A stretch of 64,000 nt of DNA from the NCBI GenBank assembly GCA_964016885.1, contig OZ024743.1, positions 240,374,001 through 240,438,000 on the forward strand, written 5' to 3'. The translations under genes were made by a program, and so were the position numbers. Below the pieces are notes generated by a model. That model saw only the letters and a program-made list of their open reading frames with translations, was not told where the DNA came from and searched no databases. Below, in pieces: positions 1-64,000 of the stretch (position 1 is its first letter; every line of letters begins with the position of its first letter). Origin of the DNA: Eledone cirrhosa. Its lineage: Eukaryota.

Positions 1-33
1 AAAATAAAATGAAGAAAACTAGATATAAATGTG

Positions 34-205
34 TAGACGTTGCTCTGTGGTTAGGAAGTTTGATTTGCAACTACAAGTTTCAAAGTTTGATCCCACTGTG
101 TGACACATTAGATAAGCAGTATATTTTACTGTAGTATATCTTGGAATAACCAGTTACTTGTGAGAGGAATTTGGTAAATAGAACCTGAGTAGAAAGAAGC
201 CCAAC
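34..205 (+). mobile_element. Degenerate tRNA-derived SINE
   Basis: A-box-like ctgtggttagg and B-box-like agtttgatccc, followed by SINE body and TA tail. Confidence 0.5.
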
Positions 206-214
206 ATATATATA

Positions 215-700
215 ACATTTATCCCAAAAGTAAGAATACTGATGTTTTATATAAATGTATATCAGACATACAAGAAATTACAAGTTATAGCCTTCAAAAT
301 ACAACCCTTGGAAAGTCACAAAGTGGCTCCGACATTTTTCCAGTGATCATAGCAGTACCAGCAGTAATTGTCAGTAAGTATCCTTAGATTGTCAGTTACA
401 ATTTTTGTATGTTTTCCATAGTCCCAAAATGATGACCCATCAACTTCGATTTCAATTTAGGGAAGAAGTAGAATTCACATGGAGCTAGATCTGGGCTGTA
501 GGGAGGATGTGGAAGAATGGGAATGTTTTTCTTTGCTGGAAATTCTCTAATTGAATGGGCTATGTGAGTAGGCACGTTATTGTGGTGCAGTACCCAATCT
601 CCTGCAATGTCCTTTTGGACTCACTGGACCTGTTTTTGAAGCTGTTCCAAGACATCTATTGTAGAAGGTGTGATTAACTGTCTTTCCTGGAGGTAAACAT
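215..700 (-). mobile_element. Degraded mariner-like transposon remnant
   Basis: ggagctagatctgggctgtagggagg reads on minus as PPYSPDLAP, a mariner transposase motif; broken by stops; boundaries approximate. Confidence 0.6.
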
Positions 701-1499
701 ACCATAGTTGTCAAAAAAAAACATTGGCAATCATCATTTTCATCCTGGATCATCCACTTACCCATTATTTCTAAGCCTGTTCTAGACACTGAATCAATAT
801 AATTATTATTATTATTATTATTTTGTTTTTGTATGACTCTTGATATAAAATCATGTGTTGAAACATAGTTATACATTTTAAGGGTTATACTGCCAACACA
901 GGAACACACACCATTTGATTTTCATTTTAGTTTATTATTAGTGTAACTAATCCATTCATCAGTAAGTTTAGTAACTAGATGATTGTTTAATAATTGTCAT
1001 GTTAATTATCAAAGACCTATTGCCACACATACTGTAACTTCCTCAATGACTATTCTTGTTATTTTGTGTCTCCTTTTTGTTTTATTTTACTCCATCTTGT
1101 CTTTTTGAGGTGTGTTTCTGGTCTGTGCATACATGTGCATTTCTGTGCATGTGTAGCTACTTCTATGAGCGTCAGAGTTTAAAATGTGTATATGTGTGTC
1201 TTTATGTCACCTTTCTCCTCCAAGTCCTTGTGTGTTTATGTGTGTCTTTTCCTTGTCTCTCTTGCCCGTCACCATGTAGTTGTTATTGTAATTTGTTTTT
1301 GTATTCTATATGTGTCCATGTTTGGAAAGTCTGCCTGTTTATCTTACATTTGTTCTTTTGTGTCCTCAGTTACTATGTTGTGGTATTGTTGTTATTTCAT
1401 TCATGATTTCTATTTAGTTTCAGTTTATGTCCAGTTGCTTCTGTGATCTGTCTGAACATTACACCTGTTCAGTGTGTAGATATAATTTTTATTTCAATG

Positions 1500-2040
1500 C
1501 TTTTTAGTGAAACCCCATGTTCTAGTTTGGTATGTTGGTAGAGCACTGATGAGTTTTTCTCGTCTCAGAATATTTGCCAACATTCTTTCATCCTTTTTCC
1601 TATACTGCAAACTATCTCACCTATATATGTCATGGCCCTATTTCTACCTGGTCCCTTTATGCTTCTTTAAACTACATTTCTAATTTTGCAGTCCATCTGT
1701 GGGCTTAGTTTGCAAATTATACAGTTCCTATCAGTACATAAGATTTTCTTAAACGGGCAAGTTTTGCCAATCAGGACTTTTATGAGAAAACCTTGCTTTT
1801 CTACAATCTTAATTCATCTAAAGCCCTTCTAAATCTATATGTAACTCTGGGGCTAGTATCAATGAAAATCATACTCTGGTATTTTTTGCTGTCATACTAC
1901 GAATTGATCTTTTCTATCTTCTTGATTCTCACAGTTCTATTCTACGATTTGCTCATATACATGGGACATACTCCATTCACATAATATCTATAACATATGT
2001 GCCATGAGTCTGTGCAGCATTGCAATTTCTATTATATTAA
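1500..2040 (-). mobile_element. Penelope-like element remnant (GIY-YIG endonuclease)
   Basis: Minus translation DCKIRNVV*...TYIGEIVCSIGKRMKE resembles the GIY-YIG NVVY...YIGE...R.KEH motif. Confidence 0.5.
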
Positions 2041-2384
2041 GAATACTCTTTTTAATATATACACAATGCCTAGGAGGGCTATTTTCTATATGCAGTATAT
2101 ATTTGTAAGTCCTGCAGTTTTGGTTATGTATCTACCTATGTATTTTTTTTATTGTATTGTATTATCTTAACTATAATAAAGAAAGGAGCGCAGAACTGCG
2201 TCCAGAACATATTTTTTTACCCATTTGTAAAATAAGTTGGATTACTTTGAATAAATATTACATAATTTATGTGCTAAATTTCGTGGCTGTTGATTAAATA
2301 TATTTTATAACTTATTTAAAGATTCACTTCTTTAAAATTTTCAAATGACAACACTTCCGGTTAGCGGCCGTTATATTATAACAC

Positions 2385-2570
2385 AGAGCGGTGGATTGGC
2401 AGTATCGGTAGAGGGTCGGACGCCATGCTTTTCAGCATAGTTACGTCCCTTTGCGATCTGAGTTCAAATCCCGCCGAGGTTGACTTTGCCTTTCATCCTT
2501 ACGGGGTCGATAAAATAAAGTACCAGTAATGCACTGGGTGATTGCTGGCCTTGTGCCTAAAGTAGAAACA
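2385..2570 (+). mobile_element. Young ~185-bp tRNA-derived SINE with target-site duplication
   Basis: tggcagtatcggtagag...gagttcaaatccc...cggggtcgataaaataaagtaccagt...agaaaca; flanked by repeat gttatattataacac; many near-identical copies in window. Confidence 0.85.
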
Positions 2571-2813
2571 GTTATATTATAACACTTATAAAAATATTGC
2601 ATATATTTCCGTCGCTAATTTTCTCCTAATGCAGTTTATATTTAATATCGTCTTTTTTTAAATGTGTCATGTATTACTTTACTGATTACATAAGACAGTG
2701 TAACATAGAGTTCATTCAATTTCTGTGTATATTGTCAATTACGATTTTATTTGATGTATCATATCTACATGCATATATATTTGTGTTTAATATCAATATA
2801 CACACTACACATG

Positions 2814-2850
2814 CTAGCAGAAAACCACCCTAGGGTGGTTTTTCTGCTAG
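2814..2850. repeat. Short palindrome/hairpin just downstream of exon G donor
   Basis: ctagcagaaaaccaccctagggtggtttttctgctag is nearly self-complementary. Confidence 0.8.
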
Positions 2851-2883
2851 TTATTATAATTATTTTTATTATTATTATCATAC

Positions 2884-3030
2884 CTGCTGCCTGTTCAAAT
2901 CTTGTAAATGTATTCACTCCATATAATGAAGATTTCCAGTGGTTTTGACATTTGTCAATAGACTGCCACAGAATCCATCTCATTTCCAGTGTGTCCATTT
3001 GTTCCAATGCACACGTTGAATGGCACTGAC
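2884..3030 (-). CDS. Avidin-like gene exon G (147 nt): C-terminal part of domain 2
   Basis: Acceptor ctttctctacttccag, donor GCAG|GTATGA, phase 1/1; encodes GQCHSTCALEQMDTLEMRWILWQSIDKCQNHWKSSLYGVNTFTRFEQAA. Confidence 0.92.
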
Positions 3031-6000
3031 CTGGAAGTAGAGAAAGTTTTAATTAGAACAAAAACAACATCTCTCTCTAGAATTCACATGCATTATCCTT
3101 ATTATATTATTCTGTTCATGAAATATTGTGTTTATGTGGATTAGATGGCCTATGAAATGCTGAAATATGCTTATTATATGGATTAGATAGCCTATTAAAT
3201 ATTGAAATATGCTTATTATGTGGATTAGATAGCCTATTAAATGTTGAAATATGCTTATTATGTGGTATATCAGAAAGACTGGTCTGAATACTTTCAAAAT
3301 TGTTTATTTACTGTATATACTCATATATAAGCCAAGAAATATGTGACAAAAAAAATCAATGGTAAAATGGGAGAGGGAGTCAACATATTTGAGGTCAATA
3401 TTTTGCCTATTTTCACCAACTTCAAATTCTACGTGAATAAAGGGCTAAAATATCTGGAGTGATTATTTTAGAATGAAACATTTTTGGGGGGCTTTTTTAC
3501 AACATCGTCATTTATGTTATTCATGTATTCCCTTGAAAATATTTCCAACAAATTTTTATAATTTGAACTTTTTAATACATAATACACACACGCCAACTCA
3601 CTTAATACTTTTTCTCTCAATCTTCTGTAAGATTAAAATCTTACTTCTGATTTGAATTATATTATTCGCACTCCTCACTCTGCCTCTCCACTCTCTTGCT
3701 TGATGTATCTCCCTCCCTATACAAAGTTTTCTTATTCAATCTCTCGCTTTCAATTACTCCCAGCATGTAAGTGGCCAGAAATAAACAAAAATTCAAGAAA
3801 CTTGTTGAAACTATAAAACAGATGGAATGATATAAAAGGATTATGTAGTGGAGTAGTGAAATAAAAACTAAACTCTAAATGACACTTAAAACATCAACAT
3901 TTTAAAACGTTATAAATATATTTTATACTCATGAGAATTTCAAAACAAACCATCTAAACATAATGTGTTGATTAGCTGCCACAGCTTATAAATGGGGTTT
4001 GGATTTTTTCCCATTTTTCAAACATAAAATAGAGGTTGGCTTATATTTGGATCGACTTAAATTCGAGTATATACAGTAATTCACTGTGCATCTGCTTACA
4101 CTTAGGCAAGTTAGAGCTCAGCTAAATCCAATAAATGTAACTGAGTTATCTCCCTTACACTTGACTCGTATTTGATCTTCGTCCATCTTTCGATTCTTAC
4201 AAATATTCGATACCGTTTCAACCAACCAAAGTAGTACACGTTGCTGTTTTTGTTTAACCACAGGTTAACTTTCATCCAGTAGCCCTATGATCAAAGATAT
4301 ACCAGTCGTTAACTTCCTTCACATCTCTAAGGCATTGCATCCAATATGTCCTTTCTTTTTCAGGAGGGTTGATATGGTTTTGGTGAAATTTGGTTACTAT
4401 TTCTAGCAGGTTAAACAACCATATAGACGTTTCTTTCTTGACTCTATAACTATTATTTGTTCATGTTGTCATCATTCAGCTCTTAGTCTGAATACTTTCT
4501 GCAGAAAATACACCACTAAAGGCACCTAAAGACCAGGTTGTAAAGTTAAACCTGGTCACAGATTAAGTCTAATTGGAATTTGTGCTGGTACAATTTTTAT
4601 CAACCTCGAAAGGATGAAAAGTTAAGTTGTCTTTGGTGGGTTTTGCACTCAGAGTGCAAAGAGCTTGAACAAACACTACAAAGCATTATATCAAACTTTG
4701 TAACAACTCTGCCCATTTGTGCCTATTTGATAACCTATATTCATTGCATAGCTTACCTTTACTTACTGTAATTAGCTTACCTGTATATATCATGAATATC
4801 TCTTTTGTATTTACTGTGAATAGTTCAGCTGTATTTATTGTGAATAGCTCATAAGTATTTACTGCATATAAATCACCTGTATTTAATATGTATAGCACCT
4901 GTATTTACTGTGTATAGCTCACCTGTATATACTATGATTAGCTCACCTACATTTACTGTGTATAACGCCTCTATTTATTGTGACAAACTCACCTGCATTT
5001 AAAGTGATTAGCTCACTTGTATTTTGTATGATTAACTTACCTACATTTAGTGTGATTATCTTACCTCTATTTAGTGTGATTATCTTACCTGCATTTAGTA
5101 TGATTATCTTACCTGCATTTAGTATGATTATCTTACCTGCATTTAGTATGATTATCTTACCTGCATTTAGTATGATTATCTTACCTGCATTTAGTGTGAT
5201 TATCTTACCTGCATTTAGTATGATTATCTTACCTGCATTTAGTATGATTATCTTACCTGCATTTAGTATGATTATCTTACCTGCATTTAGTATGATTATC
5301 TTACCTGCATTTAGTATGATTATCTTACCTGCATTTAGTGTGATTATCTTACCTGCATTTAGTGTGATTATCTTACCTGTATTTAGTGTGTTTATTTTAC
5401 TTGTATTTAGGGTCATTAACACACCTTTAATTAGTGTGTTTACTCACCTACAAATCCAGTTACTGATTCACCGTTTCTCCATACTACATGGAATCCAAAT
5501 GTTGAGTTTGGTTCATGGAAATTACTGATGCCGTGGACAAGGGAGTGGGTATGTCCTGCAGCTCCTCTATTTCGTTCCACAGCAGTACGGTACTCACCTA
5601 AAATACAAGACATACATATATCATCATCGTTTTTACATCAACTTTTCCATGCTGGCATGGGTTGGACAGGACTTTTTGAAGCAATGTTTTACAGCCAGAC
5701 AACCTTCCTGACGCTAACTCTTATAGTCACCTCTTATGATGTACAGGAATACTGTATACCTATTCTAAACTGGATATATATATATATATATAATCATCAT
5801 CATCACCATCATCGATTAACGTCTATCTTCCATGTGCTAGCATGGGTTAGACAGGTCCCATTTAGAGGCAAGTTGGGTTGGGTGACCACGTCTCGCTCAT
5901 ATAGGGGTGTTTCTGGCTGGTTTTCTATGGCTGGATGCCCTTTCTAACGCCAAATATATATATATAAATACATAGAGCAATGTCACTCATACATTCAGCC

Positions 6001-9000
6001 TCCAGCCTACAAACGTACTGTCTCTACTCCCTCTCTCTTCTTCCACTATTACACTGCTCTCTGCTACACAAAGCTTGCTGGTCTACTACCACCTACACCT
6101 CCAAGCACCCTAAAATCCCTCTTCTCTTCTCATGACCAATATTGTATTTGCCCAAGAACTAGTCAAGCTGCTACAATAAGAAGTTCAATTTGCAAATACA
6201 AGGTCCTGGGTTCTAACCCTACACTTGTCACTGTAAATAGTCATTTCTCCAAAGTTATCCATTTAATACTGCATATCATTTGTACTTGCATGCTGAACAT
6301 TTATGTAATTATGTCCAAGAAATTAATTATTAAAATATTTTTATCGTTAATCATGTGAAAACCATTAATTTATCAAAATTCAAATTTTACAGTTCATATA
6401 GTCAGTAATCTTGGTATACATGATATACCAACCCCCAAATTAAATATATGACATACCAACCTCAAAATTATGTATATGACATACCAACCCCCAAATTAAG
6501 TACATGACACATCAACCCCAAAATTAGATACTATTGCTGTCATTATTGACAACATGGCTCCACTAGTACACATTAACATTGCAAAAGAAACAAAAGAAAA
6601 ACAGACCACAAACTACAGCACTTGAGGAGGGTGGAGTGATTTTCATACACTCACACACACACACTAATGACTTATTTGATGGGATCATTCGAGAGTGCTG
6701 ATGTATATAAGAAATTTCCTGACTTCCATATGGGTCTATACCATGAAAATGGTCTGATATTATTGAGCATTATAAGTGGCCATGACCTCGACAAATTTAA
6801 AAAAAAATTCAATAACTGCCTTTAGCAATCTAGGACTAAATATTCCTTTTCTACCATACTCCATCAGTGAAAAACTTAGGTAGATTCACAAGGATTCTCA
6901 TCACCCACCCTAAAAAATCTCATCCATAATATCAGCAAGAGAGTAGCCAACCTCTCTTCTACAACACAGCCCTAAACAGTAGCAGCTTCTTCAAGAAGAT
7001 CTCTTACTCTCCAGATCATCACCCCATATCTAGCAAGAAAAAATCTAGCCATAAAGCAGTCATGTAGTTTGTGCCACTTTTCATTCTCAATGTTATAACT
7101 AACATAGGCAGATAATTCCTAGCACATTTGAAAGCAAACTTCCCTGTAGGCCATAAATACCAGTAGATTTTAACTACCACACAGTGAAAATAGGCTACTC
7201 ATGTACTAAAAACATGAAATCCCACATCACCAATAAGAACCTTCCACCTTCCAGATGATGCTCATGCAGAAGGCCAAAAAACATGTCCCCTCAACCAACA
7301 GTGCAACACTCCATTGGATATATATGAAGCAAAAGTAACCTCCACCAACCAGAACCACCTAACAGAAGCTTGGACTTATGTAGGTATGTCAGAGAGCCAT
7401 TTCCAAAGGTGTTTCCTGAACCACAAAACATCCTTCAGAAATCCAGACAAAAAACATACCACATGTTGAACCTCAGAGAAAATGGCACAGCATTCTCCAT
7501 AAAATGGAGGATAATGGATATTTCCACCCCCTAACTCAATGGAGCAAAATCTTGTCAGTTATGCTGCATGGAAGAGTCAAATATAAACTTACAACTGTCT
7601 TTTAATAAACACTGCCTAAATAGACAACTGGATTTTTGCAATCAATGCCCAAACAAATCTAAATTCTTTCCAAAGAGATTGTCTAGGCCCAACTAAAACT
7701 TTTGGATTTTCGAATTAAAATTTGTTCTCTCAATGAACACAAATTAACCCATTTCTTGTTACAATTATCCCCTATACATACTGTAATTTATTTAACTAAT
7801 TGGAATTTTCAGGATTCCCTGCCCTTAGAACTCTCCTATACCATGAACACCCTCAGAAGTACTCCATGACAATATGGTAGACTGAATGAGATGGAGTAAT
7901 AACCCAACAAAACGTAAGTATCTGCATATGCTGCTGTTGAAACTGATTTTATATATATATATATATATATATACATACAAAATAGTGTTAAGACAGAGTT
8001 ACTTTTTCATAATTGTGTTACAATTATGTAAAAGTAACACTGTCTTAACATTTCGTAAATGGAAACTCCGTCACACCTAATTATTAACATTTGCTGGGGA
8101 TATACTACTGATATGGAGCGATTTGGGACTGCTTAAACAGGTTTATTCTTGCAGCATTACAAGATAACTTCCACAGATAAGCACCCTAATTATCTGCATT
8201 ATATATATAGAGAGAGAAATAGATAGATATCATCATCAACACCATTTTAATGTCTGCTTTCCTTGCTAACTAGACTTAGAGGCTACTGATCTCCCAGACA
8301 AGACAGAGAACCGTGTCTCACTTATGTATGGTCTTACATTCTAGTGAGTGCACAGGACAGGTTGTCATGTCTTTGACACAATTGCAGGTCCTCCCAACCC
8401 TTTGTTTGGCAAGCTTTCTACAGCTGGATACCCATCCTATCATCAATAACTTTACAGCATGTACTGGGTGCGTTTATCATGTAGGTCACCAAACACTAGG
8501 GAAGCTGTCATGTCCTTAACATGATTGAAGAGGAGGCTTCCCAACCCTTTGCTTGGCAAACCCTCCATGGTTGGATGCCCTTCCTATCACCAACCACTTC
8601 ACAAGGAGGCATCAGCTAAAAATGTGTGTGGCTGGGGGGGCATGGGTATGTGTGGTGAGGGTGCATTGTGATTTTCAGAATAGTTGTTACTGGTGGTAGT
8701 GGAAACGGGAGGGATGTGGGAGTAGGTCAGGCCACATTGTATCTTGGAGGTCAGGTCTTCTTCAGCATTGCATAGCGTCAGCTCTGTGTTTTTTAAGTCA
8801 TTTCTGTTGTGAAGTTTAGTTTTTTAAGGTTAGTTTTCACAACCTTATCACATTTCTTCCTGAATTTGTCTCTTCTACAGGTCCCAGCCACTGGGGTTTC
8901 TCTACATTCTATTTATACAGCTGTTGTCTTTTATGCGATTCATATATCCATACTAACACAGTCTTCTCTTTTGTACAGTGCATCCAATTCCACTTATGCC

Positions 9001-10322
9001 AAGTTTTTCCTTCAGTTTGCTTATGCTATGTCGTTCATGCACACATGCTCACTAACATTAAACATCCATAGGAGCATACTTGACATTTCTTTCTAGTCTC
9101 TGCAGATCTTTTGCAGTCAAGACCCATGTTTCACTGTCATGTAACATTGCAGTTTGCACACAGGCATCATATAATCTACCCTTTAGTATGAAAGAAAAGC
9201 ATCTTGTTATTAGCAGTGGTAACGATAGATCTCTAGACTTCTTCCAGCCTGTTATTATCCTAGCTATCACACTTTAAGCCCATAATTCCATCACCTAGGT
9301 AGCGAAAGCTGTCAGTAACTTATATGGAGCCCTCCTAGCAGCTGAAGGAATCCATTTCACATATGTTCATTGTGCTCACTTCCCTTGTGTATCTGCCACA
9401 TGTAAAGTCTATCTTTTCCATTAACCTATCTGCAATCCTACTACATCTCTTGTGCATCCATAATTTACATAGTGTACACCTTATGGAATTTCTGCCCACC
9501 CTTTTCTGATATATCAAACAAGGCCACTTTCCTGATGGTATCACCTTCCTGTCATCTTTCCTACTTATTAAGGCTTTTGTCTTCACTAAATTTACTTTTA
9601 GGCCTTTTAACTCTAGGTTCTTCTTTCATGCTTGAAATTTTGCCTCTAACTCTCCTACAGATTCAGCTATGTGGTCTAGGTTGTCAACATGAGTGCCAGT
9701 TTTAAACTCCAAAGTGATGGCCTGAAGGACGATGACAAACAGGAGTGGGTTGAGAGCTGATCCCTGGTAGACTCCCACCTGCACTTCAAATTCATCACTG
9801 TACTCATTGCCAACTCTCACTCTACTGGTTGCAGCTCCTCTAAAGCATTCAACTACACTTAACTTCCTAAGTGCCCACCAGATTATAGAAAGCAGGACAC
9901 TGTCAAAGGCCTTCTCCAGACCTAGATACAGTAGCTCACTCTTAGGTTAGTACCTTCCCTGTAATGTCTCACCAGAAAGAGGGTATCATTAGTACCCCTA
10001 CCTGGCATAAAACAAAACTGCATCATACCCAGAGTTCTCCCCCTTGGGAGATTCGAAAATAATATTGTTATTGACAGGAGAATGGATTATGTAAACATGC
10101 TACTTCAGGAATACAAAGTCGCGATTTTAAAGACAGTAGGGATGTGATTCATGAAGTTTAAACTGTTACCCTGAGTAATATAACCGTGGGCACGTTTCGC
10201 TGTCCTATTGAACACAACGTAGGTTAATACGAAATTGCAATAACATTGTACTCCATGGCAGTGTTTTCGCCATTTTCTCTGCAGGATACATTTGATACAC
10301 ACTGCCAAGACTGGCGTATAGA

Positions 10323-10375
<53 letters not shown>

Positions 10376-13300
10376 TACCACCCAGATTGAAGTATACAAT
10401 GCTGACTGGGGTAAAGAGTCCGTCTCCCTCGCTCTCTCTCCATAGTCCATCTAGACTGGCATATTGAGTCTACCTCTCCCTCTCCATACACCATGGCGTA
10501 TAGAATCTACCGCTGGTGAGATATACCATCCAAACGGGCCCAATCCGCCTATCCTTCTCCATTTCCTTTTAGTTTCATTGCCAACATTATATAAATTAAG
10601 TCAAATTTGTTGAATAAAGTATGAATTTACACCATTGAAAAAAAAAGAAAATAAGTTCACTTTCAAGTGATGTGTGGTTATTCCTACAAATACTGTAATG
10701 TCATGATTGTATACTAGAAATATTTCTTTATTTAAAAAAAAATGCACATACATCAACATCTAAACTGTAAGCTGCTCTTGTCTGTTGTACATCTGTAAAG
10801 GACTGTTGTTTTGCGAAATTTGACTGATACGCTTAGTGAATGTAGCGACTTGAGTTGATGTCCGTTCGTCAAATAGATTTTAATGGATAGTTATCGGACA
10901 AGAGTTGTTTCCCTTGATTCTAAACAGAAGTCGGTAAATGTTGTCATTATTAAGTGAACACACGCGCTCAGACACACATTTATGCACACTCGCCCATAGT
11001 TACATCTTTTAGTAAACACATACAGTCACATCTAGCATATTTCACACACACACTACAACAAATAGATTTTAAAGAAACAAACACAGTCATGCAAAAGCTC
11101 AACAGTATGATGTCTGTGTATCTGAAGGCAAGTAAGAAGGTAGGTAGGTAAGTAAGTACGTAGTTAGGTAGATAAGGCAGTGCTTCAATTTCAGCAGTGC
11201 ATAGCAACCAGCCCTGACAGTAAAGTGTTCTGGAAGTATGTTCACTCAAAGCAGAGGCTTCACTCTCTCTCCAGTTGGTCCTCTTCGCAATCCCCACACA
11301 AGCCAGGTTACTGATACCCCAAGGATGTTGTTACGTACCTGCTTATCAAATGTGGTGGGTACTTCCTTCTGCACCAGCTATCACGCTTCTTCCAATTCTG
11401 TCTGAACAACAGTGCTACTCCAGAACAGTGGAAAACTGCCAGTGTCATTCCTCTGTTCAAAAAGGGGGACCGCACATCACCTGTGAACTATCGTCCAGTC
11501 AGTCTTACTAGCTGCATTGCCAAACTGATGGAATCCTGTGTCAGAGAAACGCTTTGGAACTTCTAGAACTCTCACAGTCTTATCCTCGCAATTTGGATTT
11601 ATCCCTAACTCCAGCTGCTGTGATCAACTTATCGAGTTTCTTGAAGACATCACCCGGATCACTGATAGCAGCTCATGGGTCGATGTTGTTTACCTGGACT
11701 TTGCTAAAGCTTTCAATTCTTTGCCACACAAAAGACTTATAGCAAATCTCTCTGCAATGGGTGTGAAGGATGATCTTTTTAACTGGTTGAAGTCCTTCAT
11801 TCTCAGTCGAAGAGAGGTAGTCACGGTTCTAGGACAGCATATGAGATGTCATCTGGTGTACCACAGGGATCTGTTCTTGGACCCCTTTTATTTGAGGCGT
11901 ATATTAATGACATAGATGCCAACTTAAAGAATGCCACAGTACTGAAATATTGATGACATCAAGCTGTACCTTGAGATAAAAAGGACAGATCCTGATCATT
12001 ATAGATCTTGCCTGCAATCTGACCAGGACACAATGCAACAATGGATCATGGACTGGCAACTCAAGCTAGCTGTGGACAAGTGTACCACCATGCATTTTGG
12101 GAGTAAAAATCCAGCATCCTCATACTCCCTCCACAACACTAATATCAAGAAGTCTTTCTTGTGAACGTGACCCGGGCATTACTGTCAGCAGCAATTTGCG
12201 TTGGACGAATCACGTCTCTAAAATTGTCAAGAAAGCCGAGGGTGTCTTCGCATCACTCAGCAAGACTTTTGTCAGCCGCTCTCCAGGTATCTATTTAAAG
12301 CTGTATATAGCTATGGTGCGGCCACACTTAGAATTTGCATCACCAGTCTGGAACCCCTATCTTGCTCAGAACATTGACCTCCAGGAAACTGTTCAGAGAC
12401 GTGTAACCAAGCGCATACCCTCCATCAGACACCTACCATACTCTGAACGCCTTGCTCTTCTGGGCATGGATTCATTGAAGCTCCGACATCTGGCAACTGA
12501 CTTGGTAAACACCCACAAAATTACTAACCATCTTGCCAACAACAACCCTGAGTACCTTTTTGATTTCCATGTGTCTAACACACGTGGGCATGCCCACAAA
12601 GTCAGAAAACAGCACAGCTCCCATGACTTTCGGAAACATTTTTTCACGCTCAGAGTTGCTGAAGCATGGAACAAACTACCTGCATCAGTTATTAGCTGTC
12701 GAGACACTGCATCCTTTAAAACCTCCATGCTTCCTGAAATTCGCTAACACTACACCTAATATTCCCCCTCCATACACACGCACACATGTATATCATGACT
12801 CTTACACTATTCACTTCCCTGACATTTGTATATTATTCTATGTACTATAGATGCACCTTTGACGAGTTGTAGTGCACCTGAGCACTGTACACAATAATTT
12901 CATTATTATAAGTAAGTAGGTATATAAACAACTACATCATCGGATGCAAACAAAGTCGCAGGTTTTATATCAGAGTGACCTCCTAGAGAGATGTCTTAAT
13001 GAAGACTAGGAGTCTGTAGCTCTACAAAAAAAAAAAAAGCTCTATTGGATATTCATTGATTCTCCTGAGTTTCTCCACCCTTTCACGGGTTTTGTTCTAC
13101 TTTTTAGGTAAATGCATTTGATGTTCAGAGAGAGGGCTTGGCCCCGCGCAAAGCTTTTCATCTCTTAAAAAAACTTCAATACAGGCAACGCTTGATATGC
13201 GACATTTTTTGTGATGCATGGTATTGCAAGTCCTTAGCAGGACTAAAAAACGACGTCCGTGATGCTCATGCTTAAGTATCTCGAAATTGAGTTGCAGCCA

Positions 13301-16300
13301 TCATATAAACAACAACACAATCACATAGCAAACAAACAAATACACAATAACACACACAAAAACGAAGTTGAATCATCTAACACACATACATAGTTATGTG
13401 CTCTAGCAGCATAAACACTCATATTTCATGGAGACAGGTGACCTAGTGATAAGGGTGTTAGACTTATGACCATAATGTTGTGGGTTCAATTCCTGGGCTG
13501 GGTTGTGTATTTTGTTCTTGAGCAAAACACTTCATTTCCTGTTGCTCCAGTATACTCAGCTGAAAATGAGTGGACTGGCATCCTGTCCAGGGGGTGGGGG
13601 GCATTGTACTCTCAGTCGAAACCGGGATAAGCACTGACCTGATGAGCCTCCAGACTCGAGACAGACTTTAGACTTTTGACTAGGCAGTTACATCATCTAG
13701 AACACATACATACACATCAATTAACATACACATACATACACAGCTCAAGTTACAGTCACACAGTTACAACAACTAGAACAACAGAAAAAAACTTACACAC
13801 AGAAAAATGAAAACAAGAAACAAAAGAAACAAAAGAAAACAATAGATTGGGAAGACAACATCATCATCAGTAGCAGCACTGTATGGTGGGATGAGGAGAG
13901 AGGAATGGGAAGGATATTAGAAAAATGTCTTTTAGCATTTTTAATAATTGACCATTTCACCAGATGGTGGAACATAATAATTGATTCTTCTTTTGGCACA
14001 AGGCCAGCAATTATCCCAGTGCATTACATGTGCTTTATTTTATTGACCCATAAGGATGAAGGGCAAAGTTAACCTTGGCGGGATTTGAACTTAGACCGTA
14101 AAGGGACGTACCTCTATGCTGCAAAGCATGGCGTCCAACTCTCTACCGATACTGCCAATAATAATTGTTTCTACTTTTGGCACAAGGCCAGCAATTACCC
14201 AGTGTATTACTGGTACTTTATTTTATCAACTCCGTAAGGATGAAAGGCAAAGTTAACCTCGGCGGGATTTGAACTCAGATCGTAAAGGGACGTAACTACG
14301 CTGGAAAGCATGTCTGACCCTCTACCAATACTGCCAATTCACCCAATAATAATGGTTTCTGATTTAGGTACAAGGCCAACAATTTTGGGGTGGTGGGAAA
14401 AATTGTTTAAATCGACCCCAGTACATTACTGATGCTTTATTTTATCAACCATGTAAGGATGAAAGGCAAAGCTAACCTCCGTGGGATTTGAACTCTGAAC
14501 GTAAAGAGCCATAATAATAATAATAATGGTTTCTGATTTAGGCAGAAGGCCAACAATTTTTGGTGGGAGAGAAAGTTGATTAAATTCACCCCAGTTCATT
14601 ACTGGTACATTATTTTATCTACCCTGTAAGGATGAAAATCAAAGCTAACCTCCGTGGTATTTGAACTTTGAAAGTAATAATAATGGATTAGACACAAAGG
14701 TCAACAATTTGGGGGGAGGGGAAAGTTGATTAAATTGACACCAGTTCATTACTGGTACTTTATTTATCGACCCTGTAAGGATGAAAGGCAAAGCCAACCG
14801 TGGCATGATTTGAACTCAGAATGTAAATGGCAATAATAATAATAATAATAATAATAAAAATAATAAATAATGATAATTATTATGTAATAATAGTTGTTTA
14901 CCTTTGATCGTACCAGAGTCATCTAGTGTGAGTATGACCTCTGAACCAAGCTCATTGTACCAAGTTCCATCTAGTTTACACGGAGGTGTGGCTGGTTCTG
15001 AAACACAACAACATAACAGATGGTGGTGGATTGCTAGAATTGGTAGAATGTTGGATAAAATGCTTCACAGTATTTTGTAATATAATTAACTTTCTCATTG
15101 ATAAGTTGTTATTTGGAATATAACATAACCTTACATAAAATTATCATGGAAGGTTTTTAGATAAATATAAATACTTCAAAATATACAGTTTTGTATGGCA
15201 GAACTAGTGGTAGTTTCAGGGGGTTTTGATCGAAAGTATTAAGCTAGTGTTTGGAACATAACTTAATAAAGGTTCGTACATTAAATTATGGTGGAAGGTT
15301 TTTAGACAAATATAATCTATTTAGAATATACAATTTTGTTTGGTGTTTGGAACACAACAAAGGTTATTACATAAAATTATAATAGGTGTTTAGATGAATA
15401 TAAACAGTTTAAAATAAACAAATTTGTATCATAGAAACAGAAGCAATTTTAGATAGTTTGCTTTCAAAAGTGCTAGAGAAAGAAATCTCAAATTGAGAAA
15501 TATTCTGTGACCTTTGTGTCTGCCATAAAAACCATTAGGGACATATGTGAAGTGGTTACTTTTAATTTTTAGTCAGGGATAGCAGGGTTGCTCCCATAGC
15601 CCTTTACAGAGACTCTAAAACTTGTGGAAATGAGGATCATATATGGAGTGGGCATAACTGATTTAAAAATAAAATACAGACTTACTTCTTACAGTATAAA
15701 GTGGAGCCAACATTACTGATATTTAGTATCAAGTCAACCCTGATCATAATGTCCTTTTTTAAGATGTAATTTCAAGGAGATTTGGCTGTTATTTCTTATA
15801 GACTGAGTAATCATATATAAATTCCTTTGTCGATTCATAGGGCTGATGATGTAGAGGTGATAAGTATATGGCTAGTGGTGGGGATGGATTGGAATAAACA
15901 ATCTTGAGACTTTCATTCAGGACAAGATCAAAATCTATTTTCTATGTTACACTACATGGCCCTTAACTCAAAAAGTCACATTTGCCAACCACACTGAAAG
16001 GGGGTTACTTACTCCCTATCTTACAATATGTGGTCCCTGTACTCAACAACCCACATTTGTCAACCACATTGAACAGGGGCCACTTACTATCTTACACTAA
16101 GTGTCCCACTCAACTCAACAAGCCACATTTGTCAACCACACTGAACAGGGGCCACTTACTCATTGCTGCCGCTGGACGGTGTTGTTGTTGGCGTTCTTGA
16201 CCACTGGACAACACGTGAGGTTTAGCTTTGGCCAAATTCATATAGAGTCCATTTGAATCATGTTTCTTCCATCGAGTGTCAGTTTTCTCGTGAAGCAGTG

Positions 16301-19300
16301 GTGCCCTTGATTCTGCAATAAGAACCAGGTTATTCTGCATAGAGAAACTGACAACACAGAAATTTATATATAAAGAAAAAACATAAAATACACCTCAGAA
16401 TTTTAGCAATTTGGTGGAAGAGGATCAGCTGACTAAATAAACTTCAGAACATGACCGGTACTTTATTTTATCAACCTAGACCAGAATGATAGAAGGCAAA
16501 GTGGGATCTGAACTAAGAATATAAAGAGCCAAAGCAAAGACTGTAAGACATTTTTCTCAACAATCTACTCAATTCTGCCTATCCAATGTCCTTAATAATC
16601 ATTTCTAATAAAGGCACAAGGCCCAACATTTTAAGGAGGTGTATAGTTAATTAAGTTGACCTCAATTTTTGACTGATACTATATTATATCAATCTTGAAA
16701 GGATGAAAGGCAAATTTGATCACAGTGGGATTCAACCCTGCTTTTCATTCTCCTGGAATTGATCAAAATAAAGTACCGGTCAAGTAGCAGAAGGTTGAGT
16801 TAATTGAATAACCCACCCACAAAATCTGTGGACATGTGTCTCTCGTGGAAATAATAACAATAATAAGTTCTTTTACTGGCCACTAGGGCCCAAGAAATTG
16901 GGGATAATACAAGGACAAATACAACACAAAGTGTGGTTTATATTGAGTTAAGGAAAGGAGATGTCACCGAAGAGAAAACATTAGGAATAACAATAATAGA
17001 AACGGTAATAACAATAGACAACATTAACAAGTGTTCACAATGACCAGTCTACCAATGGTGGGTGACTACAGTTTAGGGGAATGCCAAAAAGAAACCCAGC
17101 ACAAAACTCCAGATTACTCTGTTGCCTCATAGACATAGAAAGTGAACTATCCTGGTTTCTTTCCTCCTGCTTAGAAAAGCATAGTCAATCTAATCAATCT
17201 CACCACTCTCATATATATTTTATAAAACACACAAGAAGGTAGCACCTCCCACTCTACCATCACCTTCCTCCTCAAAGAATGACTGTGTAGAGACACCATT
17301 GTTGATTTATAATAAGCCAATGTAGATAATAGTGATTTTGTTGTTTAGCCACAGGTAAGTCCTTATTAAGAAAGCCTATGATCAAAGATGGTTCAGTCAT
17401 GGCTACCCCATGTCTTTTTTAAAGGGATAATGTAGATACAGCTACATTATCAGTTTTTAATGATGGTAGAGTGTAGTTTTAGGGTTAGATGGGTATCATT
17501 TCTAGCAGGTTATATCCTCTGCCATTCTTCCAACTCATGTCTGATTCTCCAGTATTGATGTCATCATCATCATCTTCGTTTAATATCCATCTTCCACGCT
17601 AGCATGGGTTAGACCTCTGTATTGTTTTTAAAGTAACTTACCTGGTAAATTTGATAGTTTCACTAATGGTTTCATAGATTTGTCATTTGAAAAAGTAAAA
17701 TTCTGGAAGAGAAAAAATATTCTTTAGTACAGGTGTATATATTGTATAGTCAGGAGTACATACACATGTATATAAAAATGATACACATAAGCATATACAT
17801 AGATTGCATATTGTGCATATGTATGTCCATCTGGTTTTATTATTTTATAAATTTTTGCCGGTTTCTAACATAGAAACAAGGCTCTTTCATTGGAATTTAG
17901 ACATTATCAACTAGGTAAATACATATGTATGTCTGTACATGTTTGTGTGTATGTGTGCCATCAACTTGGTAAATACATGTATGTTTGTACATGTTCGTGT
18001 GTATGTGTGAAGGTATCGATGTTATTGTATATGTGGATCTGTATGTTTTGAATTATATATGCATCTATGTATGTGTACATATGTGTGTGTGTTTATGAAT
18101 GTATGTATATCACTATTTACATATAATTTGTATATATTCACATGTATATGCACGTATCCTCGTCATCAATGTTTTGACATCCACTAATTCAGTGCTTGTA
18201 TAGGTTGAATAAGATTGCTTGTGACAGCTTGTCTATGAGTGGGTACCCTTCCTGACATCAAGACATACCTTATTTCTTAAAGTCTGCTATACAGCAATAA
18301 ACATTCAGTGAATAGCTATGCTGCATAACATAAACAATGTCAACACTCCCTTTTATAGACAAGGACAATATATACATATGTATATATACAGGGTGTCTCC
18401 AAACAAATATATACACCATTCTATGTACAAGTAATCAAAATATGTATACATTTTTTTAGGACACCCTGTATATATATCATCATCATCAGTGTTTAACATT
18501 TATTTTCCCTGCTTGCAAGAGTTAGATGGTTTGTACATTATATGGCATGTTGGGAACTGTTTCTGGCTTGGTTTCAATGGCTGGATGCCCTTCCCATCAG
18601 CAGCCACATTACAATATGGACTGGATGCATTTTATCATAACACCAAAACGACCATCCAACATGATGGACTAGGTTCTTTTTGTCATGTCACCAGCACAAC
18701 CACTTTACTGAGTGGGCTGGGTGCTTTTTTGTCATGTGAGTATGTGTGTATGCATGTGTGTGTTGAAGTGTTCTATAACATTCCTAGATAATACACAAAA
18801 ATAAACAAAGAAAAAATCAGGATCCATATATTGTTGTATACATACTAATGGTCTTTCTGGGACGTGTGTATTTTTTTCTTTTCGAGGACCAGGTTTCTGT
18901 TCGTAGCGTGTGAAAATATCTCGGCCTATTCTGTTTGCCTTCCATTTCTCATCACAGCTGCTTGTCTGAGAGTGTAACAACCATGTAGTCAAAAGTTTCT
19001 CGTGTCCTCCTAGACACACAACACACTGACCTGAAACAGACAAAACTCTACATACACGTGCCTGTCTAAGTGAGCCTCTCTATATAGACATTGTATACAT
19101 GCATACATATATGTGAGTCCCGGGTTCAATTGGGGGTAACCAGAGTTAGTAAGGTACTCAATACATTAGTAGATTGTAAACATCATGTTTAATATAGAAA
19201 TGGCTTCTACAGGACTAGAACTGTTTCATTCAAAAGAAATCATCATTCTTTTGAATGAAACAGTTTTAGTCCTGTAGAAGCCATTTCTATATTAAACATG

Positions 19301-22300
19301 ATACATATGGAAATATGAAAGTTATTTTTTGATTAGAGAATTTAAAACCTATGTTTGTTAAATTAAGAAATTATATATAATATAAGGAAACGAATGGTAT
19401 AGGATTATTATTGGAAAGGAACAGACTATGAGACTGTAAAAATATTTTCTTTTGGTTGTCAGATAGGAGATAAGCAAGTAGGAAGATTGTTTTGATTATA
19501 TTGACATAGTAAAAGACACATTGATGTAAGGGAGGTAACTGTGAGTTGACGAATTTTATTCATATACTACAGTTGTTTTCCGTCTTTCATTGAAGACCGA
19601 ATATATTCTCACCTGAATTAAGTAGCGAAGTGATGCGCGCCAGCCCCCCTCCACACACACACACGTGTGTGTGTGTAAGTTTATATATAGATGGATGGAT
19701 AGAGAAAGAAAGCGGGAGGGGAAAACAGAACACACTGAGTTAATGTTATTACTAATTTTTTTATTCAAATATTAAGTTTAAATAATAATTGTTTCTACTT
19801 TTGGCACAAGGCCAGCAATTACCCAGTGCGTTACTGGTACTTTATTTTATCGACCCCGTAAGGATGAAAGGCAAAGTCAACCTCGGCGGGATTTGAACTC
19901 AGATCGTAAAAGGGACGTAACTATGCTGGAAAGCATGGCGTCCGACCCTCTACCGATACTGCCAATCCACAATGAAATAATAATAATAATGAAATTATTG
20001 TGTAAAGTGCTCAGGTGCACTACAACTCGTCAATATAGTACATAGAATAATACACAAATGTCAGGGAAGTACATGTGTGTATGTGTTAGCTGTTCTGTTG
20101 GCGGATCTCGGGAAGCATGGAGGCCTTAAAGGATGCAGTGTCTCGACAGCTAACAACTGATGCAGGTAGTTTGTTCCATGCTTCAGCAACTCTGAGCGTG
20201 AAAAAATGTTTCCGAAAGTCATGGGAACTGTGCTGTTTTCTTACTTTGTGGGCATGTCCACGTGTGTTAGACACATGGAAATCGAAAAGGTACTCAGGGT
20301 TGTTGTTGGCAACATGGTTAACAATTTTGTGGGTGTTTACCAAGTCAGTTGCCAGGCGTGGGAGCTTCAATGAATCCATGCCCAGGGAAGCAAGGCGCTC
20401 AGAGTATGGTAGATGCCTGATGGAGGGTATTCGCTTGGTTGCACGTCTCTGAACAGTTTCTAGGCGGTCAATGTCCTGAGCAAGATAGGGGTTCCAGACT
20501 GGTGATGCAAATTCTAAGTGTGGTCGCACCATAGCTGTATACAGCCTTAAATAGATATCTGGAGAGCGGCTGACAAAGGTCTTGCTGAGTGATGCTAAGA
20601 CACCCTCGGCCCTCTTGACAATTTTAGAGACGTGCCTCGTCCAACGCAAATCGCTGCTGACCGTAATGCCCTGGTCAGGTTCACAGGAAGACTTCTTGAT
20701 ATTAGTGCTGTGGAGGGAGTATGTGGACGCTGGGTTTTTACTCCCAAAATGCATGGTGGTGCACTTGTCCACAGCTAGCTTGAGTTGCCAGTCTGAGATC
20801 CACTGTTGCATTGTGTCCAGGTCAGACTGCAAGCAAGATCTATAGTGTTCAGGATCTGTCCTTTTTATCTCAAGGTACAGCTTGATGTCGTCTGCGTACT
20901 TTAGTACTGTGGCATTCCTTAAGTTGGCATCTATGTCATTAATGTATGCCATAAACAAAAGGGGGCCAAGAACAGATCCCTGTGGTACACCAGATGACAT
21001 CTCATATGGTGAGAAATGCTGTCCCAGAACCGTGACTACCTCTCTTCGACGGAGATTGAAGGACTTCAACCAGTTAAAAAGATCATCCTTCACACCCATT
21101 GCAGAGAGTTTTGCCATAAGCCTTTTGTGTGGCACAGAATTGAAGGCCTTTGCAAAGTCAAGGTAAACAACATCCACCCATGAGCCGCCATCAGTGATCC
21201 GGGTGATAAATCCAAATTGCGAGGGCCGGATAAGACTGTAAGAGCTCCAGAAGTTCCAAAGTGTTTCTCTGACACAGGATTCCATCAGTTTGGCAATGCA
21301 ACTAGTAAGACTGACTGGACGATAGTTCACAGGTGATGTGCGGTCACCCTTTTTGAACAGAGGAATGACACTGGCAGTTTTCCACTGTTCTGGAGTAGCA
21401 CTGTTGTTCAGACAGAATTGGAAGAAGCGTGATAACTGGTGTAGAAGGAAGTACCCACCACGTTTAAGAAGCAGGTACGTAACACCATCAAGACCAGGAG
21501 AGGCATGGTTGCGTTTATTTTTTAGGTGACGTCGCAGCATTGCAGGTGTAAATTCCATGGTTGTAATAGAGTCCGGTGTCATAGGTGGTGGAGATGGTAC
21601 ACTCTGGTCTTCAATAGTGAAAATGCCTGCATAGCATTCAGCAATGAGCTCTGTGCATTCCTTGGGGTCGTCAGTAACCTGGCTTGTGTGGGGATTGCGA
21701 AGAGGACCAACTGGAGAGTGAGGCCTCTGCTTTGAGTGAACATACTTCCAGAACACCTTACTGTCAGGGCTGGTTGCTATGCGCTGCTCAAATTGAAGCA
21801 CTGCCTTTTTTGTCACCTGTTTGAGGTGGTTGGACGATTTATTTCGCCTCTTCCTATTAATGTCTGATTTGTGAAGTTTGTACTCACGTTCAGCATTGCG
21901 CCGTTCTTTTCTGGCAAGACGGACTGCTGCAGTCTGGCAAGACGGACTGCTGCAGTCTCCCAAATTGCGCTTTTGGGATGTTTTTTCCGCTTACGTGGCA
22001 CCGATGCTGCACATGCTGTCCATATTGAGCTCAGGATGTTCTGGAGTACAGTGTTGACATCTCCAGAGTCGTAGAACTCGAGCCAGTTTGGCCGTTGCAA
22101 CTCGGTGCAGTAACAGTTCCAGTCTGCTTTATTCCAGTCAAAGTGAGCAGTTTGGAGATGGTTGTGGTTCTTGTTACTGCCCATGAGGGATAGATTGGCA
22201 ATGATCATAGCATGATCAGAGTCACCTAAAGGTTCCTCAGCAGTAACACTAATGACTGTTTCAGGAGTAGTGGTGAAGAGTAGGTCCAAAGTGTTGTCAC

Positions 22301-25300
22301 CTCTCGTTGGGGAGGTGACCACCTGGGACCAACTCGAGTCCAGCACCAGCTCAAGGAAGTCATTTGCACTTGGCGGCCAACGAAAGGTCTCCCAGTCAAT
22401 CTCAGGGTGATTGAAGTCACCTGCAATGAAAACATAAGTGGCTGTCTTCCTGGCAGCAGCTCTGAGGATATCACAAAGTTGAGTGTCCTGATGGTAATTT
22501 GGGGGACGGTAAACGACTCCAAGTAGCAGTGTTGACATGGTCATACATATATCGCAGAAAAAAACTTCCTGCTGTGATTGGTTCAAATCAGCACAAGGAA
22601 TTGCCGACAGATTTGACCGAACGTAGACCATTACACCACCACCACGACGATTAATACGGTCTTTATGAAACAGGTTGTAGCCAGTCATGCTGAAAACCCC
22701 ATCACAGAGTAAGGGATGTGCCCAAGTTTCCGTGACTGTAATAAAGTCCGGGTTGATACTTTTGACGTAGGAGTCAAAAAGATGAATCTTATTGCATAGA
22801 CTACGTGCATTCAAGGACAACAATTTGTACTTTGATTCCAGTCTATGATTATGTGCAGGGGATGGCAGGTTGTTCTGATTTAGTTTCCCAGAGTTTTTTC
22901 AGTTTCTTTATTGTCAGTTGTTGTGGGTACAGTGTTTTCAGACCAGCTGGTATCTCTTTTCCATGATTCGCCAGCCTTAACAAACTTCCATATCTGCCCA
23001 TCATCTCGTAGGCTGAAGCTTTCATGTTCTGCCGAGCTGCGGTTTACTTAAGTTATGTTGTCAAGCTGTTAGTATTTACAAGGTAGATGCATGTATTAAT
23101 GTATGTGTGTGAGTATGTATCTCCTGGTTTTTATAACTTTTCCCCAATAGAGAGAGCCGGTTTCTAACATAGAAACAAGACTTTTCCTCTGGAATTTAGA
23201 TATCAACTAGGTAAATATGTATGTTTTTGTGTATGTATGGATGTTATTGTGGGTGTGAATGTTTCGTTGTTTATATGTGTACATGTGCATATGTTTCTAT
23301 ATTTGTAAGTGTCTTTATGCAGTTACTACATGCTAAATTTCTGAAATGTTTTACATATTTGTAAAGTTCCATTAATGGACTGTACTTGCAACTTCCTAAC
23401 TAGCCATGCTCATTTTGGTTCTGTGAAGCTTAGCTTCTCAAGTGTACTGAGGTTATTAGTAACATCTACCATACTCTCAATGCCTTGCTCCCTCAGCATG
23501 GGTACATTGAAGCTCCAACGTCTCGCAACTGATTTGGTAAACACCCATAAAATGATTAACCATCTTGCCAACAACAACCCTGAGCACCTTTTTGAATTCC
23601 AGGTGTCTAACACACGTGGGCATGCCTACAAAGTCAGAAAACAGCACAGCTCCCATGACTTTCAGAAACATTTTTTCCCGCTCAGAGTTGCTGAAGCATG
23701 GAACAAACTACCTGCATCAGTTGTTAGCCGCCAAGACACTGCATCCTTTAAAACCTCCATGCTTCCTGAAATTCGCCAGCACTACACCTGATATCCTCCC
23801 CCACCCCTCCATACACATGCACACATACACTATTCACTTTCCTGACATTTGTACGTTATTCTATGTACTATACATGCACCTTTGATGAGATGTAGTGCAC
23901 CTGAGCACTGTACACAATAATTTCATTATTATTATTTTATTTTTTTTATATCCAAGTGCCCCACGGGTTAGACGGCTCATCCACGCCGGGAGGCAAGTCT
24001 GGCCAGGGTTGACAATGTGTCGCAACTTGCTTCGGTGACGACTGTAAATTTGGCTGGGTATTTTACAGCTGGATGCGCTTCCTAACACCAACCACATTTT
24101 TATATATATATATATATATGAAAACCATGACCGCAATAAGGCACTTTGCTCTAGCTCCCTCTAATATCCTCCTCAGCATCAGGATGTGACTGGTGGTTGA
24201 TCTTCCCTCTCTGAAGCCGTTCTGGTTGTCCCTGAGTTTCTTCTCCATCTCAGGCTTGATCCTGTTAAGAATCATCCTGTTGGTGTTAGAGAGATCTCCC
24301 TTCTTTGGCACTGGGACGATGTTACTGATCCTCCTCTGATTCGGGGCAACTCCTTTCTCCAGTGCCTGGTTAGCACTGAGGTTAGCTGGACATGCTCACC
24401 GACATCCAGAGTTGACATTGCACTCAGTGCTCCTGTGGGAGCCCCTACATGGACACACTGGAAGAGGAAGACCAGGGTTAACGTATGTTGATGCCCTAAG
24501 GACAGACACTGGTCTGTTGGAGATGGAGGACATGGCAGTGATAATGAGGGACAGAGACCGCTGGAGAGAACTCATCCATGGATCTCGGGAATTTTACCGG
24601 CCCTATATATATATACAGCATCTCTCCACTTGTAACGGTCCTTCGTCATCTCCACCGAGAACTTCAGCGATCTGGGGTCTGTTCTCACCACCTCTGCCAT
24701 GTTTTTCGTGGTCTACCTCTACCACGTCTTCCTTCAACTGGCATTTCCTGGCACCCATCGATCATCGTCTATGCGCATCACATGTCTATACCACCGCAGT
24801 CTCCACTCTCACACATTACATTCTATCCCTCTCAGACACAGTTTCTCTCTCAACACATCCATGCTGGGTCGTTCACGCACATTGATATTGCACATCAAAC
24901 AGAGCATGCTTTCCTCATTTCTCTCCATCCGTCACATATCCTCTGCAGTTGCTGCCCATGTCTCACTACCATGCAGCTTCGCGCTCCTCACACAGGCATC
25001 ATATAACCGGCCTTTCGTACACAGGGAGAAACCCTTCTTCGTCAGCAGAGGAAGCAGTTCCCTAAACTTCTTCCAATCCGTCCTTATTCTAGATACTATG
25101 GCCTCGGAACCCCCCCCCCCCCTCCCATGTTAATCTGATCTCCTAAGTACCGGAAGTTATCCACCACTTCTATAGCACCCGCCTGCATTTGAAAAATGTG
25201 TCTATCAATGCGACTTCTACTGTCTAATTTCCCTGTACATCTACTGCATACGTATTTCTCCCTACCTGTTAGTTTGCCTGCTATCCCAATACATCTCTTG

Positions 25301-28300
25301 TGTACCCAGGATCTGCATTGTGTGCATTTTATAGAATTTATGACAGTTCCTTTTCTGCATATCGAACATGGCCATTTCCCTGATGGAATCAGAGTTTTGT
25401 CCTCTTTTCTACTCATCAACACTTTTGTCTTAGCTAGGTTCACTCTCAGTCCTCTTGCTTCCAACTGCTGTTTCCATAGCCAGAATTTATTCTCTAGCTC
25501 CTTTACTGATTCTACTATAAGAACCAGATCATCAGCATAGAGAAGTTCCCATGGACAGCCAGTCTTAAACTCCTCTGTTATGGCTTGGAGGACTATAATA
25601 AACAAGAGCGGGCTGAAGACCGAACCTTTATGTACTCCTACTTGTATCTGGAATTCCTCACTAAACTCCATTCCTACCCTGACTTTACTGAGAGTACCTC
25701 TGTACAAAGTTTGCAGTCCTCACAAGCCATTCCTCAACACCCAGTTTCCGTAGGGACAACCAGATGACAGATCGGGGTACCCTATCAAAGGCCTTCTCTA
25801 AGTCAACAAAGGCTAAATATAGTGGCTTATTCTTCTCTAAGAACCTCTCTTGTAATTGTCTCACCAAGAAGAGGGCATCTGTTGTACTTTTCCCAGGCCC
25901 AAAACCAAACTGCATCTCATCTAGTTTGACCCTTTCTCTAATTAGTTGTGCTAATATCCTTTCTGCCACTTTCATAACCATATATATATATATATATCTA
26001 TATATATGTTTATGTATATGTGAATAACTGAGTGACTTATGGATCTGGAGACTGTGTTTCATGGAAACATTAATATGGAAACAGTCACTGTCCAGCTGAG
26101 TACCAGTTGACTGCAAGGGTATGGTGTTTAGCCAGGGACCGCTATGCATAGGTGGCAGAATTGAAACATGGCAGACGTAGCCCCATATAATTAATAAATA
26201 AATTTATATATCATCATCATCATCGTTTAATGCCCATTTTCCACGCTAGCATTGGTTAGATGGGTTAGCGTGGAAAACATTTATATATATATAGTGGTAG
26301 AACACTGGAAGGTAATATCCGTAATGGTGGAGCACTCAGTCCATGGGACGAGTTAGGTAGAATTGGTTACACAACAATTATTTCACCATACCGAGAACAA
26401 TTGTTTCACCTTAGCGGATCCTCAGCTCGTAATGGACATGGCTTAGTAGTTAAAGCATTGGCCTTGCAATCGAAAGGCTGTGAGTTCAATTCTCAGACCG
26501 GGTGATGTGTTGTTTCCTTGAGCAAGACACTTTATTTCACATTGTTCCAGTTTACTCAGCTGTAGAAATGAGATGATAGGGACAGGGGTCCCTATCATTC
26601 CACTGCAAAGTGGTCGTGGAGGTGCCACGGCAAAAAAGCACCCATCACTCACTGTAAATGAGGTTGGTGTTAGGAAGGGCATCCAGCTGTAGAAATCAAG
26701 CCAGAATCAGTTCCCGTCCCACCCTTGCAAGCAGGGAAAAAGCGGACGTAAAATGAAATGATGATGATGAAATGATACACACACACACATAAATATATAT
26801 GTTTTTGTACTTTTTTAATTCAGATGGTATCAGATTTGTCAAAGGACAATTAGCTCAATGGTTAAAGAACTCAACCGGAATTTGAGAGATGTGGACTTTG
26901 ATTCTCTTCAATTGTTTTCCTGTTTGTAGGTGTATTTTACCCAATTCTTTAAGCTACTATTTATACCAATTGACTGTGGTCACAGTTATTTTCTATGTTT
27001 GAGATTCCTACATTTTCTCAGAGAATATTTATATATATTCCACTCTTTTCCATGCTGGCATGGGTTGGACAGAATGTTTTGAGACAATGTTTTACAGCTG
27101 ATGTTCTTCCTGATGCCAACCTTTTTAATCACCTCATATGACATACAGGGATACAGTGTACCTATTCTAAAAACTAAGAATCACACTATTTCTATAATTA
27201 TTCATTTATTACATATTACATTCATCTCATGGTAAAAAACTTGGACTGAGAAATCCTACCATATTCAACAGATTCGTTCATTTTAACTATTTCATATTCC
27301 AAGTAAAGCAATTGCTAGAAATATACTTCAATAGTCTCAAAACTAAATATTTCTTATGACTCTCAATGTTTTATTCATGTATATAATCATTTATTTTGCT
27401 AAAATCATTCTCTTCAATATGGTACAATCTAATGGAAGAAAAACTACCTCATTCACCTGCAAAAAAAAAAAATAATAATAATAACTATTTCCACTCACTA
27501 TAATACAATTTGACTGAACATACTGAAATGTAAAAAAATATTTTTCAATTTATTTTTTAAAGCAATTTCATTGACTATAGCCATAATTCAAGGGAACAAA
27601 ATCAAGCATACTGTAGAAGTTGTTTAAGTATTTTTATTCCTCACTACTACCACCACCTAATTTGAAGAATAACATTGAATAAAATATTTTTTTTTTTGTT
27701 CACAATTAAACTCCACTCTTGTACAACTAGAACAAGTGGGTCATTATATTCATCAACATTTGTTTTAAAATCTCTTCCGTTCTTTTGCAAAAATTGACAA
27801 ACCAGAATAAATACCATTTTTTTTTCTTCATCTCTTTTTTTTTAGTATTCCTTTCAAAAAGGATTCTCTTAAATATGCAATCATAGTGTTGGCAATGAAT
27901 AATTAAATACGAATTAATCATATTCAGCAACTATTTAAAACTAAAACCTAATTATGTCTCAATTTGAAAATTCCATAGAATAGAACAGCACTGGGTGAGT
28001 TTCATCTTTCCAGAGGTACATAGAATAAAATAAGTCCTGATTGATAATTATTGGGCTGATCCAATTGAACTATCTAACTAATCCTGATATATTAACATAA
28101 ACACTAAATATAACAATAGGTCAGATATTCTTCAAAACCAGACACACACACACCTATATACAAATACTAGCTGAGGTACCCAGCTTTGCCTGGGTAAGCA
28201 GATTATAAGAGAAGACTGGTAGGAGAGAAAATGACTGTTTACAGTATGAGGTGAGAACATGGTGTGTCTGTCTGACAAAACAAAAAACAGTCAAAAATAT

Positions 28301-29097
28301 TCCAGATACACCAGATTCTTCCTTTTACCATTCACGCATAGTATATGAAGGTCTTTCTACTAGTGAAGAATCTACATATAACTACCCAATTTTGAGATTC
28401 TGACCCTGAGCTTTATCTATGGTCATAGCAAAACTGGCTCAAACATGGAACTGAAGTCTTGAGAATTTGAATGGCAACACAGTAGAGAAAGGGATGAGTG
28501 GAATCTTGGGAATAAATGCCCTTTCTCCTTGATGATTGCTTCCACAAATAGTGACCTCTAAGAGATGATTCATTAACTACCAGACTGTTAAGCATGTGTC
28601 ATTGCATAGACGTGGTTGGTCCAGGTTTCTCAAAAGTATGATAGGAGTTCCAATCTTTTATATTATATATAGATATAGATAATTATATGATGTCCAAGTA
28701 TCGGCCACTCTCTGATAGGCTTGTGGTAGAGCCTGCAGCAGTGGAAACTTCTGGCATTAGCCCCTGGACAACATCCCTACTCACTGCTATCGGAGCAAAG
28801 TTGGCCACCCGCAGGTGCAAGCCCATGAGGTGGAGTGGCTGCTCCACCGCGTCTTCCTCAAGGTCTTCTGAAGCAATGGATTCTCCATCTTGTCGACTGA
28901 GACATAGATGCAGAGGGTAAGTTGGTAGTGGACAATACTCGTTCAGATGTCACTTTCAGTGCCTTTTTGAATCCATTCATTTCATATAATAAATTATTTG
29001 TTTAACTAACAAAACACACACACACAATAATGCCTAGCATTTTGAAGGTTGTATTCATTCAAAACACAGAAAATCATAAATTTTACTTCCAAAGGTA

Positions 29098-29156
<59 letters not shown>

Positions 29157-29188
29157 TGTGTGGTGTGTGTGTGTGTGCATGTTGTGTG

Positions 29189-29225
<37 letters not shown>

Positions 29226-31643
29226 CCAGCGTTCGTTCGATTCCACGGAGGCACTGGCTGCGAAACACAATCATCACTGACATCAAACGAGCAGAGAGAA
29301 TCCCTTATGGTTGATTCCAAGCTTGCTAGAAATTGTTTAGCACACCCTGGATGTTACTTTTCTTCTTTGATGTTATAAAATGAGTATCAATAAACCTTGC
29401 TGGATATACCCTTATTCCATTGATGTACTTTGTCAGTTTTTGTTTTTGCATGATGTGCAAAGGAACCAACCAACCAGCCAACAAACATCTCTCTTTTATA
29501 TTATGTATAGATAACTGCAATAGTCACACTGAATTTCAGACACACACACACTTACACACCTATATACAAACATTTCTGCAATAATCAGACTGAGTTTACA
29601 CACACACACACACACACACATAAATATATACAGATATAACTGCAATAGCCACGTTGAGTTTCACACACACATACACATACACACGCAGACAAACAGACAC
29701 TCATATACACACACAACTCTGTGCTGGTATAAATCAACAAGAACATTTCTACATAGTCACACCACTTGCTAGAAATAGTAAGAAACACCTTAAACCATAC
29801 TCTAATGCAGATGTCCCCAAACTTTTTACATGAAAGGGCCACATTAACAGTCCAAATTTAGATGAGAGCCGCATATTAGAATTATCCACCATGCTATCGA
29901 AGACAGTTAACGTTTTTATGATGATAGACTTGTACTTGAAATTCCCACGTTTTCAGTCAAAACTTATTAGACACATTATTTTCAGAGAATGTCTTTTGAA
30001 GTCTGTTGCATTATCTATACAGAAACATACACACGTGTTTTGTCCTCTTTTGAAGTTGTGTCGCCTTTATGCTGATCCCCCTCCAACACACATATATATA
30101 TAGGAAGTGTGACGGACCGAGAGACAAAGAAACAGGTTTCCTTTTATAATATAGTTTATTACTACTACTACTACTACTTCTGCTACTACTTTGCAAAGTA
30201 GTTTGAATTTATATCAAAATTGGTGCAAATATTTAAAATATAACAAAAAAATCCTGTCATGCAGTTGCTTGCTACAAGCAATGTTGGATAAGAGCATAAT
30301 TCTTATTTTGTTCTGAGGGCCGCATAGAACATACTTAAGGACTGCATGCGGCCCTTGGGCCACATGTTGGGGATCCCTGCTTTAGTGACTTAGAAAATAG
30401 AAAAACAACAGAGACTTAAAAACCTTTCCAGTTACTAATTTCCAGTAGCTAGAGTTAAATTATGTCAGTAACTAAGGTAACAAAGTGCAATGAAAATTTT
30501 AACACCCCAAGAAATAAATGATAAATAAATAAGAGTTTTCTGTTCTTGAATATAACTAAAATGATTCTTTCACAGTATAACTGCTTCAGTTTTGGCACAT
30601 GGTCTTCAATAAAAATACTTCCCAAACAAATACAACTCTAAAATATATGATATGCAATAGCACTAACTGAATGAGATTCAGAATATAGGCATATAACAAC
30701 CTCTATACAATATGTTTACTTGTGAGCTGCCGAGAAGGGACTGCCAAAAGTTGGAGGACATTTTACAAGAAGCGAAGGACGAGTGATGTCACATCATGGT
30801 TCGGACAGCTGGTCATGGCCTCTATTTCATCAGGTCGTGGCCCATTGTGGACGTGTTTATGAAAGCGAGCGAGAGCGGTTCTGTCATCCTCACATGGATG
30901 TTGGCAGAGTGGACAGTGGATGATTCAGTCTCGATTAAAGTGGAGATACAAGGCAGGTCCAATCGCTTTCAAACAACATTTACATATAAACATATATCTG
31001 GTCTCGCTTTTAGTATTTAAGTGGTGATCATGTTGCAGCTAGCTCAACAACTAAGGAAGGAAGTGCAAATGTATTTCAATCATCATCATCATCATGCTGA
31101 TATGGGTTTGACAGGTTGCCTGCTTTCCATGCTGGCATGCATTTGACAGGCTGTGACAAGATTGATCAGAGTAACCTCATCTTGCTCATACATTCTATAT
31201 TTGGCATGGTTTCTATGGCTAGTTGCCCTTACAACAACTACCTTACAGAGTAAACTGGCTGCACTTCAGAGTTGTAACAACACTAACATTTTACAGGAGC
31301 TCCTTGGAGCATTTTATTGTGGCACTTGCATTAGATACCTTGTTATGTTAGGCCAAACTGAAGAGAGACCTTTTAAACTCTACATTGTCTCCATTCAATA
31401 GCCAAACACTAGCCTCTGGTCCCATAACATATTTGATTTTAGTGTTACAATTTTCATTTTGATGGGCAGTCAACTTTGTCAAGTGTCACTCCTTAAAGAG
31501 GTTTAGCTTCTTAAGGTCATTCCTCACAACTTTTTCCCCATGCTTTTGTTTATTCACTCCATGTATTTTGTTTGTTCTGTGTGCAACATTGCACACACAC
31601 ACAACTTTCTCTATATATATATAAATTTTTTTTTTTTAGTAAA

Positions 31644-31682
<39 letters not shown>

Positions 31683-32281
31683 GGGTGTCTCCAAAAATGT
31701 ATACACATTTTGATTACCTGTGCAGGTAATATTTATTAGAATACACAGCTTTTCCCAAAAGTAAAATGATCTACAAACATAATTCAATTGTATGTAAAAA
31801 CCCAACAATGTTTACATGATTTAAATAATTGTTTCTACTTTTGGCACAAGGCCAGCAATTACCCAGTTCATTACTGGTACTTTATTTTATCGACCCCGTA
31901 AGGATGAAAGGCAAAGTTAACCTCAGCGGGATTTGAACTCAGATCATAAAGGGACGTAACTATGCTGGAAAGCATGATTTAAATAATTGTTTCTACTATT
32001 GGCACAAGGCCAGAAAATTACCCAGTACATTACTGGTACTTTATTTTATCGACCCCGTAAGGATGAAAGGCAAAGTTAACCTCGGCGGGATTGGAACTCA
32101 GAATGGCAAGGGCCGTAACTCTATGCGTCAAAGCATGGCATCCGAACCTCTACCGATACTGCCAATCCTGCATAAAAAACAGAATTTATTTTAATGCATT
32201 TTTTAAAGATTTTTTTTGTGTAGACATTTTTTGGGACACCCTGTATGTATGTATATATATATATATATACAAAGGTTTACA

Positions 32282-32315
<34 letters not shown>

Positions 32316-33388
32316 CGTGTTTTGCAATGGGTCACTTTGTGGCTCAATGAAAAGTTAATAGATTAAATAATCAGAGCTATATATCATAAAACATGTCTAT
32401 AGAATCACCAGATAAAATATATACCATTTCCTCTCCCAAGGAGAGGTATATATTTTATCTGGTGATTCTATAGACATGTTTTATGATATATATATATATA
32501 TTGACATACACATATACATTCTACCTCCATGATTTTTCCACAATCCTTGACTATTATATATATATATATATGTACTATACTGAATCATTTTATCCAGGTG
32601 GACAAGGAACGACTGTCTTACCTGTCCAAATTGTAGTTGACCGGCCGTGGTTCCAGACCACTGAAAACCCAAAGGAGGCACCTGGAGATTTTGGTGCAGT
32701 ACCTGTAATGGAAATACAATTTATGTTAGTTGAACATTCTGCAACTGAAAGTACTAACACTATCTTGGTTGAAATCATAAGGGAATGTCTCTAACTGCTA
32801 GAAATAGCAGCTACATCTCTCTCAAATTACACCAAAAACATCTTAGAAGGGAAGTATTGATGGAGAAAGTGCTCCTAGGTTATCTACATATAAGGAAAAG
32901 ACTTATAGTAGATTTTGTTACAGACTTATAGTAGATTTGGATGCAGTTTTACAGCCTGCATGCATGGCATGCCTTGGGTATTTTAGAGAGAGAGAGAGAG
33001 AAAGAGGAGGGGGGCGAAATGGGAGCTTGAGAAAATCAGCTCAATTCATTGTGTTTCGCTTGTTGTTTATAGATGTAGAGAAACCTGGCTTTTGTTTTCT
33101 GGCAATTAAAGCTAGCTCTAGCCCTATTAACACTGACACAGCACAATGCCATACACGTGTGCACAACACCAAGTACAGATAACTTGGGTACTATGTGCAC
33201 TGAAACAAACATACCACCTACATACTATACACCAAATTACATATATGCACTTATGAGGTGAGACAATCCACTTCATGTCTATTCCTCTTACTTATACTCT
33301 GTCCCACCTCATCTTCTCTCCCTCCTTTTCTTGCTTATATAACACTGCCTTGAACCTCATGTAACTAAAATGACTCAACTAAACCTGT

Positions 33389-33447
<59 letters not shown>

Positions 33448-34191
33448 GCGGTGCCCCAGCATGGCATCAGCCGGATGGCTGAAACAGGTAAAAGAGTAAA
33501 TATATTTCTTCATTGTACTGTGTTGTTAGTTTTATTATTTCTGTTTACTTTTTACATACACATATCATCATCATCATCATCACCACCGTTTTCCATCCAT
33601 TTTTTTCACGCTAGCATGGGTTAGACGAGTTATCCTGCTGTGGGCAATGCCAGGTCAGGTGACCATGTCTTGCTCATACAGAACTGTTTCTGGCTTGATT
33701 TCTACAGCTGGATACCCTTCCTAACACCAACCTCATTTATATTGAGTACTGGGTGCTTTTCATCGTGGCGCCTACACAACCACTTTACAGTGGGGTGGGG
33801 CTATACTGTCTTTATACTTCAGCTTTGGCTTGTACCTGTGGGAAGTCGGGTCTTCTGTATTACTGCGTAATGCCACAGGTTTCGGTCCTGTGTCATTGCT
33901 TTTGAGAGGTGCAATTGGGTAAGATCAGCATATATATATATAATAGAAAAAACGAGGAAGTTTCGCATCACCAGTCTGAGGAGTAGATTGATATTGGAGT
34001 CGGGTCAGTCCATAACTCCTATGGGTCACCTTCAGTCAATGCTCTGCGAAACGCGCGTAACAGGTCGATACGCAATAAATATTTTTCATATGTAAAAGAA
34101 ACTTGCTCGTTTTTTCTATTATATACACTCTGCCTGTGCATAGAGTGCTTGCTTTGGTACCAACACCAGTAATTCACTATACTACCTATAC

Positions 34192-34258
<67 letters not shown>

Positions 34259-34309
34259 GTGGAACTAACTGTTGTGTGTATATATATATATAGAAGTGGA
34301 ACTAACTGT

Positions 34310-34344
<35 letters not shown>

Positions 34345-34508
34345 GTGGAACTAACTGTTGTGTATATATATATATAGAAGTGGAACTAACTGTTGTGTAT
34401 ATATATATATAGAAGTGGAACTAACTGTTGTGTGTATATATATATATATATATATAGAAGTGGAACTAACTGTTGTGTATATATATATATAGAAGTGGAA
34501 CTAACTGC

Positions 34509-34555
<47 letters not shown>

Positions 34556-35971
34556 GTGGAACTAACTGTTGTGTAACCACTTCTACCTAACTCGTCCCAT
34601 GGACTGAGTGCTCTACCACTACGGATATTACCTTCCAGTGTTCTACCACTATATATATATAAATATATAAAATCAAAAATAGTTTTCCAAAGAGGAACAG
34701 AAGGGAACCACAGTGAAATAAAGTACTCAATATGTTATTAGAGATGGTATATATTAATTTATTCCATATAGAAATGACTTCTACAGGAGTAGAACTGAAA
34801 TCAACAGGAATGTTCAATTGGCATTACTGATGGTTTCAAATGAATAAAACTGTTTTAGCACTGTAGAAGTCATTTCTTTATGATATATATATATAACGAA
34901 GGAGGTGTGGTAAGGAACCAGATGGACCATAACGCACCAGAGTACTCAATACTTAGGGTAGTAGAGTGGGTAATAGGAAAATGTAATTCTAATTTAGTCC
35001 AGAAATAGCCGTCGAAACGGCTTGAGCTCTGCCGTCGGGGTCATACATTTTCCTATATATATATATATATATATAATACAACCAAATGTTAATGTTTAAG
35101 GAGAATTATACCATTTTATGTATATACACACATGTATGTGTGTATATATATGTAACTATATGTATGTATATATGCACATGTATGTGTGTATATATGTAAC
35201 TATATGTATGTTTACATTCATTCAACCACATATGTCATCGTATGTAATGTTTGTATATGTATAAATGTATACATACAGCATAATTTAAAGTCAGAGCGCA
35301 AGACCCTGAACAAATAACAAGCCATTCAATCCGACACCTTAATCATATGCTTATAGCATTAATCAGATTATTTAACCTCTTAATTAATCACAGAAATCTT
35401 GCTCTTCTTGAACCCTCTGGTCTGTAAACTTCTCACAGCCAGGTATTGTGGTGATCATCATAATCATTGTGTATTGTTTTGTTATGTTATCATATTGGCA
35501 TAGGTTGGATGGGGTTCAAAGTGACACCTCTTATTGTGGCCCTTCATCTGATGGTATACACAGCAACAGACATAACATAAGGGCCTCTAGAGAACCCAAC
35601 AGAGACATTTTAACCCAACAATATTGTTATACTTAGTTATAATTTTGTAATGTGGAAGAAGTAAAAGACTCATTTAGAGAACTGGCATGTTGTTACTTCT
35701 AGAAGTAATAACTAAATATTTCTCAAATCACACTCTAATATTTAAACCCTTTTCATACCAACTAGCCTGAAATCACCCCTACTTCAGCAAAATGAAACTA
35801 CTCTTTTTAAACTGCCCTTCTTTATATTAAAACATTCCACCATAATTTTATGTTCCAAACATCAACTTGATCATGAAAAAGTTAATTATCTTACAAAATT
35901 CTTCCAAATTTTTTATTACAAAAATAATAATGAAAGTGTTAAAAGTTAAACAAACATTGGTTAGCCTAGTG

Positions 35972-36017
<46 letters not shown>

Positions 36018-36337
36018 CAATATATATATACTTATATATATATATTGCGACTAAAACTTGAAAGGCAGGTCATGGTTGATACAGTTTTGTTCATTCAATA
36101 ATTTCTTATAAAAGACACAATGCCAGACATTTCGGAAAGCAAAAGCAGTTTATTAAATCGACCCAATACATAACTGGTACATTATTGTATCACCACCAGA
36201 AGGATGAAAGACAAAGTTGATGTTGATGGAATTTGAAAACCACAAAGTAAACAGCCAGACTAAATACTGCAAAGTATTTTGTCTAACACTCTACCAATTC
36301 TGCCAGGTCACCATTCTGATCAAAACAATAACAAGTG

Positions 36338-36373
<36 letters not shown>

Positions 36374-39300
36374 GCGAGAGAGAGAGAGAGAGAGATTCAG
36401 GGAAAGTAAAATTAGAGATTAAGTGAGGATGAGGAGGAGGAAGAAAGAAAGAAGAGGGATTAATATGATCAAGGAAAAACAGGAAAGAATTTTAAAATTT
36501 AATCCCCCCCCCCCTGCCTAAGCAAAGAATTATAAGAATTATAAAATAATGGAAGGGATTTGATGAATGGAATGTTTTCATTGTTTTCTAAGAATGTAAG
36601 AATGGTGTTAGGGAGAATAGGAGAAAGGAATCTACATGGAAATTTTAATTGAAATACAAGAAAAAAACCTTCCTTGTATTGCACTGTCAGTGTAGTCTTG
36701 TTTTCACTATCACTGAAAGTACAATCACTACTACACTGCACCTACCACCTCAACCACAGTTACCAGAACCACAGCCTTCAACTATGCCATAACCTACACC
36801 ACAACCACACCACACATGACCTACCACTAACAATATCATCACCATCAACAACACCATCACCACCAACACCACAACAATACCATCATTACCAACAACAACA
36901 ACTTCATCCCCACTATCAATACCAAAACTCATATAAGCCAAGTGGTGACTTAAGATACAAGAAATAGCAGCCTAATCTGCCTCATATACCAACAACAACA
37001 AACATTTTCAGTCCCTTTCTCTGCTAAACAAGGTGCTAGCTATGTGAACTCAATGACAAGCTTCACCATTTTTCCATATCTACATACTCCTTCACCAGAT
37101 GCCTGGCTTTCATTTCTTCTTCCATCATTTTTAGTCATGTCTCATATAACACCATAGGTAGCAACTTGGCAGAGTTGTTAGAATGGTGGATAGAATGCTT
37201 TGCCTTTCATCCTTTTGAGGTCAATAAAGAAAATGTACCAGTCATGTACTGGGGTTGCTTCTTCTTCTTTATCTCTTGCCCATTTCCTCTCTATCTGTCC
37301 TTCTCTTTCTCTGGAAGAAATCAGCTGTGTTCAGACTTGGAGTAGAAATGGACTCTGTCAAGTTTTAAAAATGCCCCCAAAATGTTGTATGCCAACGTGG
37401 TGTCCCTACAACTCCACCAGGAGTTACAGATACATATGTATACATATATATATATGTATATACATACATATCACACTGTAACATTAGAATACAAACAGGA
37501 ACTAGACATTTAATAATGTCAACCCATAGACATGATTTCCACTATAAGCTGTACAGCATATTGGATGACCATTGGATAGTTGCACTAATATGGCAGTTTT
37601 TCTATAAGAAAAGGTTGCTAAACTCTCATTCAACCCTTCTCTATTTTTGGATAAAGAGACACCATGAGTTATTTCCAATGACCATTCTTTCAATATAAAG
37701 TAACCAATTCTGAGAGAAAGATGAATCAGCCCTCATATATGATTCAAAATGTATTTATTTGTTAAACCCATGAGGATGAATGGCTAAGTTGTCTTTGGCA
37801 AAATTTTAACTCAAAGAACAGAGAACTGAAACAAATAGCATAAGACTTTGTGCCCAACATGCTAAAAACTCTACCAATTCACTCACTTAAATCTATAGAT
37901 ATTTTATCAGGAAAAAATAGAATAAAATGGAATGGTCACATCTGGAACTTCTTTGATCATAGATCAGCTCACTCCAGCCTGATCTGGGGCTAATCAATGA
38001 CAACACTACAAATACAGCACCACAACCACCACCATCACAACTACCATTACCACAACTATTACCACAATCATCACCACAATCACCACTATCAACACTACCA
38101 CCTCCATCACCACCATCGTTACAACTGCATCTGTCACCATCATCACCACAAACACCATCACTACAACCATCATCACAACAACAACCAACACCACCACCTC
38201 ACTGTCACTACCACCTCCATTATAATCCTAAATCAAATCTGGAAACTTGTGGTTAATTAATCTAATTCTACATTGAAAAGACAATTAACCAGATAGGATT
38301 AAGGTTTCTTGTAATCTCAACAACAATAACAACAACAATGACAACAGCGACAACAACAATAGTGACATTAGCAACAATAACAACAATAATAATGACATCA
38401 GCAACAACAATAACAACAGCAGTCACAACAATCTTAATAACAACAGTCACAACAATCTTAATAACAACAGTCACAACAACAACAACAGCAATATTAATAA
38501 CAACAACCAGAGCCCAAAAATCAATACAATCAACAACAACACCAACAACAATGTCAACAATACAATCAACAAGTACCACAACAATAACACCAGCAACATT
38601 GATACAATCAAGAATACAACAACAATACAAAAATCAACAACAGCCCTACGAATACAATCTACAACTATAACAACAACAATACCTCCAATAACACACACCT
38701 ATAACAACAATCAACAACAACAACAACTACAACAAACAACATTAATAAAGGCAGGCAAATCTGGGAACATTCTGCTGAGATTAAAAGCAACAAAGCGCAG
38801 ATTATTTTCAGCTTCAGTTCTAATTGCTATAACTTTCCACTTCTATTTCACCTCTTCACTACTACTACTACTGCTACTACTACTACTAGTAGTAGTAATA
38901 ATGATAATAATAATATTGTTGTTGTTTGCATTGCAGCAACATCTGTTGCAGTCAGAGAGCGCAGCTCATGCACTTTTCAACAAAAGGAATCAGTTTCAGA
39001 GAGAGGCTCTTGCTATGCTAAAATGACACACCATCATCACACTCATCACCATCATAAGTAACATTATCACCATCACCATCATCATTACCATCACCATCAC
39101 CATTATTATGACCAGCATCACTCTTTGAAGTTTATTTTCAATGCTTGCATGGGTTGAATGGATTGTCATGTTCTGAAGCTTTTACCAGTCAGATGACCAT
39201 AAGTCTTTCTCATAAGTGATGTTTTTGTCTAAGTTTCTATGGTTATATGTCCTTCCTAATGCTAATCCCTTTACAGAGTATACTGGGTGAATTGCATTGT

Positions 39301-42300
39301 GGCACATACAACAGCATTTTACAGAGTGGATTGGGTGTATTTTATCACAGCACCAAAACCACCACTTTACAGAGTGTACTGGATGTATTTTATCAAGACA
39401 TTAGCCCTGTCACTTCACAGAGTATACTGAGTGTATTTTATCATGGCACCAGTACCACTAATTTACAGAGAGGACTGTGTGTATTTTTCTAAGGTAGTCA
39501 TTAGAGCACCAGACAAGATGTCTTGTGATATTTGTTTCTGTTCAAATTTTACCCTTGCCTACTTGGGTACTAGACTTAATCTAAAGCCCAGTTTAACACC
39601 ACTAACTGGCCAAGACTCTGGTTTGAAGAGAACTTCCTCTTACCTACCAGTCTTTGAGGACCCTAAGTCATAAGTGCTTCCCTTGTCTCTTTTAATAAGC
39701 AATAAAAAAATAGCCAATGATTAAAGATATTCCATCCAGCTTTCTTTCTTCTTCTTTTCTTTATAAATGTATGACTACAATGTTGAAAGTGTTTTTTTTT
39801 AAGAGAGTATGATGAGGTTCAAAGGAGGATTGATTGATATTTCCAACAGGTCAAGCAATTGTGTAGAAGCTCTCTTGCAAAGGTTGTACATCTGTAAGTA
39901 TAGTTTTCTTTAGCTGGGTTCACACTCATAGCTTCCATGTACAGTATGTTGTTTTTGTCAAGCCTCAGCTAAGACATGATGATGCAGATCTATGATGAAA
40001 GAGATGCAATGCTGAAGTAAATCACAAAGATATGCTGTCAGATGAAAATATGTGTGTAATGTACATAGTATGGATGAATTTGTACCACTTGATTGAGTCA
40101 TGAAGATGTTGTAGTAACATTCAGTGTGTCTTAGGCATTTTTAAATCCTGGCAGAATCCATGCCCTCTTCAGATCTGAACACAGCTTATTTCTTCCAGTG
40201 AAGGAAAGCAGAAATTGAAAGAGTTATAGAGTAAGAGAGAATCAACCCCATGTACTGAACTGGTATTTTTTTTATTGACCTCAAAAGGATGAAAGGTAAA
40301 GTTGTCCTTAGCGGAATTTGAACTCAGAGGGTGCAGAGAGCTGGAATGCATTCTCTCCAAAGTTCTAATGAGTACCAATTCACCACCATTTGTTTAGTGT
40401 GAATCACTTAAAAAAGTTATGGTAGATAGATGTCTGCAGTTAATTTTATTCAGTGCATATTCTCCCAATTGAGGACCACTTACTGCAGCTATGATGTTTG
40501 TTTTGACACATAACAGAACATAACTTATTGTCTTTTGCTGTTTAGCTCTAATTTCAGATTCCTCAACTAGTGATTAATGTTTGATCCTGGCATCAAATCT
40601 TGTTTTGCTATGTTCATGAATGAAAAACAGTGTATTTGACAAACCCCTTGAGCAGTAAACTAACTGGAAAGGAAGGTGCAGAATAAAGTGTATTTTCTGA
40701 CTGCATTAGACACACACACAATCACACATGCACTCACACACCACATAAAGGCTGCAGTTATAATATTGTGGCCCCATAAAGGAAATACACCCACAAATTC
40801 CTCCCACTAATGTCTGAATTTGGTTAGTGCTCAGTAAAGTTGAAATTGTAATTTAAATATATTTCCCATCCTCCTACATTATAATAATGAAAATATTGTG
40901 TACAGTGCTCAGGTGCACTACAACTCATCAAAAAGTGTATGTATAGTACATAGGGTAATGTACAAACATCAGGCAAATGAACAGTGCATGAGTCATGATA
41001 TACACATGTGTGCATGTGTATGGAATTTCGGGAAGCATGAGGGTTTTAAAGGATGCAGTGTCTTGGCAGCTAACAACTGATGCAGGCAGTTTGTTCCATG
41101 CTTCAGCAACTCTAAGCGTGAAAAAATGTTTCTGAAAGTCATGGGAGCTGTGCTGTTTTTTGATTTTGTAGGCATGTCCACGTGTGTTAGACACATGGAG
41201 ATCAAAAAGGTGCTCAGGGTTGTTGTTGGCGAAATGGTTAATAACTTTTGGGGTATTTACAAAGTCCATTGCCAGATGTCGGAGCTTCAATGAATCCATG
41301 CCCAGGGAAGCAAGGCGTTCAGAGTATGGTAGGTGTCTGATGGAGGGTATGCGCTTGGTTGCACGTCTCTGAACAGTTTCCAGGAGGCAATGTTCTGAGC
41401 AAGATAGGGGTTCCAGACTGATGATGCGAATTCCAAGTGTGATCATACCATAGCTGTATACAGCTTTATATAGATGGCTGGAGAGCGGCTGACAAAGGTC
41501 TTGCTGAGTGATGCCAAGACACCCTCGGCCTTCTTGATGATCTTAGAGACATGCTTTGTCCAACACAAATCGCTGCTGACAGTAATGCCCAGGTCACGTT
41601 CACAAGAGGACTTCTTGATATCAGTGTTGTGGAGGGAGTATGTGGACACTGGATTTTTCCTCCCAAAATGCATGGTGGTACACTTGTCCACAGCCAGCTT
41701 CAGTTGCCAGTCTGTGATCCATTGCTGCATTGTGTCCAGGTCTGATTTTAGGAAAGAGTGAAGTGGCTCCCATCAACTTCGTTAACCTATACTTAAATGA
41801 CAGTTAGTTAAAGTATGTCCCAAGCTCAAAGAATCAACAAGCTGGAGCATATTCCAGTTTGTTTGATATTAACCCTTTAGCATTTAAACCAGCCATATCC
41901 AGCCAGAATTCTCTCGCCTCTTTCTGTTAAAACCAGCCAGAACCAGCTGCTCATACTTATGTTAAGGTATTGTTCTCAAAATAAATAATATCAAAATCTC
42001 GTAGATTCGATATTATGTGAGATAATTATGTGAAATAAAGTGTTTACCATGAAAATACAATAGTAAATATAGATAATGTAAATGCTAAAGGGTTAGAGAA
42101 TTAAGAATTTGAGACACCACTCTAGATGAGACATCACTGAGTTAACCCCCAGCTGCTCCTAGTAATCATTTTGGATTGGTGCTACATGAAATGAAGTGTT
42201 TTGCTTAAGGACAAAACATGGTGCCCAATCCAAAATCTCAGCCTACGACTGACCTTGATATAGTGAGCTAAACATTTGGTGAACCTTCGTAACTTAAATT

Positions 42301-45300
42301 ACATGTCAGATAACCAATATGAACTGCAGATATGATGATAAATATATACATATGGCAGTCATAGTAGTTGTAGTAGCAGAAATATACACACACACATATA
42401 TATACACAGATAGATAAACACACATATATTCATACATATGTGCATGTATATATACATACATACATATATATATCATCATCATTATCGTTTAACGTCCATC
42501 TTTCACGCTAGCATGGGTTAGACGGTTTTGTTCCATTTGATGCGGGAATGGTCGGGAGACTGTGTCTCGCTCACACAGAAGTGTCTCTGGCAGGTTTTTT
42601 ATGGCTGGATGCGCTTCCTAACACCAACCACATTTACAGTGTGGACTGGGAGCCTTTTTACCATGTCTCTTACACGACCACCTTACAGTGTGGACTGGGT
42701 GCTTTTTGTTGTGTCATTGCCACAGTGGATGGATATGGGAGGATGGTGTAGGGCAGAGGTTGACAATCCCCGGCCCGCGGGCCACATCCGGCCCTCGAGT
42801 GATTTTTGTCCGGCCCACCATATTACACTGGACACTAATTATCTAATTAGTATCGAATACAGATACAGTAGTTCACTTCAAGGTTGTGTCGACCTGATGC
42901 CCATCACAAATCGCTGCTCATACCATATATATTTACAGATACCTTTGTAACCTTATTCCATTTATTATTATTTCCTCTTATCCATCTTTTCCTGGGCTTT
43001 CCCCCAAGCATTATATCACCTGTATTATTATTTCCTGTATTATTATTTCCTGTATGTGTTTTTGGTCCAGTCAACAAACACAAATGTTGGCTGGAAATAT
43101 GCATTTTTGTCAGCGACTGGAAGGTATACTACCTTACAGTTCGCATGACTCGCTTTTATACCCATATTGTCATTCAATAAAATCACCCGTGAATTGTTGT
43201 TGTCTTCATTTGCCTGACCTTACCTGTGCCCCCCGACACAAGGTAAAGCTGTCCTTGGAAAAATTACTTCGTTCCCTCCTCCCCAGAGTATTTTCATCTG
43301 AGTTTGTTGTCTGGTGGTATAACAACTCTACAGTAGGTATCTTTATTCAATAATAACGTTTATTTAATTATTTCTGATAAATTGGGTGAATTATTATTAT
43401 TAGAATTAGGCCAAAAGTGGTTTAAAAAAACAAATGGCAACCCTGATCTAACAACATCGTTAGAAACCTGGTTTTATATAATTTATTCACAATTATCATA
43501 TTTTATCGCATTACTGTATTTGCATTTACATTTGTTTTCATTGTTTCTTATTTCTTCATTCTGATTATTATACTTTTTGTTCTTTTTCCTTTCCATAAAT
43601 CTTTTTTGTTTGAACAAAAACAAGCCCATGGAAGCTAAGAAAAGAAAAGTGGATTTGGGGTGCCGAACTTTTAACGATGGCTGGACACTTAGCTATTTTT
43701 TCATTGAGCACTTCGTAAAATGTGTTTGCTTAATTTGTCAAGAAACCATTGCCATGAAGAAAGTTTCAAATATTAAACGGCACTATGAAACTCGTCATAA
43801 ACATTACAACAGTTTTACTGGAAATGCACGAGTAAACAAAATTGCATGGCTGAGAAATAATGTAACAAAGCAATCATCCTTTTTCAGTAGAAAAGTTGAA
43901 AAAAGTGACCGAAACACTCGTGCTAGCTACGAGGTGTCAAAACTAATTGCAGAAAGGATAAAACCTTTTACTGATGGAGATTTCTTCAAAGAATTATTGT
44001 TGAAGGTAGCAGATGATGTTTGTCCAGAAAAAAAGGAATTATTTTCTGCGATCAGCTTATCGGCAAGAACACTAACAAGGCGAATTGAAGAGCTGGCAGC
44101 AAATGTCAGAAGTGGCTTGGAGGGCATTTTAAATAATCTGGAGTATTATTCCATTGCTATCGATGAAACCACAGATATGAAGGATACTTGTCAACTTGCA
44201 GTGTTTGTGAGGGGTGTAACACCAACATTTGATATTGTGGAAGAATGTGTACAATTGATTCCTATGAAGGACACTAGCACTGGAGCCGATATTTTGGAAA
44301 GCATAATAAAATGGATTACCGAAATGAATCTGGATTTATCAAAGCTTTCTGGAGTAATCACAAATGAAGCACCAGCAATGGTTGGAGAGAAAAAGGAGTT
44401 TGTTGCATTGCTCCAAAACCACATCGGTATTGATAAAAAACTAATCAAACTTCATTGCATTATTCATCAAGAAGTGGTGGATTGGCAGTATCAGTAGAGG
44501 GGCGGACGCCATGCTTTGACGCATAGAGTTACGACCCTTGCCATTCTGAGTTCAAATCCCGCCAAGGTTAACTTTGCCTTTCATCCTTACGGGGTCGATA
44601 AAATAAAGTAGCAGTAATACACTGGGTAATTGCTGGCCTTGTGCCAAAAGTAAAAACAATTATTCATCAAGAAGCATTATGTGCAAAATCACTGAATTTT
44701 AAGGACATCATGGCAGTGGTCGTGAAAACAGTGAATTTTATACTGTCAAGAAGACTAAATCACGCCAGCTTCAAGAATTTCTAAAACAAATTGAAGCAGA
44801 GTATGGAGACCTTACATATTTTTCAAATGTTCGACCTTACATATTTTTCAAATGTTCAAAAGCCACGGAAAAATGATAGAATGAGTATATGCATTAAGAG
44901 AACAGATTTCTATGTTTTTAGAGAGTAAAAACCAAGATAATTCTTACTTTCAGGATCCAGAGTGGGTTGTCAAGTTAGCTTTTTTAGTGGACATCACAAC
45001 CCACATGAACACTTTGAATCTTGAGCTTCAAGGAAAGAACAAGGTTGTATTTGAGATGTTTGGTCAAATTACTGCATTTGAAAAAAAACTTCGACTGTGG
45101 GAATCACAACTTCAAAAAGGAAACTACTCTCATTTCCCAAGTCTCCAAAATCACAAGAGAGATACAATAGCAGACATCTTTGTGAGCTCTATTAAGGATT
45201 TGAGAACCGAGTTTCCTCTCGTTTTGCTGACTTCCGGCAATATGGAACTCTATTTAAGTTATTTGGTACTCCTTACGAAACAGATGTGGAGCAAGTGGCA

Positions 45301-48300
45301 GAATAATATCAATTGGAGTTAATTGACTTACAGTGCGACGAATCTTTGAAATCGAAATTTCAGGCCGGATCCACTGCTGACTTCTACAAGAAATATATAT
45401 TGCCAAGCGGAAAATATAAAAAACATCTTGACTAATGCGAAACTGATGATATCATTATTTGGAAGTACATATGCTTGTGAACAACTTTTTTCCAAAATGA
45501 AATATACTAAAAGTCATTTAAGAACAAGGTTGCGTGACGACCACCTGGATGATGTTTTGCTCCTGTCATCGACAAATATTTCACCTGATGTGGAGAAGTT
45601 ATCGCACAATAAGCAGAAACAAGTGTCTCATTAAATCATTTACCATTTCTAACTGTATTTCGTTTGTAGCAAGGAATTTGCTTTTTTTTTTTTTTTTGTT
45701 GATTGTGATAGTAGTTGTTTTTCTGTTATTCCTGCAGTAAAATAAGGAATTTGCTTTTTTTTTTGTTGAATGTGTTTGTAGTTTTTTTTTTTTTCTTTTT
45801 TCCTTTTTCTTTTTTTGTTATTCCTGCAGTAAAATAAAATTATATTAAATTCCTTGTTTTGCTTTAAACCTCCAGAAAATGTATTTACATATTTAATAAC
45901 ATGGCCCTCCTCCATGACACTGCATAGCTGTTTGGCCCTCTCTCTCCAAAAGGTTGCTGATCCCTGGTGTAGGGTGTGTGGGATGAGGTGATATTGGGTT
46001 AAGAGGTGCCTACTGACTGTAGGTTTGTATGCAAGGGCAGTCGGGCTTTCTGTACAACTGCATGGCGCTAAAGATCTCGATCCAGTGACATTGTCTTAGA
46101 GAGGTGTAAGTGAGCAAAGTCAGTTTTTATCACCTCGTCCCAGGTTTTTCTTGGTCTACCCACTCTGTAGCTTCCATCAATTTTCATTGCCCTGCACTTT
46201 GTTATACAGCTGTCGTCCTTCATACGCATCACATGGCCATACCAACGCAATCTCCTCTCCAGAACACAACATTTGATACCTCTTATGCTTAATCTCTCTC
46301 TCAATTTCTTTATGCTTCAACGTTCGCACACATTACTATTACACATCCATTGGAGCATGCAAGCTTCATTTCTTTCTAATCTACGCAAGTCTTCAGCACA
46401 CAATGCCCAGGTCTCACTATCATGCAATATCACTGTTCGTATACAAGCATCATACAATCTGCCTTTCACTTTTAGAGAAAAACCCCTTGTGGCCAACAGC
46501 GGTATTAGCTCCCTAAACGTTTCCCATCCCGTTTTAACTCTGGCTACTACACTTTCAGAGCACCCTCCTCCACTGCTGATTTTGTCACCCAGGTAACAGA
46601 AAGTGTCTACTATTTCTATAGAACTATCTGGGCAGTTGAAGGAGATAGCATCCAGTGGGTCCTTGCTACTTACTGCACCTGAACATTGGCCACATATAAA
46701 ATTTACATTCTTAGATAGTTTACCTGTGATCCCACTACATCTTTTATGTACCCATAGTTTGCATTTGGGACATAGAATGGAATTTCTACCTACTCCTTTC
46801 TTAACACTGAGCATAACCATTTCCCAGAGGGCATCTGTTCTACATACTAGAACTTTAGTCTTAGACAAGTTGACTCTAAAGCCTTTTAATTCTAGGCAAT
46901 GCTTCTTCTCTAGTTCAGCTATGGATTCAGCTGAGAGTTAGACCATCTGCATATAGAAGTTCTCATGGGCAGCCAGTCTTAAACCCTTCTGTTATATTCA
47001 TTGTTAATTCTAAACTTGCTGACTGTTCCTCTATACATGGATTGTATAGCTCTCGCAAGCTATTCATCTACTCCTAGTTTTCTAAGAGCCCACAGATATA
47101 TATATACACATATGCATGTAATAGTAGTAGTAGTAGCAGCAGCATATATGCATACATATACCTATACACACATACATAAACACATATATATATATACATA
47201 AAAGCACATGTATATGCAGACATACACATATATGCATGTAGTAATAGTAGCAGAAGTAATCATCATCATCGCCATTTAACATCCACCTTCCATGCTTGCT
47301 CATACAGAACTGTTTCTGGTTGGATGCCTTTCCTAACGCCAACCACATTTACAGTGCATACTGTGTGCTTTTTGCAGTGACCCCAACATGATCACTTTAC
47401 AGTGTGGAATGGGTGCTTTTTACTGTGACACCAACACAACCACATTACAGTGTGGGCTGGGTGCTTTTGTTGTGACACCTACATGACTACCTTACAGTGT
47501 GAACTGGGTGCCTTTTGTCGTGTCACCTATACAACCACCTCACAGTGTGAACTGGGTGCCTTTTGCCATGTCACCTACACAACCACTTTACAGTGTGGGC
47601 TGGGTGCTTTTTGTCATGACTTCTACACGACCACTTTACAATGTGGACTGGGTGCCTTTTGTCATGTCACCTACATAACCACTTTACAGTGTGGACTGGG
47701 TGCTTTTAGTCGTGACACCTACACAACCACATTGCAGTGCGGGCTGTGTGTTTTTGTTGTGACACCTACACAACCACTTTACAGTGTGGGTAATATATAT
47801 TCATATATTGTTATATATATATACACACATACATACACAAATGCACATATATATATGTATATATATATACACAAATGCATGTGTATCATCATCATCATCA
47901 TCATCAACGTTTAACGTCCGTGTTCCACGCTTGCATGGGTTTGGACGGGGGTAGTCCCACTTGAGGCAAGAGTGATTGTCTTGCTCGCATAGGACTGTCT
48001 GGCAGGTTTTCTACAGTTGGATGCCCTTCCTAACACCAACCACATTTACAGTGTGGGTCTGGGAGGTTTTTACCGTGTTGCCTACACGGCCACATTACAG
48101 CGTGGACTGTGTGTTTTTTTGTCGTGACACCTACACGATCTCATTTGTTTCGGCTTGGATGGTGTGGCACCAACATAACTTTACATAGAAGGGGGTGGTG
48201 TGGATGGGGTGGGGGTGGTGGGACGGGGGTGTATTTTGTTAGAGATGCCTACTGGCAAGGCGGGTCTTCTCTGTTACTGTATATATACAGTGAATTCCAT

Positions 48301-51300
48301 TATAACGAATTTCACGAGTTATAAAAATGTCCATTGTAACGAAAATGTCTTTATAACGAGATCAACTGAAACACATTGAGTGTGTAGACGGGGATCGAAA
48401 AGAATTTTGTTATACTGAAAATTTGTTATTACCATTTATTGTGGTATTCATTATAATGGAATTTTACATGTACATACATCTACATATATACATGCGATAG
48501 CAGCAGCAGCAGTAGTAGTAGTAGTAGCAGCAGCAGCAACAGCAGTAGTAATAGTAGTAGTAGTAGTAGCAGCAGCAGCAGCAGTAGTATGAGGAAGAAA
48601 ATAGAAGAGGACAAAGAGAGGGAGAGCAAACAGAGAAAATGAAAATGAATGTGTCAACAGAAATTAGCTATATTGACATCCAACTGCCTTCCTCCAGGCT
48701 TGATCCTGTGTCAACCCATGATATCAAATGCTATCAATTTAAGAAAACAACAAACCTTTCTGCACACACAAAATGAAGTGATAAATAAACAAATGAAGGA
48801 AAGTGAAAATATAAATTTAAAAAAAAAAAAAATAAATAAATAAAAAAAAAAAAATTTTTTAATCCAAAAATAAATTAAAAAAGAAATACCCAAAATGTTT
48901 TTTAAATGAAATAAATGAATAAATAATAAAAATATCTTTAAATTAAATAAAAACTTTAAGAAATACACCTTCCTCCCTTAACTTTTTTCCATTGGTATAT
49001 AGTATCATTGGGGATGGGGGTCTTAATTTTTTTTCTATTCCAGTTATCAGTCTGGTGTCTTTGGTTATTGATTAAACTAGATGTCCAATTATAGAATTTT
49101 ATTTCTAGAATTTGCCATTGAAACTTGTTTTAAATTTATTATTATTTTGGCTGTTATAAATTGTATATTTATTGATGTGTTTGTTGTTGTTGTGGTGGTG
49201 TTGGTGGTGGTTATTGTGCTTATTGTTGTTGATGTGGTGATGATGGTTGTTTTTGTGATGGTTGTTGTTGTTTTAGTGGTTGTGGTAGTGGTGGTCGTTG
49301 TGGTAGTGGTGGTTGTTGTGGTAGTGGTGGTTGTTGTTGAGGTGGTGATTGTTGTTGTGGTAGTAATGGTTATTGTTGCAGTGGTGTTAGTTGTGGTGGA
49401 GGTTGTTGTTATTATGGTGATGATTGTTGTTGTGGTGATAGTAATAGTAGTTGTGGTAGTAGTGGTTCTTGTTGTGGTAGTGGTGGTTGTTATTGTTGTT
49501 GTTGCAATGGTGGTTGTTATTGTTGTGCTGGTAGTGGTGGTTGTTATTGTTGAATTGGTGGTGCTTGTTGTTGTAGATATAACAGTTGTTGTAGGTTTTG
49601 ATACAGGTATTTTTCTTGTTTTGCTTTACATTCTTTTTGTTTTGTTGTTGTTAAACAGAACGAAATCAAAAAGAAATTTGCAAACATTTATGAAAAAATC
49701 TTATCTCAAACAGACAGCAGGAGAATAATATTAATTATAATAGCTTCATTATATAATTATCATCATCAACATCATTATTATCATCTTTGTTGTTGTTGTT
49801 GTCAACACAAAGGTAATAATGAACTAACAGGACCCATGGAAATTCATGTTTTATAAATTTATTAAATTTATTGTTTCTATTTTGATGCATAAATTTATAG
49901 ATCATCATCATCATTTTACATCTGACTAATCCAAGCTAGCATGGATTCTAAAGTCTGTTTCGAGCCCGGAGGCTCACCAGACTAGTGCTTATCCCAGCTT
50001 CCATGGCATGAAGTGACTGAGAGTACAAGAATCTCCCCTACCTGGAGAGAATGCCAGTCCATCACAGTGTTAAACCCTCAGCTATTGCTGGTACTCATCT
50101 TCAGCTGAGTATACTGGAGCAACATGAAATGAAGTGTTTTGCTCAAGAATGCAACACACAGCCCAGTCCAGGAATCAAACCCAAGACATTATGATTGTTA
50201 GTCCAACACCCTTACCACTAAGCCACATGCCATGAATTGGACAGATTTTTTCAGTACGGTGATCTTCGTAACTTTGCTTCATTAAGTGAAACATTCTATT
50301 TCATTCCATAGTTAAAATTGTTTAAACCGTAGCTTGTTTCATTAAATGCAAAACCTTGATTTCCTTTCATAGTTGAGATTCTTTGAAGTACAACTCTTGG
50401 ACTGTTTTCATTATGTTAAAGATTTGGATTATATCTACAATTTCCTTCCATAGTTGATGTTGCTAAAAGAGTAACACTCAAATACATAAATGTCATGGTG
50501 TACAGAATAATATTCACCATCACCATTACATCCACTTTTCTATGTTGGCATGGGTTCGACAGAACCATTTGAGGAAATGTTTTACAGCTAAATGCCTTCC
50601 TAACACCAATACATTGTAATTATTATAAAATCTAAGATACACAATAAATAGTATAGTTAAGAATTTTTAACAAAGATATAAAATTCTAATAAAGTACTGA
50701 GGTTGGTTAAACTTACCCCAGTACTTCATTTCAACCTCAGTGAGCTTGCTTGCAGGCAAGAAACAGCAGAGAAATATCCCTCAAATTACATCCAACTATG
50801 TTATATAAAGGCAGTGCACTCCTACATACCACTAAAAAAACAGGATAATCATGGCTGCAATGCATTTGATCATAAGTTTACACAAAGCTGACCTAGGACT
50901 GAACAACAGCTACACTTGAAATATATAATTTTGTGAGGTGGGGGAGAGATAAGTAGAGTACTTATCTAGTATTTGACTGGTACTTTATTTCATCTGCCCT
51001 GGAAAGATGAAAAGCAAATTTAATCTCAGCAGGAGTCAAACTCAGAATGTAAAGAGCCAGAACACATACAGCATTTTCAAACAATTTTGTCAGCCCATTA
51101 TGAGGAAGATGATAGTGGTGTTGGTGGTAGTTATGGTGGTGGGAGTGATGGTGTGGGTAGTGATGACAATTATGAGAGCTATATAAGCTACAGGGGTTCA
51201 AAGACTGTGAAGACAGTTACAAAAGAAAAAAAAACTTGATGAGGAATTTTTAGATCTAGTATCCATGATACCATTATTGGAGCTGCAGGTTATATACCAA

Positions 51301-54300
51301 CCTGCCTGGAGCAAAGTATGCCTGACCCTGGATTTGTAGAAAAAGAATATTGTTTGTTAATTTAAAAGCTAGAAATGGCCGTGATATCTGGAACCCTCAA
51401 GATTTGTAAAACATTCTAAGAATTCAAAGGATGAACGCTTACACAAGAGACAATGACAATTTCTTTTTCTTTACAACCTTGCCACTGGGAAGGTGGCCAG
51501 TTAAAAATAAACTAGAAATTAAGAGAAAGAGAGAACATATATACATACAAACATATACACATACATACACAGATATATACATAAAAAGAGACAAATTGGT
51601 ATAAGGCAGGGAATTGGCCAAAGCATTAGAGATTCAGAGGAAATACTTTGTGGTATTTGTTCTGGCTCTCTATGCTCTGAGTTCAAATCCCACTGTGATC
51701 AGCTTTGCCATCCATCGTTTTAGAGTTGATAAAATAAAGTACCTGTCTGAGGTGGTATATTTGGCAGAATTGTTAAAGTACTAAACCAGATCCCTGACAT
51801 TTAATATTAATTAGATAAATAAAGTGGTGGATTGGCAGTATCGGCAGAGGGTCGGACGCCATGCTTTGACGCATAGAGTTACGGCCTTTGCCATTCTGAG
51901 TTCAAATCCCGCCGAGGTTAACTTTGCCTTTCATCCTTACGGGGTCGATAAAATAAAGTACCAGTAATGCACTGGGTAATTGCTGGCCTTGTGCCAAACG
52001 TAGAAACAATTAATTAGATAAATAAAGAAATTATTTGCTTTTTGTGTTCTGAGTTCAAATACCACCATGATCTTCTTGACGGGTAGACTTAATCTGTCAT
52101 TCAGTGTAACACCACAACCTGGTCATTGGGTTATAGACTTAATCCATTTCTCAGTTTAACACCAACACGTGGCCCTTGGGTGGTATCCATCACCCAGTTT
52201 AACTCAACCTCCTGGCCCTTGAGTGGTAGACTCAATTCATCACCCAGTTTAACCTTACCACCTGGCCCTTGAGTGGTAGACTCAATTCATCACCGAGTTT
52301 AACCTAATCACCTGATTCTTGGGTATTAGACTTAATCCATCACCCAGCTTAACACCACCACCTGCTCCTTGGCTGGTAACATAGTAACCAGCTGGTTATC
52401 TTTAGCAGAATTCACTTGGTTGCAAGAATCGAAGCCATGTACCCTATTTTTAAATACCTCTCTCCCTTCCACCAATCTTTGAGAGCCCAGTAAAAAGGGT
52501 TAAAAACACTGATCATTCTGCTGACTAAGCAAAGAAAAATAAACAACCTATATACAGACACAGAAATATCTACATGCAATCATACACACATGTATAAAGA
52601 TACACTTTGTAAAACATAAGCTTTTTGTATGAAAATGTTCAACAATGGCATGGATTGAATTAAAAGTATCTGAATTAAAAGTATCTAAAAGTATACAAAT
52701 TCAATATAATTAGCCAATTAAATAAAATGAAAATAACGATACATATTAAATTAATCTCTTGAAAAATAGATCTGGCAATGGTGTTGTTTTTCTTTTTTAG
52801 AGGTGTAATGCCAAGTTCATCTCCTACAAGGAACACTAGTAATTATTTAAATAGCTACTTATAATATTAATTTTATTGATTATCATTGCCATTATTATTA
52901 TTATACTCAACGTCATGCGAATAAGACAGGAAAATTGGACAGGGTCGGAGATGGAGCTAATCATCCAAGCAAACCATGAGAGCATTGAGGCCATCCCCGA
53001 TGAAATAGACCTAGATGACGGCAGCCATCTACCCATGACTGTCGAAGGTAGGCGCCCAAGGTGTCATGGATGCGGTGACAAGACACACCTTAAGGCATTC
53101 TGCCCTAAACTCACCAAAACAGGCACGTGCTCCCCCCCTTCTCCCTATACCGTGCACCGTGACTGGAGCGGACAAACAAACCAAGACCACAGTGGCAGAA
53201 GAAAAATCACCATCCCCAACAACAAAAGCACCATCTTTTCCACCACCCACAGAACTAATGGAAAGCATACCCCTTCCTGATATAGCTAAATCAGACAAGG
53301 AGTGCGATGAGTCCGAAGAATGGAGACCTATCCCAGCAAAAAAATGGAAGAACTCCTTACCTTCGTCCTCAAAAAAAAAAGAGAGGAAGAAAGAACCCCC
53401 CAAAAAAAGAAAATGAAAACTACCCCACCTCCTCCATCACCATCAACAGCCACACCTCCACAACCACCTACAGCAATCACCCTTAGCATCTACCCCATCG
53501 TGACCTCCAACAACACCACAGTAAACACAGAAAGCACCAACACCCCAACAACAGACACAATACACAGCCATAGACGTAGACAACACAAAGCTTTTAAATT
53601 ACATTCAACACCGCACCAACATCACAGAAACAAACTACGTACAAACCACCAAAATTGCACCCCCACCCACACACACACATAAAAATAATAGAAATCACAC
53701 AAAAAAATTATATTACATTAAAAAAAATGTTCCCCCCATCAATTGGAGACTACCGAGGGAATATCACCAAAAGAATATTCAGAGACATTCTCGTGGAGAA
53801 ACCTACCACTGGTCGGAGGGATAGATCACCCACCCCCTTCCTAAAAAAAGAGCCACAGGTAATTTTTGTACTTTTCCCCTCTTACTTGTTTTCCTCCTAT
53901 CCTAGCCAACATGGCTTCTCTCAGAATAAGTAGCATAAATACACATGGCCTGGGGTCGTCTTGGAAGCAAGGATACCTGCTGAACGATCTCCGGTCGCTA
54001 AACATAGATGTGGTGTCCATCAGTGAGACCAGAATCTCCGAGGCATGGGCATTCGCACCCATTTTCGGCAGCTACGAAGTGTACACATCTCCAAGCCATT
54101 CCGGATCTCTGGGAAGAGGCCATGTTGCTCCGGAGAAGTCTGGAACTCGAGATACGAGCCGTCTTCTTGGACCCAGAAGGTAAGTTGGTAGTGCTGGACG
54201 TGACCAGCGGAGAAGGACAAGCTTTCAGGCTAGTGGCCATCTATATGCTCCAACAGGAGCAGGACAGCCTGAATTCTTCTGGTGCCTGGAGACCTTTCTT

Positions 54301-57300
54301 GGAACATCCCGCTCTTTAGTGTTAGTGGGCGACTGGAACAGGATCTTAGATGCCCGCTGGGACTGTGTGGGATTAGTGGATAGGGGAGGAGGGTATAAAA
54401 GCCTCACAAACCTGGAAACTAAACGCGTCGTTAACAGCGTGCAAAGCTTACAGAGACTAGATTAGCGAATTAGTTAAGTGAGCGTTGACAGGGACCATCG
54501 TCAACAACAAATGGTGGTTTGCCTGAAAAGAACGATTAGAATAGAGTCCATTAGGTTTAGTAAAGCATTAGTAACAGAGAAAAATAGAGCAGAAGGAAAT
54601 CTAGTTAGCAATTTGGCTCTCGACCAATTTTTCAATTCTAAGCACGAAGGCTGCGTTGTCAGAGCTAGGGTGCGTACTCTCAGACACGAGAAGATGAAAG
54701 CTGTTCAATGGGCCCAGGTGGCGGAGGCGCGTCGTGGCAACAAAACCATGATCCGGTGTTTGGAGAATCACGACGGGTGCATGATACTCAATCTCGGGAA
54801 GACGTGTGCAGATTTTCAGCAGCACTTTGCTCAGCTGTTCGGGGGCAGTGGCAGGCCGCATCGCAGAATGGACTTCAGTGCCTACCTCGATAAACTGCTG
54901 CGGCTCTCGGCCACTGAGGCGGAGTGTTGCGTAAGACCGATAACAGTTGCTGAAGTACGGGAAGCAATGACTAACTGCACAATGGGTAAATCGCCTGGTT
55001 TGGATGGTCTGCCATACAAATTTTACATACATATACCAGACTTGTTTGAAGACCTCTTGACGGATGTCTACTGCAACAGGCAGCAGAATGGGATAATTCC
55101 CAGCTCTGTGATCCGAGGAGCAGTGGCACTGCTAAGAAAGAATCAGAACAAGGGGGATAACATTTCAGGCCCATAACTCTACTAAACACAGACTTCAAGA
55201 TTTTGGCTAAGGTGCTAGCAAAGAGGTTGGCGCTTGTCGTTGGTGGTCTGGTGGAAGAGGCGGAAACATGCACCCTTCCAAACAGATCCATCCACGACAA
55301 CCTCCACCTCATACGATACATCGTAGAGAGGGTAGCTAGCGAACCTGGCACGGGTGGGTCTTTAATCAATTTAGATCGGTCAAAAGCTTTCGATAGGGTC
55401 TACCATTGTTATCTGGCGGCAGTCCTAAGAGCAGCTGGCTTTGAGCCTGTCTTCAGGGGCTGGATTGCTGCCATGCACAGCAACATCTGCTCTGTGGTGA
55501 GAGGGAATGGTCACCTTTTGGAACCGTTCAACATCATGCACTCGATCCGCCAAGGATGTCCCCTCTCGTCCCTCTTGTACGTATTGACTCTCGAGCCATT
55601 ACTGCACAAACTGGAGACGTTGAGGGGGATCCCGCGCGAACTAGGATGCGGAAGAACTGTATCAGCATATGCAGATGACATCACCGTAGTGGTGTCAAAC
55701 GCCAAACACACTGAGGCGATCGGCACCACACTAAGAAGATACGAGGTAGTGACAGGAGCAATGATCAACCAGGAAAAATAAGTAGGCCTGCACCTGGAGA
55801 GGCCGGTCCATGCCATCCAACAGCGTCGTCGGGCACTGGATGGACGGACCGGTTAAATTGCTAGGGGTCTGATTCGGTCCGAACCTCCAAACGCACAAAA
55901 ACTGGGAGGAGGTCACGAGCAAAGTGGCTTCTCTCACCCAGAAATGGGCTGAGAGGAAGCTATCCCTGAAAGGTCGAGCGGAGGTGGTAAATGCATACAT
56001 CGCGTCCGTCATCTGCCACAGCCCGACTGTCGAGCCTTGTCCTAAGCCTCGCCTAACTGCACTGGAGCGTTTGCTCTTTCGCATTTTGTGGAAGGGACGT
56101 GCTCCGATGGTGAGGCGGTCCATCTGCTGTCAACTCCCGCTACGCGGAGGGCTGGGCATGCCGTGGCTGATGATGTGCTCAGGCTACGGCATCTCCACCT
56201 CTTCCTCGATGGTGATCAGGTGTGGTCGCCCTTTGCTAGACACATGTTTCCCCAGCTTGTCTTCTTGGTGGAGCTGCAGTCCTGGGTCAAGCGAAGATCG
56301 AGAGGAAGCGTTTGGAGACTGGAATGTCTTCATGTGCTTACAGACCTCGACTAGTGGAGCAATACAATCGCTGGAAACTCCACCTTGGCGTTCTATAGAG
56401 GGTTAGTGGAGGGAAAGAGCAATGATATCCTTGGGGAGACTCTAGGCATCGATGAAAACCAACTAGCCAATCTCTTCGGGAGAACTTCCGGGCCGGGGCC
56501 TATGGACAACTTCCAGAGATCTCTGGTCTGGCAGTGCTACCGAGAAGCCTTGCCAGTTCGGGATAAACTCTACAGGCATGGAAGTGCCGTCAGCCGGGCA
56601 TGTCCAAGATGCGCGCAGGGCGACGAAACCGTCCTGCATGCACTCATCCAGTGTCCGAGCATTGCTGACTTGTGGGTTTATGCCGAACACCTGCTGTCAC
56701 GTGTAGAACAGATCCGGCTATCAGCTGAAATCCATCGTGAAGATTGCCCTGCCGTCTTCCTTTAGCCGAGAAGGGCAAGCAGTTTTTATCTGCCGGTGGC
56801 CATGGTAAAAGAGACTGTATGGTGGACACGTCTGAAAGGGTTGAAGATGGGTACTTTACTCTTCAGTTATGCCCTCATTAACTTATTCAGGTTTCACCTG
56901 AAAAGGAAAATCAGGGTAGAGAGTGAAGTGCTGACTTCCAGCCAGTTTGTTGAAAGGTGGGTGAGAGAGGCAAGAATGGCCTGTGTGAATGGGTCTACCC
57001 TGAGCGTGTGCCTGTAGCATTGTAGGAGGAAAACTGGAAGAGGGCATTTGCCCTAGCGGTCAGGGTAACATGGCTTTTCTTATGGGCTTTCTCCACGAGC
57101 AACCCCCGGAGGTTTCCCCCCTATTGGGGAATTTTTCATTGCTTCACTTTTTGTCACATACTCTATTTTTGTTTTTTTTTACACGCAGAAATGCCCATTT
57201 GTATTGTCCTGTGTTGTCCTTAATGTTATACTTTGTGTCAACCTATGTGGTTAATAAAGACAGCATTATTATTATTATTATTATTATCATAATTATTATT

Positions 57301-60300
57301 ATATTAAAGGGCAGTGGATTGGCTGTATTGATAGAGGGTTGGACGCCATGCTTTGACACATAGAGTTACGGCCCTTGCCATTCTGAGTTCAAATCCCGCC
57401 GAGGTTAACTTTGCCTTTCATCCTCGCGGAGTCGATAAAATAAAGTACCAGTAATACACTGGGTAATTGTTGGCCTTGTGCCAAAAGTAGAAACAACTAT
57501 TATTATTATTGTTGTTGTTGTTCCTTACAAGGTTGATAAAATAAAGCATCAGTAATGCGCTGGGGTCAATTTAATCAACTTACGCCTCCCCCACAATTGT
57601 TGGCCTTGTGCTTAAATCAGAAACTATTATTATTATTATTGTTGTTGTCTCACAAAGATTTACATATGAAATTATTGCAAAATAGCTAATGCAGAATTGT
57701 GTAAGAGGAGAGAAGGTAGTAAAATGATTCTTCTAAGTAATACAATGAAAGTATAAATTTTAAAAATAAAGATACATATATAAATAAAATAAAGAATAAT
57801 AATTTGTTTATTTGTTAAATATGAAGATAAGTTGCTTTTGAGGGTGATACAGAAATAGGGTAAAATATTGTAGAATTAATAAAAAGGTAGGAAGGGATAT
57901 CACCATAAGTGAAATTTGCTATAAAGTTAATTACACATACAATTATGAAGTTTTATTTTTTGCAGGAAAAAATGCAATAGCCACCAAATAATGAGGATAA
58001 ATAGCATTTACATTACTCTATAGTTACTATTGTATTTTCACAGTAAAGCCTTTATCTTACATAATTATCTCACATAATATCGAATCTATGAGATTTTGAT
58101 ATTATTTTGAGAATAATACCTTAATGTGGGTATGAGTGGCCAGTTACAGCCAGTTTGAACAGAAAGGGGTGATAAAATTCTGGCCAGTTTAAATGCTAAA
58201 GGGTTAAAGATAGGATATAAAAAATATTTAAAAATTCCCAAAATGCCTTATGCCCCACTCACTCCTACAGAAATTTCTTGTGATCTTCAGTGGTGGGGAA
58301 ACTCCTTTGGAGAGCACCATCTTGAGGTCAGTGGATGATACCCACTTTGAGAAGGCTTGCCATACTGTATAACCATTCAACCCATGTTGGCTTGCAAAAA
58401 GTTAAAATGAAGAAGATTATCATATAATCCCATACTCCTGCAGAACTTTCCATAACAGATCAATTGAATGTGGTCATATGCCTTTTCAATATCTTTGAAA
58501 CAAGCATCTACCTCTTGGCAATATTCCCATGATTTCTCAAAGATTTGCCACAGTGTGAATATTTGGTCAACTGGGCTACTTCCAGGGCAAAAACAGCACT
58601 GTTCATTAGTTAACTTGTACTCAACAATAATAATAATAACAATAATAATAATAATGAAATTATCGTGTACAGTGCTCAGGTGCACTACAACTGATCAAAG
58701 GTGCATGTATAGTACATAGAATAATGTACAAATGTCAGGAAAATGAACAGTGTATGAATCATGAAATACATGTGTGTGTGTTTATGGAGGGCAACATCAG
58801 GTGCAGTGTTGGCGAATTTCAGAAATAACCCTACATCTCTTCATCAGACACTTAGCATAGTCTTTATTGGGAAGGTTTAACAAGATCCTTCTAAAATTGA
58901 AGCGATCTCTCATCTCCCTTTTCTTGAAAAGTGGGATTAACAGTCCCGATTGCCATTGCTTAGTTGTCTTTTCAGACATCCAAGCTACCCAGCACACACG
59001 AATCAGCCAGAGAATACCTTCTCTATTTAAGGCTTATAACATCTCAGGTCAAATTTCAAAATGAAGAAGAAAAAGATGATGATGATAACAACAACAACAA
59101 CAACTCTTCTACCCCAACTCAAAATAACACCATTATCTCAAGCCAACATGGGAATAAGATGCTTCCACATAGTCTCTCAACCTGAAAAAATTAGTAGCTC
59201 AAACACTCTTCAACAACAACCTATTGTTATAACTCCTAATGTTCTGTACCATATGAACCCCCTTAACAAGACCTTCTTGAAAATTACAAAACAGTTCTAA
59301 GTCTACATCATATTAAATATCAAAGTCTTTACTCTGATACTATAAATTTCTACACTAAGTAAATACACTATATACATTTGAATTAACAAATCACATAAAA
59401 CCACATTAGCGAAACGTACTAAACAGCACTATGACTACATCACATTAAATATTAAAGTCTTTAGTCTAATATTGCAAAGTTTCACAACAATTTGACCACT
59501 AGTAAAAATACCATGTATACGTATGTACATTATATTATAGAAATGACTTCTACAGGACTAGAACTGTTGCATTTAAATGAAACAGTTCTAGTCTTGTAGA
59601 AGTCATTTCTATAATAAAATAAATATACATATACTCTACCAACATATTATATATATAAAGAAATAAGAACACAAACACAGGGATGCAAAAGTATATATAT
59701 ATATACTTTTGGAGGCACATGGCTTAGTGGTTAGAGCATTGGCCTTGCAATCGAAAGATTGTGAGTTCAATTCTCAGACCGGGTGATGTGTTGTTTCCTT
59801 GAGCAAGACACTTTATTTCACATTGCTCCAGTTTACTCAGCTGTAGAAATGAGATGATAAGGACTGGGGGTCCCTATCATTCCACTGCAAAGTGGTCGTG
59901 GAGGTGCCACAGCAAAAAAGCACCCAGCACTCACTGTAAATGAGGTTGGTGTTAGGAAGGGCATCCAGCTGTAGAAATCAAGCCAGCATCAGTTCCCGTC
60001 CCACCCTTGAAAGCAGGGAAAAAGCGGACGTAAAATGAAATGAATGAATGAAATGAATATATATATATAAAATTTGAAGTTTGAAAGTCATAACAATGCA
60101 TGGACTAATGCGTTTCGATGTACCTAGACTAGTCCTTCACTATTTTCCTCTGAAGAAGAGGTTTTATCTCAAAATATCAGGACAGACAAATAAAAAGGGT
60201 ACACATAACATCTTACTTCATCTTATTTTCTTGTTCGTCCATTTCGCATTGTTGTGGCTTTCAAACTTCAAATTTTATATACCATACATATTGCTTCAAG

Positions 60301-60338
60301 CAAACTACAACTTACTTCCTCCAATATATATGATGATG

Positions 60339-60369
<31 letters not shown>

Positions 60370-60734
60370 CACACATATACATCAACACAAAACAACCTTC
60401 CCACTAGAACCACTGCCACCATGATGGCAGTGTCCATCACAGCTAACAGAACATAAAATATCAGTTTAAACCACAAGAATCATTCATAGAAAAACGATGC
60501 TATATGGAATGCAATTCCATGATGTATTGTTTTCCAACCATGTTCAAATGTTAGCTAGAACTATAACTATTCCGGGTAGTCTGACTTCACATAGGTAGGA
60601 AGAATAAAATCTCTCTCTCTCACACAGCTAAATAGATATAGAGAGACAGCAACAACAACAACAAAAAATATAGACAGATTGCTACACAAACAGATATATA
60701 TATAATCATAGATAGAGAAATAAATGTGTGCATA

Positions 60735-60765
<31 letters not shown>

Positions 60766-60905
60766 GCACCTATAAATCTACATGCGTATGTATGTTTATG
60801 TGTGTGCATGTATATATATCCATATATATATATATATATATATGCACCTATAAATCTACATGCATATGTATGTTTATGTGTGTGCATGTATATATATATA
60901 TATCC

Positions 60906-60960
<55 letters not shown>

Positions 60961-60973
60961 CATGCACACACAC

Positions 60974-61005
<32 letters not shown>

Positions 61006-62216
61006 CTGTTATTTGAATGTCTTCAATTATTTTGGTACACAGGTTGTATATGTATAAACATGTTGAAACAATGTTAGACAATCACAAAGGAAATGTTTTA
61101 ACCAAAGCTGTCTTCCAGAACATTCCAGCTTTTTTTATATTTTATTAAAAAAAAAAAAGAATACGAAATAACATTGACACTAAAGTTAGTATAGTAACTT
61201 AAAATAGCATCAAATACAGAGCAAAATAGAATTTGGAAACAAGCTAATAAATTTTGAAATAACAAAATAAATATTTAACCCTTTTGATATGAAACCACCT
61301 GAAACAAATCCTCATTGCATGATACAAAACTGAATAGTGTATATATTTATCTAAAAATCTTCCATCATAATTCTATGTATGGATGTGTAATGTTAGTAAG
61401 CCTGAAAGGTGAAACATCAATGAACTGTGAGAAAAGCTGAACATAAGAAGAGAGAAGGCTGTGCTGGTATGGACATGTTTTCTGTATGAAGAATAACAGC
61501 TACATAAAACAGTGCAGAATACTGAAAGTTGATGGTAACTGTGAAAGAGGTAAACCCAGGAAAACTTGGGATGAATGTGGTAACGGCTGACCTAATGAAG
61601 TTGAACTCAGAAAATAGATGACACATGATCAAGTTGATTGGAAATATGCCATACTACAGAAGACTCACTTTCTCACAGAAGTATGATGAGACATAAGCAG
61701 AGAGATGTAAACACTTTTTTAGGCCTCCAAGCTCCTTCACTCACTATCTATCCCCACCTTGTCTTCCTTCTAATTCACATCTCTTAGTCCTCCTTCCCAA
61801 CTCAACCCATGCCAACATGGAAAGATGGACAAACTTTCACAGGATACTATTAGATGTTACTCATTCACACTCTCACTTCAAGACTACTACAGCTACTGTT
61901 GCTCACTCTCTCCATCACTTCATGACTACATCCATGACCCAACATTTACTCCCCCTCCACGTGCAATGAAATGAAATGAAATGAAAATATGAAAAACAAT
62001 TAAAAGAAAAGAGAGGTTTATAAGTCTACTTACCTATAACTATAGAATGGGAATGGCCAGCGTCACCTGAATGAACTTCCACACTCGTCCGGTATTCTCC
62101 TTCCAAAGTACCATATTTCTGGCTTGATATTATTAGTTGAGAACCTAATTGATTATACCATGCTCCTTGTAATGTGGCACAGTTTTCTATTTGCTTACCA
62201 TACGCTGAGCATCTAC
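2884..62216 (-). CDS. Partial multi-exon gene encoding a tandem two-domain avidin/streptavidin-family protein (7 exons in window; start and stop exons not found in window)
   Basis: Spliced translation: xRCSAYGKQIENCATLQGAWYNQLGSQLIISSQKYGTLEGEYRTSVEVHSGDAGHSHSIVIGTAPKSPGASFGFSVVWNHGRSTTIWTGQCVVCLGGHEKLLTTWLLHSQTSSCDEKWKANRIGRDIFTRYEQKPGPRKEKNTHVPERPLNNLVLIAESRAPLLHEKTDTRWKKHDSNGLYMNLAKAKPHVLSSGQERQQQHRPAAAMKPATPPCKLDGTWYNELGSEVILTLDDSGTIKGEYRTAVERNRGAAGHTHSLVHGISNFHEPNSTFGFHVVWRNGESVTGFVGQCHSTCALEQMDTLEMRWILWQSIDKCQNHWKSSLYGVNTFTRFEQAA(G). Avidin motifs GxWYNxLGS, GxYxTxV, FGFxVxW, GQC, WxL, WK and GxN/DxFTR each occur twice; all junctions are GT-AG and in phase. Confidence 0.92.
3133..3265. 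repeat. ~42-bp tandem repeat, about 3 copies
   Basis: Unit tatgtggattagatagcctattaaatgttgaaatatgcttat. Confidence 0.8.
3311..4076. mobile_element. Non-autonomous Tc1/mariner/pogo-type MITE
   Basis: TA-flanked TIRs ctgtatatactcatatataagcc ... gacttaaattcgagtatatacag. Confidence 0.65.
4740..5447. repeat. 24-bp minisatellite (~29 units) carrying 5' splice-site consensus on the gene strand
   Basis: Unit tgattatcttacctgcatttagta = minus TACTAAATGCAG|GTAAGATAATCA; begins at the exon F donor. Confidence 0.92.
5448..5597 (-). CDS. Avidin-like gene exon F (150 nt): middle of domain 2
   Basis: Acceptor tcttgtattttag, donor GTAG|GTGAGT, phase 1/1; encodes GEYRTAVERNRGAAGHTHSLVHGISNFHEPNSTFGFHVVWRNGESVTGFV. 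Confidence 0.92.
6420..6526. repeat. ~29-bp tandem repeat, about 4 copies
   Basis: Unit atgacataccaacccccaaattaaatat. Confidence 0.75.
6660..7900 (+). mobile_element. Degraded Penelope-like retroelement (RT thumb plus GIY-YIG)
   Basis: Fragments CPLNQQC...IYEAKV...TYVGMS...F..NHKTSF; many frameshifts. Confidence 0.65.
8230..10030 (-). mobile_element. RTE-type LINE 3' fragment (degraded RT)
   Basis: GVYQGSALNPLLF, GKWPC...WMHKRC and KGRLYDACV fragments; same family as 62470-64000. Confidence 0.8.
11175..12910 (+). mobile_element. CR1/L2-like LINE, 5'-truncated with internal deletion
   Basis: QFGF, VVYLDFAKAF, RPHLEFASPVWNPY, TRGH and FFTLRV motifs; (ATT)n tail. Confidence 0.9.
13428..13680 (+). 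mobile_element. tRNA-derived SINE with central cttgagcaaaacact domain
   Basis: A/B boxes (ctagtgataagg, gggttcaattcc); related copy at 49950-50232 on minus. Confidence 0.65.
13975..14830 (-). mobile_element. Cluster of about 5 head-to-tail SINE copies just downstream of exon E
   Basis: Repeated ggatgaaaggcaaagttaacctc...atttgaactc units separated by (AAT)n. Confidence 0.85.
14902..14997 (-). CDS. Avidin-like gene exon E (96 nt): start of avidin domain 2
   Basis: Acceptor tgttgtgtttcag, donor AAAG|GTAAAC, phase 1/1; encodes KPATPPCKLDGTWYNELGSEVILTLDDSGTIK. Confidence 0.92.
15967..16159. repeat. ~70-bp tandem repeat (3 copies) duplicating the exon D donor
   Basis: Unit contains cacatttgtcaaccacactgaacaggggccacttact (minus: A|GTAAGTGGCCCC). 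Confidence 0.8.
16160..16334 (-). CDS. Avidin-like gene exon D (175 nt): interdomain linker
   Basis: Acceptor tttctctatgcag, donor ATGA|GTAAGT, phase 0/1. Supplies exactly the phase change needed between exons C and E; open frame NNLVLIAESRAPLLHEKTDTRWKKH...HRPAAAM. No homology motif to confirm it. Confidence 0.75.
18389..18468. mobile_element. Short Tc1/mariner MITE
   Basis: TIRs cagggtgtctcc ... taggacaccctg in TA context; same TIR as 31681-32243. Confidence 0.65.
18846..19030 (-). CDS. Avidin-like gene exon C (185 nt): C-terminal part of domain 1 and start of linker
   Basis: Acceptor ttttgtctgtttcag, donor TTA|GTATGT, phase 1/0; encodes GQCVVCLGGHEKLLTTWLLHSQTSSCDEKWKANRIGRDIFTRYEQKPGPRKEKNTHVPERPL. 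Confidence 0.9.
19182..19302. repeat. Near-perfect fold-back, ~57-bp arms, probably Penelope pLTR-derived
   Basis: atcatgtttaatatagaaatggcttctacaggactag... and its reverse complement; relatives at 34768-34878 and 59535-59613. Confidence 0.8.
19785..19970 (-). mobile_element. Young SINE copy abutting CR1 tail
   Basis: Reverse complement of the 2385-2570 family. Confidence 0.85.
19975..23010 (-). mobile_element. CR1/L2-like LINE with nearly complete ORF2 (APE endonuclease plus RT)
   Basis: ORF 21813-22823 has LNARSL, VTETW, VYRPP, GDFN and SDH; ORF 20086-21963 has YRPVSLTS, GVPQGSVLGP and YADD; (ATT)n tail. Confidence 0.95.
23482..23935 (+). mobile_element. CR1/L2-like 3' fragment
   Basis: LATDLVNTHK...TRGH...AWNKLP plus the same 3' UTR and ATT tail. 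Confidence 0.88.
24120..24603. mobile_element. RTE-like LINE fragment with internal inversion, flanked by (TA)n
   Basis: Minus NQNGFREGRST piece joined at ~24374 to plus LRLAGHAHRHPE...GRGRP...DRDRWR piece. Confidence 0.7.
24820..25980 (-). mobile_element. RTE-type LINE fragment
   Basis: QFGF, FVDLEKAFDRVP, LLYADD and Cys-rich GKWPC motifs. Confidence 0.88.
26432..26770 (+). mobile_element. tRNA-derived SINE with RTE-derived 3' tail
   Basis: tggcttagtagttaaagc...gagttcaattctc...ccttgagcaagacact, then the RTE 3' UTR (ttggtgttaggaagggcatccagctgtagaaa); near-identical to 59711-60057. Confidence 0.85.
28167..28679 (-). mobile_element. Non-autonomous Helitron
   Basis: Minus strand starts A|TCTATAT.. 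and ends with hairpin ACCCAG-GCAAAG-CTGGGT followed by CTAG|T; no TSD. Confidence 0.65.
29808..30379. mobile_element. hAT (Charlie-like) MITE
   Basis: TIRs cagatgtccccaa ... ttggggatccctg; degenerate 8-bp TSD ctctaatg/ctttagtg; subterminal gggccaca/gcggccc. Confidence 0.75.
31681..32243. mobile_element. Tc1/mariner MITE carrying two nested SINE copies (31826-32168, minus)
   Basis: TIRs ccgggtgtctccaaaaatgt ... acattttttgggacaccctg; the truncated SINE is flanked by catgatttaaataatt repeats. Confidence 0.75.
32381..32489. repeat. Perfect ~45-bp-arm hairpin ~130 nt downstream of exon B
   Basis: atatcataaaacatgtctatagaatcaccagataaaatatatacc / ggtatatattttatctggtgattctatagacatgttttatgatat. Confidence 0.88.
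32622..32702 (-). CDS. Avidin-like gene exon B (81 nt): middle of domain 1
   Basis: Acceptor gtatttccattacag, donor ACAG|GTAAGA, phase 1/1; encodes GTAPKSPGASFGFSVVWNHGRSTTIWT (cf. avidin FGFTVNW...STTVFT). Confidence 0.92.
33970..34065 (+). ncRNA. Type I hammerhead ribozyme (Penelope/retrozyme-like)
   Basis: Stem I accagt/acaggt; core CTGAGGA; stem II GTAGA..TCTGC extended by ATTGA/TCAAT; GAAA; palindromic stem III ACGCGCGT; cleavage triplet GTA; AATAAA follows. Confidence 0.75.
34255..34575. repeat. Compound minisatellite: gaagtggaactaactgttgtg plus variable (TA)n, 8 copies
   Basis: Direct inspection. Confidence 0.9.
37997..38745. repeat. Degenerate (CAC/CAA)n low-complexity tract
   Basis: Produces spurious poly-His/Thr/Val ORFs. 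Confidence 0.85.
40880..41750 (-). mobile_element. CR1/L2-like 3' fragment
   Basis: WQLKLAVDKC...TRGH...AWNKLP; same family as 19975-23010. Confidence 0.9.
41873..42093. mobile_element. piggyBac-like MITE
   Basis: ttaa-ccctttagcattta ... taaatgctaaaggg-tt; related inverted copy ~58020-58207. Confidence 0.6.
43628..45634 (+). pseudogene. hAT transposase pseudogene
   Basis: BED-like CVCLIC...KRHYETRH, SIAIDETTD, HCIIHQE, LAFLVDIT and FGSTYACEQLFS; disrupted by a SINE and frameshifts. Confidence 0.92.
44476..44659 (+). mobile_element. Young SINE inserted in the transposase CxxH motif
   Basis: 16-bp TSD attattcatcaagaag. Confidence 0.9.
47340..47790. repeat. 42-bp tandem array (~11 units) derived from the RTE 3' UTR
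   Basis: Unit accactttacagtgtggactgggtgctttttgtcgtgacacctac; similar units at 18600-18740, 39270-39490 and 62630-62730. Confidence 0.85.
49180..49600. repeat. (GTT/GTG/GTA)n low-complexity tract
   Basis: Gives the spurious poly-Val ORF 49081-49728. Confidence 0.85.
51240..51420 (+). mobile_element. Small remnant of an RLE-type (R4/Dong-like) LINE C-terminus
   Basis: IPIIGAAGYIP-like and ISGTLKICKTF fragments. Confidence 0.4.
51826..52009 (+). mobile_element. Young SINE with TSD
   Basis: TSD attaattagataaataaag. Confidence 0.9.
52080..52378. repeat. ~52-bp tandem repeat, about 6 copies
   Basis: Unit ggtagactcaattcatcacccagtttaaccttaccacctggcccttgagt. Confidence 0.8.
52905..57290 (+). mobile_element. 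Tx1/L1-clade LINE (partial ORF1 plus degraded ORF2)
   Basis: ORF1 zinc knuckle CHGCGDKTHLKAFC; APE SINTHGL/SISETR; RT KSPGLDGL, RQGCPLS, YADD; C-terminal CPRC...HALIQC; AATAAA plus (ATT)n tail. Confidence 0.92.
57312..57500 (+). mobile_element. Young SINE copy after the Tx1 tail
   Basis: Same family as 2385-2570. Confidence 0.85.
58440..59060 (-). mobile_element. Old RTE-like RT fragment interrupted by a CR1 3' end (58625-58823)
   Basis: DQIFTL..IFEKSWEY...DIEKAYD and WQSGLLIPLFKK pieces on either side of the CR1 tail. Confidence 0.65.
59711..60057 (+). mobile_element. tRNA-derived SINE with RTE tail
   Basis: Near-identical to 26432-26770. Confidence 0.85.
61360..61670 (+). mobile_element. 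Degraded RTE C-terminal fragment
   Basis: RRLCWYGHV...RGKPRKTWDE. Confidence 0.7.
62034..62216 (-). CDS. Avidin-like gene exon A (183 nt): probable end of signal peptide plus N-terminal half of avidin domain 1
   Basis: Acceptor tttcttccttgattccag, donor ATAG|GTAAGT, phase 1/1; encodes RCSAYGKQIENCATLQGAWYNQLGS...GEYRTSVEVHSGDAGHSHSIVIG. Confidence 0.92.
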
Positions 62217-62279
62217 CTGGAATCAAGGAAGAAACACATAGAGAAGATCATGGACAAATATATGCATATATATATATGG

Positions 62280-62332
<53 letters not shown>

Positions 62333-62469
62333 CACACACATATACATAATCATCATCATTCAACATTTATCTTCCACGCTACCATGGGTCAGACAGGAAT
62401 TGTCCTACTTGAGGCAAGATTGATCAGGTGACTGTGTCTCGCTCATATAGGATTGTGTGGATATATATA

Positions 62470-64000
62470 TCATCATCATCATCATCACCGTTTTACGTCC
62501 GTTCTTCCACGCTAGCATGGGTTAGACGGGTTGTCCTGTTGTGGGCAGTGTCTGGTCGGCTGACCATGCCTTGCTCATACAGGAACTGATCTGGCTTGAT
62601 TTCTACAGCTGGATGCCCTTCCTAACACCAACCTCATTTACAGTGAGTGCTGGGTGCTTTTTCGTGGCGCCTACACGTCCACTTTACAGTGTGGGCTGGG
62701 TGCTTTTTTGCCGTGGCACCTCCACGACCACCTTGCGGTGGGGGGGGGGGGGGGGGGGGGCATATTGTTTATATGCTTCAGCATGTACCCATGGGAGGTC
62801 GGGTACCCTGTATTACTGCGTGACGCCAGAAGTCACGGTCGTGTGTCATTGACTTTGAGAGGTGTAGTTGGGTAAGGTCGGCTTTTATCACCTCATCCCA
62901 AGTCATCTTGGGTCTCCCCACTCCGCGGTTTCCATCAACTTCTAGTGCTCTGCACCTTTTTATGCAGCTGTCATCCTCCATACGCATCACATGTCCATAC
63001 CAGCGTAACCGCCTCTCCTGCACGCAGCATTTGATTCCTCTTATGCTCAGTCTCTCTCTCAATTCATTTATGCTTTGTCGTTCACGTATATTACTGTTAC
63101 ACATCCATCGGAGCATGCAGGCTTCGTTTCTCTCTAATCTACGTAAGTCTTCCACCTTCAGCGCCCAGGTCTCACTACCATGCAACATCGCTGTTCGGAT
63201 ACACGCATCATACAGTCTGCCTTTCATTCTGAGGGAGAAGCCTTTTGCAGCTAGCAGTGGTAGTAGTTCCCTAAACTTCTTCCATCCCGTTCTTACCCTA
63301 GTTATTGTACTTTCTGAGCACCCACCTCCGTTGCTAATTCGGTCACCTAGGTAGCAGAAGCTGTCTACTGTTTCTACAGGGCCCTCCCAGAGATTGGTGG
63401 TACTTGTTTCCTGTGGCTGTTTGCTTGCTGTTTCAGCACAGCTGCTGCATGTGAATCCTGCATTCTTAATTAAGCTTCCTGAGATCCCGCTACATCTCTT
63501 GTGTACCCATTGTTTGCATTTGGGGCAAAGAATGGAGTTCCTACCTACACCTTTCCTACATACTGAGCAAGGCCATTTCCCTGAGGGGATCTGGGTTCTG
63601 TTTTCTCGTTTACTTATAAGGACCTTAGTCTTTGTCATGTTGACTTTGAGGCCCTTTCTCTCTAGTCCCTGCTTCCAGGTTTGGAATTTATTCTCTAGTT
63701 CTACCATAGATTCAGCTATGAGTGCGAGGTCATCAGCATACAGGAGTTCCCATGGGCATCCGGTCTTAAACTCCTCCGTTATTGCCTGCAGGACTATGAT
63801 GAACAGGAGAGGGCTAAGAACAGAGCCCTGGTGGACCCCAACCTGTACGCTAAATTCCTCGCTATACTCATTGCCAATCCTAACTTTGCTGACTGCTCCC
63901 CTATACATGGCTTGTACCGCTTTCACAAGCCATTCATCTACTCCTAGTTTTCTAAGAGCCCACCAGATTACTGCACGTGGAACTCTGTCAAAGGCTTTCT
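62470..64000 (-). mobile_element. RTE-type LINE 3' part with intact RT C-terminus; continues beyond window
   Basis: 382-aa ORF 62778-63926: GVHQGSVLSPLLF, LLYADD, embedded Cys-rich finger, RRLRWYGHV; (GAT)n tail. Confidence 0.93.

Follow-up and report, generated by a model that had tools for sequence, protein, structure and literature searches.

The window, the whole 64,000-nucleotide stretch of Eledone cirrhosa DNA analysed here (positions count from its first letter), is AT-rich, full of repeats and part of a 3.0-Gb assembly. Its minus strand carries eight of the ten exons of a two-domain avidin gene, from 62216 to 2884; exons 1 and 10 fall outside. The complete gene spans ~151 kb and encodes 424 aa with a single terminal stop, in the order signal peptide, avidin domain 1 (W79/D118, avidin numbering), linker, avidin domain 2 (F79/N118) and hydrophobic tail. 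Each of the nine introns has GT-AG ends and keeps the phase, and no stop interrupts the frame once the exons are joined. The exons are as follows.

Exon 1, G000:C4:240525221-240525299, 89 kb past the window's right end: signal peptide, 79 coding nt, located by tblastn
Exon 2, 62034..62216, minus strand: end of the signal peptide and first half of domain 1 (C4, N12, L14, S16, Y33, T35, V37)
Exon 3, 32622..32702, minus strand: domain 1 strands 5-6, with W70, S75, T77 and W79
Exon 4, 18846..19030, minus strand: domain 1 C83, C86, W97, L99, C106, W110, I115, R117 and D118
Exon 5, 17642..17702, minus strand: 61-nt linker exon, phase 0 to 1, sole candidate of the splice scan
Exon 6, 16160..16312, minus strand: 153-nt cassette exon, phase 1 to 1, taken from spliced contig X4 record 26
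Exon 7, 14902..14997, minus strand: start of domain 2 (C4, N12, L14, S16)
Exon 8, 5448..5597, minus strand: domain 2 Y33, T35, V37, W70, S75, T77 and F79
Exon 9, 2884..3030, minus strand: domain 2 C83, the C86 equivalent, W97, L99, C106, W110, Y115, V117 and N118
Exon 10, G000:C4:240373769-240373908 (L008), immediately beyond the window's left end: GPRK motif, a run of small residues, hydrophobic tail and stop

Exon 1 is identical to the orthologue P0002 at 25 of 27 residues and has a phase-1 GT donor (tblastn); no signal-peptide exon was found within 40 kb upstream, and it was located instead at 89 kb. Exon 2 is 87% identical to the closest proteins, from Octopus and Argonauta, and exon 10 is 74% identical to the P0001 tail. 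Exon 4 continues past D118 into a GPRK tail motif and then the start of the linker. Exon 5 is 80-85% identical to the linkers of orthologues, and its omission puts domain 1 and domain 2 out of frame. Exon 6 extends the linker from 46 to 97 residues and occurs in two of the seven orthologues (P0001 and P0003; not in P0002 or P0004-P0007). Exon 8 holds one N-glycosylation sequon. A genome search with the Pfam Avidin profile (PF01382) gave three matches from 11 candidates, all on the minus strand within the window; three exons score above the curated cut-off, and P0002 reaches 214 bits over two stretches. By profile, predicted fold and pocket, the two-domain protein is an avidin.

The remaining features of the window are largely repetitive; the LINE-type retrotransposon fragments, which lie in introns, were called by eye from endonuclease- and reverse transcriptase-like frames.

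20089-22898, minus strand: LINE-type fragment
11952-12759, 40931-41757, 55161-56403 and 62781-63998: further LINE-type fragments
43565-44494, plus strand: 310-codon open frame, which we take to resemble a DNA-transposon-derived zinc-finger protein
2384-2574, 14160-14312, 19784-19936, 31824-32168, 44472-44662, 51822-52012 and 57309-57499: copies of a SINE-like family of ~150-190 nt, in both orientations and at very high read depth
4872-5514: 24-nt tandem array
Around 47340-47790: 48-nt repeats

Both avidin domains lie in one polypeptide, the basis across the exon 4-exon 5 junction being orthologues and length arithmetic. Orthologues P0001-P0007 hold both domains in a single protein and match every exon; the annotations for O. 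sinensis, O. vulgaris, O. bimaculoides and Argonauta each give one protein with two domains, and two Logan-derived relatives carry both domains within a 387-aa ORF on contigs of ~1.7-2 kb. Runs X1-X3 yielded unspliced contigs and X4 alone a spliced one. In its record 26 (1855 nt), positions 684-836 are the cassette exon and 935-1222 exons of domain 2; the 683 nt that precede the cassette agree in length with exon 1 (79 nt), exons 2-5 (510 nt) and a leader of ~94 nt. Two tandem genes had been considered on the grounds that exons 4 and 7 are out of phase; this was rejected in view of the 61-nt exon and the orthologues.

A preliminary description of the window had proposed that a single chain contains two avidin domains, that each keeps its biotin pocket, and that domain 1 is streptavidin-like and domain 2 avidin-like at key positions. 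All the pocket residues that it named and the inter-subunit W110 are present in both domains, spread over several minus-strand exons; besides the codons given below, each domain has L14, S16, T35, V37, S75, T77 and L99.

Domain 1 codons, minus strand: N12 62154, Y33 62094, W70 32655, W79 32628-32626, W97 18983, W110 18944, D118 18920-18918
Domain 2 codons, minus strand: N12 14956, Y33 5592, W70 5481, F79 5454-5452, W97 2977, W110 2938, N118 2914-2912

W79 (TIWTGQC) and D118 in domain 1, and F79 (TGFVGQC) and N118 in domain 2, are thus borne out codon by codon, with an intron interrupting each motif (TIWTG/QC and TGFVG/QC). In an alignment to PDB avidin and streptavidin chains, made with P0002, domain 1 W79/D118 coincide with avidin F79/N118 and streptavidin W92/D128; the domain 2 numbering was carried over through the domain alignment. 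Both domains have the canonical residue at all 10 core positions of the pocket. Two domains per chain, with both pockets intact by sequence, are thereby supported.

Avidin F72 and S73, described for loop 5-6 (PMC3811995, excerpt), are absent from both domains, which have H and G (domain 1) or N and G (domain 2) in their place. A GPR...TH.P motif is also conserved behind each barrel, with GPR following domain 1 in 34 of 53 chains and domain 2 in 46 of 53. The motif could block a pocket, by analogy with bradavidin, whose tail is an intrinsic ligand that lowers biotin affinity (PMC3344845, excerpt). One alternative is that the pockets look intact yet do not act on free biotin: the tails would fill them, or the protein would bind another ligand or serve adhesion. 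Core pocket losses among the relatives (32/406 in domain 1 vs 11/518 in domain 2) favour this reading, which is nevertheless very improbable, given core positions that are canonical in both Eledone domains and near-invariant in domain 2 of the family. Domain 1 W110 is lost in P0020, P0044, P0049, P0050, P0056, P0040 and P0071, where domain 2 is canonical; these losses suggest repeated drift to fewer or weaker sites.

The meaning of positions 79 and 118 was assessed across the family. From 207 proteins gathered and the window's gene model, 279 domains were aligned; P0001 (an isoform) and P0005 (a second model from one species) were left out of the counts, and P0006 and P0007 were counted as cephalopod since they group with named cuttlefish and octopus rows. 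Among the 113 of 130 single-domain relatives that have both positions, 84 are W/D, 13 F/N, 10 W/N, 1 F/D and 5 other, so W/D is not diagnostic of a streptavidin type. Within the two-domain family, W79 occurs in all 45 non-cephalopod domain 1 rows. At position 79 of domain 2, F is found in 7/7 cephalopod rows, whereas the non-cephalopod rows have W in 54/56 and F in 2/56; at position 118, non-cephalopod domain 2 is evenly divided between D (25/55) and N (25/55). The commonest combinations among the 42 non-cephalopod chains are W/D in both domains (18) and W/D followed by W/N (14). W/D is, by these alignments, the family default, whereas the F79/N118 of domain 2 in cephalopods is derived.

The contrast within the Eledone protein is common to the cephalopod orthologues (6/7 chains; in the seventh, P0008, the N-terminus is mispredicted), so this part of the preliminary description stands; the labels "streptavidin-like" and "avidin-like", and the weight given to them, do not. 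Domain 1 has avidin's C4 and C83 and is 38-41% identical to avidin chains vs 35-37% to streptavidin chains, which argues against a streptavidin type. Domain 2 does have F79 and N118, and in structural alignment is 36% identical to avidin chains and 30% to streptavidin chains, but F72/S73 are replaced by N and G. The fish avidin zebavidin itself has W78 and D117, and such substitutions are called common within avidins (PMC3811995, excerpt). Chicken BBP-A, with F80/N119, releases biotin ~100-fold faster than avidin, at a rate similar to streptavidin (PMC1831776, excerpt); the two positions hence do not set avidin- or streptavidin-like kinetics. Affinity effects of D128N or W92 were not found in the literature searched, and the accessible part of PMC6394990 has no passage on these residues. 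The pocket contrast at 79/118 is ordinary variation within the avidin family. In cephalopod domain 2, F79/N118 may be a retuning of one site that shifts affinity somewhat, with no switch of protein type, and some affinity difference between the two sites is plausible, the domains being identical at 53 of 127 positions.

Could the tandem nevertheless exist for the sake of two differing sites, with residues 79/118 making one of them streptavidin-like and the other avidin-like? Retention of the pattern in 6/7 cephalopod chains, the co-occurrence of F79 with N118 among the single-domain relatives (13 F/N vs 1 F/D), which suggests a coupled change, and predicted domain pI values of 7.9 vs 5.9 speak for it. 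However, the pattern is found in 1/42 non-cephalopod two-domain chains and so cannot explain why the tandem exists; position 118 of domain 2 flips between D and N at least six times on the tree; and BBP-A and zebavidin uncouple the residues from the labels. This explanation is improbable, and the two differing positions alone would have little significance.

The gene is best seen as a member of an ancient, apparently undescribed two-domain avidin family, probably GPI-anchored, as judged from sequence. With P0002 as query, a protein search yielded 68 proteins out of 2067 candidates. The two-domain members with a species name belong to cephalopods, annelids, an octocoral, corals and sea anemones (e.g., Nematostella, Actinia, Desmophyllum, Porites, Xenia, Owenia, Paralvinella and, added separately, Ridgeia), and cephalopods share the layout signal-avidin-avidin-tail with annelids, corals and anemones. 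In a maximum-likelihood tree, computed by a quick method, unrooted and weakly resolved with 157 domain rows on 130 columns, one branch (SH-aLRT 99) separates 63 domain 2 rows from 28 domain 1 rows, which fits a single duplication before the cnidarian-bilaterian divergence. The closest deuterostome relatives among the proteins found (P0063, P0065 and P0066) have a single domain. Horizontal transfer of domain 1 from Streptomyces was considered and rejected: domain 1 contains introns, and in the tree it clusters next to domain 2 and relatives from animals (SH-aLRT 94, unstarred). Public annotations call the family proteins uncharacterized or Avidin. An account of natural two-domain animal avidins was not found in the literature searched, a weak absence, as the search reached few subscription journals.

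Other tandem avidins were encountered along the way. A second, separate family comprises P0090, P0093, P0112, P0115 and P0162, the P0090 cluster coming from Argiope, Araneus and Larinioides; its domain 2 lacks most pocket residues, W110 included, and its domain 1 is largely intact, which makes this spider-type tandem a candidate natural half-valent avidin. P0141 (337 aa) has two avidin domains, both W/D and without C86/C106, and falls outside the animal tandem family in the tree, as a third independent tandem. Argonauta P0074 (536 aa) has two avidin domains, both F79/N118 and without C86/C106, each preceded by a further region without a domain assignment. An exon cluster that resembles it, apparently in at least two copies, lies on the same contig as the window and 31 Mb away (G000:C4:271815252-271867804, L031-L036); it is not among the Pfam Avidin search matches.

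The exon 10 product consists of the GPRK motif, small residues and ~13 hydrophobic residues up to the stop. A signal peptide, a small-residue region and a terminal hydrophobic stretch are the usual signature of GPI anchoring, and these features (signal peptide, small-residue cleavage region, hydrophobic end, no cytoplasmic tail) are present here. A C-terminal hydrophobic stretch occurs in 54 of the 62 family proteins whose tail is long enough, and 52 of the 54 end within 15 residues of it; by a slightly different test, a hydrophobic C-terminus is found in 50/65 family members vs 5/130 single-domain relatives. In the Owenia protein the tail is longer and resembles a transmembrane segment with a cytoplasmic end. 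Signal peptide and tail together, by hydropathy and by eye, make it likely that the protein is GPI-anchored at the cell surface.

An anchored avidin might act as an uptake receptor, in the manner of GPI-anchored vitamin receptors, by binding biotin that is dilute in seawater or gut contents, then freeing it after endocytosis. The signal peptide and GPI-type tail are kept across cnidarians and bilaterians; loss of F72/S73 could, we infer, lower affinity enough for release; and the folate receptor offers an analogy. However, W110 and the ureido-ring residues are intact, and avidins that keep them release biotin very slowly. Uptake is unlikely, and we prefer the reading described below.

How the two barrels are arranged was approached through P0002, an orthologue 89% identical to the Eledone protein. 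Its AlphaFold model, built on a 55-row alignment (mean pLDDT 78.5, pTM 0.73), consists of two eight-stranded barrels joined by a linker of low confidence, and matches zebavidin with Z 12.1 and rmsd 1.6 over 119 residues. Foldseek and VIA-align rank engineered single-chain dimeric streptavidin (scdSav), covering both domains, at the top (TM 0.8 by target): on scdSav 6s50 the model superposes over 230 residues with rmsd 2.1 and Z 27.9 (single subunits give Z of about 12 or less), an overlay that does not by itself show which interface is matched. The packing of the modelled barrels may reflect a memory of avidin tetramers on the part of AlphaFold. The confidently modelled assembly is the two-barrel unit of one chain; a prediction of the two-domain homodimer, run without an alignment (score 0.03, mark 0.32), weighs neither way.

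Besides avidin's C4 and C83, each domain bears C86 and C106. In the model these sit at opposite ends of the 11-residue strand 7 and are therefore unlikely to pair inside one barrel. In avidin, I106 is described at the 1-4 interface (PMC1831776, excerpt). Across the 52 chains with all four positions, domain 2 C106 is lost in five, all of which miss domain 1 C86 (5/5), domain 2 C86 is lost in six, all of which miss domain 1 C106 (6/6), and loss of 86 and 106 within the same domain is seen in 0/52, raw counts in which kin are counted repeatedly and for which a Fisher p is overstated. On the tree, the co-losses reduce to three independent events, with three unpaired losses (P0052, P0020 and the mis-modelled P0042). 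A phylogenetic sign test of the co-loss was not significant (median p 0.5 and 1), with two independent pairs in each test, too few to reach significance. The spider-type tandems retain only domain 1 C86 and domain 2 C106 (5/5). D86C and I106C have reportedly been engineered into avidin as an inter-subunit bridge, which we regard as a lead; a paper on engineered 86/106 cysteines was not found in the literature searched, which covered few subscription journals.

Alternatively, the chain may be a precursor: cleavage of its linker would give an avidin of two subunits, or shedding from the membrane would free a soluble protein that binds biotin. A furin-type R-x-K/R-R site is present in 6 of 53 linkers of two-domain relatives (P0025, P0035, P0043, P0045, P0047 and P0054, whose barrels may be cut apart), the cassette exon of the long cephalopod isoform contains a KK pair, and the linker is modelled with low confidence. 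Yet 47/53 linkers, that of Eledone cirrhosa included, have no furin site, and cross-domain disulfides would hold the pieces together, so that the picture would be little changed; such processing is a quite improbable account of the protein, somewhat more so than a tandem made for two differing sites.

The consistent asymmetry between the domains sits, by sequence comparison, at interface positions 115 and 117, outside the pocket. Over 53 chains, position 115 is I in 51 of domain 1 and Y or F in 50 of domain 2, and position 117 is R or K in 39 of domain 1 and E or D in 31 of domain 2; position 94 is mostly L in domain 1 and E in domain 2. The avidin 1-3 interface is formed by residues 96, 115 and 117 (Niskanen et al., PMC1082904, excerpt). 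Opposite charges at 117 suggest that domain 1 of one chain meets domain 2 of the other, in which case W110 would be swapped between like domains. Cephalopods break the R/E pair, with R in domain 1 and V, I or M in domain 2.

The reading that we favour, with somewhat better than even confidence, is a natural GPI-anchored dual-chain avidin, its barrels pairing with each other, that is predicted to trap surface biotin. Domain 1 and domain 2 of one chain would pair as an avidin structural dimer (the 1-4 interface). Two reciprocal disulfides, each between a C86 and the C106 in the partner domain, would lock the pair, and domain 1 would then remain attached to domain 2 and its anchor after any cleavage of the linker. 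Two chains would assemble into a four-site pseudo-tetramer, where W110 of a neighbour completes every site and where I vs Y/F at 115 and R/K vs E/D at 117 would fix how the domains face each other at the dimer-dimer interface. Egg-white avidin probably withholds biotin from microbes. The protein would similarly bind biotin at the surface of an epithelium, and its most likely role there is to keep the vitamin from microbes; vitamin scavenging is the alternative role for such capture. A fuller version is tentative and falls somewhat short of even odds: a dual-chain avidin pre-dating the cnidarian-bilaterian split that serves as a GPI-anchored biotin receptor, locked by C86-C106, with 115/117 fixing its topology, domain 2 of cephalopods converged on avian F79/N118, and two affinities.

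To our knowledge, characterised avidins are soluble one-domain proteins. A membrane-anchored one would be a new setting for the question of what avidins do in animals; a 2026 zebrafish paper reportedly finds avidin dispensable, to go by its title, and Nematostella carries the gene, making a knockout possible. In the designed proteins dcAvd and scdSav, subunits were fused to break symmetry, and introduced cysteines were needed to control assembly. Natural two-barrel chains that date back to early animals would show how evolution has dealt with linker, disulfide lock and topology. If the proposal is true, they also provide a scaffold that is ready for use and whose two biotin sites can be mutated independently.

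The protein shares the eight-stranded barrel, C4-C83, the pocket, W110 and the signal peptide with vertebrate avidins (chicken avidin, xenavidin, zebavidin, BBP-A and AVRs; PF01382). By contrast, the latter are soluble one-domain homotetramers, whereas here there are two domains per chain, C86/C106, no F72/S73 and a hydrophobic tail. With streptavidin it shares the W92/D128 equivalents (domain 1) and a WYNQLGS start, but streptavidin has Y where both Eledone domains have C83. Bradavidin likewise has a W/D pocket (W75, D107) and a conserved extension after the barrel (PMC3344845, excerpt); it is bacterial and one-domain, while the present protein is animal, two-domain and has a GPR tail. A survey of bacterial avidins reports protease fusions, with "tandem" absent from its accessible part (PMC8033661), and "tandem", "domains" and "GPI" are absent from that of a fish avidin survey (PMC13425791). 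Chicken yolk BBP-I was proposed to be a multi-repeat natural avidin, a pseudotetramer, and no gene for it was found in chicken (PMC1082904, excerpt); no connection emerged between BBP-I and the present family, which is marked by two repeats and a membrane tail.

The closest parallels are engineered. In the dual-chain avidin dcAvd (PDB 2c4i), two avidin units per chain were meant to give two kinds of site (PMC3105096, excerpt). The units of dcAvd are circularly permuted, whereas the natural protein has them in normal order, which makes scdSav (PDB 6s4q, 6s50) the closer analogue: its two subunits are likewise unpermuted and connected by a linker, with the same domain arrangement as predicted here. 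The scdSav linker has 26 aa (PMC7411666, excerpt) vs ~30-37 aa in most cnidarian members. scdSav is artificial and soluble, and its topology is set by an introduced H127C (PMC7411666, excerpt); in the natural family, divergence at 115/117 and native cysteines would do this instead.
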